Origin: Strigamia acuminata | Taxonomy: Eukaryota | DNA: 64,000 bases | Assembly: GCA_949358305.1 (NCBI GenBank) | Contig: OX442314.1 | Location: 32,550,001 to 32,614,000, forward strand | Direction: 5' to 3' | Shown here: one piece after another, positions 1 to 64,000 of the stretch | Layout of the letters: the number at the start of each line of letters is the position of its first letter | Numbering within the stretch: the stretch's first letter is position 1 | Program-made: the position numbers and the translations under genes | The notes under the pieces: generated by a model | What the model was told of the DNA's origin: nothing | Seen by the model: the letters and a program-made list of their open reading frames with translations, nothing else | Database searches by the model: none

Positions 1-522
1 AGGAAATTAACTTAAACTTTAATTATTCAAGTCAGAAATCTAGTTTACAGATATCTGGCATTTAACTAAAACTCATAAAATAATTATCACTTACACGCTT
101 TTGTTCAATACAAACTATATGTCTTACCTCTATCTTAATTCTAAAATAAATAACACAAATGAAAACAATTTAAGTTATTATCATAACATAACTTACAAGT
201 TAGGCATATGCCTAAGTTTTGTTATGATAATACCTAAGCTCATGCCTGTCCATGCACTAGAAAGCAGTTGCTAGTTTGGGAACTCTAGGAGAACTGATCT
301 TATTAGGAAGCTTCTGTTACTAAGTTAACTTCTATTCCCCCTGTTAACTTCAATAGCTCAAACCGATTACATCACAATGCAAACGCCATCTGTTGAGCTT
401 TTATTGCACTGTACCAGCTGAAATGAAGCACAGAAGCCAGCCAATTCACGGTATGGCTTAAACACGAGACAAAATCATTTTCTCTAGAAATTCTGTATGT
501 AATTGATCTTAATCCAAATAAA

Positions 523-2625
523 TTGCTCACTTCAATATATGTTAACACCCAACATTTTTCAGAATTCATTTTTTATTCAAGTTGCCTATTCTTTTATCAG
601 CAATATGACTTCGTCAGAACGATATTTGGAATGAGTACAGAACGTGTGCTGAATTTCGACTTTGTCAATTCTCCGATCTACAGAGACACATTTGCATTCG
701 TCATACGAGAGGACAGTGTCATCAAAGAATACTTATGGTTGACATTTTTCAAACCGTTTTCTGTGGTTGTTTGGTTGTGTATTTTAGCTACTTATTTGAT
801 CATCGCGCTATCTCTTGCTTCGATCACCCAAAACCACAAAGGTAAACCCTCAACTTCAGGTAAATACACTTCAAAAGATTACTAATCAATTTACAAGCAA
901 TATTACTTTTATTGTACATCAAAGGTTATACTATTACTGGAACGGAAAACTTGTTTCGTTTGCTAATCATTTCAAGCTACAGTGTGGTACTGTATTCATC
1001 ACTCACTGTTACAACATCACGCCTGCAATACAACAGCATTCAAGACGTATTGTTAGACGACCGAGTCAACCTTTATGCTTTTGGAGTGCGGTTCCCTTAC
1101 ATGCTAATTAAGGTAATGGATAGAAATGTCAAAACAGCTGACTTGAATTGTTACACTATTAAAATATCAAAAGGTGCCTGTTAAACATACTTATGCGGTT
1201 CAGAATGCAATATTTTATGCCTTTTTTTTGGTTGGAATTGTGCACCCATGTATGATAGAGTTTAGTACAGACCAACAAATGAAAGTGTATGGATTTGGAA
1301 TTTGTAGGTGGTACTTGTAATTGCATAGTGTGTTCTTATTTTTCTATGGCAGAATGCAGAAACAAATCTTACACGGGAAATTTGGCATCGGATGGAAAAA
1401 AGTCCCGGAGAAGGAAACATTTCCTTCACTGATGCTCCAAAACTACTTTCGAAGAACAAAAACGCCATCATCGAAATGTACATTCAACTCAAACAGATGT
1501 ACGGACAAAACTGTACGTTTAGTTTTATAAAAATTCCCATTGGGGATATGTCAGCTTATTTCATGTTTAATAAAAAATCTAAATATGTTGACTTATTATT
1601 AATCCGTTTAACCTACGTGCCGGATGTGCCGCAAAGGCACGCTACACCAGCAACCGAACTGAACTCTATCTGCCCAGAAAAGCATTAAAATCTGTAATTT
1701 CTTTTTGGGGGGAAGTTCAGTTATTTGGAGGCAAAAGATGTTTTTTGGGGAGTTAAGGAGTTTTTTTGTTTAATTTTCTTTGGGGGCGAAAACAGTTTTT
1801 TTCGGGGGGGGAACCATTATTTTTGGGAGGCCATTAAATCAAATCTTAAAAGAATTGGGTGTACTAGTAGTATACTTCTGGTACTCACTGTACAAATAAG
1901 CTTTCCTTGACGGGCAGAATTGCAATAGATTTTAGGCCACGTAAACATTACAATAGCAAATTATGGTCATATTTTTATTGTAGAATTCACAAACAAATCT
2001 TACACGGGAAATTTGGCGTTGCATAGAAAAAAGTGCCGGAGAAGGAAACATTTCCTACAGTGATGCACCAGGGTTGCTTTCGATGAACAACAATGCCATC
2101 ATCGATTTGTACAATCTCCTCACACAGATGTACGGAGAAAACTGTGCGTTCAGTTTTATAAAAATTTCGATTGCTGTTTCAAGTTATTACATATTAAATA
2201 AAAAATCAAGATATGTGGAATTTTTTAATCAGAAGTGAGTAGCGGTGGGGGGAGAATAAATTTGCAAAACTTGCAATTTGCATTTCAGCATTTTAAACTT
2301 AAAAGAAAAAGGAATCATAAGCAGACTTGAGGATAAGTACAAAACAACAGCTTTTTGCGAGATAAAAAACTATGCGTACAAGTTATCACACAATTACAGC
2401 ATTTCTAATTTTGATTGGCGGAATCTTTTGCTCTGGAATAATATTTTTTATGGAGCTTTGGTTTTCCACCTAGTTTCAATCTTCTTGCAGCGTGCGTGCA
2501 ATAGACTAGTGTCAAAAATAATTATTAGGTACATTGTAGAATTGTTACTTCTATACCAATATTTACAACTATACTTGCACGTGATTAATTTATTTTTGTT
2601 AGAATCATTTCATTTCATTTTTTAA
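523..2625 (+). CDS. Divergent ionotropic receptor (IR/iGluR-like) chemoreceptor, multi-exon, partial model
   Basis: ORF 523-885 has FAFVIR...LTFFKPFSVVVWLCILATYLII, the S1/pre-M1/M1 'F.KPF...VW' signature. Next exon has RLLIISSYSVVLYSSLT (M3-like). Later exon has LKEKGIISRLEDKY. GT donors at ~860, ~1112 and ~2236. Boundaries approximate; may be degenerate. Confidence 0.65.
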
Positions 2626-2936
2626 ATAGAATGTTTGTAGATTTATTATAAAAAATGAGAATAGATTAAACATTTGACGTCTCTTAATGCTTTGGCAATT
2701 AGATCTTCCGAGATGGCACAATCAAATCAACATTTTTCAAACCAAAATTCCTGATATGTGGTCACTCATGTTTAGCATTTTCAGGGGTTGTGTAAGTTGA
2801 CGGAGCCTCGAAGTGAAAAATGTCAATAGAATCTAAAAATGGCTCTGATTAGCGCGGTAGGAATTGATTTTACTGGGTGTTAAATTTAAGAGCAAGAAAT
2901 TTCGATTGTAGAATCACTCATTTATTAATCGTTACA

Positions 2937-3971
2937 TCAAAATTGCAGCCACTGATGGCCGAGTGACTTCTTTGCTGAGGAGCGGTCGTTTGGATTAATC
3001 GCCAACATTGGCAGTAAAAAATCCGCAAATTGCTGCGCTTCATCAACATTCCATCTAAATTTTCTCGTCAACAGCTGTACTAGTCCGTCACTTTGGAGTT
3101 TAGGGTATTTTTTTAGTTTCCCTTTATCGGTGAATAAATCCTTTCTATTCTTCGCCCTAAAAACCATCTTGAGCGGGATATCTCCGAGCAACCTGGCAAT
3201 CTGAGCCAAATGCTCCTCGTCCTCCTCGAGACTTTCGTTGACATGAGACCCAAAGAGATACGACCCAGTCGCCAAATCGAACGCCGTGCAAGCGGCGCTC
3301 CAAATGTCGGCACTGGACCCATACCCGACTCCCAGCAACACTTCGGGACTCCGATAGCAACACGTTTGGATGAGATCTTCAAAGTGGTGGTTTACGTAAC
3401 ACGCACTTCCAAGATCGGCGATCTTAACAGTCACTTCACTCACCGGCTCAACTCTCCATCTCGCTAACTTCCCCGTGTCGTTTTCGCCCACGCAAATATT
3501 CTCCGGTTTTATGTCCGTGTGGATCATCTTACATTTCGTGTGCAGGAAGTCCAAGCCTTCGAGCACCTGTCTCATCATGTTCTTTACGATGGGTATTGGG
3601 AAGCCCCTGGGTGCCAACTTAGCGATTAATGTCGACAAACTGTCCCCCAACACCTCGAACACCATGCAAATGTGGTCGCCATTAATGCCGGAAATGATAA
3701 AGTTATCCAGCAATTGCACAATTTTCGTTTTACCTTCATCGTCACAATTTTGAACGCATTCGAGAAATCGGATTTCCTCATTGATGAGTTCGGTCATTCC
3801 GAACCCGCACCTGGCTATCTTCAACGCTTTCGAGCGAGTGTCCCGTTTGTCCGAGCACAGCCAGACGGTGGAATATGATCCCAAACCGAGTTTTCGAATG
3901 ACGGTGTACCTGGCATGAAATAAGTCGCCGATTTTCACCAGAAGGTAACCACCAATTCCGAAGTCTTCCAT
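2937..3971 (-). CDS. SRPK: SRPK-family (SR protein) serine/threonine kinase, intronless, short spacer
   Basis: GGYLLVKIGDLFHARYTVIRKLGLGSYSTVWLC, HICMVFEVLG, IHTDIKPENI, VKIADLGSAC, IQTCCYRSPEV, ADIWSAAC are SRPK-type kinase motifs (DLG in place of DFG). Confidence 0.93.
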   Translation of the reverse strand: MEDFGIGGYLLVKIGDLFHARYTVIRKLGLGSYSTVWLCSDKRDTRSKALKIARCGFGMTELINEEIRFLECVQNCDDEGKTKIVQLLDNFIISGINGDHICMVFEVLGDSLSTLIAKLAPRGFPIPIVKNMMRQVLEGLDFLHTKCKMIHTDIKPENICVGENDTGKLARWRVEPVSEVTVKIADLGSACYVNHHFEDLIQTCCYRSPEVLLGVGYGSSADIWSAACTAFDLATGSYLFGSHVNESLEEDEEHLAQIARLLGDIPLKMVFRAKNRKDLFTDKGKLKKYPKLQSDGLVQLLTRKFRWNVDEAQQFADFLLPMLAINPNDRSSAKKSLGHQWLQF

Positions 3972-5761
3972 TGCTATTATTGCTACTTTGTTATTAAGTT
4001 ATCGGGTGTGCTGATTTGGCTCTGGTAGTCAGAATATGAGTTATAGTTTCCACCTCCTTGGTTTATATATGCCTTGATTTCGGGTACGTAGTCAAACGTA
4101 GCGGGTGGGCTATTGACACGTTGGCTTGACGTTCGACATTTACTCACGTCTTTTAGTTGGCGACGGCGCATTGCAGCCTGTACTAACAACGTTACTTAAT
4201 AGATTCGTTCTACACAAAACGTGCAGAAGGAAAAAAATCGGGATGCCTGGCTTCTCTGCGGGGTTCCTCGTGACCTTAACTTTACAGTTCGCACATTTTT
4301 CCGTATGTTTCCGTTACGTTAAGACATTTGGTTTATGGTTCTGGAAGATTCTCGTATAACTGAGCTGTAGTTAAGGTATATGCGTGGAATTAAAAAAGAA
4401 AGATTCCCAAGGTGTGGTTTTCCCTCTGCATTTATTTGGTTGGGGTGGAAAAATGAGTAAAAAAGCAATTAAGAGCCAATTACGAGGGCGACAAGCGATA
4501 GCAGTCTTTTTATTTTCTTTTTTTCCTGGCACTTTGCGCCAGCTGCGAAATAATATGATCGCCTGGGAACGATGTATAAAAGTTAAAATTAAGAAAATGA
4601 AATTAGGAAACAGAAAAAGAAAATGCCAGTGCAGCAAACTTAATTAAATCATCATTGCTAAATCTCCAAAAACGTAATTACAACACCATCACCTCCTTTG
4701 TCAATTGAATTTATCCAGTTTTTGAAACTTTGTTTGTTTTTAGGCAATTCACACACACAAAAAAAAATTATCCTTTTCAACTGACTTAATGGCCCAAAAC
4801 AACTTTAATTTTTGAAAAGCACTAAAATCTGATGAACGCAATTAACCCTTCGAAGTCCCTATAGTTCTCCTTTAGCGATAGTAGTCTTTATTTTTTCCAG
4901 TTTGCTTTGTCGCGTCCTACCTGGTGATAGGTTTAAAGAGCTAACGTGTATTACTTTACCTGTGATTCTACTAAATATGTAAATTACCCAAATGAATACT
5001 AAGTATATGTAAATGAACAAACAGGTTTATTCAATAGGCGTAAGCCTTAAAATACACTCAGTATAAAACTAGAGTCGACTTGGTCAGAGTCGAACAAAGG
5101 ATTTCTCAAGATGGCGTCGTCGGTTCCGCGTGGTCGGCGGAACAAAGGCGGCGTCTCGAGTTGTCGTTAATTCGTCACGGATTCGTCGTTCACGGACGCG
5201 GTGGAATGCTCTTTCGAGTCTTCTATCCGTGCCTGTTGTCTAGGGGTTGGTTTTAGCGTCGCAAGGCTCCGTCCAGAAACGTGGAGTTTCTTACAGGGCA
5301 CTCGGACACTTCGCAATGGAAATAATCGTGGGTCGATTATTCGGTGTGAATCCACAAGGGTTATTTTCCTGCTTTCGCGGGGAAATAACACACAGTGTAA
5401 ATTCGTGAGAGTTACAGTTGCACTGGAATCAGCGGTCCTCGATCAATCCTAACTTTTGGTGGAGTTGGCCTGACGGTGAGGTAGTTGCTGTGTTCTTGGT
5501 GTCGTTTGTGTAAGTTCTGCTTGTAGGGCGCGAAACTCTACCTGATATAGGCCAGGGTGAGGGGCCTGGCTCGGCCAATGGGGGCCGTCCACGCATCACC
5601 TCACCCCCTCGGGGCACGCGCTTCCCAGGGGGGGAAGGCGGAGCCAACGCGAGGGAACTGACCTTTCCCAGTGACTCATGCGGATGGCGTCCACTGGAGG
5701 GACGACCACCCGCAGGGTCACCACACGTCCCTCCCTCAGCTTCGATCATCGATCGGGGCGA

Positions 5762-8584
5762 TTACCCTATCTGGTCCCTCAGCGCAATGGCGGGCAACTT
5801 TCCTCCGCGGGGGCGTAGGATTAGGAGATTAACGGCTGGCGGTGGCGGAGGAAGGCCATCGGGCAGCGACGTGGTCAGATTTGCTGGATTCTCCGACTCG
5901 TTAATAAAAAACTGCGTTTGGCCGGGAGGTCCGTCCGTGCTGTTCCTTCTTTCGTGCACCCAGATTTGGGTCGAAGCGGGGAAGCGGTTGGGACATCGAC
6001 GCATTCGCTGCGTTTCCGGCGGGGTGAGGGGCTCTCGGTGAGCCCGCTGGAGCCGCTGGTGGAGGATCGGGTCGTTGGTCAACCTTATCTCCTTCGCCAT
6101 CCATTGCAGGAAGGATTCACCTTGGCGGTGGGTGGCCAGCAACGCTTGACGAGTCGCCTCCGACATCTGTAGGTTAGGATACTCCACCTCCAGTCGTAAG
6201 TAGAGCTGGGTTGGCGCGGGCGCCGGTGGAGGCAGAGGCGGCGGAGACGGTGGCAGCGGAATTTCCAGCGGTGGAGTGGTTTCCTCCAAGGACAGGGTGT
6301 CCATGCTCGTCGAAGGTGGCGAGGGCGACGGCAGCGGGGGAGTCTGGGGTCCCTTGCGTGATCGCTTCGGGATTAACTTTGGCCGCATACTCGCCCTTCG
6401 TTCCTTCGGGAATACAGGCTTTGGAGTCGGGATATAACTCCGGGCGGCAGGCTCGGGAGGAACCGTCTCGGCCACCACGATGGGGCGGACGGCCTCCTCC
6501 TTAGCGGACGCCTCTTCGGCGACCTTTCGTAGCAACGTCGGGTGGACCCCTGGGTTTTTGTAGCGGAACGCCATCGAACGCATTTTCGCGAACTGGAAAT
6601 TCGGGTTTTCCATGGAGCGGGCCAACTCGAACCGGAGGTCGGCCGCGGCTGGCGTAAACTCGGCCCAAAGTTGGTAGAGGGCCCTGTTCAGAAAGACGCC
6701 CTCTCTGTCGATTATGGTCCAGGCGGCCATCGACTGTCGGCCGTCCAGGAAGAGGGCGGGAGACAGGATTTCGGACATCACGCGTGTTACCTCGGCGTTT
6801 AAGCTGCTTCGGCTGAGTGGCAGGGCGCGGTTTGGATCTGCCGAAAAAGTGGCGGATAGTTTGCGCATTTGGGCTATCGCCCAATTGATGTGCTCCGTCT
6901 GAGCGGCGTCAGCCTGCGTCAAGGCCCGTTCGGCGGTAGCGGGGTGCTCACATTCAGCCTGGTGGGCCTGTAGTTCTCCCAAGGTGGGATTCGCTGCCTC
7001 TCGTTGATTTCGGGCATCCCGCTCTTTCTCCTCGTACCACATGGCGTCACGAGCCGGCCTCGGTGCCTGAGTTGGCGGAGGAACCGGCGGGGGAGCCAGT
7101 CCTGGTGGTCGGTGCGGGACGTATTCTAGGAACGCCTCGCCTGGTCGCATGTTTCCAGGGGGCGCCCATCTAGTTATGGCTGGTGGTGGGGCCTCGAGGA
7201 GAGGCGGCCAGCTTGGTTGGACAGGATGGAAGGTTGGTGCGGACGGCGCAGCTACGGTTTGGTCTGTGGAGGACGTCGGCCGGTTTGCGGAGAATCCGCG
7301 GAAGGCGTTGGTGAGTACCTCTGCCAGTTCTCTGCGGGACATGGGTTTTTCCGGCTCCATCTCTTCGTCCAGATCCATTTTTTCTTCGATGGTTTCGCAC
7401 CATCCTTCGGGTCCCTTCTTCCGATCGGAGGACGACACGGCTGCGGGTCCGGCTCTTGGCGAGTCCGAACTACCGGCGGCGGTCGGCCTCTTCTCGGCGG
7501 CGGCGAGTTTCGCTAGCAGGGTTTGCATCCTTTGCCTGCGGCGAGCTCTGCTCTTCCGGTTGCGCCTGGTGTTGGCGGTTTCGACGTGCGAAGGGGTTAC
7601 CGAGTCTCTTCGGATTTTGTACGGGGGTTCCGCTTGGTCGAACATGGTCGACTCTTCGTCTGACGGCCGGACGGTGCGCACTAGGAAGAGAGAGGGCGCG
7701 GCTGCGGTAGCCGCTTGTCTCTCCTGTTCGTCGACCCGGTCGCTCCACGAGTTGGAAGGTCCGGCTTCTGGATCCAGTCGCAATTCGTTGGATGAGGCGG
7801 GTACAATCACAACTGAGCGCAGGCCTCCCGACTGGACGACCGTTCGAGTTCTCGAATCGGAATTGCTCGAGTGGCCGGGTTGCGTCCCACTCGTCGACGG
7901 GCCGCTCTCCTCGGTGGAGAGGGCCTGCCTAATCTGAGCGGGGCCGCCGTTTGAGCTTGAGGCCTGTCTCTTCAGCCTCCTGACTCGTGTGCCGCTCTGA
8001 AGGATGCCGACTTGATGCAACTGCCACATTTCGGCTTGAGTGGCGATAAAGCCGACGGGCGGCACCCACGGTGTTGCTTGGCGGTCTTCGCGGGCCTCTC
8101 GTAACCATTCTTTGATTTCTCCCGTCGAGAAACCATTTCGCTCCAAAACTCGTATTACGGCACTGGTTGCCGTTCGCTCTAGGTGAGCGATCTCTTCGCG
8201 GACGATTCGTCTCCGCTCTTCTGGCGTTGCGGCGTTGCGCCACCGAAGGCCGGTGTGCTCGTCCGCCTCGGTACCGCCGTACCGAGCTCGAAGTAGCTCT
8301 GAAAAGATAGGGCTCGGCGGATTAAAGGCGGGATTGATCCGCGGCCCCACTCTTTCTCGCATTTTTCTGGGCAAACATTCGACCAGCGTCCTCGATCGGT
8401 CAAAGTATTCTTCGATCGCTCGGGAGTAGCGTAATCTCAGGGCCCAGACATCGGTGTCCTCCTCTGGATAGGCTAGCCGGATAAATTCTGGCATTGCTAG
8501 CCGGAAGATGTTGCCCTTGGTGGGCACTGTAGACGGCAGGGCGTCCCATGATTGTAGCGGGTCGATCTGAAGCATTAAATACAT
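5762..8584 (-). CDS. 940-aa intronless Pro/Arg/Ser-rich protein of unknown function
   Basis: Long uninterrupted ORF. AAGATGGCG motif upstream (~8891-8900, minus strand) and AATAAA downstream (5027-5032, minus strand). No RT, integrase or CCHC motif recognised. Confidence 0.7.
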   Translation of the reverse strand: MYLMLQIDPLQSWDALPSTVPTKGNIFRLAMPEFIRLAYPEEDTDVWALRLRYSRAIEEYFDRSRTLVECLPRKMRERVGPRINPAFNPPSPIFSELLRARYGGTEADEHTGLRWRNAATPEERRRIVREEIAHLERTATSAVIRVLERNGFSTGEIKEWLREAREDRQATPWVPPVGFIATQAEMWQLHQVGILQSGTRVRRLKRQASSSNGGPAQIRQALSTEESGPSTSGTQPGHSSNSDSRTRTVVQSGGLRSVVIVPASSNELRLDPEAGPSNSWSDRVDEQERQAATAAAPSLFLVRTVRPSDEESTMFDQAEPPYKIRRDSVTPSHVETANTRRNRKSRARRRQRMQTLLAKLAAAEKRPTAAGSSDSPRAGPAAVSSSDRKKGPEGWCETIEEKMDLDEEMEPEKPMSRRELAEVLTNAFRGFSANRPTSSTDQTVAAPSAPTFHPVQPSWPPLLEAPPPAITRWAPPGNMRPGEAFLEYVPHRPPGLAPPPVPPPTQAPRPARDAMWYEEKERDARNQREAANPTLGELQAHQAECEHPATAERALTQADAAQTEHINWAIAQMRKLSATFSADPNRALPLSRSSLNAEVTRVMSEILSPALFLDGRQSMAAWTIIDREGVFLNRALYQLWAEFTPAAADLRFELARSMENPNFQFAKMRSMAFRYKNPGVHPTLLRKVAEEASAKEEAVRPIVVAETVPPEPAARSYIPTPKPVFPKERRASMRPKLIPKRSRKGPQTPPLPSPSPPSTSMDTLSLEETTPPLEIPLPPSPPPLPPPAPAPTQLYLRLEVEYPNLQMSEATRQALLATHRQGESFLQWMAKEIRLTNDPILHQRLQRAHREPLTPPETQRMRRCPNRFPASTQIWVHERRNSTDGPPGQTQFFINESENPANLTTSLPDGLPPPPPAVNLLILRPRGGKLPAIALRDQIG

Positions 8585-9720
8585 TTTAATTTCGATACCC
8601 TTTTTATAAATATTTGGAATAAAAATTGCGAGATCGGCGGTGGCACCAAAATTTCTTTCGGTTGTGGCCGCTCCTCTCTGTCCTGATTATTCGCAGGTCC
8701 GCGGTGGTTGGCCGCTGGTGTAGCTCAGTCTTTCTCTTGCTACCTTTTTTAGATTCAGGAGGTCCGCTCAAAACAACGTCGCGTAATATAAAAGAATCGG
8801 TTGTTTTTATTTAAGCTTTTCTACTCGTATTTAATTTATTACGAAGTTTCAACGTTACTTTAAGGTTTTAATTTTTTCTAAGTTTTAGCGACGCCATCTT
8901 GGCAAACAGTTCCTTTGTCTGGGTTTGGAGATCGGAGATCTTCGGGTACGAAAATGGTTTCCGCGCCCGAGCTCCGATTCTACCGAAAATCAACAAAATA
9001 AATACAAAAAGAATTCATCAGTCAAGTTATCACGCGCCACAATCCGACATGGTGTCGGATGTCGGCGGATTACATTTTCGATCTTACGGGAAGATCTTAA
9101 CCTTATGGCGCGCATGCGGATTTCGCGGAGTGCGAAACGGACCCTATATTTAACATTACGGCGGCCTATACCTTGACCCCCTGTTCGCAGTCTCGTGGCG
9201 GATTCTGCGGATTTCACCTATTCGTACAATCCGCACGATCGCGCGTGTTTTATCATTCTTGGCAAACCGTTTTTTGAAAACGCGTTGTAACGCATCCTCA
9301 ACTTTACAAATCTCGCTTAGCGCGATCGCGCTATAACGCTTCTTCGTGTCCAACAAAAACAGCCGATTAAAAACGAAACTTCGGGTTTCGCTAAAACGCG
9401 ATTTTGATATCGGGAAGGGCACGTGACCACGTGGGTAAAAATAGAATCGAGTTTCGTGAAAACCTAATTTGGAGAAACGGCGTGGTGGTTTTGCGAAATA
9501 TGTCACATGTCACGTGATCGGACGTTGGATCTCGTACATAAACGTTCGTGCCTGGTCAAACCAGAGTCTTTAAAAAATATAAATGCATTTCCCGATCATA
9601 GGATTAATTTCGCGCCGTGTGCTCCAGTCATTAATTAGGTTATCTTCGTTGCAACTCGTCATAATAAAATTTTTACAGAAAATCAATCGTTTTGTATTTT
9701 ATTTTCATCTTCCGGGGGTC

Positions 9721-9783
9721 TCGCGCCGTCGTAGTGGACGAGAGTCTTCCCGAACACGTTCGACGGGCTTCACGAACGCTTTC
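9721..9783 (+). promoter_or_regulatory. PSE-like promoter of the ncRNA cassettes (representative copy)
   Basis: TCGC(A/G)CC(A/G)TCGTAG.CGACGCGAGT begins 62-65 nt before an A in nearly all cassettes. A second motif CGTTCGA(C/T)GG lies at about -27. No TATA box. Confidence 0.5.
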
Positions 9784-10037
9784 AGATCGAATGCGGAACT
9801 CGGGCCCGCCGCTCGGTCGAGCGGCGCAGTACCCGCCGAGTGGCGTGGTAGCCGGGTTCTCGCGTATGGCGTATGCGTCTTCACTAAAGAAACGCCTCTC
9901 TCGGTCTCAGACTGGCCTTCGGGCCGGTCAAAAAATAAATAAATAAATAAACGAGTCGGAAAATAGAACGCATCCGTCCCGGCGAATAAAAGCGGTTGGG
10001 GTCGCTGAACGGTGGCAGTGGTGGCGGCGGCAACCCC
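9784..10037 (+). ncRNA. snRNA-like cassette 1 (class A, UUCG hairpin)
   Basis: AGATCGA...TCGGTCT closing stem; internal hairpin CGCCGCTCG-GT-CGAGCGGCG; GACTGGCC-TTCG-GGCCGGTC; GGGG..CCCC end; GTCCCAAAAAATAAG at 10046. Confidence 0.55.
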
Positions 10038-10387
10038 GACGACTCGTCCCAAAAAATAAGCTCTCGTATCGGCACCCGTTCGTTTATTTAAATGTGCGCG
10101 CGGTCGCGTGCATTCTACCCGTGTCCGATGTAGCGATCGATACGGGATAAAAAAAATATCACCCGAAAAAGAAAGACGATTAAAATTTTAATTCTCCGGT
10201 CGTGGCACCGACTTTGCGGCTCGTGCTTTAACCGTTAATTAGGTTATCTTCGTCGTAATTCGTTGGAATAAAAATTTTATAGAAAATCAGCCGTTATGCA
10301 TTTTATTTTCATCTTCCGGGGGTCTCGTGCCGTCGTAGTAGGCGTTAGTTTCAATCATCGCGTTCTACGGATTTTGAGGGGATCCTC

Positions 10388-10681
10388 AGATCGAGACCAA
10401 AGTGAGAGGGCCGTCGCCCCCGTCTCGTGCGCCGCTCGATCCCCGTTTGATGACAAGATGGCATTCGCCTCTCCCACCCGAGGATCGGTCGGTGGTGCGG
10501 TATTTATGCTTGTGCTCCAAATGGGTGGTCGACAGGTCCCCAATCGGTCTCGGGCTCAGACTGGCCTTCGGGCCGGTCAAAATAACAAATAAATGAATAA
10601 ATCGGAAATAGAACGCTCCCGTCCCGGCGAGACTAGGGGCGGGTGGCGTCGTTGAGCGGCGGCAGCGGCGGCGGTAGCCCC
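10388..10681 (+). ncRNA. snRNA-like cassette 2 (class A)
   Basis: Upstream motif at 10325 (-63), distinct body, same UUCG hairpin and terminal module. Confidence 0.5.
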
Positions 10682-11041
10682 GACGACTCGCCCCGAAAAT
10701 AAGCTCCCGCACCGGCATTTCTTCGTCCGTCTAAACCTCGCAGCGCGCGTGCGGTCGCGTGCATTCTACTCGTGTCCGGTGTGGCGATCGGTACGGGGTT
10801 AAAAAAAAATATCACACGCAAAAGGAAAAACGATTAAAATTTTAATTCTTCGGTCGTGGAACCGACTTTGCGGTCCGTGCTTCAACCGTTAATTAGGTTA
10901 TCTTCGTCGCAACTCGTCGTAATAAAAATTTCACAGAAAATCAGCCGTTTCGTATTTTATTTTCATCTTCCGGGGGTCTCGCGCCGTCGTTGTGGACGGG
11001 AGTCTTCCCGAACACGTTCGATGGGTTTTGCCAACACTTTC

Positions 11042-11179
11042 AGATCGAACTCGGGACTCGGGCCCGCCGCTCGGTCGAGCGGCGCACAGTACCCGCCGAG
11101 CGGCGCGGTATTCGATACCCGTCTTTGTAAAAGCAGCCGTGCTTCTTCGGTCTCAGACTGGCCTTCGGGCCGGTCAAAA

Positions 11180-11214
<35 letters not shown>

Positions 11215-11281
11215 ATTGGCCGTAAAATTGGGGCAACTGGGGTCGCTGAGCGGCGGCGGTGGCGACAGCAACGACAGCCAC
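11042..11281 (+). ncRNA. snRNA-like cassette 3 (class A)
   Basis: Upstream motif at 10979 (-63). Shares internal hairpins with cassette 1; UUCG hairpin; 3' box at ~11290. Confidence 0.55.
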
Positions 11282-11628
11282 GACGACTCGCCCCGAAAAT
11301 AAGTTTCCGCGTCGGCATCCGTTCGTTCGTCCGTTCGTTTAAACGTGCGCGCGGTCGCGTGCATCCATGACGTGGCGATCGGTACGGAGTAAAAAAAATC
11401 ACCCGAAAAAGAAAGACGGTTAAAATTTTAATTCCCCTGTCGTAGAACTGATTTCGCGGCTCGCCTTCCAACCGTTAATCATTTTATCTTCGTCGCGACA
11501 GATTCGAATAAAAGTTTTACAAAACAACCGTCGTTTTACATTTTTAAATCATTTCCCGGGGACCATGTACCGTCGCGGTAGACGCGAGTCGCGGTCATCG
11601 CATTCGATAGACTTTGCGGACGTTCTTC

Positions 11629-11809
11629 AGATCGAGACCGGAGTACCTGTTGAGTACCAAATGGCCGGTCGGTCGTTGGTGTGGTTCCGTCTCCTAAAAT
11701 GTTCGTCGCCATTTTCTGTTGGTCGAGTCGCCTACCATCCAATGGTCGGTCGGCGGGTCTCGGTCTCAGACTGGCCTTCGGGCCGGTCAAAAAAAAAAAA
11801 AAAAATTAA

Positions 11810-11844
<35 letters not shown>

Positions 11845-11890
11845 ATGACAGTTGGGCTCGTTGAGCGGTGGCGACGGCGGCGGCAACCCC
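11629..11890 (+). ncRNA. snRNA-like cassette 4 (class A)
   Basis: AGATCGAGACC...GGTCTCGGTCT extended closing stem, unique body, UUCG hairpin, 3' box at ~11899. Confidence 0.55.
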
Positions 11891-12673
11891 GACGACTCGT
11901 CCCAAAAATAAGCTCCCACATCGACACTCATCCGTTAGTCTAAACCTCTTGACGTGCATTCTACTCGCGTCCGACAGATTCGGTTCGTTGTGGGCATAGA
12001 AAACATCCGCACACCGATACGGCATGTTTCGACGTCGATGCGCGACTGCGAAGCCGAGTCCCCGACGACGTACATACTCGCACAAGCGCGTTCGCGCGCG
12101 CGATATTGCGTGTGATGCGATGCCGATGAGCTCGACACGGTCTTTCGACGCGGGCGTCGATAATAATGTCCGGCAACGTGGATAAATGTCCGCAGAGTGC
12201 TTTGTGTTTATGGCAACGCACCGGGACGCAATTAACCAACCACTTACGAAAATTCAAAACATAATTGTTTAACAAAAGGAAACTCGTATAATGTTGAAAC
12301 AATAAAGAAAACGCAAAATTCAGATTCAAATTTAGATTTGAATTAGGTCAGATTAGGCCAGGTTGTAGATCCACAGACTCTCGAGACGACAACAAGAAAA
12401 TAAAAAGGATGCGTTTATCGTTTGTAGGTAGAATCTCGCGCCGAGTTAAATAAAAGTCTTTAAAAAATAGAAATCGATTTCCCGGTCGTAGAATTAATTT
12501 TGTGTCATGTGATCCAGTCATTAATTAGATTTTCGTGGTAGATGTTGCGTGAAACAAGATCGTGAACGTCTCAATTGGTTTACGATTTAAATTTCATCTC
12601 GCAATACACGCTGCACCAACGTAGTCGACGCGAGTTTATATCACTGCACTCGATGGGTTTTGTGAGCATTTTT

Positions 12674-12931
12674 AGACCAATCGATCGTACAGCTTGTTTG
12701 CTAGTTTCCTTTCGAGGTCAGCGGTTAACTCTTTGCATTCTATCATGCTGTTGGTTCCAACGGCGATACGCGTCTCCCGCCTGCCTCTCGGTCTCAGACT
12801 GGCCTTCGGGCCGGTCAAAAAAAAAGAAAAAAATTAATAAATAGATAAATAAGTCGGGAACAAAACGCATCCATCCCGACGAATAGTGACAGTTGGGCTC
12901 GTTGAGCGGTGGCGACGGCGGCGGCAACCCC
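12674..12931 (+). ncRNA. snRNA-like cassette 5 (class A)
   Basis: Upstream motif at 12611 (-63), unique body, UUCG hairpin, 3' box at ~12940. Confidence 0.5.
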
Positions 12932-13657
12932 GACGACTCGTCCCAAAAATAAGCTCCCACATCGACACTCATCCGTTAGTCTAAACCTCTTGACGTGCAT
13001 TCTACTCGCGTCCGACAGATTCGGTTCGTTGTGGGCATAGAAAACGTCCGCACACCGATACGGCATGTTTCGACGTCGATGCGCGACCGCGAAGCGAAGT
13101 CCCCGACGGCGTACATACTCGCACGAGCGCGTTCGCGCGCGCGATAATGCGTGTGATGCGATGCTGATGTCCGTCAACGTGGATATATGTCCACAAAGTG
13201 TCCGGTGTTTATGGCAACGCACCAGGGCGCAATTAACTACCAACGAGAATTGAAAATGTAATTGTTTAATAAAAAGAAACTCGTATAATATTGAAACGAT
13301 AATAAAAACGCAAAATTTAGATTCAAATTCAGATTCGAATTGGGTAAGATTAGGTCAGGTTAGACCCACAAACTCTGGGGGAGCGACACGAAAATGAAAA
13401 GGGCGCACCTATCGCTTATAGATGTCTGGCGATCGACAATGGGTGGACGATTAAAGTTTAAATTTCGGATCGTGGTATCGGTTTCGCGGTTCGTATTCCA
13501 ATAGTTAATCACATTATCTTTGTACCAAACGACCGATACAAAAGTTTTGTAAAATATCCGCCGTTTTATATTTTAATTTCACCTTCCGGTTGCCACGCGC
13601 TGTCGTAGTTGGTGCGAATCTCCATCAACGCATTCGACGGGCTTCGAGAGTGATTCC

Positions 13658-13827
13658 AGTAATCCAGACCAATCCTGGCCCTCGCGGAAATCCGGAGGGT
13701 TTTGGTTTTCCGCGATTGTTTTACTCACTTCTGTGGTTTTTCTACTGTATGAGTTAATAGATGTTCTTTTGAACGTCTCTCTGTACAGAATACGGGGCAG
13801 CTGGCGCCGACAAGCACCGGCAGCCCC
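13658..13827 (+). ncRNA. snRNA-like cassette 6 (class B)
   Basis: Upstream motif at 13595 (-63). 5' hairpin CCCTCGCGGAAATCCGGAGGG, variable middle, GGGGCAG...CAGCCCC hairpin, GTTCAAAAATAAG at 13837. Confidence 0.55.
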
Positions 13828-14492
13828 AAACAATTTGTTCAAAAATAAGCTTCTGCACGGGATTTCCATTTTTAACATTATGGTGTTTTTTTTTTTTATT
13901 GCCACCAAAGCGCGCTACCACCGCAAATTTTCCCGCGTTTGCCATGTACGCGCCGAAAACCACAGGCAATGAACTTTTCCACAAACTGAAAAACAAAATA
14001 TATGGGTAAGCGCACATGGGCGAATAAAACAAGATTAGCCCAATTTCGGAATTTATTGGGTCGACGTTTTGTATTCACGCGTGACGGGGGCACCACATGT
14101 GGAAAACGCGCAAATCACGCGCGAATCACGCGCGTCTACGCACATTGGAAACTTAGTATTAACGTTCGTTTCGAGTTAAATAAAAACGACGACCGTGACG
14201 AGGACCACAAAGACGGCGATAGCAGGATTCGTCGGAACAACGAGGATTGCCAACGAGAGAGACCCGTTCATTTGCCGACGCTCCATAGTTCAAACTTAAA
14301 TCGTTCTCGGACTGCCACCAGATGTCACATCAGCCGCTCACGACATACACACACTTTGGTTCGGCAGCTTATATCAAACGCGCGCGTTTCATCTTCCGTC
14401 TGATCCTCACTGCCACCTCGTGTTCGTTGGTAAGTAAGTTTGATGCTTTGTGTGATTTCTCGGTCAATGGACCACGCCCACGACCACAATCA

Positions 14493-14550
<58 letters not shown>

Positions 14551-14592
14551 ATTTATTTTCAGTTGTTTACTCGTCTCACAAACAAAAGGAAA

Positions 14593-15172
14593 ATGGCGGA
14601 AGCACCACAAGAGGAGGGTGGCGGCAGGTCATACTCCTGCGCTCTATGCGATGATAAACACCCCGATAGTAAGAAACGTTTATTTATTTACTTATTATTT
14701 TATATCTTTTATTCCATATGTTTTATTTATTTTATATACATAAATATTTTTTAATTTTATTTTAATTTTTTTTTTTTCTTTTTCTTCCCCCCCCCCCCGC
14801 CCCACGTGCCTCAGGACCGGACGGATTCTTCTGCGTCGACGTCTTTCGCCACCAGCGACAGCGACACAACATCCACAAGGACGCGAATGATTTCGTCCGA
14901 GGGCTGTTGAAAAAATTCTCGCGCGAGCCCGTCTGTCTGGCATCGGTGAGTGTCCAATTATCCTCTTCACTCACACACTAGTTAACTAATTCGTATTTTT
15001 ATTTTTTCCCCTTTCTTCTTAGGCGTTGAAACGAGTGCACCGACTCAACGGGCGACGCTGTCCGTTTTGTGCGGAGACGCCCTCTCCCGGGGATCTCGTC
15101 ACTCATTGGGCGGAGGCACACGATTACCAAGCGCCCGCCGGAAATGATGGAGGTGGCGTCAATGAACATTAG
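14593..15172 (+). CDS. Small three-exon double C2H2-like zinc-finger protein
   Basis: Exons 14593-14668, 14815-14945 and 15023-15172 splice GT-AG in frame: SYSCALC...FRHQRQRH...RRCPFCAE...LVTHWAEAH. Confidence 0.75.
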
Positions 15173-15323
15173 TTTTTATTTAATTTTATTTTTTTCTCAT
15201 AATTTGCATTGTCCGACTTTTCCCCATTTGCTTTTATTTTTTTTTTACAAAAAAAAAAAAAAAAAAATCCACATTAATCATCTTTATTGTTATCATTATT
15301 ACAAATACACGATCAATTTTTTC

Positions 15324-16276
15324 TTATCCCGCGTCTTCTTTGCCAGACTCTCGATTCTTTCTCTGAGCTTCGTCACCGTCTCCTTTGTTTTCTTCTGGTA
15401 TGACTCTTACCACACCCACACGGACTAACGCGCTCACCACTGAACCCGACAAAAGAACATCTCCATCTGGGAGCGTCTCGGTCCACATGGAATCGTCTCT
15501 GTTGCGTCCCTTCTTTCGCTCCTCCTCCTCTCGTTCCTCCTCCTTCGTCACTCTTCGAAGTATAAGATCCACCGTCTTCAACCTACCCGTCGGCGCACGC
15601 GGAGTGGAAGCGGTGGACGACTGGAAAAGGAAAGGGGGAAAAAAAATAAACGAAAAAACGAATAAATAATAGGAATCTCAACGGGATACCCCTTTAACTG
15701 GCGTCGTATTCCCCGTCTCAAAAGGGCGCTTCGGCGTCTGCGGCGTTCTTGGTGACGATGGTTGCGATTGCGGCGACTGTGGTCGTGTCGGTGCCTCATT
15801 CCCGGCGATGATTGACATCTGTAAAGAGAGAAATAAATAAATAAATAAATTAAATTAAATTAAATTAAAATAAATTAAATTGAGATACGAACGCGAAGAG
15901 AGGAGGAGAGAAAGGAGACCGAAACACGAACGAGAGGGGAGCGTTACAGTTTCACCGTATAGCGGGTAATTGATTGTTTGATAGCGCGTTGTACGAAATG
16001 AATTATCTCCAAACAAACACCCATTTGTTTATTTATTTGTTAATCTCGCTCGTTCGCTTAATTTTATAAAATTCATTAAACTCATTTGTACATTCATCAA
16101 ATTGATCGTTTCGTTTAGCGATGAAAACAACGACAATTCAGATGTTCACGCGGGCAACATGGCGTATACGTGCGTTTTGTGCACGCAAAATGTGAATACG
16201 GCCAATTGACAAAATAACAATTCATAGACAGAGATTTAACAACTCACCTCTGTGGACGAAGCGCATGGTGCGTCCA
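15324..16276 (-). CDS. Spliced Ser/Pro-rich, charged low-complexity protein
   Basis: Apparent exons ~16247-16276, ~15689-15818 and ~15324-15620 bounded by GT/AG, with AT-microsatellite introns. Confidence 0.45.
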
Positions 16277-16401
16277 TTTTGACGAATGAACCGACACGAC
16301 ACCCGGTGATAACAATGGCGGTGGTAACACGTGACGGGTCACACTTCTAATTAAATAATAATAATAATAATAATAACAATAATAACAATAATAATAATAA
16401 C

Positions 16402-16434
<33 letters not shown>

Positions 16435-18757
16435 TTATAAAAATGACAAGTCGAAAACAAGCTATTCACGGGGTTTCGCGGATTGTCGCCAGAATGCGCC
16501 ACCGCCGCGGATTTTCCAAGTTTGACATGTAGGTGTCGAATATTATGATTAACGAACTTTTCCACGTTAAAATTAAAAAAAACAAAATATACGGTTAGAC
16601 GCATATAGATAGATAAAACATGATTAATCTGGTTCCGGAATTTATTGGGTCACTTTTTAACGCGGGAAACGTCAAGTGATCGCATCGGACGAACATTTTG
16701 GTATCCATTAAAGGACACGAGTTCCACCGGGCTGCGCAGTGGTTCCGAGTAATTACATCACAGGTCGCGTGACCGGACGTTTGATCCAACACGCTAAACG
16801 TTCGTGTCTAGTTGAATAAAAGCCTTTACGATGGCGCGCCGTGCATCGCGGAATGGAATTTAAACCATAGACCAGTTTAAGCGTTCACAATCTCATTTCA
16901 CGCGACATCTATCGTGATAATCTGATTAATGGTTGGGGTACACGGTGTGACGTAATTACTCAGAATCGTCACGTTAAAAAACAAAACGAAATGGGTGGAT
17001 GGATGGGAATTTTTATTTCAGTCAGTTTTATTTACTCGCCTAAAAAAGAAAAAAAGAAAAAAAAAGAAAGAAAAAAAAAGAAAAAAAAAAAGGAAAAATG
17101 ATAACAACGAATACGACGATTGGTCGAGTGGACGGAGATACCCGCCGCGTGGAACCGTGTGCCGAGAGGATGGAGACAGACAGCCGCCATGTTTCCGGAT
17201 TATGTCACTTGGTGTCGCTCTATGCATCGATAGTGATCACGCGCGGGACAGACAACGTCGTGTTTCCATCTTCCAAAAAGTGAGTAGTTGACCGTTCTAC
17301 CGTCACATTTATCAGTCAATCGATCGACAAATTGAAAAAAAAACAACCCTCGATTACCTCTACGCCTCTCTCGACAACGTATCAATTAACACGCGCGTGC
17401 AAACACGAACGCCTGCATTGGTTCGGTCGGGCACCGCTCGCTCGCTCATTTGACAGACTCGTGACTTGAAATTTTTTATTTTTTCTTAGCCGTTATTTTA
17501 TTTTCCTTTGCATTCGACTTTAATTTAATTTCTATGTTCCAGACGATGAACAAAAACGAGAAAAACGACCACAACAACGACGGCGATGATGCAAGGTGAG
17601 AGATTCGACCGACCGGTTTCGATCGATCGTTCGTTTATCCGTTTCTTCATTTCTTTATTTCTTTGTTTATTCAGTTGTCAGCCAATTGATCCGCCCCAGT
17701 CGTCATCGTGGCAGTGGACCGAACCCGGTCACATTCGACCCATCATGCGGGTTGCGCCATTCCAGCGCGCGACTCCGGAACCGATGTAATTCGGTCAAAC
17801 GTCTCGTTTGATTTATTTATTCATTTATTTATTTATTTATTTATTTATTTATTTTTTAAGCCATCCTCGCGGACGTTCCGTACTGTTTGTTCGCTTCGCG
17901 GGCGCCCAGTTGATGGGACCGGGACGTCCGATGCCGAGGTGAGTTAATTCGATTCAACGTTTTGTTTTTGTTTTTGTTTCGTTTTGTTTCACCGATTGGT
18001 TGGTTTGATTCGAATTGATTTATTTATTTATATTTATTTTATTTTATTTTCTATTTTTTAAGTCAATCCCGCGGGCGCGCCAGGATGCTAGCGCGTTTCG
18101 CGGCCACCGAACCGATGTTGCCAGGGCGTCCGGCGTCGAGGTAATTAATTCGGTTCAACGTTTCAATTTGTCCGCCCGTCCATCAGTTTGTTCACTTAGT
18201 TTATTCAATTTGATCTCTTCCTCAGTGACCCACAACCAGGCGCGTAATCGGCGATGTGACGAGTCGATTGTGAATCTTTTTTTATTTTATTTTTCTATTT
18301 TTCGTTTTTATTTTGTAAACAATAAAAACACTCAACTTTTATCATAGAATTTGAAAAGTTTGACAATTTCTTATTAAATTTTGAATTGGAGTGTGGGGGG
18401 AGCAATGGTCGAAACGTCGTTACGGGGAACCAGATGGAAATGTTAGCGATAAAGTCGTTCAAAGTCATAAAATCGGTGTCGATTTTTACGAGGCGTTGGG
18501 GACGGTTGGAACTCGAGTCAACCAATGGACACGTCGATGCCACTCCGTTGTAAAATGCCACACACAGACACACACGTGCACGCGCGAAACATCAACAATA
18601 AAGCTCGTAAAACGACACAAATTGTCGAGTGAATAAGCGAATTGGGTTCTCCATTTCGACGATGATTGCCGGGGAGTAATTCGATCCTCCCCCTCTATCG
18701 TCGTTCGTCACCCATCGAATTTCGGTCACTGCATCCGATGGATCTACTAACACCTTC

Positions 18758-18899
18758 AGACCAACCGGGACTGATTCGAGCCCTCGCGGAAATCCGGGGG
18801 GTTTCGGTCACAAAAGTCTGCATTCGGGTTGCGCAACCACTCTATTGTTCAGCCGTTGGTCAGCCGGGGCAGTTGGCACCGACGAGCGTCGACAGTCCC
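18758..18899 (+). ncRNA. snRNA-like cassette 7 (class B)
   Basis: AGACC start, CCCTCGCGGAAATCCGGGGGG hairpin, GGGGCAG..CAGTCCC end, TTCCAAAATAAA box. Confidence 0.5.
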
Positions 18900-19753
18900 A
18901 ACAAATTCTTCCAAAATAAACTCTCACATCGACATCACAACGTTCCGCCGGTACAAACAAACAAACAGTTATGAAAAACACTTGGTTTATCTATTTATTT
19001 ATTTATTTATTTGTCCGTTCGTTTACACACACTCTCTTTGCACATGACAGATTCGGCATCTGGTCGTAGAAAATTTCAATATTTTGATGCAACACGTTCT
19101 GGTGTCAGTGCGCGATCGTGAGCGAAGTCTTCGACAATGTGCTCGCATGAGCGTGTCTTTGTTTGCCATGCACACGCGTGAACGCGTTCCCACGCGCGAT
19201 AATATGCGAGGTGCGATGTATGTAAGCGCGACATGGATTTTTGACACCGGCATCGATAATAATGTTCACCAACGTGGATAAATGTCCGAAGGTGTCCGGT
19301 GCTTATGGCAACGCACCGGGACGCAGTTAAATAGCAAGTAGAATTAAAAATATAATTGTTTAATAAAAGGAAACTCTCATAATGTTGAAACGATAAAGCA
19401 AACGCAGAATTCAGATCCAAACTCAGATTCGAATTAGGTCAGATTAGGCCAGGTTATAGATCCACAAACTCCCGAGACGCGACAAGAAAATGAAAAGGAC
19501 GCGTTTATCACTTATAGGTGCCTGGCGATCGACAACGAGCGGACGATTAAAGTTTAAATTTCGGATCTTGGAACCGGTTCCGCGGTTCGTATTCCAATGA
19601 TTAACGAGATTATCTTCGTAGCAACCGACTGGAACAAAAGTTTCGTAAAATATCCGCCGTTTCATATTTTAATTTTACCTTCCAGAGTTGACGTCCCGTC
19701 AGAGTCGACGCGAGTTCTGATCACCGCGTCCGCTGCATTTTGCGAAAGCCTTC

Positions 19754-19905
19754 AGACCGAGAGCAGAGCGAAGGGGCCGTCGCCGCTCGGTCGAGCGGCA
19801 CAGTACCCACCGAGTGGCGCGGTACCCGAGTTCTTCTGGCGCCAGTGCCTATATGTGTCACACTTGCACGCCCCTCTCGGTCTCAGACTGGCCTTCTGGT
19901 CAGTC
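19754..19905 (+). ncRNA. snRNA-like cassette 8 (class A, short)
   Basis: Upstream motif at 19691 (-63). Perfect AGACCGAGAG/CTCTCGGTCT stem; hairpin variant GACTGGCC-TTCT-GGTCAGTC; CAAAAATAAG follows directly. Confidence 0.6.
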
Positions 19906-20138
19906 ACAATAACAAATCAAAAATAAGCTACACAGCCAGTGGCGAAAACAATGCGAGGGGGACGACGTTCGACCGAATCTCTGGCAATGGCTTCCTAATC
20001 CCATCCGAATCCCATGAATCTTTCGAATCTTTCGAATCCCAAACCGATGTGTGCTTCTCTCGTGGATGCGCGCAAAGAAACGAAGAGGAAAAGAGAAAAC
20101 GCAGAGAAGAGAATGGGAAAGAATCCCTCTCTCTCTCT

Positions 20139-20173
<35 letters not shown>

Positions 20174-20621
20174 TTTTTTTTCTTAATTTCTAATTTGTGT
20201 CACCGAGTGTCGCGTCGTATTCTCGCGTCTTTGCAGCGAGCGACGGGCTAAAGCTTTCCTACCATACCGCGCTTTGCTTCGCGCACTTGTACGCATTGGT
20301 TCATTCGCTATATCGAGTCTCGTTTGCACGGTAAGCAAACCTAGTCAATTTTCAAAATAGAAAAAGGGGAAGAATCTCCAACAATTTGACCGACTCGTTA
20401 ATTAAACCGACCGACCAACTAACTAAATGAACCAGAACGGGTCGATGCGCGAGCACGGGCGGGAATCCCCGTGGTTACACCACTATCACCGCCATTTTGT
20501 TCTCGATCTCTATCCAATTTTAGTTTTGCAGTCGGACTCACGATTTTGTCAGTTTTTCGTTTTTCATTTATTCGTTTAAATTCTTTCTCTTTTTCCTCGA
20601 CGGTAGACGCAACAAGACGAG

Positions 20622-21179
20622 ATGTCGACGTCGGCCATCGAGGATCGACCACGAGGCAATATCCAGTTAATAGTGGGCCCGATGTTTGCAGGGAAAACAA
20701 CTGAACTCTTGAGGCGCCTAGAAGGAGAAGAAGCGTTGTTATTGAAGCCCAAAATCGACAACCGCCACATTCCCGGAGAAATCGTCGCTCGTGACGGAAA
20801 ATCGAGAGCGGCGCGCGCCGTCGAAAACCTCGCGGAAGCCCGAAGACAATCCGAAAATTTCGGGATTATCGGGATTGACGAGGGCCAGTTTTTCGAGGAC
20901 TTGGTACAATTCTGTCAAGAAATGGCAGAGAAAGGAAAGACTGTGGTAATCGCGGCCCTCGATGGGGATTTCAAGTTGAACCCGTTCGGTCAAGTCTGCG
21001 ATTTGCTCCCGAAATCAGAGCACATCGTGAAGCTGAAGGCAACGTGCTACCGGTGTCGAGGGGAAGCCGCGTTCACGAAGCGGACGTCGGGCGAAGAAGA
21101 CGTCGTGGTGATAGGGGGTGCCGAGAAATACGCCCCCACGTGTCGCGCGTGTTTCGCAAATTGTTCACCAATCGGCTAA
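20622..21179 (+). CDS. tk: Thymidine kinase, type II (TK1/poxvirus-like), intronless
   Basis: P-loop GPMFAGKTTEL, Walker B IGIDEGQFF, AALDGDF..PF, zinc-lasso CYRC...CRAC, VIGGAEKY. Confidence 0.96.
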   Translation: MSTSAIEDRPRGNIQLIVGPMFAGKTTELLRRLEGEEALLLKPKIDNRHIPGEIVARDGKSRAARAVENLAEARRQSENFGIIGIDEGQFFEDLVQFCQEMAEKGKTVVIAALDGDFKLNPFGQVCDLLPKSEHIVKLKATCYRCRGEAAFTKRTSGEEDVVVIGGAEKYAPTCRACFANCSPIG

Positions 21180-21497
21180 CTAACAAACCGGTCGTGTCGT
21201 TTTTAACACCGATAGATTCATTCGAATTAAATTTTTTTTTTTTTTGCGATCAAATAAACCCAATCAATCGTGGCCACTTATCTCAAATTCAATTTTTATT
21301 TAAATTATAAACCACAAACGAACAAAATACAATAAAAAATGAAAAATTACGCCGATGGCGCTACGTTTGATAACGATGTCCCACTAAGAGAAAGAAAAAA
21401 AAATATATGTATATATATATATATCAAACAAACAAACAAACAAACAAACAAACAAACAAACAAACAAAAAAAAAAAAAAGAATGATAAAAAGAATAA

Positions 21498-22223
21498 TTA
21501 ATTAACTAACTGGACAGGTAGATATAGCGCGACGAACTGGTGGCGGTCGCGGGTGACTGGTGACTGGTAACTGGTGACGAACGGGTTGCAACCACCAAAC
21601 TGGTAGCAAGTTGTGCAGAATTGAAACACATAGTTTCGGGTGGATCTTGGGATATCCGACCACCCATGCGTCGGTGGTGTTGGGCGATCCCGCGCGTGGC
21701 GCCTGTTGCATTGGAAATTATTGGCACGCATAGGTGGCAACCATGGTAAGTTACTATGGAAAAAAAAAAAATGATTAATCAAATCGCGACCGACGAATCG
21801 ACCATAAATTGCTTTACTCACTCTGGCACATAGCGCCTCGGCCCGAAGAATATGTCATTACCAAATTCCCCGGGCCGCACATAGATGGTCTGCGGCGACC
21901 TCGTCGAAGGTGGCGATCGCGACGAACCCCTTAAAAATAAAATAAAAATAAAATAGAATGAAATAAAAAGTGTCAAATAAATAAAACCAATCGATCGACC
22001 AATCACTCTCACCTTGTGCCCGGGCGCATTTCACCCCAAATGATGGGGTTATTCACGTTCTTTTTCCCAAACGACAATCGCGATGGGCCCCTTAAAAATA
22101 AAATAAAAATAAAATGAAATAAAATAAAATGTGTCGAATAAATAAAACCAATCGATCGACCAACCACTCTCACCTCGTGCCCGGGCGCACTTCACCCAAG
22201 ATGACGTTCTTTCCGTTCTCCAT
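21498..22223 (-). CDS. Micro-exon gene of unknown function
   Basis: Short GC-rich exons with GTGAG donors; internally duplicated intron/exon block (~21929-22030 vs ~22089-22190). Confidence 0.35.
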
Positions 22224-22486
22224 CTGAAATGTAAAAATTAGATTACCGTAAATTAAATACAAACGAGAATTGAACAGCAAAACACAATCAATGAAAAGGA
22301 AAGGAAGGTGAATAAAACCACAGATCAATCAAACAATGATAAACCGAATTATTCTCTTTTCATTTCTGGCAAGCGAGAATATGGCGACGAATTCCGCGCC
22401 TCTCCACGCTTCCACTCGTTTAGACACAAGCGGACGAATGGTCGGATTGTTGAAACAATTGTTGTCGTTGTCAATTGGTTGATTGG

Positions 22487-22519
<33 letters not shown>

Positions 22520-23067
22520 TGATAAATAGATAAACGGCATAAATACTTTCAACTTGCTCAGCAGCGAAGCACGTGGCGGCGCGGAATCAGCGGTCAGGTA
22601 TGGCGGATTTCGATAACGACGCTGCTTGGTGAGCGGAGTTACAAAAAAATAAAAATTTGAAAGCATCGTGAAACAAATAGATGAATAAACAAATAAACAT
22701 AAATATATAAATAAACAAATAAATAAATAAAATAGACAAAAATAAACAAACAACGTCGCATCACGCGCGGGATTCCATGGTTGTCGCCAGATGCCGCGTC
22801 GAATCACTCGCGCGCTCGCCATCAGTAGTGTGGACCCCGTGTCGTGAACAAGTGAACAAGTGGAACGATTAGAGGTAAATTAACCATTTTCCCGGTAAAC
22901 ACTCGTCAGTTGGCGTTTTTACACGCGGTTCGCGGCCCTGGACTGCATTGCTTTTTGCGGCAGGTGAGCGTCGGGACCGCGGTGCCGTTTTAAAACCGAG
23001 ACGGTATCGTGTACCAGGGCCACGGTACTTTGAAAAACTCGTGTAACGCGAACCGACTTTGTTGTAC

Positions 23068-23405
23068 AACGAGAAAATACAAGATTCTCATTTTTTCCCG
23101 GTTTTGCTTTCATTTGATTAATTCTTATGTTACGTTTCAATGCAATTTATCTCATTTCAGAAAACTACAAGACACGAATAAAAAGAAGATTTTTTCGTCT
23201 GTTTCTTATTGCATGGCGGGTTAAGCCTATATATAAGATTTTTCTCATTTAATTAGAAATAAACAAAAAAAAAAAAAAAAAAAATCTTCTTTTTATATGT
23301 GTCTCGCAGACTTCTGAAATAAGATAAATTGTATTGAAACCAAAGGTAAGAATTAACCAAATGGAAGTAAAACCGAGAAAATACGAGAACTTCGTATTTT
23401 CTCGT
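23068..23405. repeat. Diverged ~130-bp inverted repeat pair (MITE/foldback-like)
   Basis: 23068-23195 (ACGAGAAAATAC...AAAAAGAAGATTTTT) is a degenerate reverse complement of 23280-23405. Confidence 0.7.
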
Positions 23406-23578
23406 GTTTTCTCGCATTGTTCCGCGGTAGGCATCAAATGTACCACGTCCAACACGTACATGTACGCGCGTAGACTTGCGCGAACAATATGTGCGCGGAT
23501 GTTTTATTCGACGTCCCACGTTTTGGTTCTTTTTGTTGCGATTTTAATTTTTATCTTTTTTTTCACATCGAAGAAAAT

Positions 23579-24167
23579 ATGGAAAAAGGAAAGAGAGGAG
23601 AAAAGCCGTCCACAAAGTCGCACCTGTCACCCGTCGTCCTTTTGGAACGCATCGACTTCATGGAGGCGTGGAGCCACACGCCAAACTTGAGCGCCGCCAG
23701 TAGTTCCGTGCATGATGCACGCGAGCGAAAAACTAATGATCCCACGAAGATCAAGGGGGTATGTGTCCCATTCCGATATTTACTCTTTTGTCTTTTTTAT
23801 TTGACCTTTTTTTTTTTTTTATTTTTTTTTTTATTTTTATTCGTTCTTTTCTCTCTTTCTCCAGTCGCTCGGTCGAAGACAGACGAAGGTCCAGGAGACG
23901 GCAATGGCGGCGACGGAGGAAAGGGTCGAAAAAATGATGGAGGGACTAGAGGAGAGAATTGAGGAGTTGATAGACAGGACGGAACAAAGACTCAAGAAAA
24001 TGGTGAAGGCGACGATGGAGGAATTTGAGAAAACATTTGAAGAAGCAGAGGAAAAATGGTGGAAGGCGATGGAGGGAACGATGGGTTGGATAGAGAATGT
24101 CGTTGACGACGATGATGACGAAGGCGCTGAAGAGGCAATTGGTGGTTCCGATCTTTCGATGGAATAA
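23579..24167 (+). CDS. Two-exon PxVxL-motif / coiled-coil / acidic-tail protein
   Basis: Exons 23579-23758 and 23865-24167 splice in frame; SPVVLLERID motif, heptad-like helix, acidic end. Confidence 0.7.
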
Positions 24168-24481
24168 TAAGAGGAGACGGTTTATTCCCACTCTCGTTTG
24201 TTTGTTTGTTTGATTTAGTTTTTGTTTTGATTTTTAATTTTATTTATTCATTTATTTATTTTTTTTTTTTCAATTGTCAAAGATGTGACACAACTCTTAT
24301 GGGACAAAAACAACAATCCCCCATCTCATTGTCTCGTATTGTTTGTTCGTATTGCGTATATTTTGTTTCTCATTGTAAAAAAAAACATCTCATCGGGTGA
24401 TTAAATATACGTCTTTATTTTATTTATTTTATTTATTTATCTGTTTCTCTTCTTTTCTATATTTTAGCACAATTTATAATC

Positions 24482-24560
24482 GACCCAGAGTGGTCGAGTG
24501 GGCAGGACTACCTGCCGCATGGAGCCGTGGACTCTGGGTTCGAGTCTCGCTTCCGCGATC
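24482..24560 (+). ncRNA. tRNA-derived Pol III-like element (A and B boxes)
   Basis: TGGTCGAGTGG (A box) and GGTTCGAGTCT (B box); GACCCAGAGT/ACTCTGGGTT pairing; no clean cloverleaf. Confidence 0.5.
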
Positions 24561-25315
24561 TTACGTTTGCTTTGTGCAGAAAAAAGGAAAGAAAGAAAGA
24601 GACTGACTGACTGCTGGGCGACAATGATGATGGTATAAACTATTAGTCGTACCCTCTCGCAAGGTCCGAGAAATTCAACCCTTCTTTATTTTGTTTTAAT
24701 TTTTATCCTATCTATCTATCTATCTATCTATCTAATTTTTTTTTTTTTTAATTTAAAACAATTACCGTCAGAGTGCGTTACCGTCGGAGATTTTTTCGTG
24801 ATTGCCGTGCGCGCGAGAAAAATTGCAACCGACAAACTTTCCCACATTGAAATTGGAAAACAAAATATATGGGGAGATCCACGTAGACAAGTAAATCAAG
24901 ATTAACTTGGTTTCGGAATTTATAGGACACCTTTTAACGCGGGAAACGCAAAAATCCGCATCGAATGGACACTTTGGCGTCCATCGAAGGGCACGGCTTA
25001 CGTCGGGTGGCGTGGCGGTTCTGGGAAATTACATTACAGGCCACGTGACCAGGTACAAAGTCCTGCGCACAAACGCTCGAGCGGAGTTGAATAAAAGTCC
25101 TTGAAATATATAAATCGATTTATCGACAGTGGAACTAATTCCACGACGAGTGCCCCAACGATTAATTAGATTATCGAATTGGGTGCCGTCTGAGTCGAAG
25201 ATCGCGAACGCCCCGATCGGTTTACCATTTTAATTTCAACTCGCAGTACACGTTGCACCATCGTAGACGATGCGAGTTTGTATAATCGCGTTCGACGAGT
25301 TTGCATACACTTTGA

Positions 25316-25516
25316 ATTCGTTCGCTTCGAGCCATCATGGAGATCCGAGGGTTTCGGTCGAAATTTCCTGAATCGATTTGAAACGGTATTTCCCACCCAC
25401 GGGTGTTCTGCTCCACCACGAACATTCCGGCGACCATTGCGGCGACCATTGCGGCAACGAGCGCCTCACCTACGGTGAATGCGGGGCAGCTGGCACCGAC
25501 GAGTGTCGGCAGCCCC
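25316..25516 (+). ncRNA. snRNA-like cassette 9 (class B)
   Basis: Upstream motif at 25253 (-63); GGGGCAGCTGGCAC..GTGTCGGCAGCCCC hairpin; GTTCCAAAATAAG box. Confidence 0.55.
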
Positions 25517-26258
25517 AACAACTTGTTCCAAAATAAGCCCACAGACAGACACACCTATAAAGCGTGTTTATTTCAAATAATTGTGCAAAAACACCCATTT
25601 AATTGTTTATTTATTTGTTCCTCGTGATACGCGCGTGGCCTGTGCGTTGACGACGTGTTCGCGATTTCACGACGGAATTCGTGGATCCGTTCGTCGGGAT
25701 TGGACTTTTGGGTGTCGGGTGAAAACGACCGACCGGGGACGAAATTCGAGGCGGAGAAGGGAGAAGGGAGCAAACAAGCGCGCGCGCAAGACGCCAAATG
25801 GAGTAAAAAAATATATCCAAAGAAGATGACTAAACTTTACTTTACTTAATTTTCGAATACTACGAGCACCCGGGATTCCATACTAAGGTCGAAATGACTA
25901 AAGTCGAAATCCCGTTTCGACCTAATTCGTTTCGACCCAGGTATCCCATCTAGTCTAAAATAAAAACAAACTCGCTGTTCACTGAAATATCTATATTTAA
26001 AGTTTTTACAGTTTTTACAGTTTGCAGAATGTTATAAAAAAAAAAAAAATAAAATAAAATAAATAAATAAATAAAAATAAAAATAAAAACAAATAAACAA
26101 ATAAAACGGAATAAAACGAAACGATGAAACAACGATACATTGAAGCGACGATTATATGGTGGAATAACGCCGAAAAAGTTACGCGAAAACGACAGTTATT
26201 TATTTCTATAACATTTTTTTCCCACATTTTTTACCCCATTTACACATAGAATTGCCAT

Positions 26259-26696
26259 TTATTGACACTTGTACATTTTATCTGGATATTCGACAAAGTA
26301 CAAATTTATCCATGGAACAAATCCATACTCGAATGGGATGGTGACGCCAAGTTTATCGTCTTTGAAGAATCGATCAAACCGCGCGCAAGATATATTCGAG
26401 TCCCAGAGGAAACGCGTCCCCAAGACGAGAGTTCTTTCTTTCGTCACGACGATGAAGTTGGTTTCGGTCCCTCGATTCACCCACTCGACGTCCATCTTGA
26501 TCTGTCCAATTATTTGGAAATGGTCACCAACGATGTTTTTTAGGTACCGGTGTCTATCGTCGTCGTCGTCTAGTTCGCGGATACTGTCCCGAGGGTAGCC
26601 CGTTTCTTCGAATAAACGTTCGTCGATGGCGCAGAAGCGCGACCACTCGATTACCAGGGCATTACGCGCGAGATTCCCTATCTTCACCTTGAGCAA
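26259..26696 (-). CDS. Retropepsin-like (aspartic protease fold) protein lacking the catalytic DTG
   Basis: VKIG....NALVIEWS...I aligns to V.i.G....ALlDtGs...i, and FIVV....LVLGTRFL matches FvV....iLG.dfl of retroviral-type proteases. True start may be upstream. Confidence 0.55.
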   Translation of the reverse strand: MLKVKIGNLARNALVIEWSRFCAIDERLFEETGYPRDSIRELDDDDDRHRYLKNIVGDHFQIIGQIKMDVEWVNRGTETNFIVVTKERTLVLGTRFLWDSNISCARFDRFFKDDKLGVTIPFEYGFVPWINLYFVEYPDKMYKCQ

Positions 26697-27177
26697 GGGA
26701 TGTTCGTTCGTGGGTTCAAGCGGTTTCGGCTGAATAAGAGAAGTTTTAGATTAAAAATTATACGAAACAATTCGTATCTGTTCCTGGAATTACCTGGAAC
26801 ATGGTTCAATGTTGCGAGGAACGCCAACGAGACGCGGAGAACAGTCTTGTATCGTGTCTGAACTTGATTTGGATGCAAATGAGACACGGGTTACGTCAGA
26901 TGGCGTGGCGGCTGTGAGAAATTACGTCACACAGGCGCTCGCGCGGAGTTAAATAAAAATCCTCGAAATATAGAAATTGATTTATCGACGGTGTAACCGA
27001 TTCCACGTCGAGCGTCCCAACAATTAATTAGATTATAGAACTGGGTGTTGTCCGAAACGAAGATCGCGAACGCTCCGATCGGTTTACGATTTAAATTTCA
27101 ACTCGCGGTACACGTCGCACCATCGTAGGCGATGCGAGTTTGTATAATCGCGTTCGACGAGTTTGCAGACACTTTGA

Positions 27178-27354
27178 ATTCGTTCGCTTCGAGCCATCAT
27201 GGAGATCCGAGGGTTTCGGTCGAAATTTCCTGAATCGATTTGATACGGTTGTTCTGCTCCACCACGAACACTCCCTGGTTCGTCGAAAAACACTCCAAAG
27301 TGGGTTCGTCGGAGAACACGGGGCAGTTGGCGACCGATGCGCGCCGACAGCCCC
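27178..27354 (+). ncRNA. snRNA-like cassette 10 (class B)
   Basis: Upstream motif at 27115 (-63); promoter and 5' body near-identical to cassette 9; terminal hairpin and box. Confidence 0.55.
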
Positions 27355-27943
27355 GACAAATTGTTCCAAAATAAATCCAAGCTCCCACAACGTTGTTTTC
27401 GATACGCGCGTTCCTACACGCGATGACGCGCGTGATGCGATGCGGGTGAGTGTGACACGGGTTTTCGAATTGGGCGTCGACGGTGATGTTTGTCAACGTG
27501 GATAAACGTCCGCAAAGTGCCCGGAACGCAGTTAATTACCGACGAGAATTGAAAATGTAATCGTTTTTGATAAAAAGAAACCCTCGTAACGTTGAAACGA
27601 TAAAGAGAACGCAAAATTCGGATTCGAATTCAGGTTCGATCCGCGAACTGTCGAGGCGCGACATGCCAAGCGTGGAGGGGAGCGTTTATCGCTCATAGGT
27701 GCCCGATGATCGGAGACGGGTGGGTGATGGGTGGGTGATCGGTACCAGACAGACACAAAACAGAATAAAATCTACCCCCGTACTTCGGTCGTCACTAAGA
27801 TTACCTTCGCAGTGACCGACTAGAATAAGAGTTTTGCAAAATATCCGTCGTTTCATATTTTAATTTTGTCTTTCCGGCGTCTCGCGCCATCGCTTTCGAC
27901 GTGAGTTTGTGTCATTGCGTTCGGTGGATTTGCAAGCGCCTCT

Positions 27944-28083
27944 AGGTCGATCGAGACCAGACACGCTTACTTCAGAGTAGGGACCACTCCACCACAAACA
28001 TTCCGAGGGTATTGGCGCGCAAAAAGGACGGGGTCCTATCTTCTCGCCACGCAGAATACGGGCAGCCAGCATTGGCAGCCCCC
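27944..28083 (+). ncRNA. snRNA-like cassette 11 (class B variant)
   Basis: Upstream motif at 27882; shortened GGGCAG..CAGCCC hairpin; GTTCCAAAATAAG box. Confidence 0.5.
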
Positions 28084-29048
28084 AATAACTTGTTCCAAAA
28101 TAAGATCGAGTTGATTAGATTCCTTCACTCGTCCCGTAAATACCGTAAATTTCGTAAATGTCACAATACGTGGTGAAAATGATGCGTCACGTGTCTTATC
28201 GCGCATTGGGTCACATTTAAACGCGCGTATCGTTAAGGGTGTCGCGTTCATGGTGGTACATTGGTGCCGGGATGTTCAGATACGCGCTCCCGTACGCTTC
28301 CACGGCGTTGGTATTGTTTGGTTATAGCGATTGTTTGTTCCAAATAATTGTGCAAAAACACTAGTTTAATTGTTTATATATTTAATCCTCGGGAGATGCG
28401 TGCGACCTATACGCCGACCCCAAGCTCGTGATTTCGCTGCGGATTTCGTGGATCTGTCCGGGCTTTTGGGCGCCGGACAAAAAAAGTTTGATTGGAAATG
28501 GGTCCCCGGACGGAGAAAAGAGAAAGGAGTAGACACGCGCGCGTGGGACACCCTGTGGAATAAAAAATACCCATGGAAGACAATGAAAGTTTAATCCCAC
28601 AATCGTCGAATCGGTTTCGTGGTTTGCGCTCCAACTGTTAATTAGATTATCGTCGTTGGGACCGATTGAAACAAATGTTTTGTGAAAAATTTGCAGTTTC
28701 AGATTTTAACTTTATCTCCCAGACTTCTTGCCCCATCGCTGTCTACGCTGTCTACGCGAGCCAGACGACAATATGAGTCCTGAGGTCCGAGAGCGAGTCT
28801 GCATGTCCCAGGGGACGACATGCGAGTAGCCACTCGTGCGCCCCTTGCCATCGCCAGACATGCTTTCGCCAAAGTATGAACCGTGACAACAACTATATTA
28901 AAACAATGTTTATTCGATCGAAAGAATCTATACAACAATTATGAGTACACTTGTCAATTTATTTATCTATTTATTTGATAGAATCTTGGTTGTGGTCACT
29001 GTCGGTCACATCGTAACCATCGTCTCCAGGGCCCATCACCCCTTCTCC

Positions 29049-29723
29049 CTACCACTCCTTTTCATCACCGTTATCATCGAGTCCTTCGTAACCACAGCCA
29101 TCTTCCTCCTCCATCATGTCCACCATGTCCATCTCCATTTCCTTCACCTCCGCCTGCACCGCCTCTAGCTTCTTCCCCACCGACTTCAACACGCACAACG
29201 TCTTCGTCTTCTTTTCCCGCCATCTCGCCGCTTTCTCCATTCGCTCCGCAACCACTTTGTCCAGTTGCTCCGCCAACACCTTCTCCATTCGCTTCGCCAT
29301 AACCTTCTCCACCACATTCTCCGCCACATTCTCCACCACATTCTTCACCACATTCTCCATTTTTTCTGTTATCACCGCCTCGACCCTTGTTGCCAATCTC
29401 TCTTCCCGCAGCACCGAAGGTGAAGACGGCGGCGGCAATGATGTCTCTCTTCGCGACTGGAAAGGGAAAGGGAGAAAAAAAAAAAAAAAAGAGAATAAGC
29501 AAATAAATAAAACCCAAGACGTGGCGCGTACCCTCTTGATCAGCGTCAGTTTACCCCTTTTCTGCCTGCCTGGACGCTTGGACAAAGCGGGATCGAGCGG
29601 TACCGACGCGATAGCGGCAGTCGACGACGGCGATGTGGTTCTAGTCCGCGTCGCACGGAGAACGGGCGTCGAGATGGACGATGTTTCCCCTTCCCCTTTC
29701 ACCTTCCATGTTCCTGTCATCAT
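29049..29723 (-). CDS. Two-exon coiled-coil/acidic-tail protein (same layout as 23579 and 44335 genes)
   Basis: Exons 29532-29723 and 29049-29456 splice in frame; basic patch before the intron, VVEN/VVEK repeats, acidic end. Confidence 0.65.
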   Translation of the reverse strand: MMTGTWKVKGEGETSSISTPVLRATRTRTTSPSSTAAIASVPLDPALSKRPGRQKRGKLTLIKRVRATSWVLFICLFSFFFFFLPFPFQSRRETSLPPPSSPSVLREERLATRVEAVITEKMENVVKNVVENVAENVVEKVMAKRMEKVLAEQLDKVVAERMEKAARWREKKTKTLCVLKSVGKKLEAVQAEVKEMEMDMVDMMEEEDGCGYEGLDDNGDEKEW

Positions 29724-30148
29724 GGTCTCTGAAAACGAAAAAAACGCGATAGATAAAATCAAAAGAAAAAGAAAAAAAAACAAAAAAAACAAAAACAAAT
29801 GGGTTATTAAATTGAGCTTCATTTTCTGTTAGCAACAATGACCAAACAAACAAATTTTTTCTGCGCGCGCTCACGGATACAATACGTGCATAATTGGGCG
29901 GGAATAATTGACAAATGATACCACAAAACACTTGGCTCATTCGCTCGTTCACTCGCTCGCTCACTCACGTTTAACGAAACGAAACAAAACACGCAACTGC
30001 AAACGCAAACTGTCTTTGCCCGGCTCTAGCTCGATTTAAAAATGGCGACAATTGAAGCGAAGCTTCGTGCTTCACTGCAACGTGGTGTCGACGAGAGCTT
30101 GAGCGAGAGCGAGAGTGAGAGCGAGAGAAAGCGAGTGAGTGGGTGAGC

Positions 30149-30182
<34 letters not shown>

Positions 30183-30728
30183 CCAAGTGGAGCATGCGTG
30201 GACTGGCGACGATATTTCCGCAGTCGTTCAATTTGGCGTGGGTTTACAACTCCGCTTATTTGGTCGCTGATCGAGTCGGCACGCACTTTAAACATGTTGA
30301 CGGCAAACAATACACGCGGGAAAAAAAATAACGCTAAGTTGTACGTAAGAAGAGTCTTCATTATGAATAAATGCAAAGGACCGAACCCCGAATATTCGAG
30401 TGTCCACACAACCTATCGTCCACCGGGTCTTGGTGTCCGGGTAGAAAGAGGGAAGGGACGGACGCGCGCGTACCGGACATTGCCACTCGGAACAAAAAAT
30501 GTGCATAATAGGGAAAACGATCAAAGTTTAATTTCCTGATCTTGGAGTCGGTTCCGCGATTTGTGTTCCGACCAATAATTAGATTATCCTCGCAGCGACC
30601 TACTGGAACAAAGATTTTGTGGAAAATCCGCCGTTGTATATTTTATTTTTTCTTTTCCGGTTGTCTCGCACCATGTAATCGACGCGAGTTTTTGAGATTG
30701 CGCTCGACCGGACTTTGCGAACATTCTC

Positions 30729-30891
30729 AGAGCGTTCCGGGCCCTCGCGGATATCCGGAGGGTTCCGGTGTGTGGCATCGGTTTGATTGCGCTCGTTTTA
30801 TTCTGCGTCGTCACTGGCCAGACGCGAATGGTCGGAGGGTCGCGTTCGCGACAAATAGGGGCAGTTGGCGCCGACGAGCGCCGGCAGCCCC
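30729..30891 (+). ncRNA. snRNA-like cassette 12 (class B)
   Basis: Upstream motif at 30666 (-63); CCGGGCCCTCGCGGATATCCGGAGGGTTCCGG hairpin; terminal hairpin and GTTTCAAATAAAG box. Confidence 0.55.
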
Positions 30892-31767
30892 GACACATTG
30901 TTTCAAATAAAGCTCCTGTCGAGTTGATTCGATTCGATTCGTATCGTGTTAATTTATCTCTGCGATCTACGCGGTTGAAACAATGCCCCGCTCTTCTACC
31001 CCGTATTGCGCGCCTCATCGCGCATTAGATCGCATTTAAACGCGCGTACAATTAAGGGTGACGCGATCACGCCGCTAAATCGACGCACACTTTACTCACG
31101 GATGCGCACCGGCACTGAAACGTCCAGAAACACGCTTCTACACGTTTCTACGGCGTCGGCATTGTTTATTTATTTGTTTATTCGTTTACTTATTTATTAA
31201 TTCATCTATTCGGACCTCGTGGTGTGCAAATTGCGGAAAGGTCCCTCATTTTTAGCGTTACGGCGGCCTGTGTATTGGTCCCGTGTTCGCAATTCTGACT
31301 TGAACGCAGCCAATCGACCGAGACCCGACGTCAAATTCGATAGCAACGCGTCGGAATGCAAATAACTATCGACGAAAATTAAAAGTATAATTGTTGAATA
31401 AAAGGAAACTGACGTAATGTTGAAACGCTAAAAAATACGTAAAATTAAGATTCAAATTCGGGTTCGATCCAGGTCAGATTAAGTCAGATCAGATCCACGA
31501 ACTCTCGAGGCGCGACATGTTTATCGCTTAAAGATACCTGGCGATCGACGATGGGCGGACGACTGGAGTTCGATTTCCCGATCATGGGATCAGTTTCGCG
31601 GTTCGTGCTCCATTGTTTAATGAGATTATCTTCGTTGGGGTCGATCCCAACAAAAAAATTGAAAACAAATTACATTTTACATTTTAGAACTGGCTTCCGG
31701 ACGCCTCGCACCATCCCCGGCGACGCAGTTGTTGTCGTTGGATTCGACCGACTCTGCGGACATTTTC

Positions 31768-31966
31768 AAACCCAGACCAGACACACTTGTTTCGAACAAG
31801 GAGCCATCAAGCGCTGAGCGCTTAAACGGACCTGTTTCGTCCTTTTCGTGTCTCAATACCCTCGGGGTGTTCGTGGTGGAGTAGATGTCATTTATGCGTT
31901 GTAAAAAGTGTTTTCTCTATTGCATCGGCATACGGGCATACGGGGCAGCTGGTGACGGCAGCCCCC
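31768..31966 (+). ncRNA. snRNA-like cassette 13 (class B variant)
   Basis: Upstream motif at 31706; GGGGCAGCTG..CGGCAGCCCC; GTTCCAAAAATAAG box. Confidence 0.5.
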
Positions 31967-32356
31967 AATAAATTTGTTCCAAAAATAAGTTCCCGTCGAG
32001 TCGTGTCGATTTCTCTTTCTCTCTCTCTCTGGTCCGCCGTGATCGCGCTTCATTGCGCTAAATTGCCGCCAGAACGCGCTACCGTCGCAACAAACATTTT
32101 TGGCGTCCATTAAAGGACGCGGATTACGGGTCACGCGAACGGGCGTCAAATCCCGCGCGCAAACGATCGTGTCGAGTTAAATAAAAGAATAGAAATCGGT
32201 GACAAGTGTTGCACGAAACGAGGCCACGAACGCCTCTATTGGTTTACGATTTTATTTTCACCCCATTGTACTCGACGCGCCAGCGTAGGAGAAGTGAGTT
32301 TTCGTCACTACGTTCGATGGATTTGCAAACAAACAGACAAACAAACAAACGGTTTC

Positions 32357-32544
32357 AGACCGTTCCGGGTCCTCGCGGATATTCGGAGGGTTCCGGTGGT
32401 GGATTTGTCTCATCACTTTTAATCTATCCTGTGTTGTCATCGGCCAAACCAGTGCCGGTTTGCACGGTACAAAGGGTCGTGCAAAGGGTCGCATTCGCGG
32501 CAAATAGGGGCAGCTGGTGTCGACGGACGAGCGCCGGCAGCCCC
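32357..32544 (+). ncRNA. snRNA-like cassette 14 (class B; promoter interrupted by (CAAA)n)
   Basis: Paralogous to cassette 12 including ~500 bp of downstream flank; same hairpins and box. Confidence 0.45.
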
Positions 32545-34932
32545 GACACATTGTTCCAAAAAAAAGCTCCTGTCGGGTTGATTCGATTCGATTCGACTCG
32601 TGTTAATTTATCCCTGCGACCCGCCCCCGTAAATGTCGTAATACGCGGTGGAAACGATGCCCGCTCTTCTACCCCGCATTGCGCGCCTCGTCGTGCACTA
32701 GGCCGCGTTCAAACGCGCGTACTATTAACGGGTGACGCGATCTCGCCGGTAAGTCGACATGCGCTTTACTCACGAATGCGCGTCGGCACCGAAACGTTCG
32801 GAAACATGCTTCCGCAGTGTCGGCATTGTTCATTTATTAAATTATTTGTTTGTTTATTCATTTATTTAAACTCCGTGGTTGATTGATGGGCGTGTGGATT
32901 TCGCGATTTGCGTTGGCCCTGTGTTCACAGTTTTGATTGATTTGAACGCAGCCAATCGAACGAGACCCGACATCAATCTCGATAGCGACGCGTCGGAACG
33001 CAAAGAACTGCTCACCGAGAATTGAAAGTGTAATTGTAAAACAAATAATCAACAAATAATCAATGTGGAACAATCATCGTGTAACATTTTATTAATAAAT
33101 AGTATTTTGAAAAAAAAAAAAAAAAAAAAAAAAACAACAACAACAACAACAACTAATTTATCTTTCGATGCGAGTAAATTACAAACTTTGTCTTTGAGTT
33201 TTAGTCACCCCAAAAGTTGAATCAAATTTTCAATTTAATTATTAATTCCATCTATCCGTCTGCCTGTCTTCTCCTTGCAGCACCCCGGGTCCGCAGCGAT
33301 GGGACGCGCGCCGTCGACGAGCGTGTACGTGCTGAGCGGCCCATTGCCCGGCATCGCAACGGAGCATTTCGAGCGACCAGACTCGGTGTCGTCGTAGAGG
33401 AGACACAGACTGCACGTCCTTCTTGTTGACGCACCAGGAGCTGATACCATCGTCCACTAGGAGGCAACACGCCACGTCTAGGTTGCAATTAATCAATCAG
33501 TTTAACAAAATCCTGCAATCATAAAACGTCTGGTTAAAATTCAAATATTTATACATTTTCTGATCATATTTCACCCATCCAACAACTCGTTTCGTTCCAG
33601 GTGTCGCGAAACACTCGATTTTATATCTAGTCGGTCACTTGTTTTTCTTCCACCTGAAATTCAAGATAAATTAATTCAATTCGTTCAAACCAAATAAATC
33701 AACTCGTATTAAAAAGATTCGATCCGCATTATTTCACTCGGTTTAACATCGTTAACCTGTATGAAAAATAGAAATAAAGTCATAAATCAGTTTTTTTCTA
33801 CATGCACCCGTAATTTCGATGGATGAACGGTCCTTCAGCAACGTTGTGCGAAAAACAATGCACGCAAATTCGTTAAATTTCCTCCAGATTCTGTAACATC
33901 GATTCGAATGGCCTTGTGTGTATGCGCGCGCGAGTATGTATGTGTGTCAACACGCAAGAACGACGCGAGGACTCCGTGTGGCACCTGTCGCGAGCAACCG
34001 AGAATGACACGTAGCAAACCGTCTGCGCATCGTGTTTCCTGCAAAAATGAGAACAATCTGTTTTTTAATACGCTGTCAGAAGTATGTGATGTAAAAAGAA
34101 CTCATCTAATTGCCCTTCCTTTCCTATTTTCCACTCTCTGTCGCTTCGTTGTCGACAAATGCGTCCTCGTTGTCCCTTTCTATTTCCAATATAGTTGTGA
34201 GAGGACCGCGGTGCGTCCTATTCTCTCCCCGATGGACCCGCATTATTGTCCTAGAAAAAACGTACACTCTTCAGTTTATTTCCCCGGGATTTATTTGAAC
34301 TCAGGCATCCGAATTTTACTCACCTGTTGTGCTTGTTTTCGCGGCTTTTTTTTTCCTCCCGGGCTCCGACCTAGTTTGTCTTCATCCGCTGACGCTTATT
34401 TCTCGTCGTTTCCAACGGCGGCCATTGCTTTTGTTGCGAGTCTTCTCTGTTTTCGGGTTTTACCAATTCCCGTCCCGAACTGCTCCCGTCACCATCACTT
34501 TTAGACAGTTTATGCCCGTTTAGACTGTCGACTCGAATAAACGTTTATTAGTTCCTGCCAGTTAATCGAAGCTAGTTAGGTCGTTTTCACGACCCGATGT
34601 CACTCGAACGGATTTATTAGCGCCTCTCTACCGTCTTTTGCCCGTTTCAATCGAGTTTTAGTGTTACCCACTTCTCCCGATGTTCTCCGTCTTCGAAGAA
34701 TTTACTTATTGTTTACTCTATTCGTCGATAATAAACAGTCAAACTTAAACACCGCCCAGTCTCTCGTCGCACGCCGGACCAACCGGATGTTACACCTGCA
34801 TTAGTTAAAATAAATAAATAAATAAATAAATAAATAAACAACGCCATCTATTGGGCGTGAATGCAACACACGATTCCACGGGGTTCCCATTGAATTTATT
34901 TATGTGGCCGCGCGTAGACAGTAAATAAATAA

Positions 34933-34970
<38 letters not shown>

Positions 34971-35393
34971 TTATATATACGCAATGTTTTCTCCATTCGA
35001 GTAAACTTGTACTTTTATTGCCCTTTTGTACATGTGACGTCGCCTCTGGTCAACGTTTTTGACCCACGATAAAAACTCCAAAATAAACAAATGAGTAAAG
35101 GGGACAGAAACCCGAACTTGTTGGTTTGTTTAAACGCGACTGGAGTGAAGTGGGCATCACAGCACCCCGCTCACGATCGCGCGCTCGAAATTATAACGGA
35201 GCCCAAAATATTATCGTCTGACCCAAAATTGTTTCGTTTTTAATTAAAAAACGATCACATAGCCGACTCCAAAACCAAAACATCGTAGCTCTTAAAAACG
35301 GGTGTAAATCGGAGACTTTGAATCAAAATCATTCGCGGAATCGCCAACAGGTGTCGCGTCAACAAACTGGTAGCGAGCATACATGAACTGGAA

Positions 35394-38300
35394 ATGGAAG
35401 CGGGAAGTTTATGCTCGGTCGCGTCTCCGCAGGTAAATTTGGGTGGCTTTTACGAATTTTTGCGATATTTTTGTCAATGAATCGCGTCCGTGGTCGTACG
35501 TGTGCACACGTGTGGTCGTCGAACAACGCGCATGGATTTTTGTGTTTGGTCGCGGGAGTGTACGTGAGTGAGCGTTTGCGGTGTAACGTGGATGATTTTT
35601 ACCCGATCGACGGCGAACGAGGTTTATTAAAATTAGACGAATGTATACATTTTTTATTTATTGATTTATACACGATTCATCGATTCATATGCACACGTGT
35701 ATACCGTATTGGTCCACTCGTTGCCACGCACCGTCGTCGAGCACGGATTTGTGGTCGTTTTCAAATCGCGCGTTTAGAGCGGAATATGCCGACACAAACG
35801 AAAAATGTTTTTATTTTTATTTTTATTTTTTATTTTCTCTCCCTTACAGACATCCGACGCAAACAAAGAGACGGAAGGTGGGAAGATGGAAAATGAAAAA
35901 TTAGAAACCGAGGAGGGGTCAACCGAAGTTGCAACCACGATGACGGTGAGTGGAAAAATTGTCTCACGATTAACAATATTATTATTATTATTATTATTGA
36001 TGAAAAATAGATAAACAAACACATAAATAAATAAATATTTCTGCCTAATTCGCGAAATAAAAATAGAAAATAATTTATTTATTTCCGCGCGGACATTAAA
36101 AATTGATTCATATCACGTGTAAAAATTTCATTTTTTTAAATTTAATTTTTTTGTCCCATTTATGCGCGATCTCTTATCTGTGCCAATTTTAAGCAATGAC
36201 AAACGGTCCCGATTCTCCAACCATTTAACAGCATCGAATGCCAATTGCAAAGTAGTGATCAAATTTTTCTTCCGACAATTAAATCTGAGATCCGTGGAGA
36301 GGGGCCACGTCGGGATAGGAACAAATTCTAATATCCGCGTGGAAATGGGCACGGTCCGGGGTACGGACCCGCTATTTTCCATTTTTCTAAACTTTCTTTG
36401 TTTTATTTTATTTTATTTATTTATTTTTTAAACGCTGATTTATTCATACACATTCGTATCGTTCCAGGACACGGAACCGCACGTGGACGAGAGGTTGGTC
36501 ACTGTGGAAGCGTCGACGGCGGTGAGTGAAAGAATTGGCCCATAATCAAAATTAATTTTGCGAGGATAAGCTTTCGTTGCTGGTTCTGGCGCGATCGACG
36601 CAATTGTGACCCATTCTCCCATGTTTGTGCGCGCGAAAATACGCGAACACGCGCGTCCAATTTTTTGTCGTTTGACGCCCCGCGTCTCAATTTGTTTTAC
36701 GTGTCCACTCCCTTCCCTCCCCCCCCCATCCCCCCCCCCCCATTTTTTTTTTTTTTTTCTTTTAATTGATTTTTCTTTTTCTTTTTCTATTTTTATTCAT
36801 TTTTTTATTTTTATTTTTATTTTTTGTTTTTATTTTTATTTTTTTATTTATTATATTTGCTCGTTTTTAATCAGGCCACAATGGACACATCTCGACGACG
36901 TCCAGTGGAGTCGATTCTGGACGACTCGCAATCGCAACCAACAGAGCCGATGCTGGAGGAATCCCAAGACACGGAATTCAGCGAGTCTCAACCCTCCGAG
37001 TCCAGGGTGGTGTTGTACCACGAAAGGCTGGTGGAGAGGGTGGTGGAGAGGGTGGTGGAGAGGCGGGTGGATAGGCTGATAGAGAGGCGGGCAATAATGG
37101 AGGCCATCGTTGGAGATGCAGGGACGGTGAGTGAATTAGAATTAGAAAAATAGAAATTATACACCGTATATCTCCAAATAGTGCATCCACACGCTATCTG
37201 GGGACAAATTTTCTCATGTGTACGATCAGAGGCCCGCGCGCGTTATTCGTGAACTAAAATTGTCCCACCGAAGACACGTGTACAAATCGAGGATACCGTT
37301 TATCTGTAAATAGCGCACCCGTGCGCTATTTAAAAATAAATGGTCCCGTGCGTTATTAAAGACCCGCAGAGTAATCACAGATATACTGTATACAGTATAT
37401 GCATTTTTTTTTCTGTTTTGTTTCTTTTTCTTTTCAATCCGTTTGAATATTCACATTTGTTTGTTTCCTGTCAGGCCGCGTCCGAAGTCATGTCGAACGT
37501 CTTGTTTCGAGTCGCACAATGCATCGCGTCGTCTTCCGGGGCACCGGACCATGAACCCGCAACTGCAACGGTAGGCTAAAGAATCAAAGTCGAGTTTACA
37601 AGAGTGTTCTTGACTCTCATGTTTCCGACACGATCGGCGCAGACGAAATGTGAAAACGACCAACCAACGCGCGTCATCTCGAGTTAGGCGCGCACATCAA
37701 ATGCGTGCTCTTTACCGACACATTTAATGTCAGGGTCTATTTAAATTTAATTCATTTATTGGTTAATTTTTTCCTTTTCTTTTTTTTTATTACAAGTTAG
37801 TCATTTTAATTGTGGGCGTCTTTTTGGCCCCCTTTTTTTATTTTTATTTATTTATTTATTTATTTTTTAATTATGCACACATTTGTAATTATATTTACTC
37901 GTTTCTTACCAGGACGGACCCAACGACGACGGTGCCTTGGACCTATCACAAAGCACGGGGCATTCCGTGTGGTCATCGAGCCTGCCACAAACGTGAGTTC
38001 CACGCGCTCTTCGGGTCTTGCACGCAACGTCTCACAATTTATTTATTTATTTTTTTTTTTTAGAGAAACGGATGGGACGGCGGATGAGATTGTGGGGGGG
38101 GTTGTGGATGAGATCGTGGAGGAGGTGGGAAAGGCGAGGGCGGCGGAAGAGACTGTGTCGGAGACGGAGAAGGAGATGGCGGTGGAAGAGACTGTGTCGG
38201 AGAAGGAGGTGGAGAAGGAGATGGCGGTGGAAGAGACTGTGTCGGGGAAGGAGGTGGAGAAGGAGATGGCGGTGGAAGAGACTGTGTCGGAAAAGGAGGT

Positions 38301-40245
38301 GGAGAAGGAGATGGCGGTGGAAGAGACTGTGTCGGGGAAGGAGGTGGAGAAGGAGATGGCGGTGGAAGAGACTGTGTCGGAGACGGAGAAGGAGATGGCG
38401 GTGGAAGAGACTGTGTCGGAGAAGGAGGTGGAGAAGGAGATGGCGGTGGAAGAGACTGTGTCGGGGAAGGAGGTGGAGAAGGAGATGGCGGTGGAAGAGA
38501 CTGTGTCGGAGACGGAGAAGGAGATGGCGGTGGAAGAGACTGTGTCGGAGAAGGAGGTGGAGAAGGAGATGGCGGTGGAAGAGACTGTGTCGGAGAAGGA
38601 GGTGGAGAAGGAGATGGCGGTGGAAGAGACTGTGTCGGAGAAGAAGGTGGAAAAGGAGATGGCGGTGGAAGAGACTGTGTCGGAGACGGAGAAGGAGAAG
38701 GCGGTGGAAGAGACTGTGGAGGAGATGGGAATAGTGTGGCCGGAGATGGAGGTGGAGTTGGAAAAGGAGAAGGAGACGTGGAAGGAAACGGCGGTGGAAG
38801 AGGCAGTGGAGGAGAAGGAAAAGGAGAAGGAGACGGCGACGGCACCGAAGAAGAGGAAGTGTGTGAGGAAAGGGGGTGCGAAAAAGAAACGGAAGACCGT
38901 TGAGAAGGTGGAAAAGGAAGTATTCGAGGTAACGTAGTAACTGACCATTTTATTTTGACAATCAACGTGATCGCGTTCCAATTTGAAATTGAAAAGCGAT
39001 CACGTTGATTTGACGTAAATTAATAATTCCCGCGCGCGCACTATAATTTAACCCGCAAATTTAATTTGCCGCGCGCGCGCACTATAATTTAACCCGCAAA
39101 TTTAATTTGCCGCGCGCGCATTGAGCGGATTGATCGTATGAATCCGACCCGCGCACAAACTTGGATTCGACATGCAATATCGTATATTTATTTGCCCGTC
39201 TGTTTGTTCGTTTATTCATTTATTTATTTTTTTTTTCTCCAGTCGTTGCCCAGCACATCAGGGTGCACTTGGACGATGCCAAGCGTTGTGACGGTCCCGT
39301 CGTCACCAGACCTATCACCGCCGCGGTCGCCACCACTTCAACCAACGGCGACATTAGGCAAAATGCCTTTAATGTGCCCCGTCGTGAGGTTGGAACGGCT
39401 GCAATTGCCGATCCTCACACCAATACCACGTCCTATCATGTCGACGCCGTGTTTCACCGTGCCACCATCTGCGCCCATCGCCCCCCCGCCGCCGCAAGAA
39501 CAGCAACTGGCGCGTGTCACCACCAAGCCGCGAAGATCCGCGTCGAAGCGGCCCGCATCACCGTCATGGGGACCCGCGTCGAAAAGGTCGGAGACTCGAG
39601 TCACGCGGTCGACGGAAAAGGTAACCTGTCTGGTCTATTTGTCTTTGATCGTTTGTTCAATCGTTCCTTCCATTTCTTTCAGATACGAAAGGCATCTGCA
39701 TCCCAGGGCTCGGTGGTGCCGTCTGGCAGGGCAGGACCGAGTGGGCTTCCGTCCAACCTTCCGTCCAACTTGTCGATAGAGTTGGATCGACGGTTCGGAG
39801 AGTTCCAGAAATGGGTGCTCCGGAAGGTGGGGGAGGTGGAGACGGGGGCGGTGCCAACACGGCAACGACGCCAGGGTGGAGGGAAAGGGAAGAAGGGAGA
39901 AAAACTCCGGACAGAGGGCGGGAAGTCATTTTATTGTGCTCTGTGCGCCAAACAACCGGGTAATGAGAAACATACATTTGTTTATTTGTTTGTTTATTTT
40001 TTGTCTAATTTTTATTTTTTTTTTTTATTTTTTTTTTTTCCTTTCCTCTCCCGCGTACCTTAGGGGTGTCGAAATACGGGTATTTCAGCGAGGACGCGTA
40101 CCGCCATTGGCGCCAACATCACCACCTAGACGCAGTTAAGCGCGAGGATGAAATCTCCAAGAGAGTCAGGAAGCATCTGCGGGACTATTCGCGTAGACCC
40201 GATCTCCTGTTGCCGGTGGGTATTTAATCAATTAGTCGATTCGTT

Positions 40246-40288
<43 letters not shown>

Positions 40289-41275
40289 TTTTTTTCTCTG
40301 TTTCCTAGAAGTTGAAAAAAATGCACAAGGCCCTGAAACGGTGCCCATTCTGCATTGCGAGGCCTGTGGTTGACCGACTAGAGGACCACTGGTTGGTCAA
40401 ACACAGATATCGCATTGCATGGGCACCGGGGATGGGAGAGGGAGAGGGAGAGCGCGTCGGAGACAACGACGACGACGACGACGACAACGACGGTGATTCG
40501 GCGTCACGTTCATCATCTTTTCAACGAGGCGATGCGCAGGGAGAGGAACGGGTGTTGCGATCGAGGGTGGTTCCCGTTGCGGAAGGGGGCAGCGAACCCA
40601 ACAGCGATCCCAACTATTGGGACGATAACCACGAAATGAAAATCTTTCGCGACGGGAGCATGCGGTTCTCCATTCATTCGCTTACTCTCCTGCTCTTTAC
40701 GATACGGGCTCAGGTTCAGGCGGAACAAGTATATATATTTTTATTTTTATTTTTATTTTTATTTTTATTTATTTATTTATGTATATATTTTTTTTATTTT
40801 TTATTTTTTTTTTTAGTATTGGGACGATCCCGACATCAAGACCCACTTACTCCGGATGCTGGGGATGTTAAACCAATGGAACGACATGTCGGTGAGTGAA
40901 TCTACCGCGCGCGTCTACGTCGACACTTTTCAGATATTGATTTTCCCGTTTTATTTGCAGAATAAAGATTTCTCGTTCGTTGATGAGGTGCTGATGAAGG
41001 AGAGGTTTGTCGTCGTCGGCGAGCCCGAGAACGACGAAGGAGAGGGGTGTGGAGAAGAGAGACGCCGGGAAGAAGAGCGTGAAACAGGTGAAAGGTGTGA
41101 AGAGGAAAAAGAAGACGACGAAGATTACAGAAACTCTGAATTTGAGGACGATGCGGAAAGTGATGAGGACGAAGACGAAGAAAAGAAACTGGCGAGGAAG
41201 GAGAAAGAGAAACGGGCAAGGAGCAAGAGAAAGAGGAAAGGAAAGGGAAAGTCGAGCGCCGGAAAGAAAAAGTGA
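35394..41275 (+). CDS. Large 13-exon nuclear protein: acidic tandem repeat, ALDLS and PxVxL motifs, two C2H2-like fingers, basic tail
   Basis: Exons starting at 35394, 35850, 36468, 36875, 37475, 37913, 38064, 39243, 39683, 40064, 40309, 40817 and 40961 join by GT-AG with compatible phases; CALC..HWRQHH and CPFC..HWLVKH. Confidence 0.7.
38145..38720 (+). repeat. Coding minisatellite, 39/45-bp units (EKEMAVEETVS[EG]KEV)
   Basis: About 13 copies of GAGAAGGAGATGGCGGTGGAAGAGACTGTGTCG; unit lengths are multiples of 3. Confidence 0.95.
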
Positions 41276-41419
41276 ATTCGCCTAATCTGCTCCTCAAATG
41301 TACGAATACATGTTTTAAATTTAATTTTAATTTATTTCACTCCTTTAAAACTCGTTCTTTTTTTACAGACAAATGGGCACGTCGGTGTTTGATAGCGACG
41401 CAATCGTGTTGTTCGTTGT

Positions 41420-41495
41420 TCGAGCGCATCATTTTTCGGCACCCCCAATCACAACGATGTCTTCTCTCGCACACGTGGAATGTGGCAGCCTCGTC
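41420..41495 (-). pseudogene. Decayed thymidine kinase fragment
   Basis: Minus strand gives EDIVVIGGAEK followed by a stop, versus EDVVVIGGAEKY in the TK at 20622; EAA lies upstream in a shifted frame. Confidence 0.65.
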
Positions 41496-42278
41496 CACGT
41501 CGAGTCTGGTTCGAGTGGACTCTGACAAAACAGCGAAGCTACTCGAATTCTCGACGTCAGTGTGTTTGGTGTCGTCGTTGTTTCGGTCACACGAGTGGCG
41601 CCCTCTTCACGTCCGCGCGGAGAAACGCTAAAAATTGCGGACAGCGTTCCAAAACAATCAACGGTCATTCACAGCGAATTACTAATCTGACAATAATTTC
41701 TGTGTTCTTGGTGTTGTTTTTAATTACGGTGTTGTTCTTTTTAACAATCAAGCATGGTTCTGCGTTTAAAACACACCGATTTTATTTCTTTTTGTGCTTG
41801 TTTGTTTTTTTTTTTTTTTTTTTTTTTTAATTTTATTAGATTTCAAACAAACAGTTTTCCGGATCGAAACTAATTTTTTTTTTGCTTATATTTAATACTT
41901 CTGATAAAAAATAATAATTTATATTTTTCTGAGTTTACAACTTGCAGTTTTATTTTAGTTTTGGTGTGGTAGCATTTAATATTTGCGTGTTTGTTTGTTT
42001 GAATCTCGATTAGTCTGGTATAAAAGATGTTATGTTATGTTTGTTTATTTAATGCTGAATTTTAACAATATTGATTTAAAAAAATAATCGATAGATAATT
42101 TAACATGTGCATGTTAATTACAAACGAGTTTTAATGATTAAATATGATTATGAAAATTAAAATTAAAATTGAAAACGATTTGAAAAATTAAAAATGATTT
42201 ATTCACAAAAAAATAAAGAAATATATATATATATATATAAAAACGAGTTGTTTACAAAAAAAAAAGGAAAAAAAAAAA

Positions 42279-42695
42279 TTAAAAATTAAAGTGACGAGTT
42301 GCCATCTCGGCCGCGAACAAAGTTGCCCGTCGCACCTCCTCGGCTGCTTCGGATGAGGCTACGGCGGCATCGACAGCCTCTTCAATGGCGGCCACGACGT
42401 TGGGGTCAGTGACGTTGGCCGACGCGACGACCCCTGCCACCGCCGCCACCGACTCCCGTGTCGCTCTGACCGACTGCGACAGAGTCATGGCCGCTGCGGC
42501 AGCCGCCGTGGCCACCATGCTCAAAGACAACGCCGGGTCCCGCACTTGGGCGGCAAACTCAACCGACCCGGTCGCGCGCGCAGTTGCACGCGCGCGTCCT
42601 TCCGCCTCCGCCGACGCACGAAGTGCCGCAATTCGATGTCGCATTATCGGCGGCCGTGGTGGCGGCGGAAGGCTGCAACAAAGAATAAATAAATA

Positions 42696-42734
<39 letters not shown>

Positions 42735-42911
42735 CGACCAATCGTGTCAATTTGCAATTTACTCACCTCGGTTGGGCGTCGCGTCTAAGTGCGAACTGCT
42801 GAGGGCGGGGTAGGGGCGACGCCCACATCTCGTTAATCGAGGGGACACCCCTCCACGCCGCCCTACCCCGTCCTCGGATTCGACGCGATCGTTCATCATC
42901 ACTGTCTGCCA
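42279..42911 (-). CDS. Two-exon Ala-rich helical protein
   Basis: Exon ~42766-42911 with GTGAGT donor, then an Ala-rich exon 42279-~42673. Confidence 0.5.
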
Positions 42912-42935
42912 TCTAGGAAACAAAAATATAAAAAA

Positions 42936-43000
<65 letters not shown>

Positions 43001-44334
43001 ATAGATAAAAGATAATAAAAGTTGAACGAAATAAGCGGAGAAGAAACTTGAGTCGAAGCTGGGATGCATGTTGACGGAACATATAAACCCGATGTCAGCA
43101 ATAACACTGCACCGAGGATGATTTAACAACTTGAAATTGGAAATTCTGTTTTGAATTTTTAAATTTACCGTCTATTTGTTTGTTATTTTGATTGATTTTG
43201 TAGTGTTTCGTTTTGCGTTGTTCGGTCAGGCTAGATTGGACGTTGGTTTTCGAGTTATTGTGCCACAGTTGTTGCCGAAATCTGGTATGTATGTCGCGTT
43301 CCGTCAACACGGAGGCGAGAAACACTCGCTACGCTTCATCGCGCCCGTCTGTCTAATTATTTGTTTGTTTGTTTGTTCGCTCCTCCTCAAATTCGTCTAT
43401 CGAACAATTGTTCAAACCCTCGATCGATAAATTGCCGAATTGATTCAATTCGGACAAATTCCCTCCGGAAACAATCGATTGTTTACTTACGGTAAATGCG
43501 CGAGTCGAGGTGCGATACCGGGATGCCAATGATGCTTCGTTTGCTTCGCTGTGGTTAATGGTTCCGACACCGGGTTAAACGCGTCGCTAGCGTCGCGCGT
43601 ATACAACCGCGCGTGTTTGAAAAATAAAATGGGTGAAAATTAAAGAAAAAATATTTATTGGTGAATTATTAAAATAATTGATAAATTAATTAATTAAAAG
43701 AAAAAGAAAAAGAAAAAAAAAAAATAAAATAAAATAAAATAAAATAAAATAAATAAATAAGTTTGGCCGTTGCCGCCATCTGTCGCGTGGACTCATCCAC
43801 TCACTTGCTCACACTCGCTCACTGTCGACCAACCGTGTGAGAACGTTAAAAGGTAAGTTAACCATTTCACATATTCACATACACACATACACACACAAAA
43901 CTCGCCCACCCGCACTCCTAAATGCACGTCCAAACACGCGCCCAAACGCATATCCACGTGGAATTTGGCGAGCCACGCGCGTAGCCATTTTTTATTTTTC
44001 CGCCCCACGTTGTTGTTGTCGCCGCCAACAGAAACCAAGCGATATTGAGTTTAACGTCTCGCGCGGGGTTTTCGTTTTCTCTTTTTTCGGGAATTCCCGG
44101 TTCCCAGTACCGGAATAGCGTCTTTTCTTTCTTTTTCTTTTCGTCATAAATTATCGTTTTTATCAATTTTTTAGTCAGTCAAAAGTGGCCATTCTCGTCA
44201 TTGAAATGTAATAAAATATAACGTTTCGTTGACAAAAATGGCGTCTCGATTTCCAGGTTCCCGACATTAAAACCATAATCCCGCGTGTTTTGTTTTCACT
44301 TTATTACTTTTTTTTTTTTATTTTTTTTTTTTTC

Positions 44335-44896
44335 ATGGAAGAAAAAATGGAATCCACCATGTCGTCTCCTGTCTCCATTTTGCAGTGCGTCGACTATACG
44401 TCGCCGCCGTCGACGATCAGTTGTTCCCCGCCGCCGTCGACGATCATTTGTTCCGGGGCGTCTAATAAACGTCGCTCGGTGGATTCGAAGAAAGCGGGCA
44501 CTCCCGCAAAAAGAAGAAGGGTCAGTATTCTATCAAAATTTTCGCCCACCTATTTATTTGTGTATTCGTTAATTCTCTTTCCTCGTTTTTCAGAGGTCGC
44601 TCTTGACACCAAGGACACCAGGTGCCAGGAAGGTGGAGAGAATAGTTGCGGACAAGATTGAGAAGGCGGTGATGAAAAGGATGGGGAGGATCGAGAAGAC
44701 GGTGGCAAAAGGATTCGAGGAGATGATGGCAAGAATGGAGAGAGTTGTGTTGGGTATGGAAGCGAGGTGGCGAGAGCGCCTGGAGAAGATCGAAGAGGAG
44801 GAGGAAAGCGAAGGCGATGGAGAAGAAGATTGCGACGGGAGGGGAAAGGATGCCGGAAAGACTATCAACGACAGTGATGGTTCGATGGAGTATTAG
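44335..44896 (+). CDS. Two-exon coiled-coil/acidic-tail protein
   Basis: Exons 44335-44520 and 44594-44896 splice in frame; SPVSILQCVD, KRRR NLS-like patch, coiled coil, acidic end. Confidence 0.7.
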
Positions 44897-45018
44897 GGGG
44901 GGGGGGAGGGGGTGCGCCTAAAGGAACAAAACTTTATTTGCTGTTCAGTTTATTCATTTATTCGGTTCATTCGTCCATTTATTTATTTATTTGTCTGTTT
45001 TGCAATTGTTTCACTTCG

Positions 45019-45052
<34 letters not shown>

Positions 45053-45621
45053 TTTTCTCTTTCCTTTTTCTCAAATTATGGAAAAAGTTTGTATAATTTT
45101 ATTTTCGTTCGGTCCATTAAACTAATGCATTCGATCGATTCAGTGTGACATTTTATTAAATTTGAATAAAAGATGTGAAAAAATGGATAAAACGCAATGA
45201 TCGCGCGCGTGACCGAGCGCCTAATTGCGTGACCGTGACTATCCGCTTCCGTCACCGCTCCGGGAGGTTTTCCGATCTTGTACGACATAGTAGATGGATG
45301 TGGCGTTGGTGGAACCCTTCAAAAATTTAAAAAAAAAAAAATAAATAAATAAATAAATAAATAAATAAAATATCATAGAGAAACAAAACAGATGAGAGAT
45401 CCGTTCGTCGTTTAGTTACGACGACTGAATAAGTGGTTTAAAACGTAAATAAATTAAATAAAACCAAAAAAAAAAAAATAAGTAAATAAATAAAAGGGAT
45501 CAAATCTTTCGACCCCTCCCCCCCCTCCCACAGGCCCTGGGGAAGGGAGTATGTGTAATGGCACAAACACATCGTCTTTTTTGAATATTTATCCCGTAGA
45601 TATGAAGAAGATCGACTGAAA

Positions 45622-45703
45622 CGAAAATTCGGGAGAGTCGAGACTCGAACCCACGACCCACGACTCCGTAAGGCGGGTGACTACCCACTCGACCACCTGG
45701 GCC
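45622..45703 (-). ncRNA. tRNA-derived Pol III-like element (paralog of 24482)
   Basis: Minus strand GCCCAGGTGGTCGAGTGG...GGGTTCGAGTCTCG followed by TTTT. Confidence 0.5.
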
Positions 45704-45744
45704 GACGATAAAAGGTCGCCGTTATCGGTGTTGTTGTTTGTTGT

Positions 45745-45795
<51 letters not shown>

Positions 45796-46029
45796 TTTTG
45801 TTTGCAATTAGTGTCACTAGGTATCGCGTCATAGCGCCGTAGTGTCACGACATTTCAGTTCGCCGCGCACGTGTGGCTGCCCCCTCGCTCGACGGCGTCA
45901 CACAGCGAGTGGTCCAACTATTCTACTTTCCCAACAACCGGAAACTCGTGGCACAACAAACCAACATTGATGTTGCCACCACCATCGTCGTTTTATTCTC
46001 TCAGCGGTGTCGAAATTGTCCGTTTTCAG

Positions 46030-47427
46030 ATGGAACCGAAGCGTGAAGAAGAGAGGCGACCAAGATGGCCACCTATTCCCGTTATCGTGGTAAGCGCGTT
46101 TACATGCTTATGAACCCGGGCTATTAAACGGAGTGGTACGGCGCGTATGTGCATATTTTTCTGATTTGATTGATTAATTATTTCCAGGTCGATGACGAGG
46201 AAGGGGACGATGACGCCACCCTCACTATTGTCGCCGCCGCCGCCGCCGCCAACGTCAACGACGCACCGTTGTGCAGTGCTAAAGAGGAACCCGAAATCGA
46301 AGTGAGAATCTGTAATGTCGTGCCTTGGTTCACCTCGATTCATTAATTCGTCCATTTACTTACTTACTTACCCATCTACTGGTCTGTGTCTCTAGATTGG
46401 GGTGGTTGAGGTGGAAGTACCATGCGAGGGAGGAGGAGGAGGAGATGAGCGACCCGCGATGGAAGAAGATGTCGAGATGGAACGGGAACTCGCGATTGAG
46501 GAGAATCGGAAACGCGCGATTGCAGAAGATCTGGAACGCGCGATTGGAGAGGATCCGGAACGCGCGATTGGAGAGGATCGGGAACGCGCGATTGGAGAGA
46601 AACGGAAACGCGCGATTGGAGAGGAAGAGCGAGGAAATGGAGAATCAATGAGCGCGCGGTTTCTATTGGCGCAAATTCAACAAACACGAGAGAAGCAGCG
46701 ACGGTTGCGTCGAGTCGTGGATGACGAGTTGGGGGAGTTGAAGCGAGAGATAGGATCGCTTCGAGGGCAACTGGAGGAAAAAGAAAAATTGATGATCACA
46801 GAGAGGATGAAAGATCTGGATGCGTGGCACCAAAAAGAATACCGACAACAATTGAAATACCATAAGGAATACGAGGAGCATCAATTACGATTTCGTCTCG
46901 CGCAACTGGAGCGAGAAAAAAAAATTCAGTTGGAGGAGTGGCGCGAAAAGGACCTAAAGAGGCAGAAGAAGTGTCGCGAAGAAGACCTGAGGCAGCAGCG
47001 GGAGTGGGCGATGCACCCACCCGGACAAGGAGTATCGTGGGCCCGGTATGTAGGAGGTTATGCGGAGCAGTTGAAAAATAATTCAACGGAGCTAGGGGTT
47101 CGGGCGGCGAAGATAGAGGCGCTCGAAGTGCTGGTGGAAAGTCTCAAAGAGCGGTTGCGGAAGGAGTGGCAAATTCGACATAACCAAGAACGGAGTTCGC
47201 GGTTGATCGCCAGATTCGTGAGTGTATCTATCTCTTTCTTTCTTTCTCTTTCTTTTTTTCCCCCTCCCCCTTCATTCTCTCTGTTTTTAGGGGTCGTGTC
47301 CAAAGTTGAGTCGTCCCCCGGATCTTTTCGACAAAGCCATTCAAACCGAGCAACCAGAAAAACCCGAAACAATTTGAGGGCGACTCGGACGATACAAAAA
47401 CCGACGCGAGACCAACGAGTCAATTGA
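46030..47427 (+). CDS. Spliced coiled-coil protein with 7-aa (21-bp) ERAIGED repeats
   Basis: Long charged helical exon ~46397-47217 plus short flanking exons with GT/AG ends; GAACGCGCGATTG repeats at ~46480-46625. Confidence 0.6.
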
Positions 47428-47444
47428 TGCCCATTCTTATTTTA

Positions 47445-47506
<62 letters not shown>

Positions 47507-47641
47507 TATTATTGTCATCTCATCATCGCCACTGCTGCATCTATCACACGATAAATAGATAAAAAAATTGTTACATGTTCTGGTGGAAATCATAAAAGTT
47601 TATTTATTTATTGAGTTTTACAAACAAAAGAGCATAGAAAA

Positions 47642-49965
47642 TCACGGCAATCTACCGGCGCCGGCTTCGTGGAGTTGGAAACAATTGCGGTAGCGTGGGC
47701 GACATAGGTGGGTCCGGCAGGGAGCGCACCAGAAACTGCTCTCGTGGCGTTCTTTGTGGACCTCGCGACACACCACGCATCGACAACTTTTCCCCGCGCG
47801 CTCCATTCGATGGACGACGGGTCCAGTAGGTAGGGCCGCGCGCGAGGCCGTGGTCGTCGTCCTCGTCCTCTCCCGAGCCAAGAGTTGAGCGACAAGTGCC
47901 CTTCGGAATTGTAATTGCGATCGATCGCCGCGCGCGGGGGCTGTGACTTCGCGCATGTTGATTCGGGCGTTGACACACACTGCGGGGAATAAATGGAAAA
48001 CGACGAGTCGAGATTAAGATTGTAACGATAACAATAATGATAATAATCAGAGATTGGGGCCTTGATCCCACCTTGATTCAGCTTTTGAAAGAAGAAGTAT
48101 CGGTGCCAATAACTGGACCGGCGTCCGATGTGGAATGAGGAGACGAGTCGGTTCAAGACGTCTACCCAATGAAAATTTTCGATGTAGGACAGTGCGGGCG
48201 CCGGACATGCAATATCCACGTTCCTGCCACCGATACGACGCAAGACACGGCCGGCCGCTGACAGTGGGTCGACGTTCGTACTGAGCAAACTCACGGTGGT
48301 TGTGTCTCGCCACGCAGTGAGCACCAACCGACCGTTTTGTCGTTGTATGAAATCGCCTACAAAAAAAAAAAAAATGAGAGAGATAGATAGATAGATAGAA
48401 TAAAAATTAATAATTGAATGAATCAAACGCGCGTTCACGTCCGAGCAAATGCGTTACCTCTCCGGTTGCCTTGATATCGTCTGAGTGTCGAAAAATCTGA
48501 TGGCATCTGGGCCGAATTGGCCCGCAGCGTCCCCACGGCCATGGTGTTGTGGCGGGTGAAGAGGTGTTCGAATAACACGGCGGACGAAAATCGATTATCG
48601 CAGGCGATAGTGTACCCCATGCCGAGATAGTGTCTGGCCACGTATACGACGATGCGTCCGAGGACACTACCCGGATACCTAGCAAGTTTGGAGTAAAGCA
48701 ATCCGAGGTGAAATAGAAAAGACAATGAATTGACTCACTCTGGTTCCGGCTCTTCGTCCGGGTCAAAATACATCTTGGTGCGCTTACCCAAGTGCACCTC
48801 GTCGTTCAGCACGTAGCCGGTGCCCGCTTCGCACAACGTGAAAAGTTCAAATCCCCATTTGATGGGTTTGGCCGGTTGGAAGACCTGGAAGAAATTTGCC
48901 GAACGAATGAACAAATGTAGACAACTGGATGAATAAATAAATGTACGCACTTTTATCTTTGATCGACCTCGAAAGGCGATCATCGACTCGTCAATGCAGA
49001 GCGTCGTCCTTGGTTGCCGACATGCGCGGAAGCGTTTGTTGACCAGGTCGGCGAACAAGCGAACTTTCATCGCGCGGTCGTCCTGTTCGCGTTCTTTCAA
49101 AAATGACACCCTTTCCGCCGTTGTGCTGCCGCCATCGGGGCCGCGTGCAGAGCCGGTAACGTGCAACCGTTGGTAGGACGGTTGCGTGCCGTAATGAAGG
49201 TACCGCGAAATCTCCTGAAACCTCTTGTGTGTCATGGCTCGCCCAACGGCCGGTGCACCGAGATCACCGACGTTGCTGCTCGACCAGTAGTGTCGCAATT
49301 CGGGTTGTTTGTTGTAGCCGGCCAAGACGTGGATCCCTAGATATACATAAAACTCATCGAGCGTTAGAGGGCGGACCCGCGCGCGCGCCCTTGTCGCTGT
49401 CCCTCTCGGTTGTGGCGGGTGTTGCGGTCGAGACGGAAGTCGGGGCTGTCGCCCGGCGGCCAGCTCGGCTGCCCTTCTGTCGGCCGCGGTGATACACACT
49501 CTCAAAACACTGCGTTGTGGTCCGTGTGCTCCAGCGCCACTACCGCAAGCCACGGCGACCAACGTCCTTTGTCTAGTTCTCGGACCTCGTGGTCGTTGCA
49601 TCGAACGCGTCTAAAACGAAAAACATGTATATTATACGAACAATCGACCAAAAACGCGTCTGAGAACCCCCGTGAACGACGTGTGCAACGTGTGCGTCAA
49701 CTTTTCCCAACACCTGTACTCGCGTTCTTCCCACTTCTTTCTCCTGCTTCGCCTCTCTCCGGATGGCCCGGTTCGTCGCCGTCACGGTGAAGCGGGCCGC
49801 CTCGCCGAAGAGTTCCTCGAAATAGTCGAATTCCGAGCTGGTAGCCACGCATCGGCCGCGATAGCCGGGTGTTTCGCCGTCGAATCCGACGTCCTGTCGG
49901 TACCGCGTCGTCGTGGCGGCCCATACGCGCGTGTCGTTGGGCGTTTTTGGAAAACCGTCCGTCAT
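47642..49965 (-). CDS. piggyBac-superfamily (DDE_Tnp_1_7 / PGBD-like) transposase, six exons, intact
   Basis: Exons 49714-49965, 48951-49610, 48739-48884, 48458-48678, 48072-48356 and 47642-47979 total 1902 nt in frame. Motifs: YWS, RFQEISRYLH, IDESM, KPIKWG, DNRFSS, GTLRAN, WRD, WVDVLN; C-terminal CVVC..CAPC..HLC..CF..H cysteine-rich domain. Confidence 0.93.
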
Positions 49966-51104
49966 GGACCTAGGCAAAACAAAACAAAACAAAAAAACAA
50001 AAAATAAAACAAAAAAAAAGTAAAGTAAAGTAAAGTAAAGTAAAGTAAAGTAAAGTAAAGTAAAGTAAAGTAAAGTAAAGTAAAATAAGTACGGACGAAC
50101 GAGAAAATTTTGCAGTGGAAATAGCGCGGGTGGCTATTTGCATTGGTATTTCAGGGAAAATAGGATGCAGGATATTCCCACGATATGTATATGCATTATT
50201 GCGACAACATTTGGTGCACCTTTCTTCGCGATTTACCAGAGTCGGTCGAGTAGATCTTTTAACAAACCTCCGAGAAGGGTTGGACACGGGTATCTGATAA
50301 TAGGGGGTTCGGGTTTGCAAATAACGCGCGGTCATTAAATGGCGCGCGGGTTGGTGCGCGTGTGCAGCGCGGATGAACGTGATCGTTGTCACGTGCTGGG
50401 AACGTGATTAAAGGGGAAGCAATGGCACACGTGTTATCCTCCCTTCCCACTTGAAATACCGATGCGTTTTAAATTTCATCACGGGTTTAAATGGTAAATG
50501 ATGCCAATCTTCATTTAAATTTAGAGTAAAATACAAATTATGTTAGCTTTTGAATGCAACTGGTGAAAATATCTACCCACGCTATTTTCGTCAAATATTT
50601 CTCTCGAAATATCTGTGGGAGCAAGATGGTGACAATTACACCGCTTGTGGTTCCCGTCTGTGTCCGTCCGCAAACATGGCGCTCGCTCGTCGACATACCT
50701 GCTTAATTCGATGGATAGGCCGGTTGATAGACCGGTTGATTCAATTTTCTTCCTCTTTTTCTCGCTGGAAAAGTACTTGGCAGTTGACCAACTACTCGCT
50801 GCCACGCCGTCGTCGTGCGAACGCGTGTAGGATGAACCGAGGAATGATGGGAAACCACGGGGCTTTCACAAGGCTCGCGCGAACGAGAGGCGAGTATGGA
50901 AATCGGACGCGCGTGTATATAATCAACCGCGCGTGCGTGTGCAATTTTACACAACAACAATTTATGTGCTGAAAATTTTGTTAAACGCATGGATAAATAA
51001 ATAAACGAAAGAAAAACAATGCGAAACGGGGTGCGTGTTTGTTTATTCGAAACCGCAAATGAAAAATAAAAAATAGAAAAGAAAATCTGACAAACTGTGC
51101 CGTT

Positions 51105-54100
51105 TCACGGACTGGCACGCGTGTCTTTCAAATCGTCAACAAAATACCGCGGGCGATCCACATTAGCCAGGAAAAAGTCTGCGTGGTCCCGATCGATGTC
51201 CTCCATCTTAGAGATCAATCGGGTCAGAAATTCGGGAATTGCAACCGCTGTCATGAACGTTTCAATTCCGTCTGGTCCCCACGTCTGCGCATACTGTGTT
51301 TTTATGGGCAGGTCCGTGCTTATTTTCTTTATAATAGAATGAGCAAAACGTTTGCACTGAAATGTAAATGAGCAAAATTCAATCGAACGAAAGAAAAGAA
51401 CAAACAAACAAACAAACAAACAAACAAACAAACAAACAAACAAACAAAAACATATAAAAATAATAAAAAATCTATAGTCTGTACCAGTTCTTCGTCTTGG
51501 ATCAGTAAATCGTGTCGGTCGGTCGACATGGACGATCGCTTCGGGGCACCTTTGTCAAAGAGGTTCATTCGCCAACTTTTAAGCTTTCCATTGAGCACGT
51601 CTGCGACGTGTTGGAAGCAGATGTTGAAGTGTTTGGTGAGATTTTGCTCAATCGAGTAAGTGGAGTACCTGTGTGAAATAATTAAAACTAGTTTAGCAAA
51701 AAATGAACAAGCGAATTAGACTACGGTGTGGCCAAAAAAATTATAGTTAATTACAGAATAAAATGAAAGAAAACACTCACCGCAGTTTCGTGATAGGAGC
51801 GGGAGGAATTTTACGACAACCGCTACAAAAGAACTTGGTGTAGCTTTTCCGGTTGGTCCATGTCCGCCCCACACATTCTTCGTGTACCGAAGAGGAACAC
51901 GATTTGCAACTCAGTCGCGGACTAGTCGACTCCGCGCAGTAAACACTGTCGCATTTGCTTCCCGTGATGTCTCGTTTCTCGCGATACAAGGCTGTCTGAA
52001 ATTTCAGTCAAACACAAACCACCAAATTAATGAGAGCAGCGGAAAGGATCCCTTTCCTTTACCTTGAACGGATCCGGTTTGTCATTGTCCGGCGACGACG
52101 ACGACGACGATGGCGACGACTTTGTAGTGGGAGTCGGCCCGCGTCCACGTATTTGTTTAGCCTCACGTTCGCGTTTGCTCTTCGCAATGCTAGCGATTAG
52201 ACCGCAATCGCGCTTCATCCCGCGTCCAGGAGCGGTGCCGCGACCATGTCCGACGCGACCGCCGTCGTTTCCACCGTTTCCATCGCCTTCGCCTTCGCCT
52301 TCGTCTTCGTCTTCGCCTTCGTCTTCGTCGTCTTCGATGTCGCTACTGTCGTCGTCGTCGGGTCGTGTCTTCCCGAACAAAAACTTTAGGGCCCGAGCTT
52401 GTCGATTCAAATCGATGGGTTGCTGAAATAAAACAAACAAACAAACAGACGGACAATCGATCAGTCTAGTTGCCCGGGCAGGTCCTTGGGGCGAGACACT
52501 CACGTTCTTCTCCCATTGCGTGTATCCTTCTCGCAACAACTTCATGGTCTTTGGTGTTACCACGATTGCCTAGAGAGAAAATGTCAATGACAAATAAACC
52601 GAATTGTTTTTCCCTCACCTCGTCACCCTTCTTCTTCTTCTCGTTCCCTTGCTGTTGTCGAGCACCACTGTGGTGGGGAGGGGTATCACCTCCTCTCTTC
52701 GTGCCCTTCCCACTTAGCTTCAGAAATGTGGGCAGTACGTCGAATCTGTGTGTCTCTCGCAAATGATATTGCATATTTTCTGATCGTGTGTTGCATAAAG
52801 GACAGTCGTCCGCCTTCTTCCTCGTTAACATCAGTGCCTGTTGAAGAAGAGATGAACGATTGAGATGATCACATCAATGAAAATGGGGGAAAAAAAAAAT
52901 AAAATAAATAAAAAAAATAAATAAATAAATAAATAAATAAATTAAATTAATAAATAAGTAAATAAACAAACAAATAAATAAAGAAATACAGTGTAAGCTA
53001 TGTAGCCCGGATGTAGGATGGGGCCCAGAAATTTGTCCAGTCCAGGCGATGTTCGTTCTGTAGGGTGTGTACACCTTTTTTTATTTATTTATTTTTTTTA
53101 TTTTAGTGTTTTTGTTTTTGTTTTTTTTCTAATTTATTTCATTGGAAAATCGACATTTTTTATTTTTGTCCGAACCACACGGTAATTTTTTCCTTATATG
53201 GGATGCACCGCTTTGCCCGGAATCCGGAAAGGGAAGTCGTCCAAACCAAAGAGTAAATCTAGCATCGCTCCTTATTGGTTGGGCCCGGGCCCGGACAAAA
53301 TTGTCCGGACCACGTAGTTGTCCGGACGGTGTTATGTCCGAGCTACGCAGCTTACATTGTAAATAAAGGCGAACAAACGAATCGCGCGCGTACGCGCTAG
53401 GAAATACCCGACAAAAGTTCTCAAAGTTGCCAACGTGATTGCGCAACAACTCCCTGGCCGGTTTGATTTTTCCAACGTTGTGCATATGCCGCCAGTGATT
53501 ACATATGTCGGCTTTGGGGCCCTTCGGGACTTGGTTTGAGTCGGGACACAACCAACACACCCCATTTCTCGTATCGATGACAGGTTTGTCCTAAACGAGA
53601 AAGATGATTGAACGAACAAACGAACGAACGAATGAGCTGATTGATTGTCGTCGTTGTTACCTTAAGGTGGTCGTAGGACGACCAAATAGCCTGTTGCGAC
53701 GCACTAGTGGTCACGCGTTGCGATGTACTTGCGGTCATGTGTTGCGATGTACTGGCGGTCGTGAGTCTTTCTTCGATTACACTCAACCTTTGATTAAGGG
53801 TGCGTAATTCTTCCGCAATTTGTGTGTATTTAGTCCCACGTCCCTCTTCTTGCTGGTACAAGAAATCTACGCGTGTTTTTAGAACCGTTACATCCTCTGT
53901 TCTCGGCATCGTCGACGTGAGTCTGCCGTCATCGAGTCTAGTGGGGGGGGGGGGAGGAATAAAAAAATAAATAAACGATTAAATAGAATAACAAATAAAT
54001 CATCGCGAGTTACTAGCATCGAGCGCCAAAAAAAAAAAAAAAAAACGGATCGCAATTCGCACGCTTTGAGCCGCGCGTTATATGCGCGCGCTATAGATGT

Positions 54101-54698
54101 AAACCGCGCGATAACTTCTTCGGTGCGATTCAAATCAAACAATTTGCGTTTCTACTCACCGTTCTTGTTTTTCTTGTAGTTTGTCTGCATCGGGTGCCTC
54201 GTTGTCCTCGAATAAAATAAGACTTTTGTTCAGATTCGCCCACTCGTCATCTTCTCTTGTCAAAATTTTCGTTGCCTCGGCTTCATCATTTTTGGTTGTG
54301 GTTTTCTCCAATTTGTCGCCCACTTCCATCAAAATTTGCACCTTCTCGGCACCATTCTCCGTCGAGGATCTTATCGTCTCGTCGTCCTTTTTCGTCAAAA
54401 CGCGCGTCTTCTTGACGCCTTTTTTCGTCCGATTTTTCCGGTCATCTTCGTCGTTGCTTCTTCTTTGTGTTCTCGTTTCGGAATCGCTGTCGTCGTCATC
54501 TCTGTGCTGGATATCCATCTCGTCGACCAACTGGCTATCCGAGTACACCGACACCTGACTATCTATCGGTTGACCATCTATATCCGATCTCTGGCTGTCG
54601 GTCGTATTCCATTTCTTCGTTCCCTTTAACTTCTTCCTCGCTACCTTCTGGTTTTTTTTCTTTTTCTGTTTCTCCATTTTTTTTTCCAGTCCGCACAC
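51105..54698 (-). CDS. Multi-exon protein with two C2H2-like fingers and a PHD finger
   Basis: CWLC..HWRHMH (~53490-53560); CPLC..HLRETH (~52750-52805); C-x4-C..CKSC...HEEC..CSGC PHD pattern (~51815-51953); acidic and basic tracts; GT-AG exon ends. Model approximate. Confidence 0.7.
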
Positions 54699-56844
54699 CT
54701 GTACAGAAATTCACATTTCGTCAATAAGCGTATGCGCATATCTCTCTCCTTCTATTACTATTATTATTATTATTACTATTATTATCACTATTATTGCTTT
54801 TACCGGTATTACTATTATTATTATTATTGTTATTGTCAAGTGAATAAATGAGCGAACAAATCGGTAAACAATGGCGGTTATTGTGTTACAATACGGGGTT
54901 TCCCCGCCCGTGCTCGCATCGTGTTTTCACTCGTTTATCCCCGACCGCCTGTTTAGTCGTTTGTTTGTTTCCCTGTCTATCCATCTATCTATCTATCTAT
55001 CTATCTGTCAGTCAGTCAGTCAGTCAGTCAGTCAGTCAGTCGGCTAAATTAAAATATGGTGGTCGGGGAAACCGACTATTTTCTCACCTTGCAGATAAAA
55101 CGCTCGAACGTATCGATACACACGCGTGTTTCACGAAATGGAGTGTGGCGCAATAGATAAAAATCTTTCTTCCTTTTTTTGTTGCGCGTCGTGATACCTT
55201 GACGTAACTGCGACAACGTGAATAGGTGGGGAGAGGGATTTTGGTACTGTAAGTAGTGCGAGTGTCTATTTTCAAACAAACGAGCGAGTGGAGAGACGAT
55301 TCACGCATTCACTCGACCGCCCGCCCGTGCGCGTGCGTACATTACATTAGCATGTGCACACGCGCACGGGCGGGAGACCCCGTGCATCGCCATCACTTTT
55401 TAATTTTTAACAAGCATGCGAGGTGGTCTTCATTGCGTTGTGTGAGTTTTCTGGACCAAACTCGACGTGTGTAATTGACCAATTTGTTTTATTTTCACAC
55501 AACGAACAGACGAATGAAGAAACAAACAAAGAAAGAAGCGGCATTCATTTAACACATACTTTGTCATTGTTTTGGCATTTTTGGCACGTCGAGACAGACT
55601 TAATCACGCCGTGCAGTTTCAAACTCTGTTTGGTTTTGTTTGGTTTGGGTTTTTCTTCCCCCCCCCCCTCTCCCCTACGTTTTATTTGCATCTACAAGTA
55701 TTTGCTTCTCATTAAATTACGTTTATTCATTTTCTCTTTCTTTCCAAATGGATAAACAGAAGACCTCGGCTAGACGCGTGTACCCGGCGCGTTGTTACTA
55801 CGCGCGCGACCGAAGTGACTGGCCCAGCGTCTTGACCAATTATTAATTCAAATGTTAATTTTTTATTTCGCTCTTCTTCTACCAACTGTCTTGCGCCGAG
55901 ACCGCCGGTGTAGAGGCAGTGGCATCGCGCGCGGATTTGGTCGGACAGGATTGTCGCGGCCATCCGCTTCGCGTTTATGTTGGAGGACCTAAACTCGTGG
56001 CGGTCGGTATGGTGGCGGAATCGACCACGGTGGCGGAATCGACCACGGTGGCGTGCAGGGAGATGGAGATGGAGGAGCCCCGAAACCATCCGAGAAGCTT
56101 TGCGTGCAGTGGCGGCGGCCACCTCGGTGGCCACCGCAATCGAATGCGTCGTTGGATTTGTCAATTTTTTTCTATTTTCATTCCAATTTTTACTCCAATT
56201 TTTTTATTCAATTTCTATTACAATTTTCATTCGATTTTTATTCAATTTTTGTTTCAATCTTTATTCAATTTTTATTCAGATTTTCTCTCTAATTTTCGAT
56301 TTGTTTTGTTTGTCTGTTTTGTTAAATAGAAAAATAAAATAAAATAAACAAATCTTTGGATTTTTTATGTGGGCGTGTTTGAGTGGCGGTGGAGAAAATG
56401 GGATTATCTAGACCAAAAGAGAGAACAACGTGAGCACCCTGTTTGGTTACGTAATTGCTAGGGGCCACGCACATTCCAAGAAGGAGGGTAATAAAGAAAG
56501 GTCGTGTAAAGGCGATAAAAAAGGTAGACGTTTTGTTCCGCAACATCGCCCAAACGATAGAATAAACAAGCGGACGGATGGGCAGGGAGAAGAAAAGCAC
56601 GCGCGCGATCAAACGCGGTGGGTAAAATGTCAGTTGATTCTATTAGTCAGTCCTGGTCGAGGAGCATGCTGTCTTTAACGATTGAATCGAGGATGGCACA
56701 AAGGAGATTCCGTACCTTGTGTGAGACAAGGTCTCCCATTGAAATCTGAAAATTTAAATCTGCAGTGGTGCGCCCCTGTCGGTTGAGCGAACGATTGAGA
56801 CGAGTGGTCGAGGTTATCCGCAGCAGCCAACTATTGTTTATTTT

Positions 56845-56998
56845 TTAACACACATCCATGTCTGCCCCTATTCATTGCGACGCGTCTAACCGACACATTT
56901 GGTTGGCCGGTGACTGCGCAACGCAGCGAGTCTGGGACATGAGACCAGACAGACACCGAAACCCTCCGGATCCCCGCGAAGGTCCGAAACGAACGGTT
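56845..56998 (-). ncRNA. snRNA-like cassette 15 (class B, inverted, 3' hairpin degenerate)
   Basis: Reverse-complement promoter motif starting at 57061 (-63), CCTTCGCGGGGATCCGGAGGGTTTCGG hairpin, AATAGGGGCAG. Confidence 0.45.
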
Positions 56999-57264
56999 TG
57001 GAAGTGCTCGTGAATCTGGCGAACGCGGTGATATGAATTCGCGTCATTTAGGACGATGCGACGCGCACCGAGAGATGAAATTTAAATCGTAAACCGATCG
57101 AAACGTTTACGATCTTCGTTTCACACAACACCTAATACGACAATGCAATTAATGGTTGGAGTACACGATGTGAAATTAATTTCACGAATCGGGGAATCAA
57201 TTTCTATTTTCTTCTCTCTACGTATCATTTTTATCCTGTAGTCTTTGTGCGTCTTTTCGTTTTT

Positions 57265-57485
57265 TCCTTGAAATCAGGTTTTCGTGAAACCTGATCCTGG
57301 GGTTATCCATGCGTCACATCCGTCTGGTAGGTTATTTTTTCCTCGAAATCAGGTTTTCGTGAAACCTGACCCTGGGGTTATCCACGCGTCACATCTGACC
57401 GGTATGTTGTTTTTTTCTTCGAAATCAGGTTTTCGTGAAACTTGATCCTGGGGTTATTCACGCGTCACATCCGCCCGGTAGGTTC
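57265..57485. repeat. Three ~75-bp tandem repeats with a palindromic core
   Basis: GAAATCAGGTTTTCGTGAAACCTGA.CCTGGGGTTAT at ~57270, ~57345 and ~57421. Confidence 0.9.
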
Positions 57486-58319
57486 ACGACGCGCGATCAC
57501 GAGATAATATTGTTTGCCGACGCGCGCATCATATTCGAGCGTGCGTGTAGCCCGTTCCCCGCGATCACATTGCGACGCAAAGTCGTCCACGACTCCAATA
57601 TGCATCCGCGCGTGGTCGCGCTGCAATACGGAATGCGCTCACGACTCCAATGCACGGTTTTTGGGCGTTTATTAAACATTTTTTGACGTTATTACGTGTG
57701 ATCGCGCGTATATTTTGTTGACGAGAAAGAAAAAAAAAAAATTCCTCAAAAGCCGGACCAAGGTTTCGATACAGTACGCTAATTTATCTTTTATTTTTGC
57801 AATGTGTGCGCGTCCAATACAAGCATAAAACTAGCGCGAGAATACCGCGATGGACGACCGATCGCAACTGCCGTTCCGCATGGCGTTTGTCCATCTCCCG
57901 ACCTGGAAGGAGAGAAAAATAGAACGCCAATTCGGTCTCAGTCCTGCCAACGGGACCCGACAGTCAGTGGCTAAAAAGCACACCAGACAACAGGTGATAC
58001 ACGAAATCAACGACAGGTGTCCCAAACTTTTCACACAATCATGATTGTTCCACAAAGCCGAACCGAACACGACAAATAATTTAACAAACAAACAGTAATA
58101 ACAACGATGTTAAACCACTTGTTTGATGATGAAATTGTACGACAACTACTATTTATTTATTTAATTAAAACATAACAACACACGAAAGAAGAAATAAAGA
58201 AAAAGAAAAAAATAAAATAAAATTAAATAAAATAAAATAAAATAAAATAAAATAAAATAAAATAAAATAAAATAAAATAAAATAAAATAAAATAAAATAA
58301 AAAATTCGAATGATCTGTC

Positions 58320-59191
58320 TAGTCGACATTGTCATCGTCATCATCTTCACCATCGTCACTATCACCATCGTCACTATCACCATCGTCACTATCAACATCG
58401 TCATCGTCACCGTCGTCGTCATCATCAATTACCCTCTGAAAAGAAAGAAAAAATAAGAGAAACAATCAAAAAAGGTGGATGCGCACCAAACATGTTTACC
58501 GGTTGGCAGACCCGTTGCTGAAACTTGTACAGCGATTCGACAGACTTGATCGAAGTCAACGCCATCAAATCGACACACTGAAAATTAGCAAACAAAAATG
58601 AATGTACATGAAAGGTCGAAAAGTGGTCGCGCGCGTCATCGTGCGTTTTATTCTTACCTTGCCAGACAATTTCTTTAACACGGATTCGACCGTGTCCGCC
58701 GCAATAGACGATAAAAGAATGCCACCATCGCGCGTTTTCTCGGCGACCGGTTCGACATCATCCCGCTCCCGCTGCTCCCGTTCCCCTGATCTCGCCTCCG
58801 CCACCTCCACTTCACCCATAGCCACTTCAACTTCCGCTTCCACTCCATCCACGTCCACCTCTCTATCCTCCTCAGTTATCTCCACCTCCACTTCCATATC
58901 ATACACATCTGTATCGACCCAGTCCAGGTCGCTTTCCATCCGCTTCAACTTCTTCTCCATTGATCTCAACCGACCTATCATCTCCTTCCTGCCACGCCAC
59001 CTCCAACCCATGTACTCTTCGATCCTCTCAATTCGTTTGGTTGTCCCCGTGAATCTCTTTGCTAGAGTCCACGCGATCTGCCTGGCTTTTTTCACCGCCC
59101 CCGCCACCGTCTTTTTCTCGCGCTGCGGCGGTGGCAGCAGTGGCGACGCCTCTCCTCGACACGACTTGAAAGAGAGAAAAAAGACAAACGG

Positions 59192-59224
<33 letters not shown>

Positions 59225-59457
59225 GGATGAACAAATAAATAGATTGATGACAAATAAAGCAAACGAACGAATCAGTACCTCGTTAACTTGCGCCGGGTCT
59301 TCCATCTCCCCATCACCCACTAAACAAGCGCGTTTAGATGGAATAGGATCCATTTTTGACGGCGTGTCGGTCAATGGCACAGCGGACGACAAATTCGATG
59401 TAGTCGTCGTTTCCTCTTCCCCATCCCCTCCAATCTCTCTGTTTTTCTCCGTAGCAA
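58320..59457 (-). CDS. Spliced coiled-coil/acidic protein
   Basis: Exons ~59279-59457, ~58658-59166 and small downstream exons ending in an Asp/Gly/Ser repeat; GT-AG ends. Confidence 0.55.
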
Positions 59458-60029
59458 CCTGTAAAAAAAGAAAAAAAAAAAAAAAAAAAAAAGTGAGGAA
59501 GATGGAGGTTATATAAATGAATAAAACCTGAACAAAGGAAAACGAATGGGACGTAAACTCAGTTTCGATCTCTGTTAACGACGGACGAAACGTCCAATGG
59601 ACGTTAGTCACACGCATCACCTCGCTCACTCGCTCACTCATTCACTCATTCGCTCACTCACTCACTCGGGACTGTACGTTTGACAAAAATTCGTGATAAA
59701 AATTACCCCAATTACATTAAAATCTTCTATCAATTGTGGTACTAAGGCGTCCATGATGTCGGGTGGTTAGTTCTGCATCCAGGAGACATAGACAAGACCA
59801 ATCACGACTCTGCTCATTGTTGGCCAGTCAAATCGCTTCGTACGATGGCGCCAAATTCGATTGTTGGACTGCTTTCTATCGTGTTTTAGAGATTTTTGAG
59901 AGAAATCTTACGACGAGAAAACTCTTCTCTTTTTTTTCATGGAAAGACACACGGGTTAACCACCAAAAATATTTATTTATTTACGTGTGTTTTGTAGACG
60001 ACGCGTCTTCTATCGCGTGACACACGCGT

Positions 60030-61290
60030 GTAAAAGCTAAGTTCACATGTGCGCGTTGACGCGCGCGTTTTGCGCGTTCGACATGTGAATGCAAAACGTT
60101 GACCATACGTCGCCGCGCGCGTCGCCGCGCCGCAAGTGGACGAATTCCCCGAAATCGCGCGAACGCCGAAAGTTGAAAATATTCAACTTTGACGCGCGCG
60201 ACCACTCGTTGCCACCTTTGTTTTCCAGTGAAATCATTGATTTTTACATTGAAAACAGTCACATTCTATTGAAATGAATTGTTTTCACGTCAAAACAATA
60301 CACGAAAAACAATACAAGAAAAAAAGAGTTCATAAACAAATACAATCGTTTCGACGGTGCGCGTGGAAATTACATGCCGCTCAATGCTCGCCTGCTGCGG
60401 CCGGGGAGATTGCAATTTCCCGTCGAGCAAGCAAACACAAAAACCCACCAAATTTTCAACTTTTCCCATTTTAAAAAACAATTAAATATTCTTTAAATTA
60501 ATAATCAACAATAAAATACCAAAAAAATCAATTCTTAAACAACTTAACAATTTTTGTCTTTGTGCTGCATGGGAACCAAAAAATTGGTTGACGCGAGCTT
60601 GTGACATGCGCTGCACAGCCTCGCGAATCCTAAGTGCGTCCTCAGCCATACGCGTCGGCCTTGACGCGCGCGTTTAGACGCGCACATGTGAACTTAGCTT
60701 AAAGCTGCATTCATATGTCTAGGCGACCGCGTCAGGGCCGACGCGTATAGTTGTGGATGCCTCTAGGATTCGTGAGGCTGTGCAGCGCGTGTCATAAGCG
60801 CGTCTCAATTAATTTTTTTTATTCTCATGCTGCACGTCGTTTTGAATTAACAATACTCGAAAATAGTCGTTTTAACTTTGAAAATAATTGTTTTAATTTC
60901 GAAAATATTCGCTTTCATATCAAAGTGTCCATTCTCACGCTATATAATGTTTAATACGTAATTTTATTATAAAAAATTTTCAATGTATAAACTTTATTTC
61001 TGTTTTCAGTTTCCTGATATGATTAAAGAAAATCCTAAATATTATTTCCAAACATTTATCAAATTCTTTTCAAAAGCAGTTGTGGAGGCGTCTACTACGA
61101 ACGTGTCATCGTGGGCGTCAAATTTGAATATTTTTAACTTTCTGCGTTTGCACGAATTTGCAGAATTCGTCCACTGGCATCGTGGCGACGCATGGTCGAC
61201 ATTTTGTATTCATATGTGACGCGCACTCTATTTACTCACGTAGAACACACGAATCGCGCGCGTCAACGCGCACATGTAAATTTAGTTTCA
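60030..61290. repeat. ~1.25-kb degenerate nested palindrome (foldback-like)
   Basis: 60030-60210 is inverted relative to 61100-61290; 60560-60695 is inverted relative to 60705-60835, around AGCTTAAAGCT (~60696-60706). Confidence 0.75.
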
Positions 61291-61299
61291 CTGAATCGC

Positions 61300-62755
61300 G
61301 TACGAGTTTTTCCCTTTTTCAACGCGAAATCGTATTCGACTCGTTTTCGAGTCGAGTACGAATTTTGCCCTTCTTCAACGCGAAATCGTATTCGACTCGT
61401 TTTCGAGTCGAGTACGAATTTTGCCCTTCTTCAACGCGAAATCGTATTCGACTCGTTTTCGAGTCGAATGCGAATTTTGTCCTTCTTCAACGCGAAATCG
61501 TATTCGACTCGTTTTCGAGTCGAATGCGAATTCGTATTCGACTCGTTTTCGAGTCGAATGCGAATTTTGCCCTTCTTCAACGCGAAATCGTATTCGACTC
61601 GTTTTCGAGTCGAATGCGAATTCGTATTCGACTCGTTTTCGAGTCGAATGCGAATTTTGCCCTTCTTCAACGCGAAATCGTATTCGACTCGTTTTCGAGT
61701 CGAATGCGAATTTTGCCCTTCTTCAACGCGAAATCGTATTCGACTCGTTTTCGAGTCGAGTACGAGTTTTGCCCTTCTTCAACGCGAAATCGTATTCGAC
61801 TCGTTTTCGAGTCGAATGCGAATTTTGCCCTTCTTCAACGCGAAATCGTATTCGACTCGTTTTCGAGTCGAATGCGAATTTTGTCCTTCTTCAACGCGAA
61901 ATCGTATTCGACTCGTTTTCGAGTCGAGTACGAATTTTGCCCTTCTTCAACGCGAAATCGTATTCGACTCGTTTTCGAGTCGAATGCGAATTTTGTCCTT
62001 CTTCAACGCGAAATCGTATTCGACTCGTTATCGAGTCGAATGCGAATTCGTATTCGACTCGTTTTCGAGTCGAATGCGAATTTTGCCCTTCTTCAACGCG
62101 AAATCGTATTCGACTCGTTTTCGAGTCGAATGCGAATTCGTATTCGACTCGTTTTCGAGTCGAATGGGAATTTTGCCCTTCTTCAACGCGAAATCGTATT
62201 CGACTCGTTTTCGAGTCGAATGCGAATTCGTATTCGACTCGTTTTCGAGTCGAATGCGAATTTTGCCCTTCTTCAACGCGAAATCGTATTCGACTCGTTT
62301 TCGAGTCGAATGCGAATTTTGCCCTTCTTCAACGCGAAATCGTATTCGACTCGTTTTCGAGTCGAGTACGAGTTTTGCCCTTCTTCAACGCGAAATCGTA
62401 TTCGACTCATTTTCGAGTCGAATGCGAATTTTGCCCTTCTTCAACGCGAAATCGTATTCGACTCGTTTTCGAGTCGAGTACGAGTTTTGCCCTTCTTCAA
62501 CGCGAAATCGTATTCGACTCGTTTTCGAGTCGAGTACGAGTTTTGCCCTTCTTCAACGCGAAATCGTATTCGACTCGTTTTCGAGTCGAATGCGAATTTT
62601 GCCCTTCTTCAACGCGAAATCGTATTCGACTCGTTTTCGAGTCGAGTACGAGTTTTGCCCTTCTTCAACGCGAAATCGTATTCGACTCGTTTTCGAGTCG
62701 AGTACGAGTTTTGCCCTTCTTCAACGCGAAATCGTATTCGATTCGCTTTCGAATC
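61300..62755. repeat. 56-bp tandem satellite (with shorter variants) containing a TTTT-loop palindrome
   Basis: AACGCGAAAT recurs at 61321, 61377 and 61433; core GTATTCGACTCG-TTTT-CGAGTCGA(A/G)T(G/A)C. Confidence 0.97.
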
Positions 62756-62796
62756 GTATACGAGATGGTCGATTTTTGTTTCCCGGACTTTGATTC

Positions 62797-64000
62797 GTAT
62801 TCGAGTTGTTACGAGTTCGTATTTTGATCGTATTCGTATTCGAATCGAATTCGAATCGTATTCGAATCGAATACGAATCGAATTCGAGTCGTATTCGAGA
62901 TGGTCGATGATTTCCACTCGCTCGTATACGCGTTGTATACGAGCTCGTATTTTGATCGTAATCGTAAACGAATCGTTTACAAGTCGTATACAAGTTGTAT
63001 ACGACGTGTATACACCTCGTATACGAACGAAGTTTGTGAAAACACAATTTCCAAATAAGACGTATGTGACTACTATGTGTTTTCATGTCGTAGTAAGTAT
63101 CCGGTGGATTTTCCAAACTTCGTTCGTATACGAGGTGTATACACGTCGTATACAACTTGTATACGACTTGTAAACGATTCGTTTACGATTACGATCAAAA
63201 TACGAGCTCGTATACAACGCGTATACGAGCGAGTGGAAATCATCGACCATCTCGAATGCGACTCGAATACGATTCGAATACATCTCGAATACATCTCGAA
63301 TACGAGTCGTACGAGTCAAAGTCCGGGAACGGGTCATCGTATTCGAGTTGTTACGAGTTCGTATTTTGATCGTATTCGTATTCGAATCGAATTCGAATCG
63401 TATTCGAATCGAATACGAATCGAATTCGAGTCGTATTCGAGATGGTCGATGATTTCCACTCGCTCGTATACGCGTTGTATACGAGCTCGTATTTTGATCG
63501 TAATCGTAAACGAATCGTTTACAAGTCGTATACAAGTTGTATACGACGTGTATACACCTCGTATACGAACGAAGTTTGTGAAAACACAATTTCCAAATAA
63601 GACGTATGTGACTACTATGTGTTTTCATGTCGTAGTAAGTATCCGGTGGATTTTCCAAACTTCGTTCGTATACGAGGTGTATACACGTCGTATACAACTT
63701 GTATACGACTTGTAAACGATTCGTTTACGATTACGATCAAAATACGAGCTCGTATACAACGCGTATACGAGCGAGTGGAAATCATCGACCATCTCGAATG
63801 CGACTCGAATACGATTCGAATACATCTCGAATACATCTCGAATACGAGTCGTACGAGTCAAAGTCCGGGAACGGGTCATCGTATTCGAGTTGTTACGAGT
63901 TCGTATTTTGATCGTATTCGTATTCGAATCGAATTCGAATCGTATTCGAATCGAATACGAATCGAATTCGAGTCGTATTCGAGATGGTCGATGATTTCCA
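62797..64000. repeat. 542-bp tandem repeat, each unit with a ~155-bp near-perfect inverted repeat
   Basis: Identical sequence at a 542-nt offset (e.g. 63073 and 63615); 62881-63035 is the reverse complement of ~63115-63270; runs off the window end. Confidence 0.95.

What the first reader, a model, noticed from the sequence alone, without database searches (positions are those of the whole stretch)
4842..64000. Giant piggyBac-linked cargo element (Teratorn-like architecture) in an apparent insect genome
Seen: TTAA|CCCTTCGAAG near the host/element compositional boundary; an intact spliced piggyBac transposase 43 kb inside with no flanking TIRs found; TK, chromatin-type genes, ncRNA cassettes and a palindromic repeat block; shared repeat families across 9-57 kb. 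Established: piggyBac ends are TTAA-CCC...GGG-TTAA and elements are normally ~2.5 kb; Teratorn in fish is a piggyBac-herpesvirus fusion. Inference: this is the left part of a >59-kb transposon or integrated DNA virus that uses piggyBac as its integrase. No viral core genes were recognised in this window.
Basis: partly seen in the sequence, partly recalled or inferred. Interest (0 to 1): 0.85.

Follow-up and report, generated by a model that had tools for sequence, protein, structure and literature searches.

The report
Giant multi-copy piggyBac element in arthropod
An arthropod genome carries many near-identical copies of a gene-rich DNA element over 55 kb long that starts at a piggyBac-style TTAA end and holds an unbroken piggyBac transposase gene; it likely moves as one unit and may be the outer part of an unknown integrated DNA virus, a design for which I found descriptions only in fish.

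Summary
The giant element is real, but its left end is at 9097, not 4842. Public contigs of the same species run straight through 4842 at single-copy depth. At 9097 a high-depth contig starts exactly at TTAA|CCTT. A second high-depth contig follows the DNA to its left as far as 9099 and then leaves the window, which reads as an empty site. The DNA from 4908 to 9096 looks like an LTR retroelement that the giant element interrupted. The six-exon piggyBac transposase (47642-49965) is open, has its DDD triad, and sits at the same contig depth as the rest of the cargo. Cargo depth is roughly 12-45, 60-95 and 113-162 times single-copy in three runs, while the LTR stays level. The cargo holds thymidine kinase, zinc-finger, PHD, coiled-coil and retropepsin-like genes, 15 repeated small-RNA-like cassettes, two tRNA-like units and large palindromes. 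No viral core gene was found, and the right end lies beyond the window. 'Insect' is not supported: the nearest relatives of the host kinase are from a centipede. Verdict: works like Teratorn; membership and viral origin are unproven.

The parts
2937..3971 (-). Host flank: intronless, spacer-less SRPK-type kinase gene (outside the element)
   Evidence: Pfam Pkinase E 1.5e-40. Seven short Strigamia maritima paralogs match at 50-54% over 95-99% of its length. It groups with them in a quick tree, 8 rows, SH-aLRT 99, on long branches.
4842..4859 (+).
   Evidence: X1 record 6, 4670-4934, depth 243.7, 0 differences, against host contigs at 155-246. The 8-mer is expected 1.4 times by chance.
4908..5725 (-). 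Probable 3' LTR of a host retroelement (TG...CA ends, purine tract just upstream on the minus strand, poly(A) signal near 5030)
   Evidence: Sequence. The single-copy contig stops at 4934; depth is very high at 5188 and 5669 and low at 5897. LTR-to-host bin ratio 203, 178, 189 in three runs. No second LTR in the window.
5762..8584 (-). Intronless ORF of the interrupted retroelement (940 codons from the first ATG; 974 stop to stop), function unassigned
   Evidence: Translation. No homolog or family found; fold model unusable. Moderately repeated in all three runs.
9097..9100 (+). TTAA target site at the true left end
   Evidence: X3 record 18 (9097-9731, depth 1763) begins on the first T. X3 record 17 (8630-9099, depth 2064) continues for 90 letters unlike the window.
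9101..9234 (+). Left terminus beginning CCTT (fits the CCYT rule), followed by four copies of a 7-bp subterminal motif; TIR length unknown
   Evidence: one of only two TTAA+CCYT sites; no internal copy of the first 18 bases with fewer than 5 mismatches. A fifth copy of the motif lies at 9065, outside the end.
9546..13850 (+). Array of six repeated cassettes: a shared ~170-bp head, a variable GC-rich body and a terminal hairpin (candidate small-RNA genes)
   Evidence: Contigs skipping one unit (10080-10728 in X2; 12307-13305 in X3) show that array length varies.
14593..15172 (+). Three-exon zinc-finger gene, 118 aa
   Evidence: Open with GT-AG introns; 35% identical to part of the 35-41 kb gene, E 1e-18. 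Weak zf-Di19 match, E 0.0013.
15278..16880 (.). Module present in only a minority of copies
   Evidence: Contig depth 2186-3021 against 13000-14700 in X2; 202 against about 1100-1300 in X3.
18600..32570 (+). Further dispersed cassettes of the same family (heads at 19566, 25129, 26992, 27778, 28603, 30540, 31582, 32243; a partial one near 18.7 kb)
   Evidence: A 3' hairpin followed about 9 nt later by an A-rich box in 8 aligned copies; 2 of 12 pairs show a two-sided change.
20622..21179 (+). Intronless thymidine kinase, eukaryotic/poxvirus TK1 type
   Evidence: PF00265 E 1.2e-52. Best PDB matches score 146-155 bits, a second group 92-109.
23579..24167 (+). Two-exon acidic coiled-coil-type gene; similar genes at 29049-29723 (-), 44347-44896 (+), 46030-47427 (+) and 58425-59458 (-)
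   Evidence: Open spliced frames. Pairwise similarity among some of them is weak (E 0.001-0.13); one intron boundary of the 58-59 kb model was not resolved.
24484..24560 (+). tRNA-like unit with A-box- and B-box-like motifs; second copy at 45630-45706 (-)
   Evidence: Not called by ARAGORN or Rfam; the box labels are recalled.
26259..26750 (-). Retropepsin-like ORF without the catalytic Asp-Thr/Ser-Gly motif
   Evidence: ESM Atlas: top hits at 0.95, all ten best in the retroviral aspartyl protease clan. No Pfam or PDB sequence match; fold model unusable.
35394..41400 (+). Large multi-exon gene with a 45-bp repeat exon and zinc-finger motifs
   Evidence: A 14-exon model is open for 929 codons; 12 of 13 introns are GT-AG and one boundary is unresolved.
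47642..49965 (-). Six-exon piggyBac-family transposase, 38.5 kb inside the left end
   Evidence: PF13843 hits on three frames; open spliced frame; 47-63% identity per exon to a metagenomic relative. Contig depth equals the cargo's: X3 1225-1403 against 1211-1605; X2 18163 against 12684-14596.
51105..52837 (-). Multi-exon gene(s) with a C2H2-like motif and a PHD-like finger
   Evidence: PHD E 1e-4 to 2e-4, below the cut-off; motif census. My spliced model did not close (one boundary wrong).
57019..57187 (-). Inverted copy of the cassette head, beside three 75-bp tandem repeats (57260-57484)
60030..61290 (.). 1.26-kb nested imperfect palindrome
61300..64000 (.). Tandem 56-bp palindromic units, then 542-bp units with 201-bp inverted arms; runs off the window. 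Candidate replication origin or terminal repeat
   Evidence: The origin reading is an analogy from memory (baculovirus hr, herpesvirus ori).

Best explanation
This is the left 55 kb of a giant, multi-copy element that begins at a piggyBac-type TTAA end at 9097, carries an open piggyBac transposase gene 38.5 kb inside, likely moves as one cut-and-paste unit, and is likely the accessory-gene end of an unknown large nuclear DNA virus fused to piggyBac. Shown: the end position, the co-amplification of transposase and cargo, open spliced cargo genes, and dosage that differs between samples. Inferred: the internal transposase binds the two far-apart ends, excises the unit and inserts it at TTAA. This copy landed inside an LTR retroelement and pushed that element's gag-pol and 5' LTR beyond the window. 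TK and the palindromic block would serve DNA replication. The zinc-finger/PHD genes and small-RNA-like cassettes would act on host chromatin and RNA control. Core viral genes would lie downstream. I put the giant piggyBac unit at about 0.85 and a viral origin, given that, at about 0.65-0.7.
For: End: X3 record 18 starts on the first T of TTAA 9097, as expected where copies with different flanks converge. Record 17 leaves the window at 9099. CCTT fits the CCYT rule (PMC10175614 section 5), and CpG content shifts there. Unit: transposase and cargo contigs share depth across 9-60 kb, and X3 contigs of 600-1300 bp differ from the window by about 1% or less. Older insertions: diverged relatives (about 85-88%) of the transposase and of the 51.7-52.1 kb gene occur at single-copy depth in X2 (records 1, 3, 4). 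Transposase open, DDD present. Dosage: summed-bin ratios to host are 203/178/189 for the LTR, 29/25/16 for the retroelement ORF and 116/48/6 for the cargo. Virus-like cargo: intronless TK, origin-like palindromes, tRNA-like units, cassettes ending in a hairpin plus a 3'-box-like motif. In medaka the first 20 kb of each Teratorn end were read as a giant transposon before the herpesvirus core was found.
Against: No polymerase, helicase, capsid, terminase or other viral core gene in 55 kb (420 stretches against Pfam; short or divergent exons would be missed). No right end or second TTAA seen. The empty-site reading rests on two contigs of one run, and record 17 matches only to 9099, one base short of a full TTAA. 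One copy of the subterminal motif lies outside the end (9065). The read-laying tool warns that contig depth is no copy number, and summed bins rise with fragmentation. No listed contig bridges 9096/9097 in the window's form, so this insertion rests on the assembly. The window's transposase departs from all six full-length relatives two residues before the third catalytic Asp, and the whole clade has Asn at the fourth conserved Asp position, so activity is untested. The cargo is unusually intron-rich and low in coding density for most large DNA viruses (own knowledge).
Confidence: 0.6

Rival explanations
1. A giant cargo-carrying piggyBac transposon with no viral ancestry. It gathered host-type genes and repeats and spread by transposition bursts that differ between populations.
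For: No viral core gene. Intron-rich paralogous genes. The TK is of the eukaryotic type. A metagenomic relative of the transposase is followed by 3.5 kb of gene-less repeats and palindromes (L005), so long repeat-rich arms may be a trait of this transposase clade.
Against: TK, origin-like palindromes and tRNA-like or snRNA-like units have no known use in cut-and-paste transposition (own knowledge). The comparably large, high-copy animal elements in the papers I read are viral: Teratorn and endogenous nimaviruses.
Confidence: 0.24
2. The depth comes mainly from a freely replicating virus or a tandem amplicon. The join at 9097 is one rare integration, or an assembly chimera, rather than one of many dispersed insertions.
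For: Cargo depth varies several-fold between runs while the LTR does not. Copies within X3 are near-identical. A contig break at 9097 needs only two different flanks, for example a circle junction plus one insertion.
Against: The join falls exactly on TTAA|CCYT, which a chimera would not favour. Diverged single-copy-depth relatives show earlier integration. All three whole-genome-sized runs of the species hold the cargo. Teratorn also varies between strains, 35-84 copies.
Confidence: 0.12
3. One reading: the element starts at TTAA 4842 and includes the LTR and the 974-codon ORF.
For: TTAA+CCCT is present at 4842, and GC rises near 5 kb. In X3 the ORF region and the cargo have similar contig depth.
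Against: 4670-4934 is spanned at single-copy depth. The LTR and ORF depths do not track the cargo across runs. Record 17 leaves the window at 9099.
Confidence: 0.04

Closest known systems
Teratorn and Teratorn-like elements of teleost fish (piggyBac-alloherpesvirus fusions; PMC5601938, PMC5822658, PMC10175614, PMC13431155)
   Same: TTAA target, CCYT-starting end, a transposase far inside a giant unit, tens of near-identical copies whose number differs between stocks, and cellular-type accessory genes near the end.
   Different: Host is an arthropod. No herpesvirus gene found in 55 kb. The fourth conserved Asp of the transposase is Asn in this clade, whereas Teratorn keeps all four. The passages I read mention no array of small-RNA-like cassettes. 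Full length and right end are unknown.
Endogenous nimaviruses of crustaceans, especially sesarmid ones with a Ginger2-type integrase (PMC10871703)
   Same: Arthropod host; large multi-copy integrated DNA (22-477 copies per haploid genome); intron-containing eukaryote-like genes; a captured, intron-containing DDE transposase with terminal inverted repeats.
   Different: They use tyrosine recombinases or Ginger2 and insert into microsatellites, telomeric repeats or 28S rDNA; this element has a piggyBac transposase and a TTAA end. No nimavirus core gene was recognised here.
Ordinary piggyBac superfamily transposons
   Same: DDD transposase with a C-terminal Cys-rich domain, TTAA, CCYT start.
   Different: More than 55 kb long with at least a dozen cargo genes. 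The transposase belongs to a divergent clade seen here only in unnamed metagenome and Logan records.
Herpesvirus saimiri U RNAs (HSURs; PMC4526738), for the cassettes only
   Same: Repeated units with a shared upstream block, a terminal stem-loop, and an A-rich box about 9 nt downstream that resembles the snRNA 3' box GTTTN0-3AAARNNAGA.
   Different: Expression, start site, cap and Sm binding are untested here. No Rfam match, and the box match is partial.
Starship giant transposons of fungi (as summarised in PMC10175614)
   Same: A giant element with variable cargo modules.
   Different: Tyrosine recombinase at the element's end, few copies, fungal hosts.

Membership tests
piggyBac superfamily | piggyBac-type DDD transposase, open frame | tested here: met
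piggyBac superfamily | End begins with CCYT next to TTAA | tested here: met
   TTAA|CCTT at 9097-9104 at a contig convergence point
piggyBac superfamily | Matching inverted repeat and duplicated TTAA at the other end | not testable with these tools
piggyBac superfamily | Empty target site elsewhere | tested here: inconclusive
   X3 record 17 behaves as the uninterrupted retroelement but matches only to 9099; one run
piggyBac superfamily | Fourth conserved aspartate | tested here: not met
   Asn in the window, in six of six full-length relatives and in L005; a clade trait whose effect is untested
Teratorn-like elements | Giant unit with the transposase co-amplified with the cargo | tested here: met
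   Equal contig depth of transposase and cargo in X2 and X3
Teratorn-like elements | Alloherpesvirus core genes (polymerase, primase, helicase, terminase, capsid) | tested here: inconclusive
   None among 420 stretches, but only the first 55 kb could be read; not filed as a member
Teratorn-like elements | Teleost host | tested here: not met
   Host kinase closest to centipede paralogs
Endogenous nimaviruses | Nimavirus core genes; tyrosine recombinase or Ginger2 integrase; repeat-specific insertion | tested here: not met
   The integrase present is piggyBac and the site is a TTAA inside a retroelement; no core gene recognised in the window
LTR retrotransposon (4908-9096 only) | TG...CA LTR, polypurine tract, LTR more abundant than the internal part | tested here: met
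LTR retrotransposon (4908-9096 only) | gag-pol, second LTR, target duplication | not testable with these tools
   Not in the window; predicted beyond the giant element's right end
snRNA-type small RNA genes (cassettes) | Host PSE-type promoter, capped transcript, 3' box processing | tested here: inconclusive
   Shared head and 3' hairpin plus box; weak fold support, z from +0.2 to -3.6 on the plus strand of 10 cassettes; 5' consensus fold poor; host PSE sequence not available

The most novel reading that the evidence does not exclude
An undescribed lineage of large, intron-rich nuclear DNA viruses of non-insect arthropods (possibly myriapods) has fused with its own clade of piggyBac transposase. 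It persists as tens to more than a hundred integrated copies, still amplifies, and encodes an expanding array of snRNA-type and tRNA-like small RNAs: an independent invertebrate counterpart of Teratorn.
Probability: 0.4. Interest if true: 0.88.

Novelty: new variant of a known kind. Interest (0 to 1): 0.76.

Why it matters
In the papers I could search, piggyBac-bounded giant elements are described only in teleost fish. An arthropod case would show that this fusion arose more than once and would point to a large DNA virus group with no recognised relatives. Even without a virus, it is a natural piggyBac unit over 55 kb long, at a depth that suggests megabases per genome and differs several-fold between conspecific samples. 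That bears on genome-size variation and on how piggyBac pairs ends that lie far apart. The corrected end and the transposase clade give direct handles for finding the right end and for screening other invertebrate genomes.

Tried and rejected
4842 as the end: rejected. The LTR as the giant element's own terminus: held for a time, then rejected once records 17 and 18 were read against the TTAA at 9097. Beetle or insect host: my first guess, not supported. The tree is the quick version with long branches, so 'myriapod' is only a lead. An ionotropic-receptor reading of 721-885 and 1349-1585 is from memory; Pfam gave nothing. Polydnavirus and Polinton readings: no supporting gene or terminus seen; not tested further. 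Word-based homolog searches found nothing for the long ORF or a transposase exon. Exact look-up found none of 4 window proteins. IMG/VR gave 4 TK loci at 37% identity, uninformative, no transposase relative, and no match to the end or cassette patterns. The metagenome scan gave 6 loci: one close (L005) and five at 23-27%. Single-sequence folds of the retropepsin-like ORF and the long ORF's N-terminus had mean pLDDT 40 and 47 and were not searched. Rfam and ARAGORN were blank. No RNA holder was listed. Runs X4 and X5 (other organisms) gave only short low-complexity matches, and X6 only a few short pieces; none of this is evidence of absence. Earlier findings: three look-ups were empty, and one returned unrelated giant-virus MITEs. 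PMC11892584 gave no PSE sequence in the passages read.

Full report
What was checked. The test therefore rests on the window, on public contigs of four runs of the same species label and two of other organisms, and on protein and literature searches. One of the runs may be the window's own source, so they are not all independent.

The proposed end at 4842 does not hold. The motif is there, but TTAACCCT is expected 1.4 times by chance. In run X1 a contig covers 4670-4934 with no difference at depth 243.7, like other single-copy host contigs at 155-246. It stops at 4934, where a repeat starting near 4905-4908 would cut it. From 4908 to 5725 the sequence has TG...CA ends, a purine tract just upstream on the minus strand and a poly(A) signal. 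Depth is very high at 5188 and 5669 and drops by 5897. This fits the 3' LTR of a minus-strand retroelement, preceded by a 974-codon frame with no homolog. No second LTR or pol gene is in the window.

The real end is at 9097. In X3, record 18 (9097-9731, depth 1763) begins on the first T of TTAA, which is followed by CCTT. Record 17 (8630-9099, depth 2064) follows the retroelement up to that TTAA and then runs on for 90 letters unlike the window. I read these as the shared left end of many copies and as the uninterrupted retroelement. The window has only two TTAA+CCYT sites, 4842 and 9097, and CpG o/e rises from 1.1-1.2 to 1.55 across the second. Teratorn papers give CCYT-starting ends and TTAA targets as the piggyBac rule. 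Three caveats: this is one run; record 17 matches one base short of the full TTAA; and the tables were cut (31 joints and 887 loose ends not shown).

The transposase belongs to the unit. Six exons with five GT-AG introns give an open frame of 626-633 aa with the three catalytic Asp motifs and a Cys-rich tail. Its contigs have the same depth as the cargo around it: 1225-1403 against 1211-1605 in X3, and 18163 against 12684-14596 in X2. A search of 1.84 billion representatives with exon 2 gave 904 hits at E up to 0.001 and 23 at 1e-10. The ten looked up are unnamed JGI, ENA or Logan records. Five window exons are 47-63% identical to one of them. The clade has Asn at the fourth conserved Asp. The window's copy also differs from all six full-length relatives two residues before the third Asp, so its activity is open.

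Dosage. Single cargo contigs stand at about 12-45 times single-copy depth in X3 (1087-1763 against 38-89), 60-95 in X1 (14927 and 22722 against about 240) and 113-162 in X2 (12684-18163 against 112). The tool warns that contig depth is no copy number, so these figures are rough. The internal control helps: summed-bin ratios to four host bins are 203, 178, 189 for the LTR, 29, 25, 16 for the retroelement ORF (four bins), and 116, 48, 6 for five cargo bins that I chose outside the cassette array and the minority module. Copies also differ in structure. The 15.3-16.9 kb module is in a minority, and cassette units are skipped in some contigs. Diverged relatives at single-copy depth in X2 point to older insertions.

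Cargo. I scanned 216 of the 232 frames of 85 aa or more that passed a complexity filter (the 16 in the 61-64 kb repeat block were left out), 199 of 226 filtered frames of 45-84 aa, and 5 added stretches against Pfam. Above the curated cut-offs were only the host kinase, TK and two transposase frames; PHD and zinc-finger matches were weaker. No viral core gene appeared. Of seven spliced models, five are open with GT-AG introns throughout, the 35-41 kb and 58-59 kb models each have one unresolved boundary, and an eighth (the PHD gene) did not close (the count of five includes the 118-aa zinc-finger gene and four coiled-coil-type genes minus the unresolved one). The zinc-finger gene is a paralog of part of the 35-41 kb gene. 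The ORF at 26.3-26.8 kb is retropepsin-like by language-model features but lacks the catalytic motif. Fifteen cassettes share a ~170-bp head. Eight aligned 3' ends show a hairpin and an A-rich box resembling the snRNA 3' box quoted in PMC4526738, but fold support is modest and Rfam is blank. Two units look like tRNA-derived Pol III genes. A 1.26-kb nested palindrome and two tandem palindromic arrays close the window.

Host. The flanking kinase lacks the SRPK spacer. Its nearest full-length matches are seven Strigamia maritima paralogs at 50-54%, and a quick tree of 29 of the proteins groups it with them and apart from insect orthologs. Long branches could cause this. 'Arthropod, possibly myriapod' is as far as the evidence goes.

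Mechanism. The most likely reading is a giant piggyBac-bounded unit, moved by its internal transposase into TTAA sites, here into a retroelement copy (about 0.85). Its cargo most likely derives from a large nuclear DNA virus whose core genes lie downstream (about 0.65-0.7 given the first). The rivals are a non-viral cargo transposon, and a mainly episomal or tandem amplicon with a rare or false join.

Comparison and novelty. It works like Teratorn but is not filed as a member: no herpesvirus gene was found and the host is not a fish. Crustacean nimaviruses with a captured Ginger2 integrase are the nearest arthropod precedent. Nine full-text searches, seven of them aimed at such elements, listed no title or abstract describing a piggyBac-bounded giant element in an arthropod. 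Subscription journals are largely missing from the library. Of the papers, I saw passages of PMC10175614 (plus section 5), PMC5822658, PMC5601938, PMC13431155, PMC10871703, PMC4526738, PMC11892584 and bioRxiv 10.1101/2025.04.19.649669; the others only as listings. That preprint's supplementary tables of viral regions in 7,103 genomes were not seen and could cover this genome. Baculovirus hr, herpesvirus origin, YY1 and A/B-box labels are recalled and come from no call.

Verdict: observation partly confirmed, boundary corrected to 9097; a new variant of a known kind; interest 0.76.

Noticed in passing
window 8889-8901 and 5106-5118: The same 13-bp motif (YY1-like, from memory) occurs in the LTR on the plus strand and upstream of the long ORF on the minus strand, hinting at an internal promoter for that ORF and an antisense promoter in the LTR.
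   Followed up: no
P0005, P0006, P0008, P0009, P0007: Five of the 12 relatives inspected end or lose similarity where the window's transposase has intron 2 (four) or intron 3 (one), suggesting shared intron positions. Six others are full-length reading frames.
   Followed up: partly
L005 1135-4694: 3.5 kb of gene-less direct and inverted repeats follow a related transposase; 16 direct families and 13 inverted pairs.
   Followed up: partly
window 23069-23405, 37295-37344, 38960-39010, 55320-55374: Further palindromes inside the cargo.
   Followed up: no
window 1319-1604 and 1952-2230: An 80% identical duplication in the host flank that reads like a decayed receptor-gene fragment (recalled resemblance, no family match).
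   Followed up: partly
window 63845 to 61912: An X2 contig at depth 18381 joins the end of a 542-bp unit to 56-bp-array sequence, so the repeat block is arranged differently in most copies.
   Followed up: no
window 5047-5519: Contigs in X3 and X6 share parts of the LTR and then diverge, pointing to related LTR families in the host.
   Followed up: no
window 53499-53978 (-), 54156-54710 (-), 21498-21854 (-), 33827-34100: More exon-like frames, several with Cys clusters; not modelled.
   Followed up: no

Follow-up and report, generated by a model that had tools for sequence, protein, structure and literature searches.

Sixteen cassettes of predicted snRNA-type genes in a giant piggyBac-type element of Strigamia acuminata

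The carrier element and its cassette array

The window, a 64-kb stretch of contig OX442314.1 of Strigamia acuminata, contains 16 related cassettes and one truncated promoter, with an upstream module of about 230 bp common to all (Table 1). The sequence-only reading had counted about 15-16 cassettes, and this number is upheld together with the positions of their starts and motifs; the shared upstream part, which it had placed at -63, is indeed homologous there but reaches about 230 bp upstream. A profile of this 230-bp region found 17 modules, namely the 16 listed cassettes and the truncated module (itself in the training set), and none outside the cassettes. The copies are paralogues and are not statistically independent; because paralogues share flanks by descent, upstream similarity alone is no proof of a promoter.

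Table 1. Cassettes and features of the carrier element, in coordinates of the window
Feature	Position	Strand	Details
TTAA target site	9097..9100	+	element starts CCTT at 9101; left terminus likely
Cassette 1, class A	9565..10059	+	+1 9784, box 10046
Cassette 2, class A	10165..10703	+	+1 10388, box 10690
Cassette 3, class A	10820..11303	+	+1 11042, box 11290
Cassette 4, class A	11405..11912	+	+1 11629, box 11899
Cassette 5, class A mosaic	12452..12953	+	+1 12674, box 12940
Cassette 6, class B	13435..13850	+	+1 13658, box 13837
Truncated promoter module	16817..16985	-	body absent; profile of upstream module
Cassette 7, class B, degenerate promoter	18654..18921	+	+1 18758, box 18908
Cassette 8, short class A	19531..19927	+	+1 19754, box about 19914; ends after tetraloop hairpin
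Thymidine kinase ORF (cargo)	20622..21179	+	PF00265 E 1e-52; best relatives 50%
tRNA-like unit, Pol III A + B boxes	24473..24568	+	paralogue of 45619-45712, 74% over 97 nt
Cassette 9, class B	25093..25538	+	+1 25316, box 25525; TATAAT near -35
Retropepsin-like protease frame (cargo)	26262..26750	-	Atlas score 0.95, RVP-type clusters
Cassette 10, class B	26955..27376	+	+1 27178, box 27363; recent paralogue of 25316
Cassette 11, class B 3' module	27762..28105	+	+1 27944, box 28092; own 5' body
Cassette 12, probable pseudogene	28571..28910	+	start (28790) and 3' end doubtful; upstream module preserved as far as about -40
Cassette 13, class B	30508..30913	+	+1 30729, box 30900
Cassette 14, class B 3' module	31548..31989	+	+1 31768, box 31976; own 5' body
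Cassette 15, class B	32201..32566	+	body 32357, box 32553; CAAA repeat shifts promoter 19 nt
Second tRNA-like Pol III-type unit	45619..45712	-	depth as neighbours
piggyBac-type transposase, several exons	47611..50133	-	PF13843 in three pieces; PDB piggyBat and piggyBac transposases matched
Cassette 16, inverted	56837..57211	-	+1 56998; has the shared 5' hairpin but lacks the GGGG..CCCC one

A high-copy piggyBac-type element, at least 48 kb long and probably longer than 55 kb, carries the cassettes as cargo. That an element encodes its own family of RNAs had been proposed from sequence without naming the carrier, which has now been found to be a giant element of this type. PiggyBac ends are defined by a CCYT terminus and a TTAA target (PMC5601938), and this arrangement is seen at the left end only, with no matching right terminal inverted repeat or TTAA duplication within the 64-kb window. 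In the X3 set, 9097 is the first position of one contig, and a second contig departs from the window sequence at 9099. The transposase has Asp residues in its DES, DNRF and VD motifs, which we take to be the DDD triad. Its closest clusters (40-54% over stretches) lie on short contigs, 10 of which were looked up. A search of viral contigs with the transposase gave 0 matches, and so did a longer-protein search. A Pfam search with the retropepsin-like frame gave no match, and ARAGORN called 0 genes at the tRNA-like unit 24473-24568, whose A and B boxes are presumably Pol III motifs. A carrier of this kind, piggyBac-type, intron-rich, at least about 50 kb long and equipped with a thymidine kinase, appears undescribed in the literature and databases searched.

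Contig depth is flat across the cassettes and the transposase, at tens to more than 100 times host depth; in X3, cassette-bearing contigs have depths of 1605 (cassette 16), 1750 and 1763, against 1091-2064 elsewhere in the element. The cassettes are therefore not an independent MITE: among the conditions set for abandoning the sequence-only reading was that its units prove to be fragments of a genome-wide MITE or Helitron, and their depth equals that of the element around them. One observation does speak for a separate MITE or Helitron inserted here in many copies: the summed depth over 10081-11040, at 80% likeness, is well above that of the flanks, most of all in X3 (27,545-60,758 against about 1,500-2,500), an excess that is not fully accounted for. 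We nevertheless consider this origin extremely improbable, as single cassette-bearing X3 contigs lie at element depth, the paralogous blocks have ragged limits (about 60-800 bp) such as segmental duplication may leave, and neither terminal repeats nor a CTRR end were seen. Some X3 joints, among them that at 12600-13682, whose depth of 1605 is that of the cassette 16 contig, probably reflect cross-mapping between paralogues and were not counted as rearrangements. Among the 6 runs listed none is an RNA run, and X6 covers next to nothing of either stretch mapped, host genes included, so that it carries no information on expression.

Promoter, 3' module and body

The conserved motif lies 62-64 nt before the A in 14/16 cassettes, in keeping with the usual 63 nt of the sequence-only reading. 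It is present where that reading had placed it but is looser than first written, because the literal 25-nt consensus matches only 5/16 copies at ≤3 mismatches (0.01 expected). A leave-one-out matrix (-66 to +3) ranked 13 of the 14 core copies within the top 7-14 of 127,864 positions, with scores of 17-53 bits; cassette 7 was weak (9 bits), and the matrix failed at the presumed start A of 28790 and 32357. These two had been singled out beforehand. The promoter of 32357, called disrupted, scores 32 bits 19 nt upstream of its expected place, displaced by the CAAA repeat, and 28790, said to have no recognisable 3' end, is a probable pseudogene. TATA is absent from -36 to -19 in 14/16 cassettes as claimed, but cassettes 9 and 10 both have TATAAT near -35.

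Published insect PSEA cores contain TCGC, and this core occurs at -63 in 7/16 copies. The insect T5-C6-C8 rule (PMC1761439) holds for only 7/16 copies at -63 and 3/16 in the -55 register, and the spacing to the downstream motif differs from insect PSEB spacing. Judged by sequence, the cassette motif appears to fit the published insect PSEA rules only in part. A metagenome scan for the host PSE returned 120 loci, a single one of them U1-like, with an unrelated promoter.

An AAAATAA-type box stands at the end of 15/16 cassettes. To this extent the claim of a fixed 3' box stands, but by itself the literal box is found no more often than chance would allow (8 matches, 4.7 expected); a hairpin-plus-box profile matched 13 cassettes, 12 of them training copies, and nothing else. 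Measured against the human snRNA 3' box consensus GTTYN0-3AARRYAGA (PMC5493778), 9/15 boxes have ≤2 mismatches, compared with 1.2% of 5000 random element positions, while class A boxes have 3-4. The GGGG..CCCC hairpin in which the bodies were said mostly to end is indeed found in most, but is missing from 19754, 56998 and 28790.

The same features bear on another possibility, namely ordinary Pol II units that produce short lncRNAs from an initiator, an element-specific upstream site and an AAUAAR poly(A) end. The pyrimidine-A start of the cassettes presumably resembles an initiator, and AATAAA is found in 4/15 boxes and in class A linkers, five class A bodies having it internally. However, 10/15 boxes have AATAAG, which is not the poly(A) hexamer, GTYCC is conserved ahead of AATAAR, the 3' hairpin and box persist even past strong AATAAA runs inside the bodies, and the upstream module never precedes a protein gene in the window, so that we regard such units as improbable. 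Transcription by Pol III is argued against by internal T4+ runs in 5/16 cassettes.

The bodies measure 148-302 nt from +1 to box, a range similar to the 140-295 nt claimed. They fold, as had been stated: relative to shuffled sequences, z is below 0 in 16/16 (mean -2.22). The means are -0.40 and +0.20 for the two flanks and -0.43 for a background of 60 windows, of which 12% likewise have z<-2. They are GC-rich, with unbranched stems of 11-30 pairs. Covariation, proposed earlier as a check, is seen in the class B 3' hairpin, where 8 core pairs are kept in 8/8 copies and one pair is CG in five, UG in one and UA in two; the shared 5' hairpin shows two-sided change in 0/11 pairs. Likeness among cassettes is 0.62 for the promoter and 0.66 for the 3' module, against 0.53 for the bodies and 0.47 at random. 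The bodies thus differ more than promoter and 3' module, as claimed, but are mosaics of shared hairpin modules and not freely variable. Cassette 1 has, in order, a closing stem, a long hairpin, a UUCG hairpin, an A-rich linker and the 3' hairpin; cassette 5 combines a promoter closest to that of 27178 with a 3' module identical to that of 11629; cassette 6 carries the shared 5' hairpin and a GGGGCAG..CAGCCCC hairpin.

Inverted repeats could also act at the DNA level as cruciforms, in recombination, replication or as enhancers, with no functional RNA. The antisense strands fold too (mean z -1.45) and a small interrupted palindrome overlaps the box, but the sense strand folds better in 14/16 bodies, G-U pairs are tolerated on it, UUCG and GNRA-type loops are present, and the polarity of promoter, body and box is fixed. 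We hold DNA-level repeats to be very improbable.

Known RNA classes and possible function

A covariance-model search with Rfam 15 gave 13 matches with E≤1, all of them outside the cassettes and short of the gathering score, in agreement with the earlier failure to recognise any known U snRNA. That reading had also seen no clear Sm site; the strict pattern, which we take to define such a site, occurs in only 2/16 cassettes, at +60 and mostly paired in predicted folds, and none is shared. Box C is absent from 16/16 cassettes, and ACA follows the hairpin in 6/8 class B cassettes, ACG in class A, with an ANANNA hinge by eye in 3/8; the cassettes do not qualify as H/ACA or C/D RNAs. None of the 16 contains a 6-mer of a telomerase RNA template for TTAGG, presumably the arthropod telomere repeat. 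SL RNA was rejected, a donor site being absent in 15/15, as were small peptides; neither an ORF nor a splice donor is common to the cassettes. Downstream pre-miRNAs were also rejected, the 90 nt after the box not being unusually folded (z -1.3 to +2.2). Viral contigs searched with three cassette patterns gave 0 matches.

The layout of the cassettes, their folded bodies, the covariation and the 3' box favour snRNA-type Pol II genes; of the comparisons with insect promoters, the TCGC core points the same way, the T5-C6-C8 rule and the PSEB spacing the other. On balance the cassettes probably give rise to SNAPc/Integrator-type RNAs, predicted to be capped, non-polyadenylated, folded and 150-300 nt long. 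Host SNAPc would bind the -63 to -39 block, Pol II would start at the A after the pyrimidine run, and Integrator would cut just upstream of the box. The leading candidate for their function, put forward tentatively, is that they may be decoys against host small-RNA silencing: the GC-rich stems would occupy Dicer, Argonaute or other dsRNA-binding defence proteins, like adenovirus VA RNAs. Unequal recombination between units would reassort the hairpin modules while leaving promoter and 3' end unchanged, and we propose this as the cause of the repertoire of bodies. Taken whole, with 16 paralogous snRNA-type Pol II cassettes in a giant element and RNAs that serve mainly as silencing decoys, this interpretation has in our judgement an even chance of being right.

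Two other functions are compatible with snRNA-type genes. Each body could target a microRNA or mRNA of the host by base-pairing, in the way that HSUR1 pairs with miR-27. The variable bodies in a constant frame, the HSUR precedent (PMC4378190) and X3 contigs with body segments missing from this window speak for such pairing, but the variable parts are mostly paired in predicted folds, no Sm site is shared, and the remainder of the window offers little excess complementarity (13-mers 12 against 6.1±3.4, 14-mers 2 against 1.4; 12-mers 34 against 20±4, many from GGC repeats). We consider base-pairing rather unlikely. The cassettes could also be capped precursors of element-encoded microRNAs or siRNAs, with Dicer cutting the long stems. 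In 4/15 bodies an unbranched stem of 24-30 pairs spans 70-82 nt, and the miRNAs of Herpesvirus saimiri (HVS) come from snRNA-type units (PMC4378190); 11/15 bodies lack such a stem, the region past the box is unlike that of HVS snRNA-pre-miRNA chimeras in its folding, and Rfam miRNA models match no cassette. Precursors of this kind are unlikely.

Comparison systems and significance

A few primate herpesviruses are known to encode snRNA-type RNAs of their own. In HSUR1-7 of Herpesvirus saimiri a genetic parasite likewise carries several snRNA-type units with an snRNA promoter and 3' box/Integrator processing (PMC4378190), features that are predicted here. HSURs bind Sm proteins and are U-rich, whereas the 16 cassettes share no Sm site and are GC-rich, modular mosaics in an arthropod piggyBac-type element; their RNAs would be made like HSURs, as predicted, but would not be members of that family. 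The cassettes also resemble cellular Pol II snRNA genes (U1-U5, U7, U11, U12, U3) in having an upstream element near -60 and a second near -25, an A start, a 3' hairpin and a 3' box. In snRNA families, however, the bodies are conserved; here the promoter and 3' module are conserved and the bodies diverge, with no Rfam match.

Adenovirus VA RNAs, EBERs and MHV68 tRNA-miRNA units are, like the cassette RNAs, short and highly structured parasite RNAs, and the carrier also has its two tRNA-like A/B-box units. VA RNAs inhibit PKR and serve as Dicer substrates (PMC4378190). All these are made by Pol III and terminate in U runs, whereas the cassettes have upstream promoters, 3' boxes and, in some, internal T4 runs. 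The motif-dependent piRNA minigenes of Caenorhabditis elegans combine a constant upstream motif with a variable body and have co-opted SNAPc and Integrator (PMC7917550), but their precursors are 27-40 nt long and serve host defence, in contrast to the longer, folded bodies carried here by a mobile element.

The carrier itself is like Teratorn, the medaka piggyBac-herpesvirus fusion, in being giant and in its piggyBac transposase, CCYT end and TTAA target (PMC5601938), and its X3 depth ratio is similar to the 30-40 copies of Teratorn per haploid genome (PMC5601938). Unlike Teratorn, no viral polymerase, capsid, terminase or other herpesvirus core gene was found in the 145 of 510 frames scanned, and the right end lies outside the window. 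The word 'non-coding' occurs 0 times in the main text of the Teratorn paper (PMC5601938).

We suggest, tentatively, that a giant and possibly virus-derived myriapod piggyBac element uses the host snRNA machinery to make fast-evolving, modular, non-Sm RNAs against RNA silencing, with modules reshuffled between individuals; such an arsenal would be the first in any animal transposon, and its RNAs would form a new class. If true, an array of 16 modular members in an arthropod DNA transposon that is giant, young and high in copy number would mean that transposons can use SNAPc and Integrator for regulatory RNAs of their own, and the question of how very large elements evade small-RNA silencing would gain an answer open to testing.

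Upstream modules and start sites

Every start coordinate that the sequence-only reading had proposed for the 16 paralogous cassettes was confirmed in the window sequence. The motif near -63 is likewise real, but its written consensus was too strict, with 5 of 16 cassettes matching at three or fewer mismatches (0.01 expected); its distance to the putative +1 A is fixed, as claimed, at 62-64 nt in 14 of 16. A leave-one-out matrix scan ranked 13 of the 14 core copies among the highest-scoring of 127,864 positions, with a weak score for 18758 and no recovery of 28790 at its proposed start, and the promoter of 32357, reported as disrupted, was displaced by 19 nt. The promoters had been called TATA-less, which is true of 14 cassettes and fails for the remaining two. 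Homology among cassettes spans about -230 to +5 in the alignment, with few indels. Profile searches of the window returned 17 upstream modules, 13 3' modules, seven shared 5' hairpins and six class A bodies, counts that include the training copies, which match by construction; outside the cassettes none of these profiles gave a match above 11 bits.

Insect PSEAs have near-invariant T5, C6 and C8, and their cores include TCTCGC, ATCGCG and CATCGCTAG (PMC1761439, available text). TCGC stands at -63 in seven of the 16 cassettes and a CCATCG-like word lies around -58, words that are suggestive of a PSEA. In neither register do all cassettes carry the residues of that rule, and the gap to the second motif is unlike insect PSEB spacing. 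The available portions of PMC11892584, PMC9841428, PMC4287351, PMC6431247 and PMC11530655 give no myriapod PSE.

Structured bodies and 3' ends

Measured from +1 to the 3' box, the bodies are 148-302 nt long, a modest revision of the proposed 140-295 nt. They had been described as structured, and all 16 are more stably folded than their shuffled versions (mean z -2.22); cassette flanks gave -0.40 and +0.20, and 60 background windows a mean of -0.43 with 12% below -2. Folding is stronger on the sense than on the antisense strand in 14 of 16. In class A (n=6) the 5' end pairs with a CGGTCTC-type stretch and a UUCG-capped stem follows, from which, in five of the six, an A-rich linker runs on into a GC-rich hairpin, with the box after it. 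The bodies of class B (n=8) end in a GGGGCAG..CAGCCCC hairpin with an invariant A-A mismatch. Eight core pairs of this hairpin are kept in all eight copies, with covariation at one position (CG in five, UG in one, UA in two) and at another (GC in seven, AU in one), counts that overstate independent events because the paralogues are related. Two-sided changes in the shared 5' hairpin number 0 of 11, all changes being one-sided.

Across 105 pairs, identity averages 0.62 in the promoter, 0.66 in the 3' module and 0.53 in the body, compared with 0.47 in random windows. Modules are also mixed: the promoter of 12674 is nearest that of 27178, yet its 3' module is identical to that of 11629. By eye, an 11-nt stretch of complementarity is visible between the 5' end of cassette 27944 (27944-27965, + strand) and the middle part of the inverted cassette 56998 (56945-56956); the two RNAs may pair in trans, or the match may be due to chance.

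The boxes (n=15) read AATAAG in 10, AATAAA in four and A6 in one. Nine of the 15 lie within two mismatches of the human 3' box, published as GTTYN0-3AARRYAGA (PMC5493778, in part), compared with 1.2% of positions drawn at random from the element; the boxes of class A show three to four mismatches. Internal T4 runs occur in five of the 16 cassettes, and box C and a telomere template are absent from all. A strict Sm pattern is found in just two, misplaced, and Rfam gave no match in any cassette, which agrees with the earlier view that there is no clear Sm site and no known U snRNA.

A giant piggyBac-type carrier

The first 4.8 kb of the window are host DNA, with a short SRPK-like kinase whose best full-length matches are Strigamia maritima paralogues (50-54%), which makes a centipede the probable host. 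CpG observed/expected is 1.5-1.6 right of 9100 versus 0.95 in the host part. A TTAA target with a CCTT-type terminus follows the piggyBac rule (PMC5601938, in part). One contig of X3 (X1, X2 and X3 being sequencing runs) has its start at precisely 9097, which is what convergence of many different flanks on this point would produce, and another tracks the flanking repeat up to 9099 and then diverges; the left end of a giant element of piggyBac type, inserted in another repeat, probably lies here. No right TIR was found within the 64-kb window. Depth, read up to 14400 and from 43100 onward, supports a single unit that starts at 9101 and reaches 57600 or further, and composition suggests that it extends beyond 64000.

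Features of the window outside the cassettes
Feature	Coordinates	Strand	Remarks
Likely left end	TTAA 9097-9100, then CCTT to 9104		Contig structure and depth change there
ORF, 940 aa	5762-8584	-	No Pfam match; repeat at ~30-40x host depth in three runs
tRNA-like units, paralogous pair	24473-24568; 45619-45712	+; -	Pol III A and B boxes; cloverleaf incomplete
Acidic coiled-coil genes, four similar-looking, two-exon	23489-24164; 29049-29828; 44233-44893; 58568-59641		No Pfam family at cut-off
Intron-split genes, Cys/His zinc-finger-like motifs	14590-17280; 33280-33460; 39880-40400; 51780-53590		
HSP90 fragment, short	30303-30395		Between cassettes; PF00183 E 5e-5
ORF, acidic repeat protein	37873-38937		45/39-nt tandem repeat
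Tandem arrays of imperfect palindromes	61150-64000		56/34-nt and 542-nt periods

The piggyBac-type transposase is split into exons. Cargo includes a thymidine kinase, a retropepsin-like frame, an HSP90 fragment that is captured host sequence, and a PHD-like exon (PF00628 E 2e-4) among the Cys/His-motif genes, which are possible chromatin-reader cargo. The tRNA-like units are possibly VA-RNA-like genes of the element. The palindrome arrays are in part homologous, inverted, to 60034-60210, and resemble the origin-like repeat regions found in large DNA viruses. Transposases P0242-P0256, from metagenome and run contigs, match at 36-60% over matched stretches, well above other piggyBacs, and may mark related giant elements. 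The carrier resembles Teratorn, the piggyBac-herpesvirus fusion of medaka, but no viral core genes were seen among the 145 of 510 frames scanned. No title in the literature searched, which covered few subscription papers, describes a transposon with an snRNA-type RNA array or the present element, and the giant element is apparently undescribed.

Copy number can be gauged only roughly from contig depth: element contigs stand at 1,050-2,060 in X3, where apparently single-copy contigs have about 37-43, at 12,000-20,000 in X2 against about 100-112, and many in X1 read 25,000, apparently a ceiling value, against about 240. A gag-like neighbour repeat keeps a ratio of ~30-40 in three runs, whereas that of the element differs several-fold among them; individuals, libraries or episomal replication may account for this. 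At 4800-5760 depth is far above even that of the 5762-8584 repeat. Between 43100 and 57600 the depth stays level over the transposase, a tRNA-like unit and cassette 56998; together with 91 listed variant sites in these 14.5 kb, this points to an amplified element that is young and homogeneous. At 80% likeness, 10081-11040 shows an anomalous excess of summed depth, chiefly in X3, which may come from cross-mapping plus simple repeats. X3 contigs join 12307 to 13305 and hold two body segments that the window lacks, suggesting that the array varies between individuals or continues beyond the window.

Candidate functions of the RNAs

The array is real and selected-looking, and its members are probably RNA genes. 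An upstream block at fixed distance, an A start, a terminal hairpin and a 3' box make up the arrangement by which SNAPc initiation is coupled to Integrator cleavage, and we consider it fairly likely that the cassettes are snRNA-like genes of this type, as predicted. Biogenesis would be like that of the Herpesvirus saimiri HSURs, from which the cassettes differ in lacking the Sm feature, and the constant-promoter, variable-body logic of nematode piRNA minigenes (PMC7917550, in part) is echoed here.

GC-rich stems make up the bodies, which lack an Sm site and show little complementarity to the element; no folded segment was found downstream of the box. Possibly the RNAs base-pair with host miRNAs or mRNAs, or are miRNA precursors, but the bodies drift in sequence and retain their structure, a pattern more in line with protein decoys than with guides. 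VA RNAs, which jam Dicer and PKR, provide a precedent (PMC4378190, available text), and by analogy we tentatively suggest that the cassette RNAs might act as protein decoys in VA-RNA fashion.
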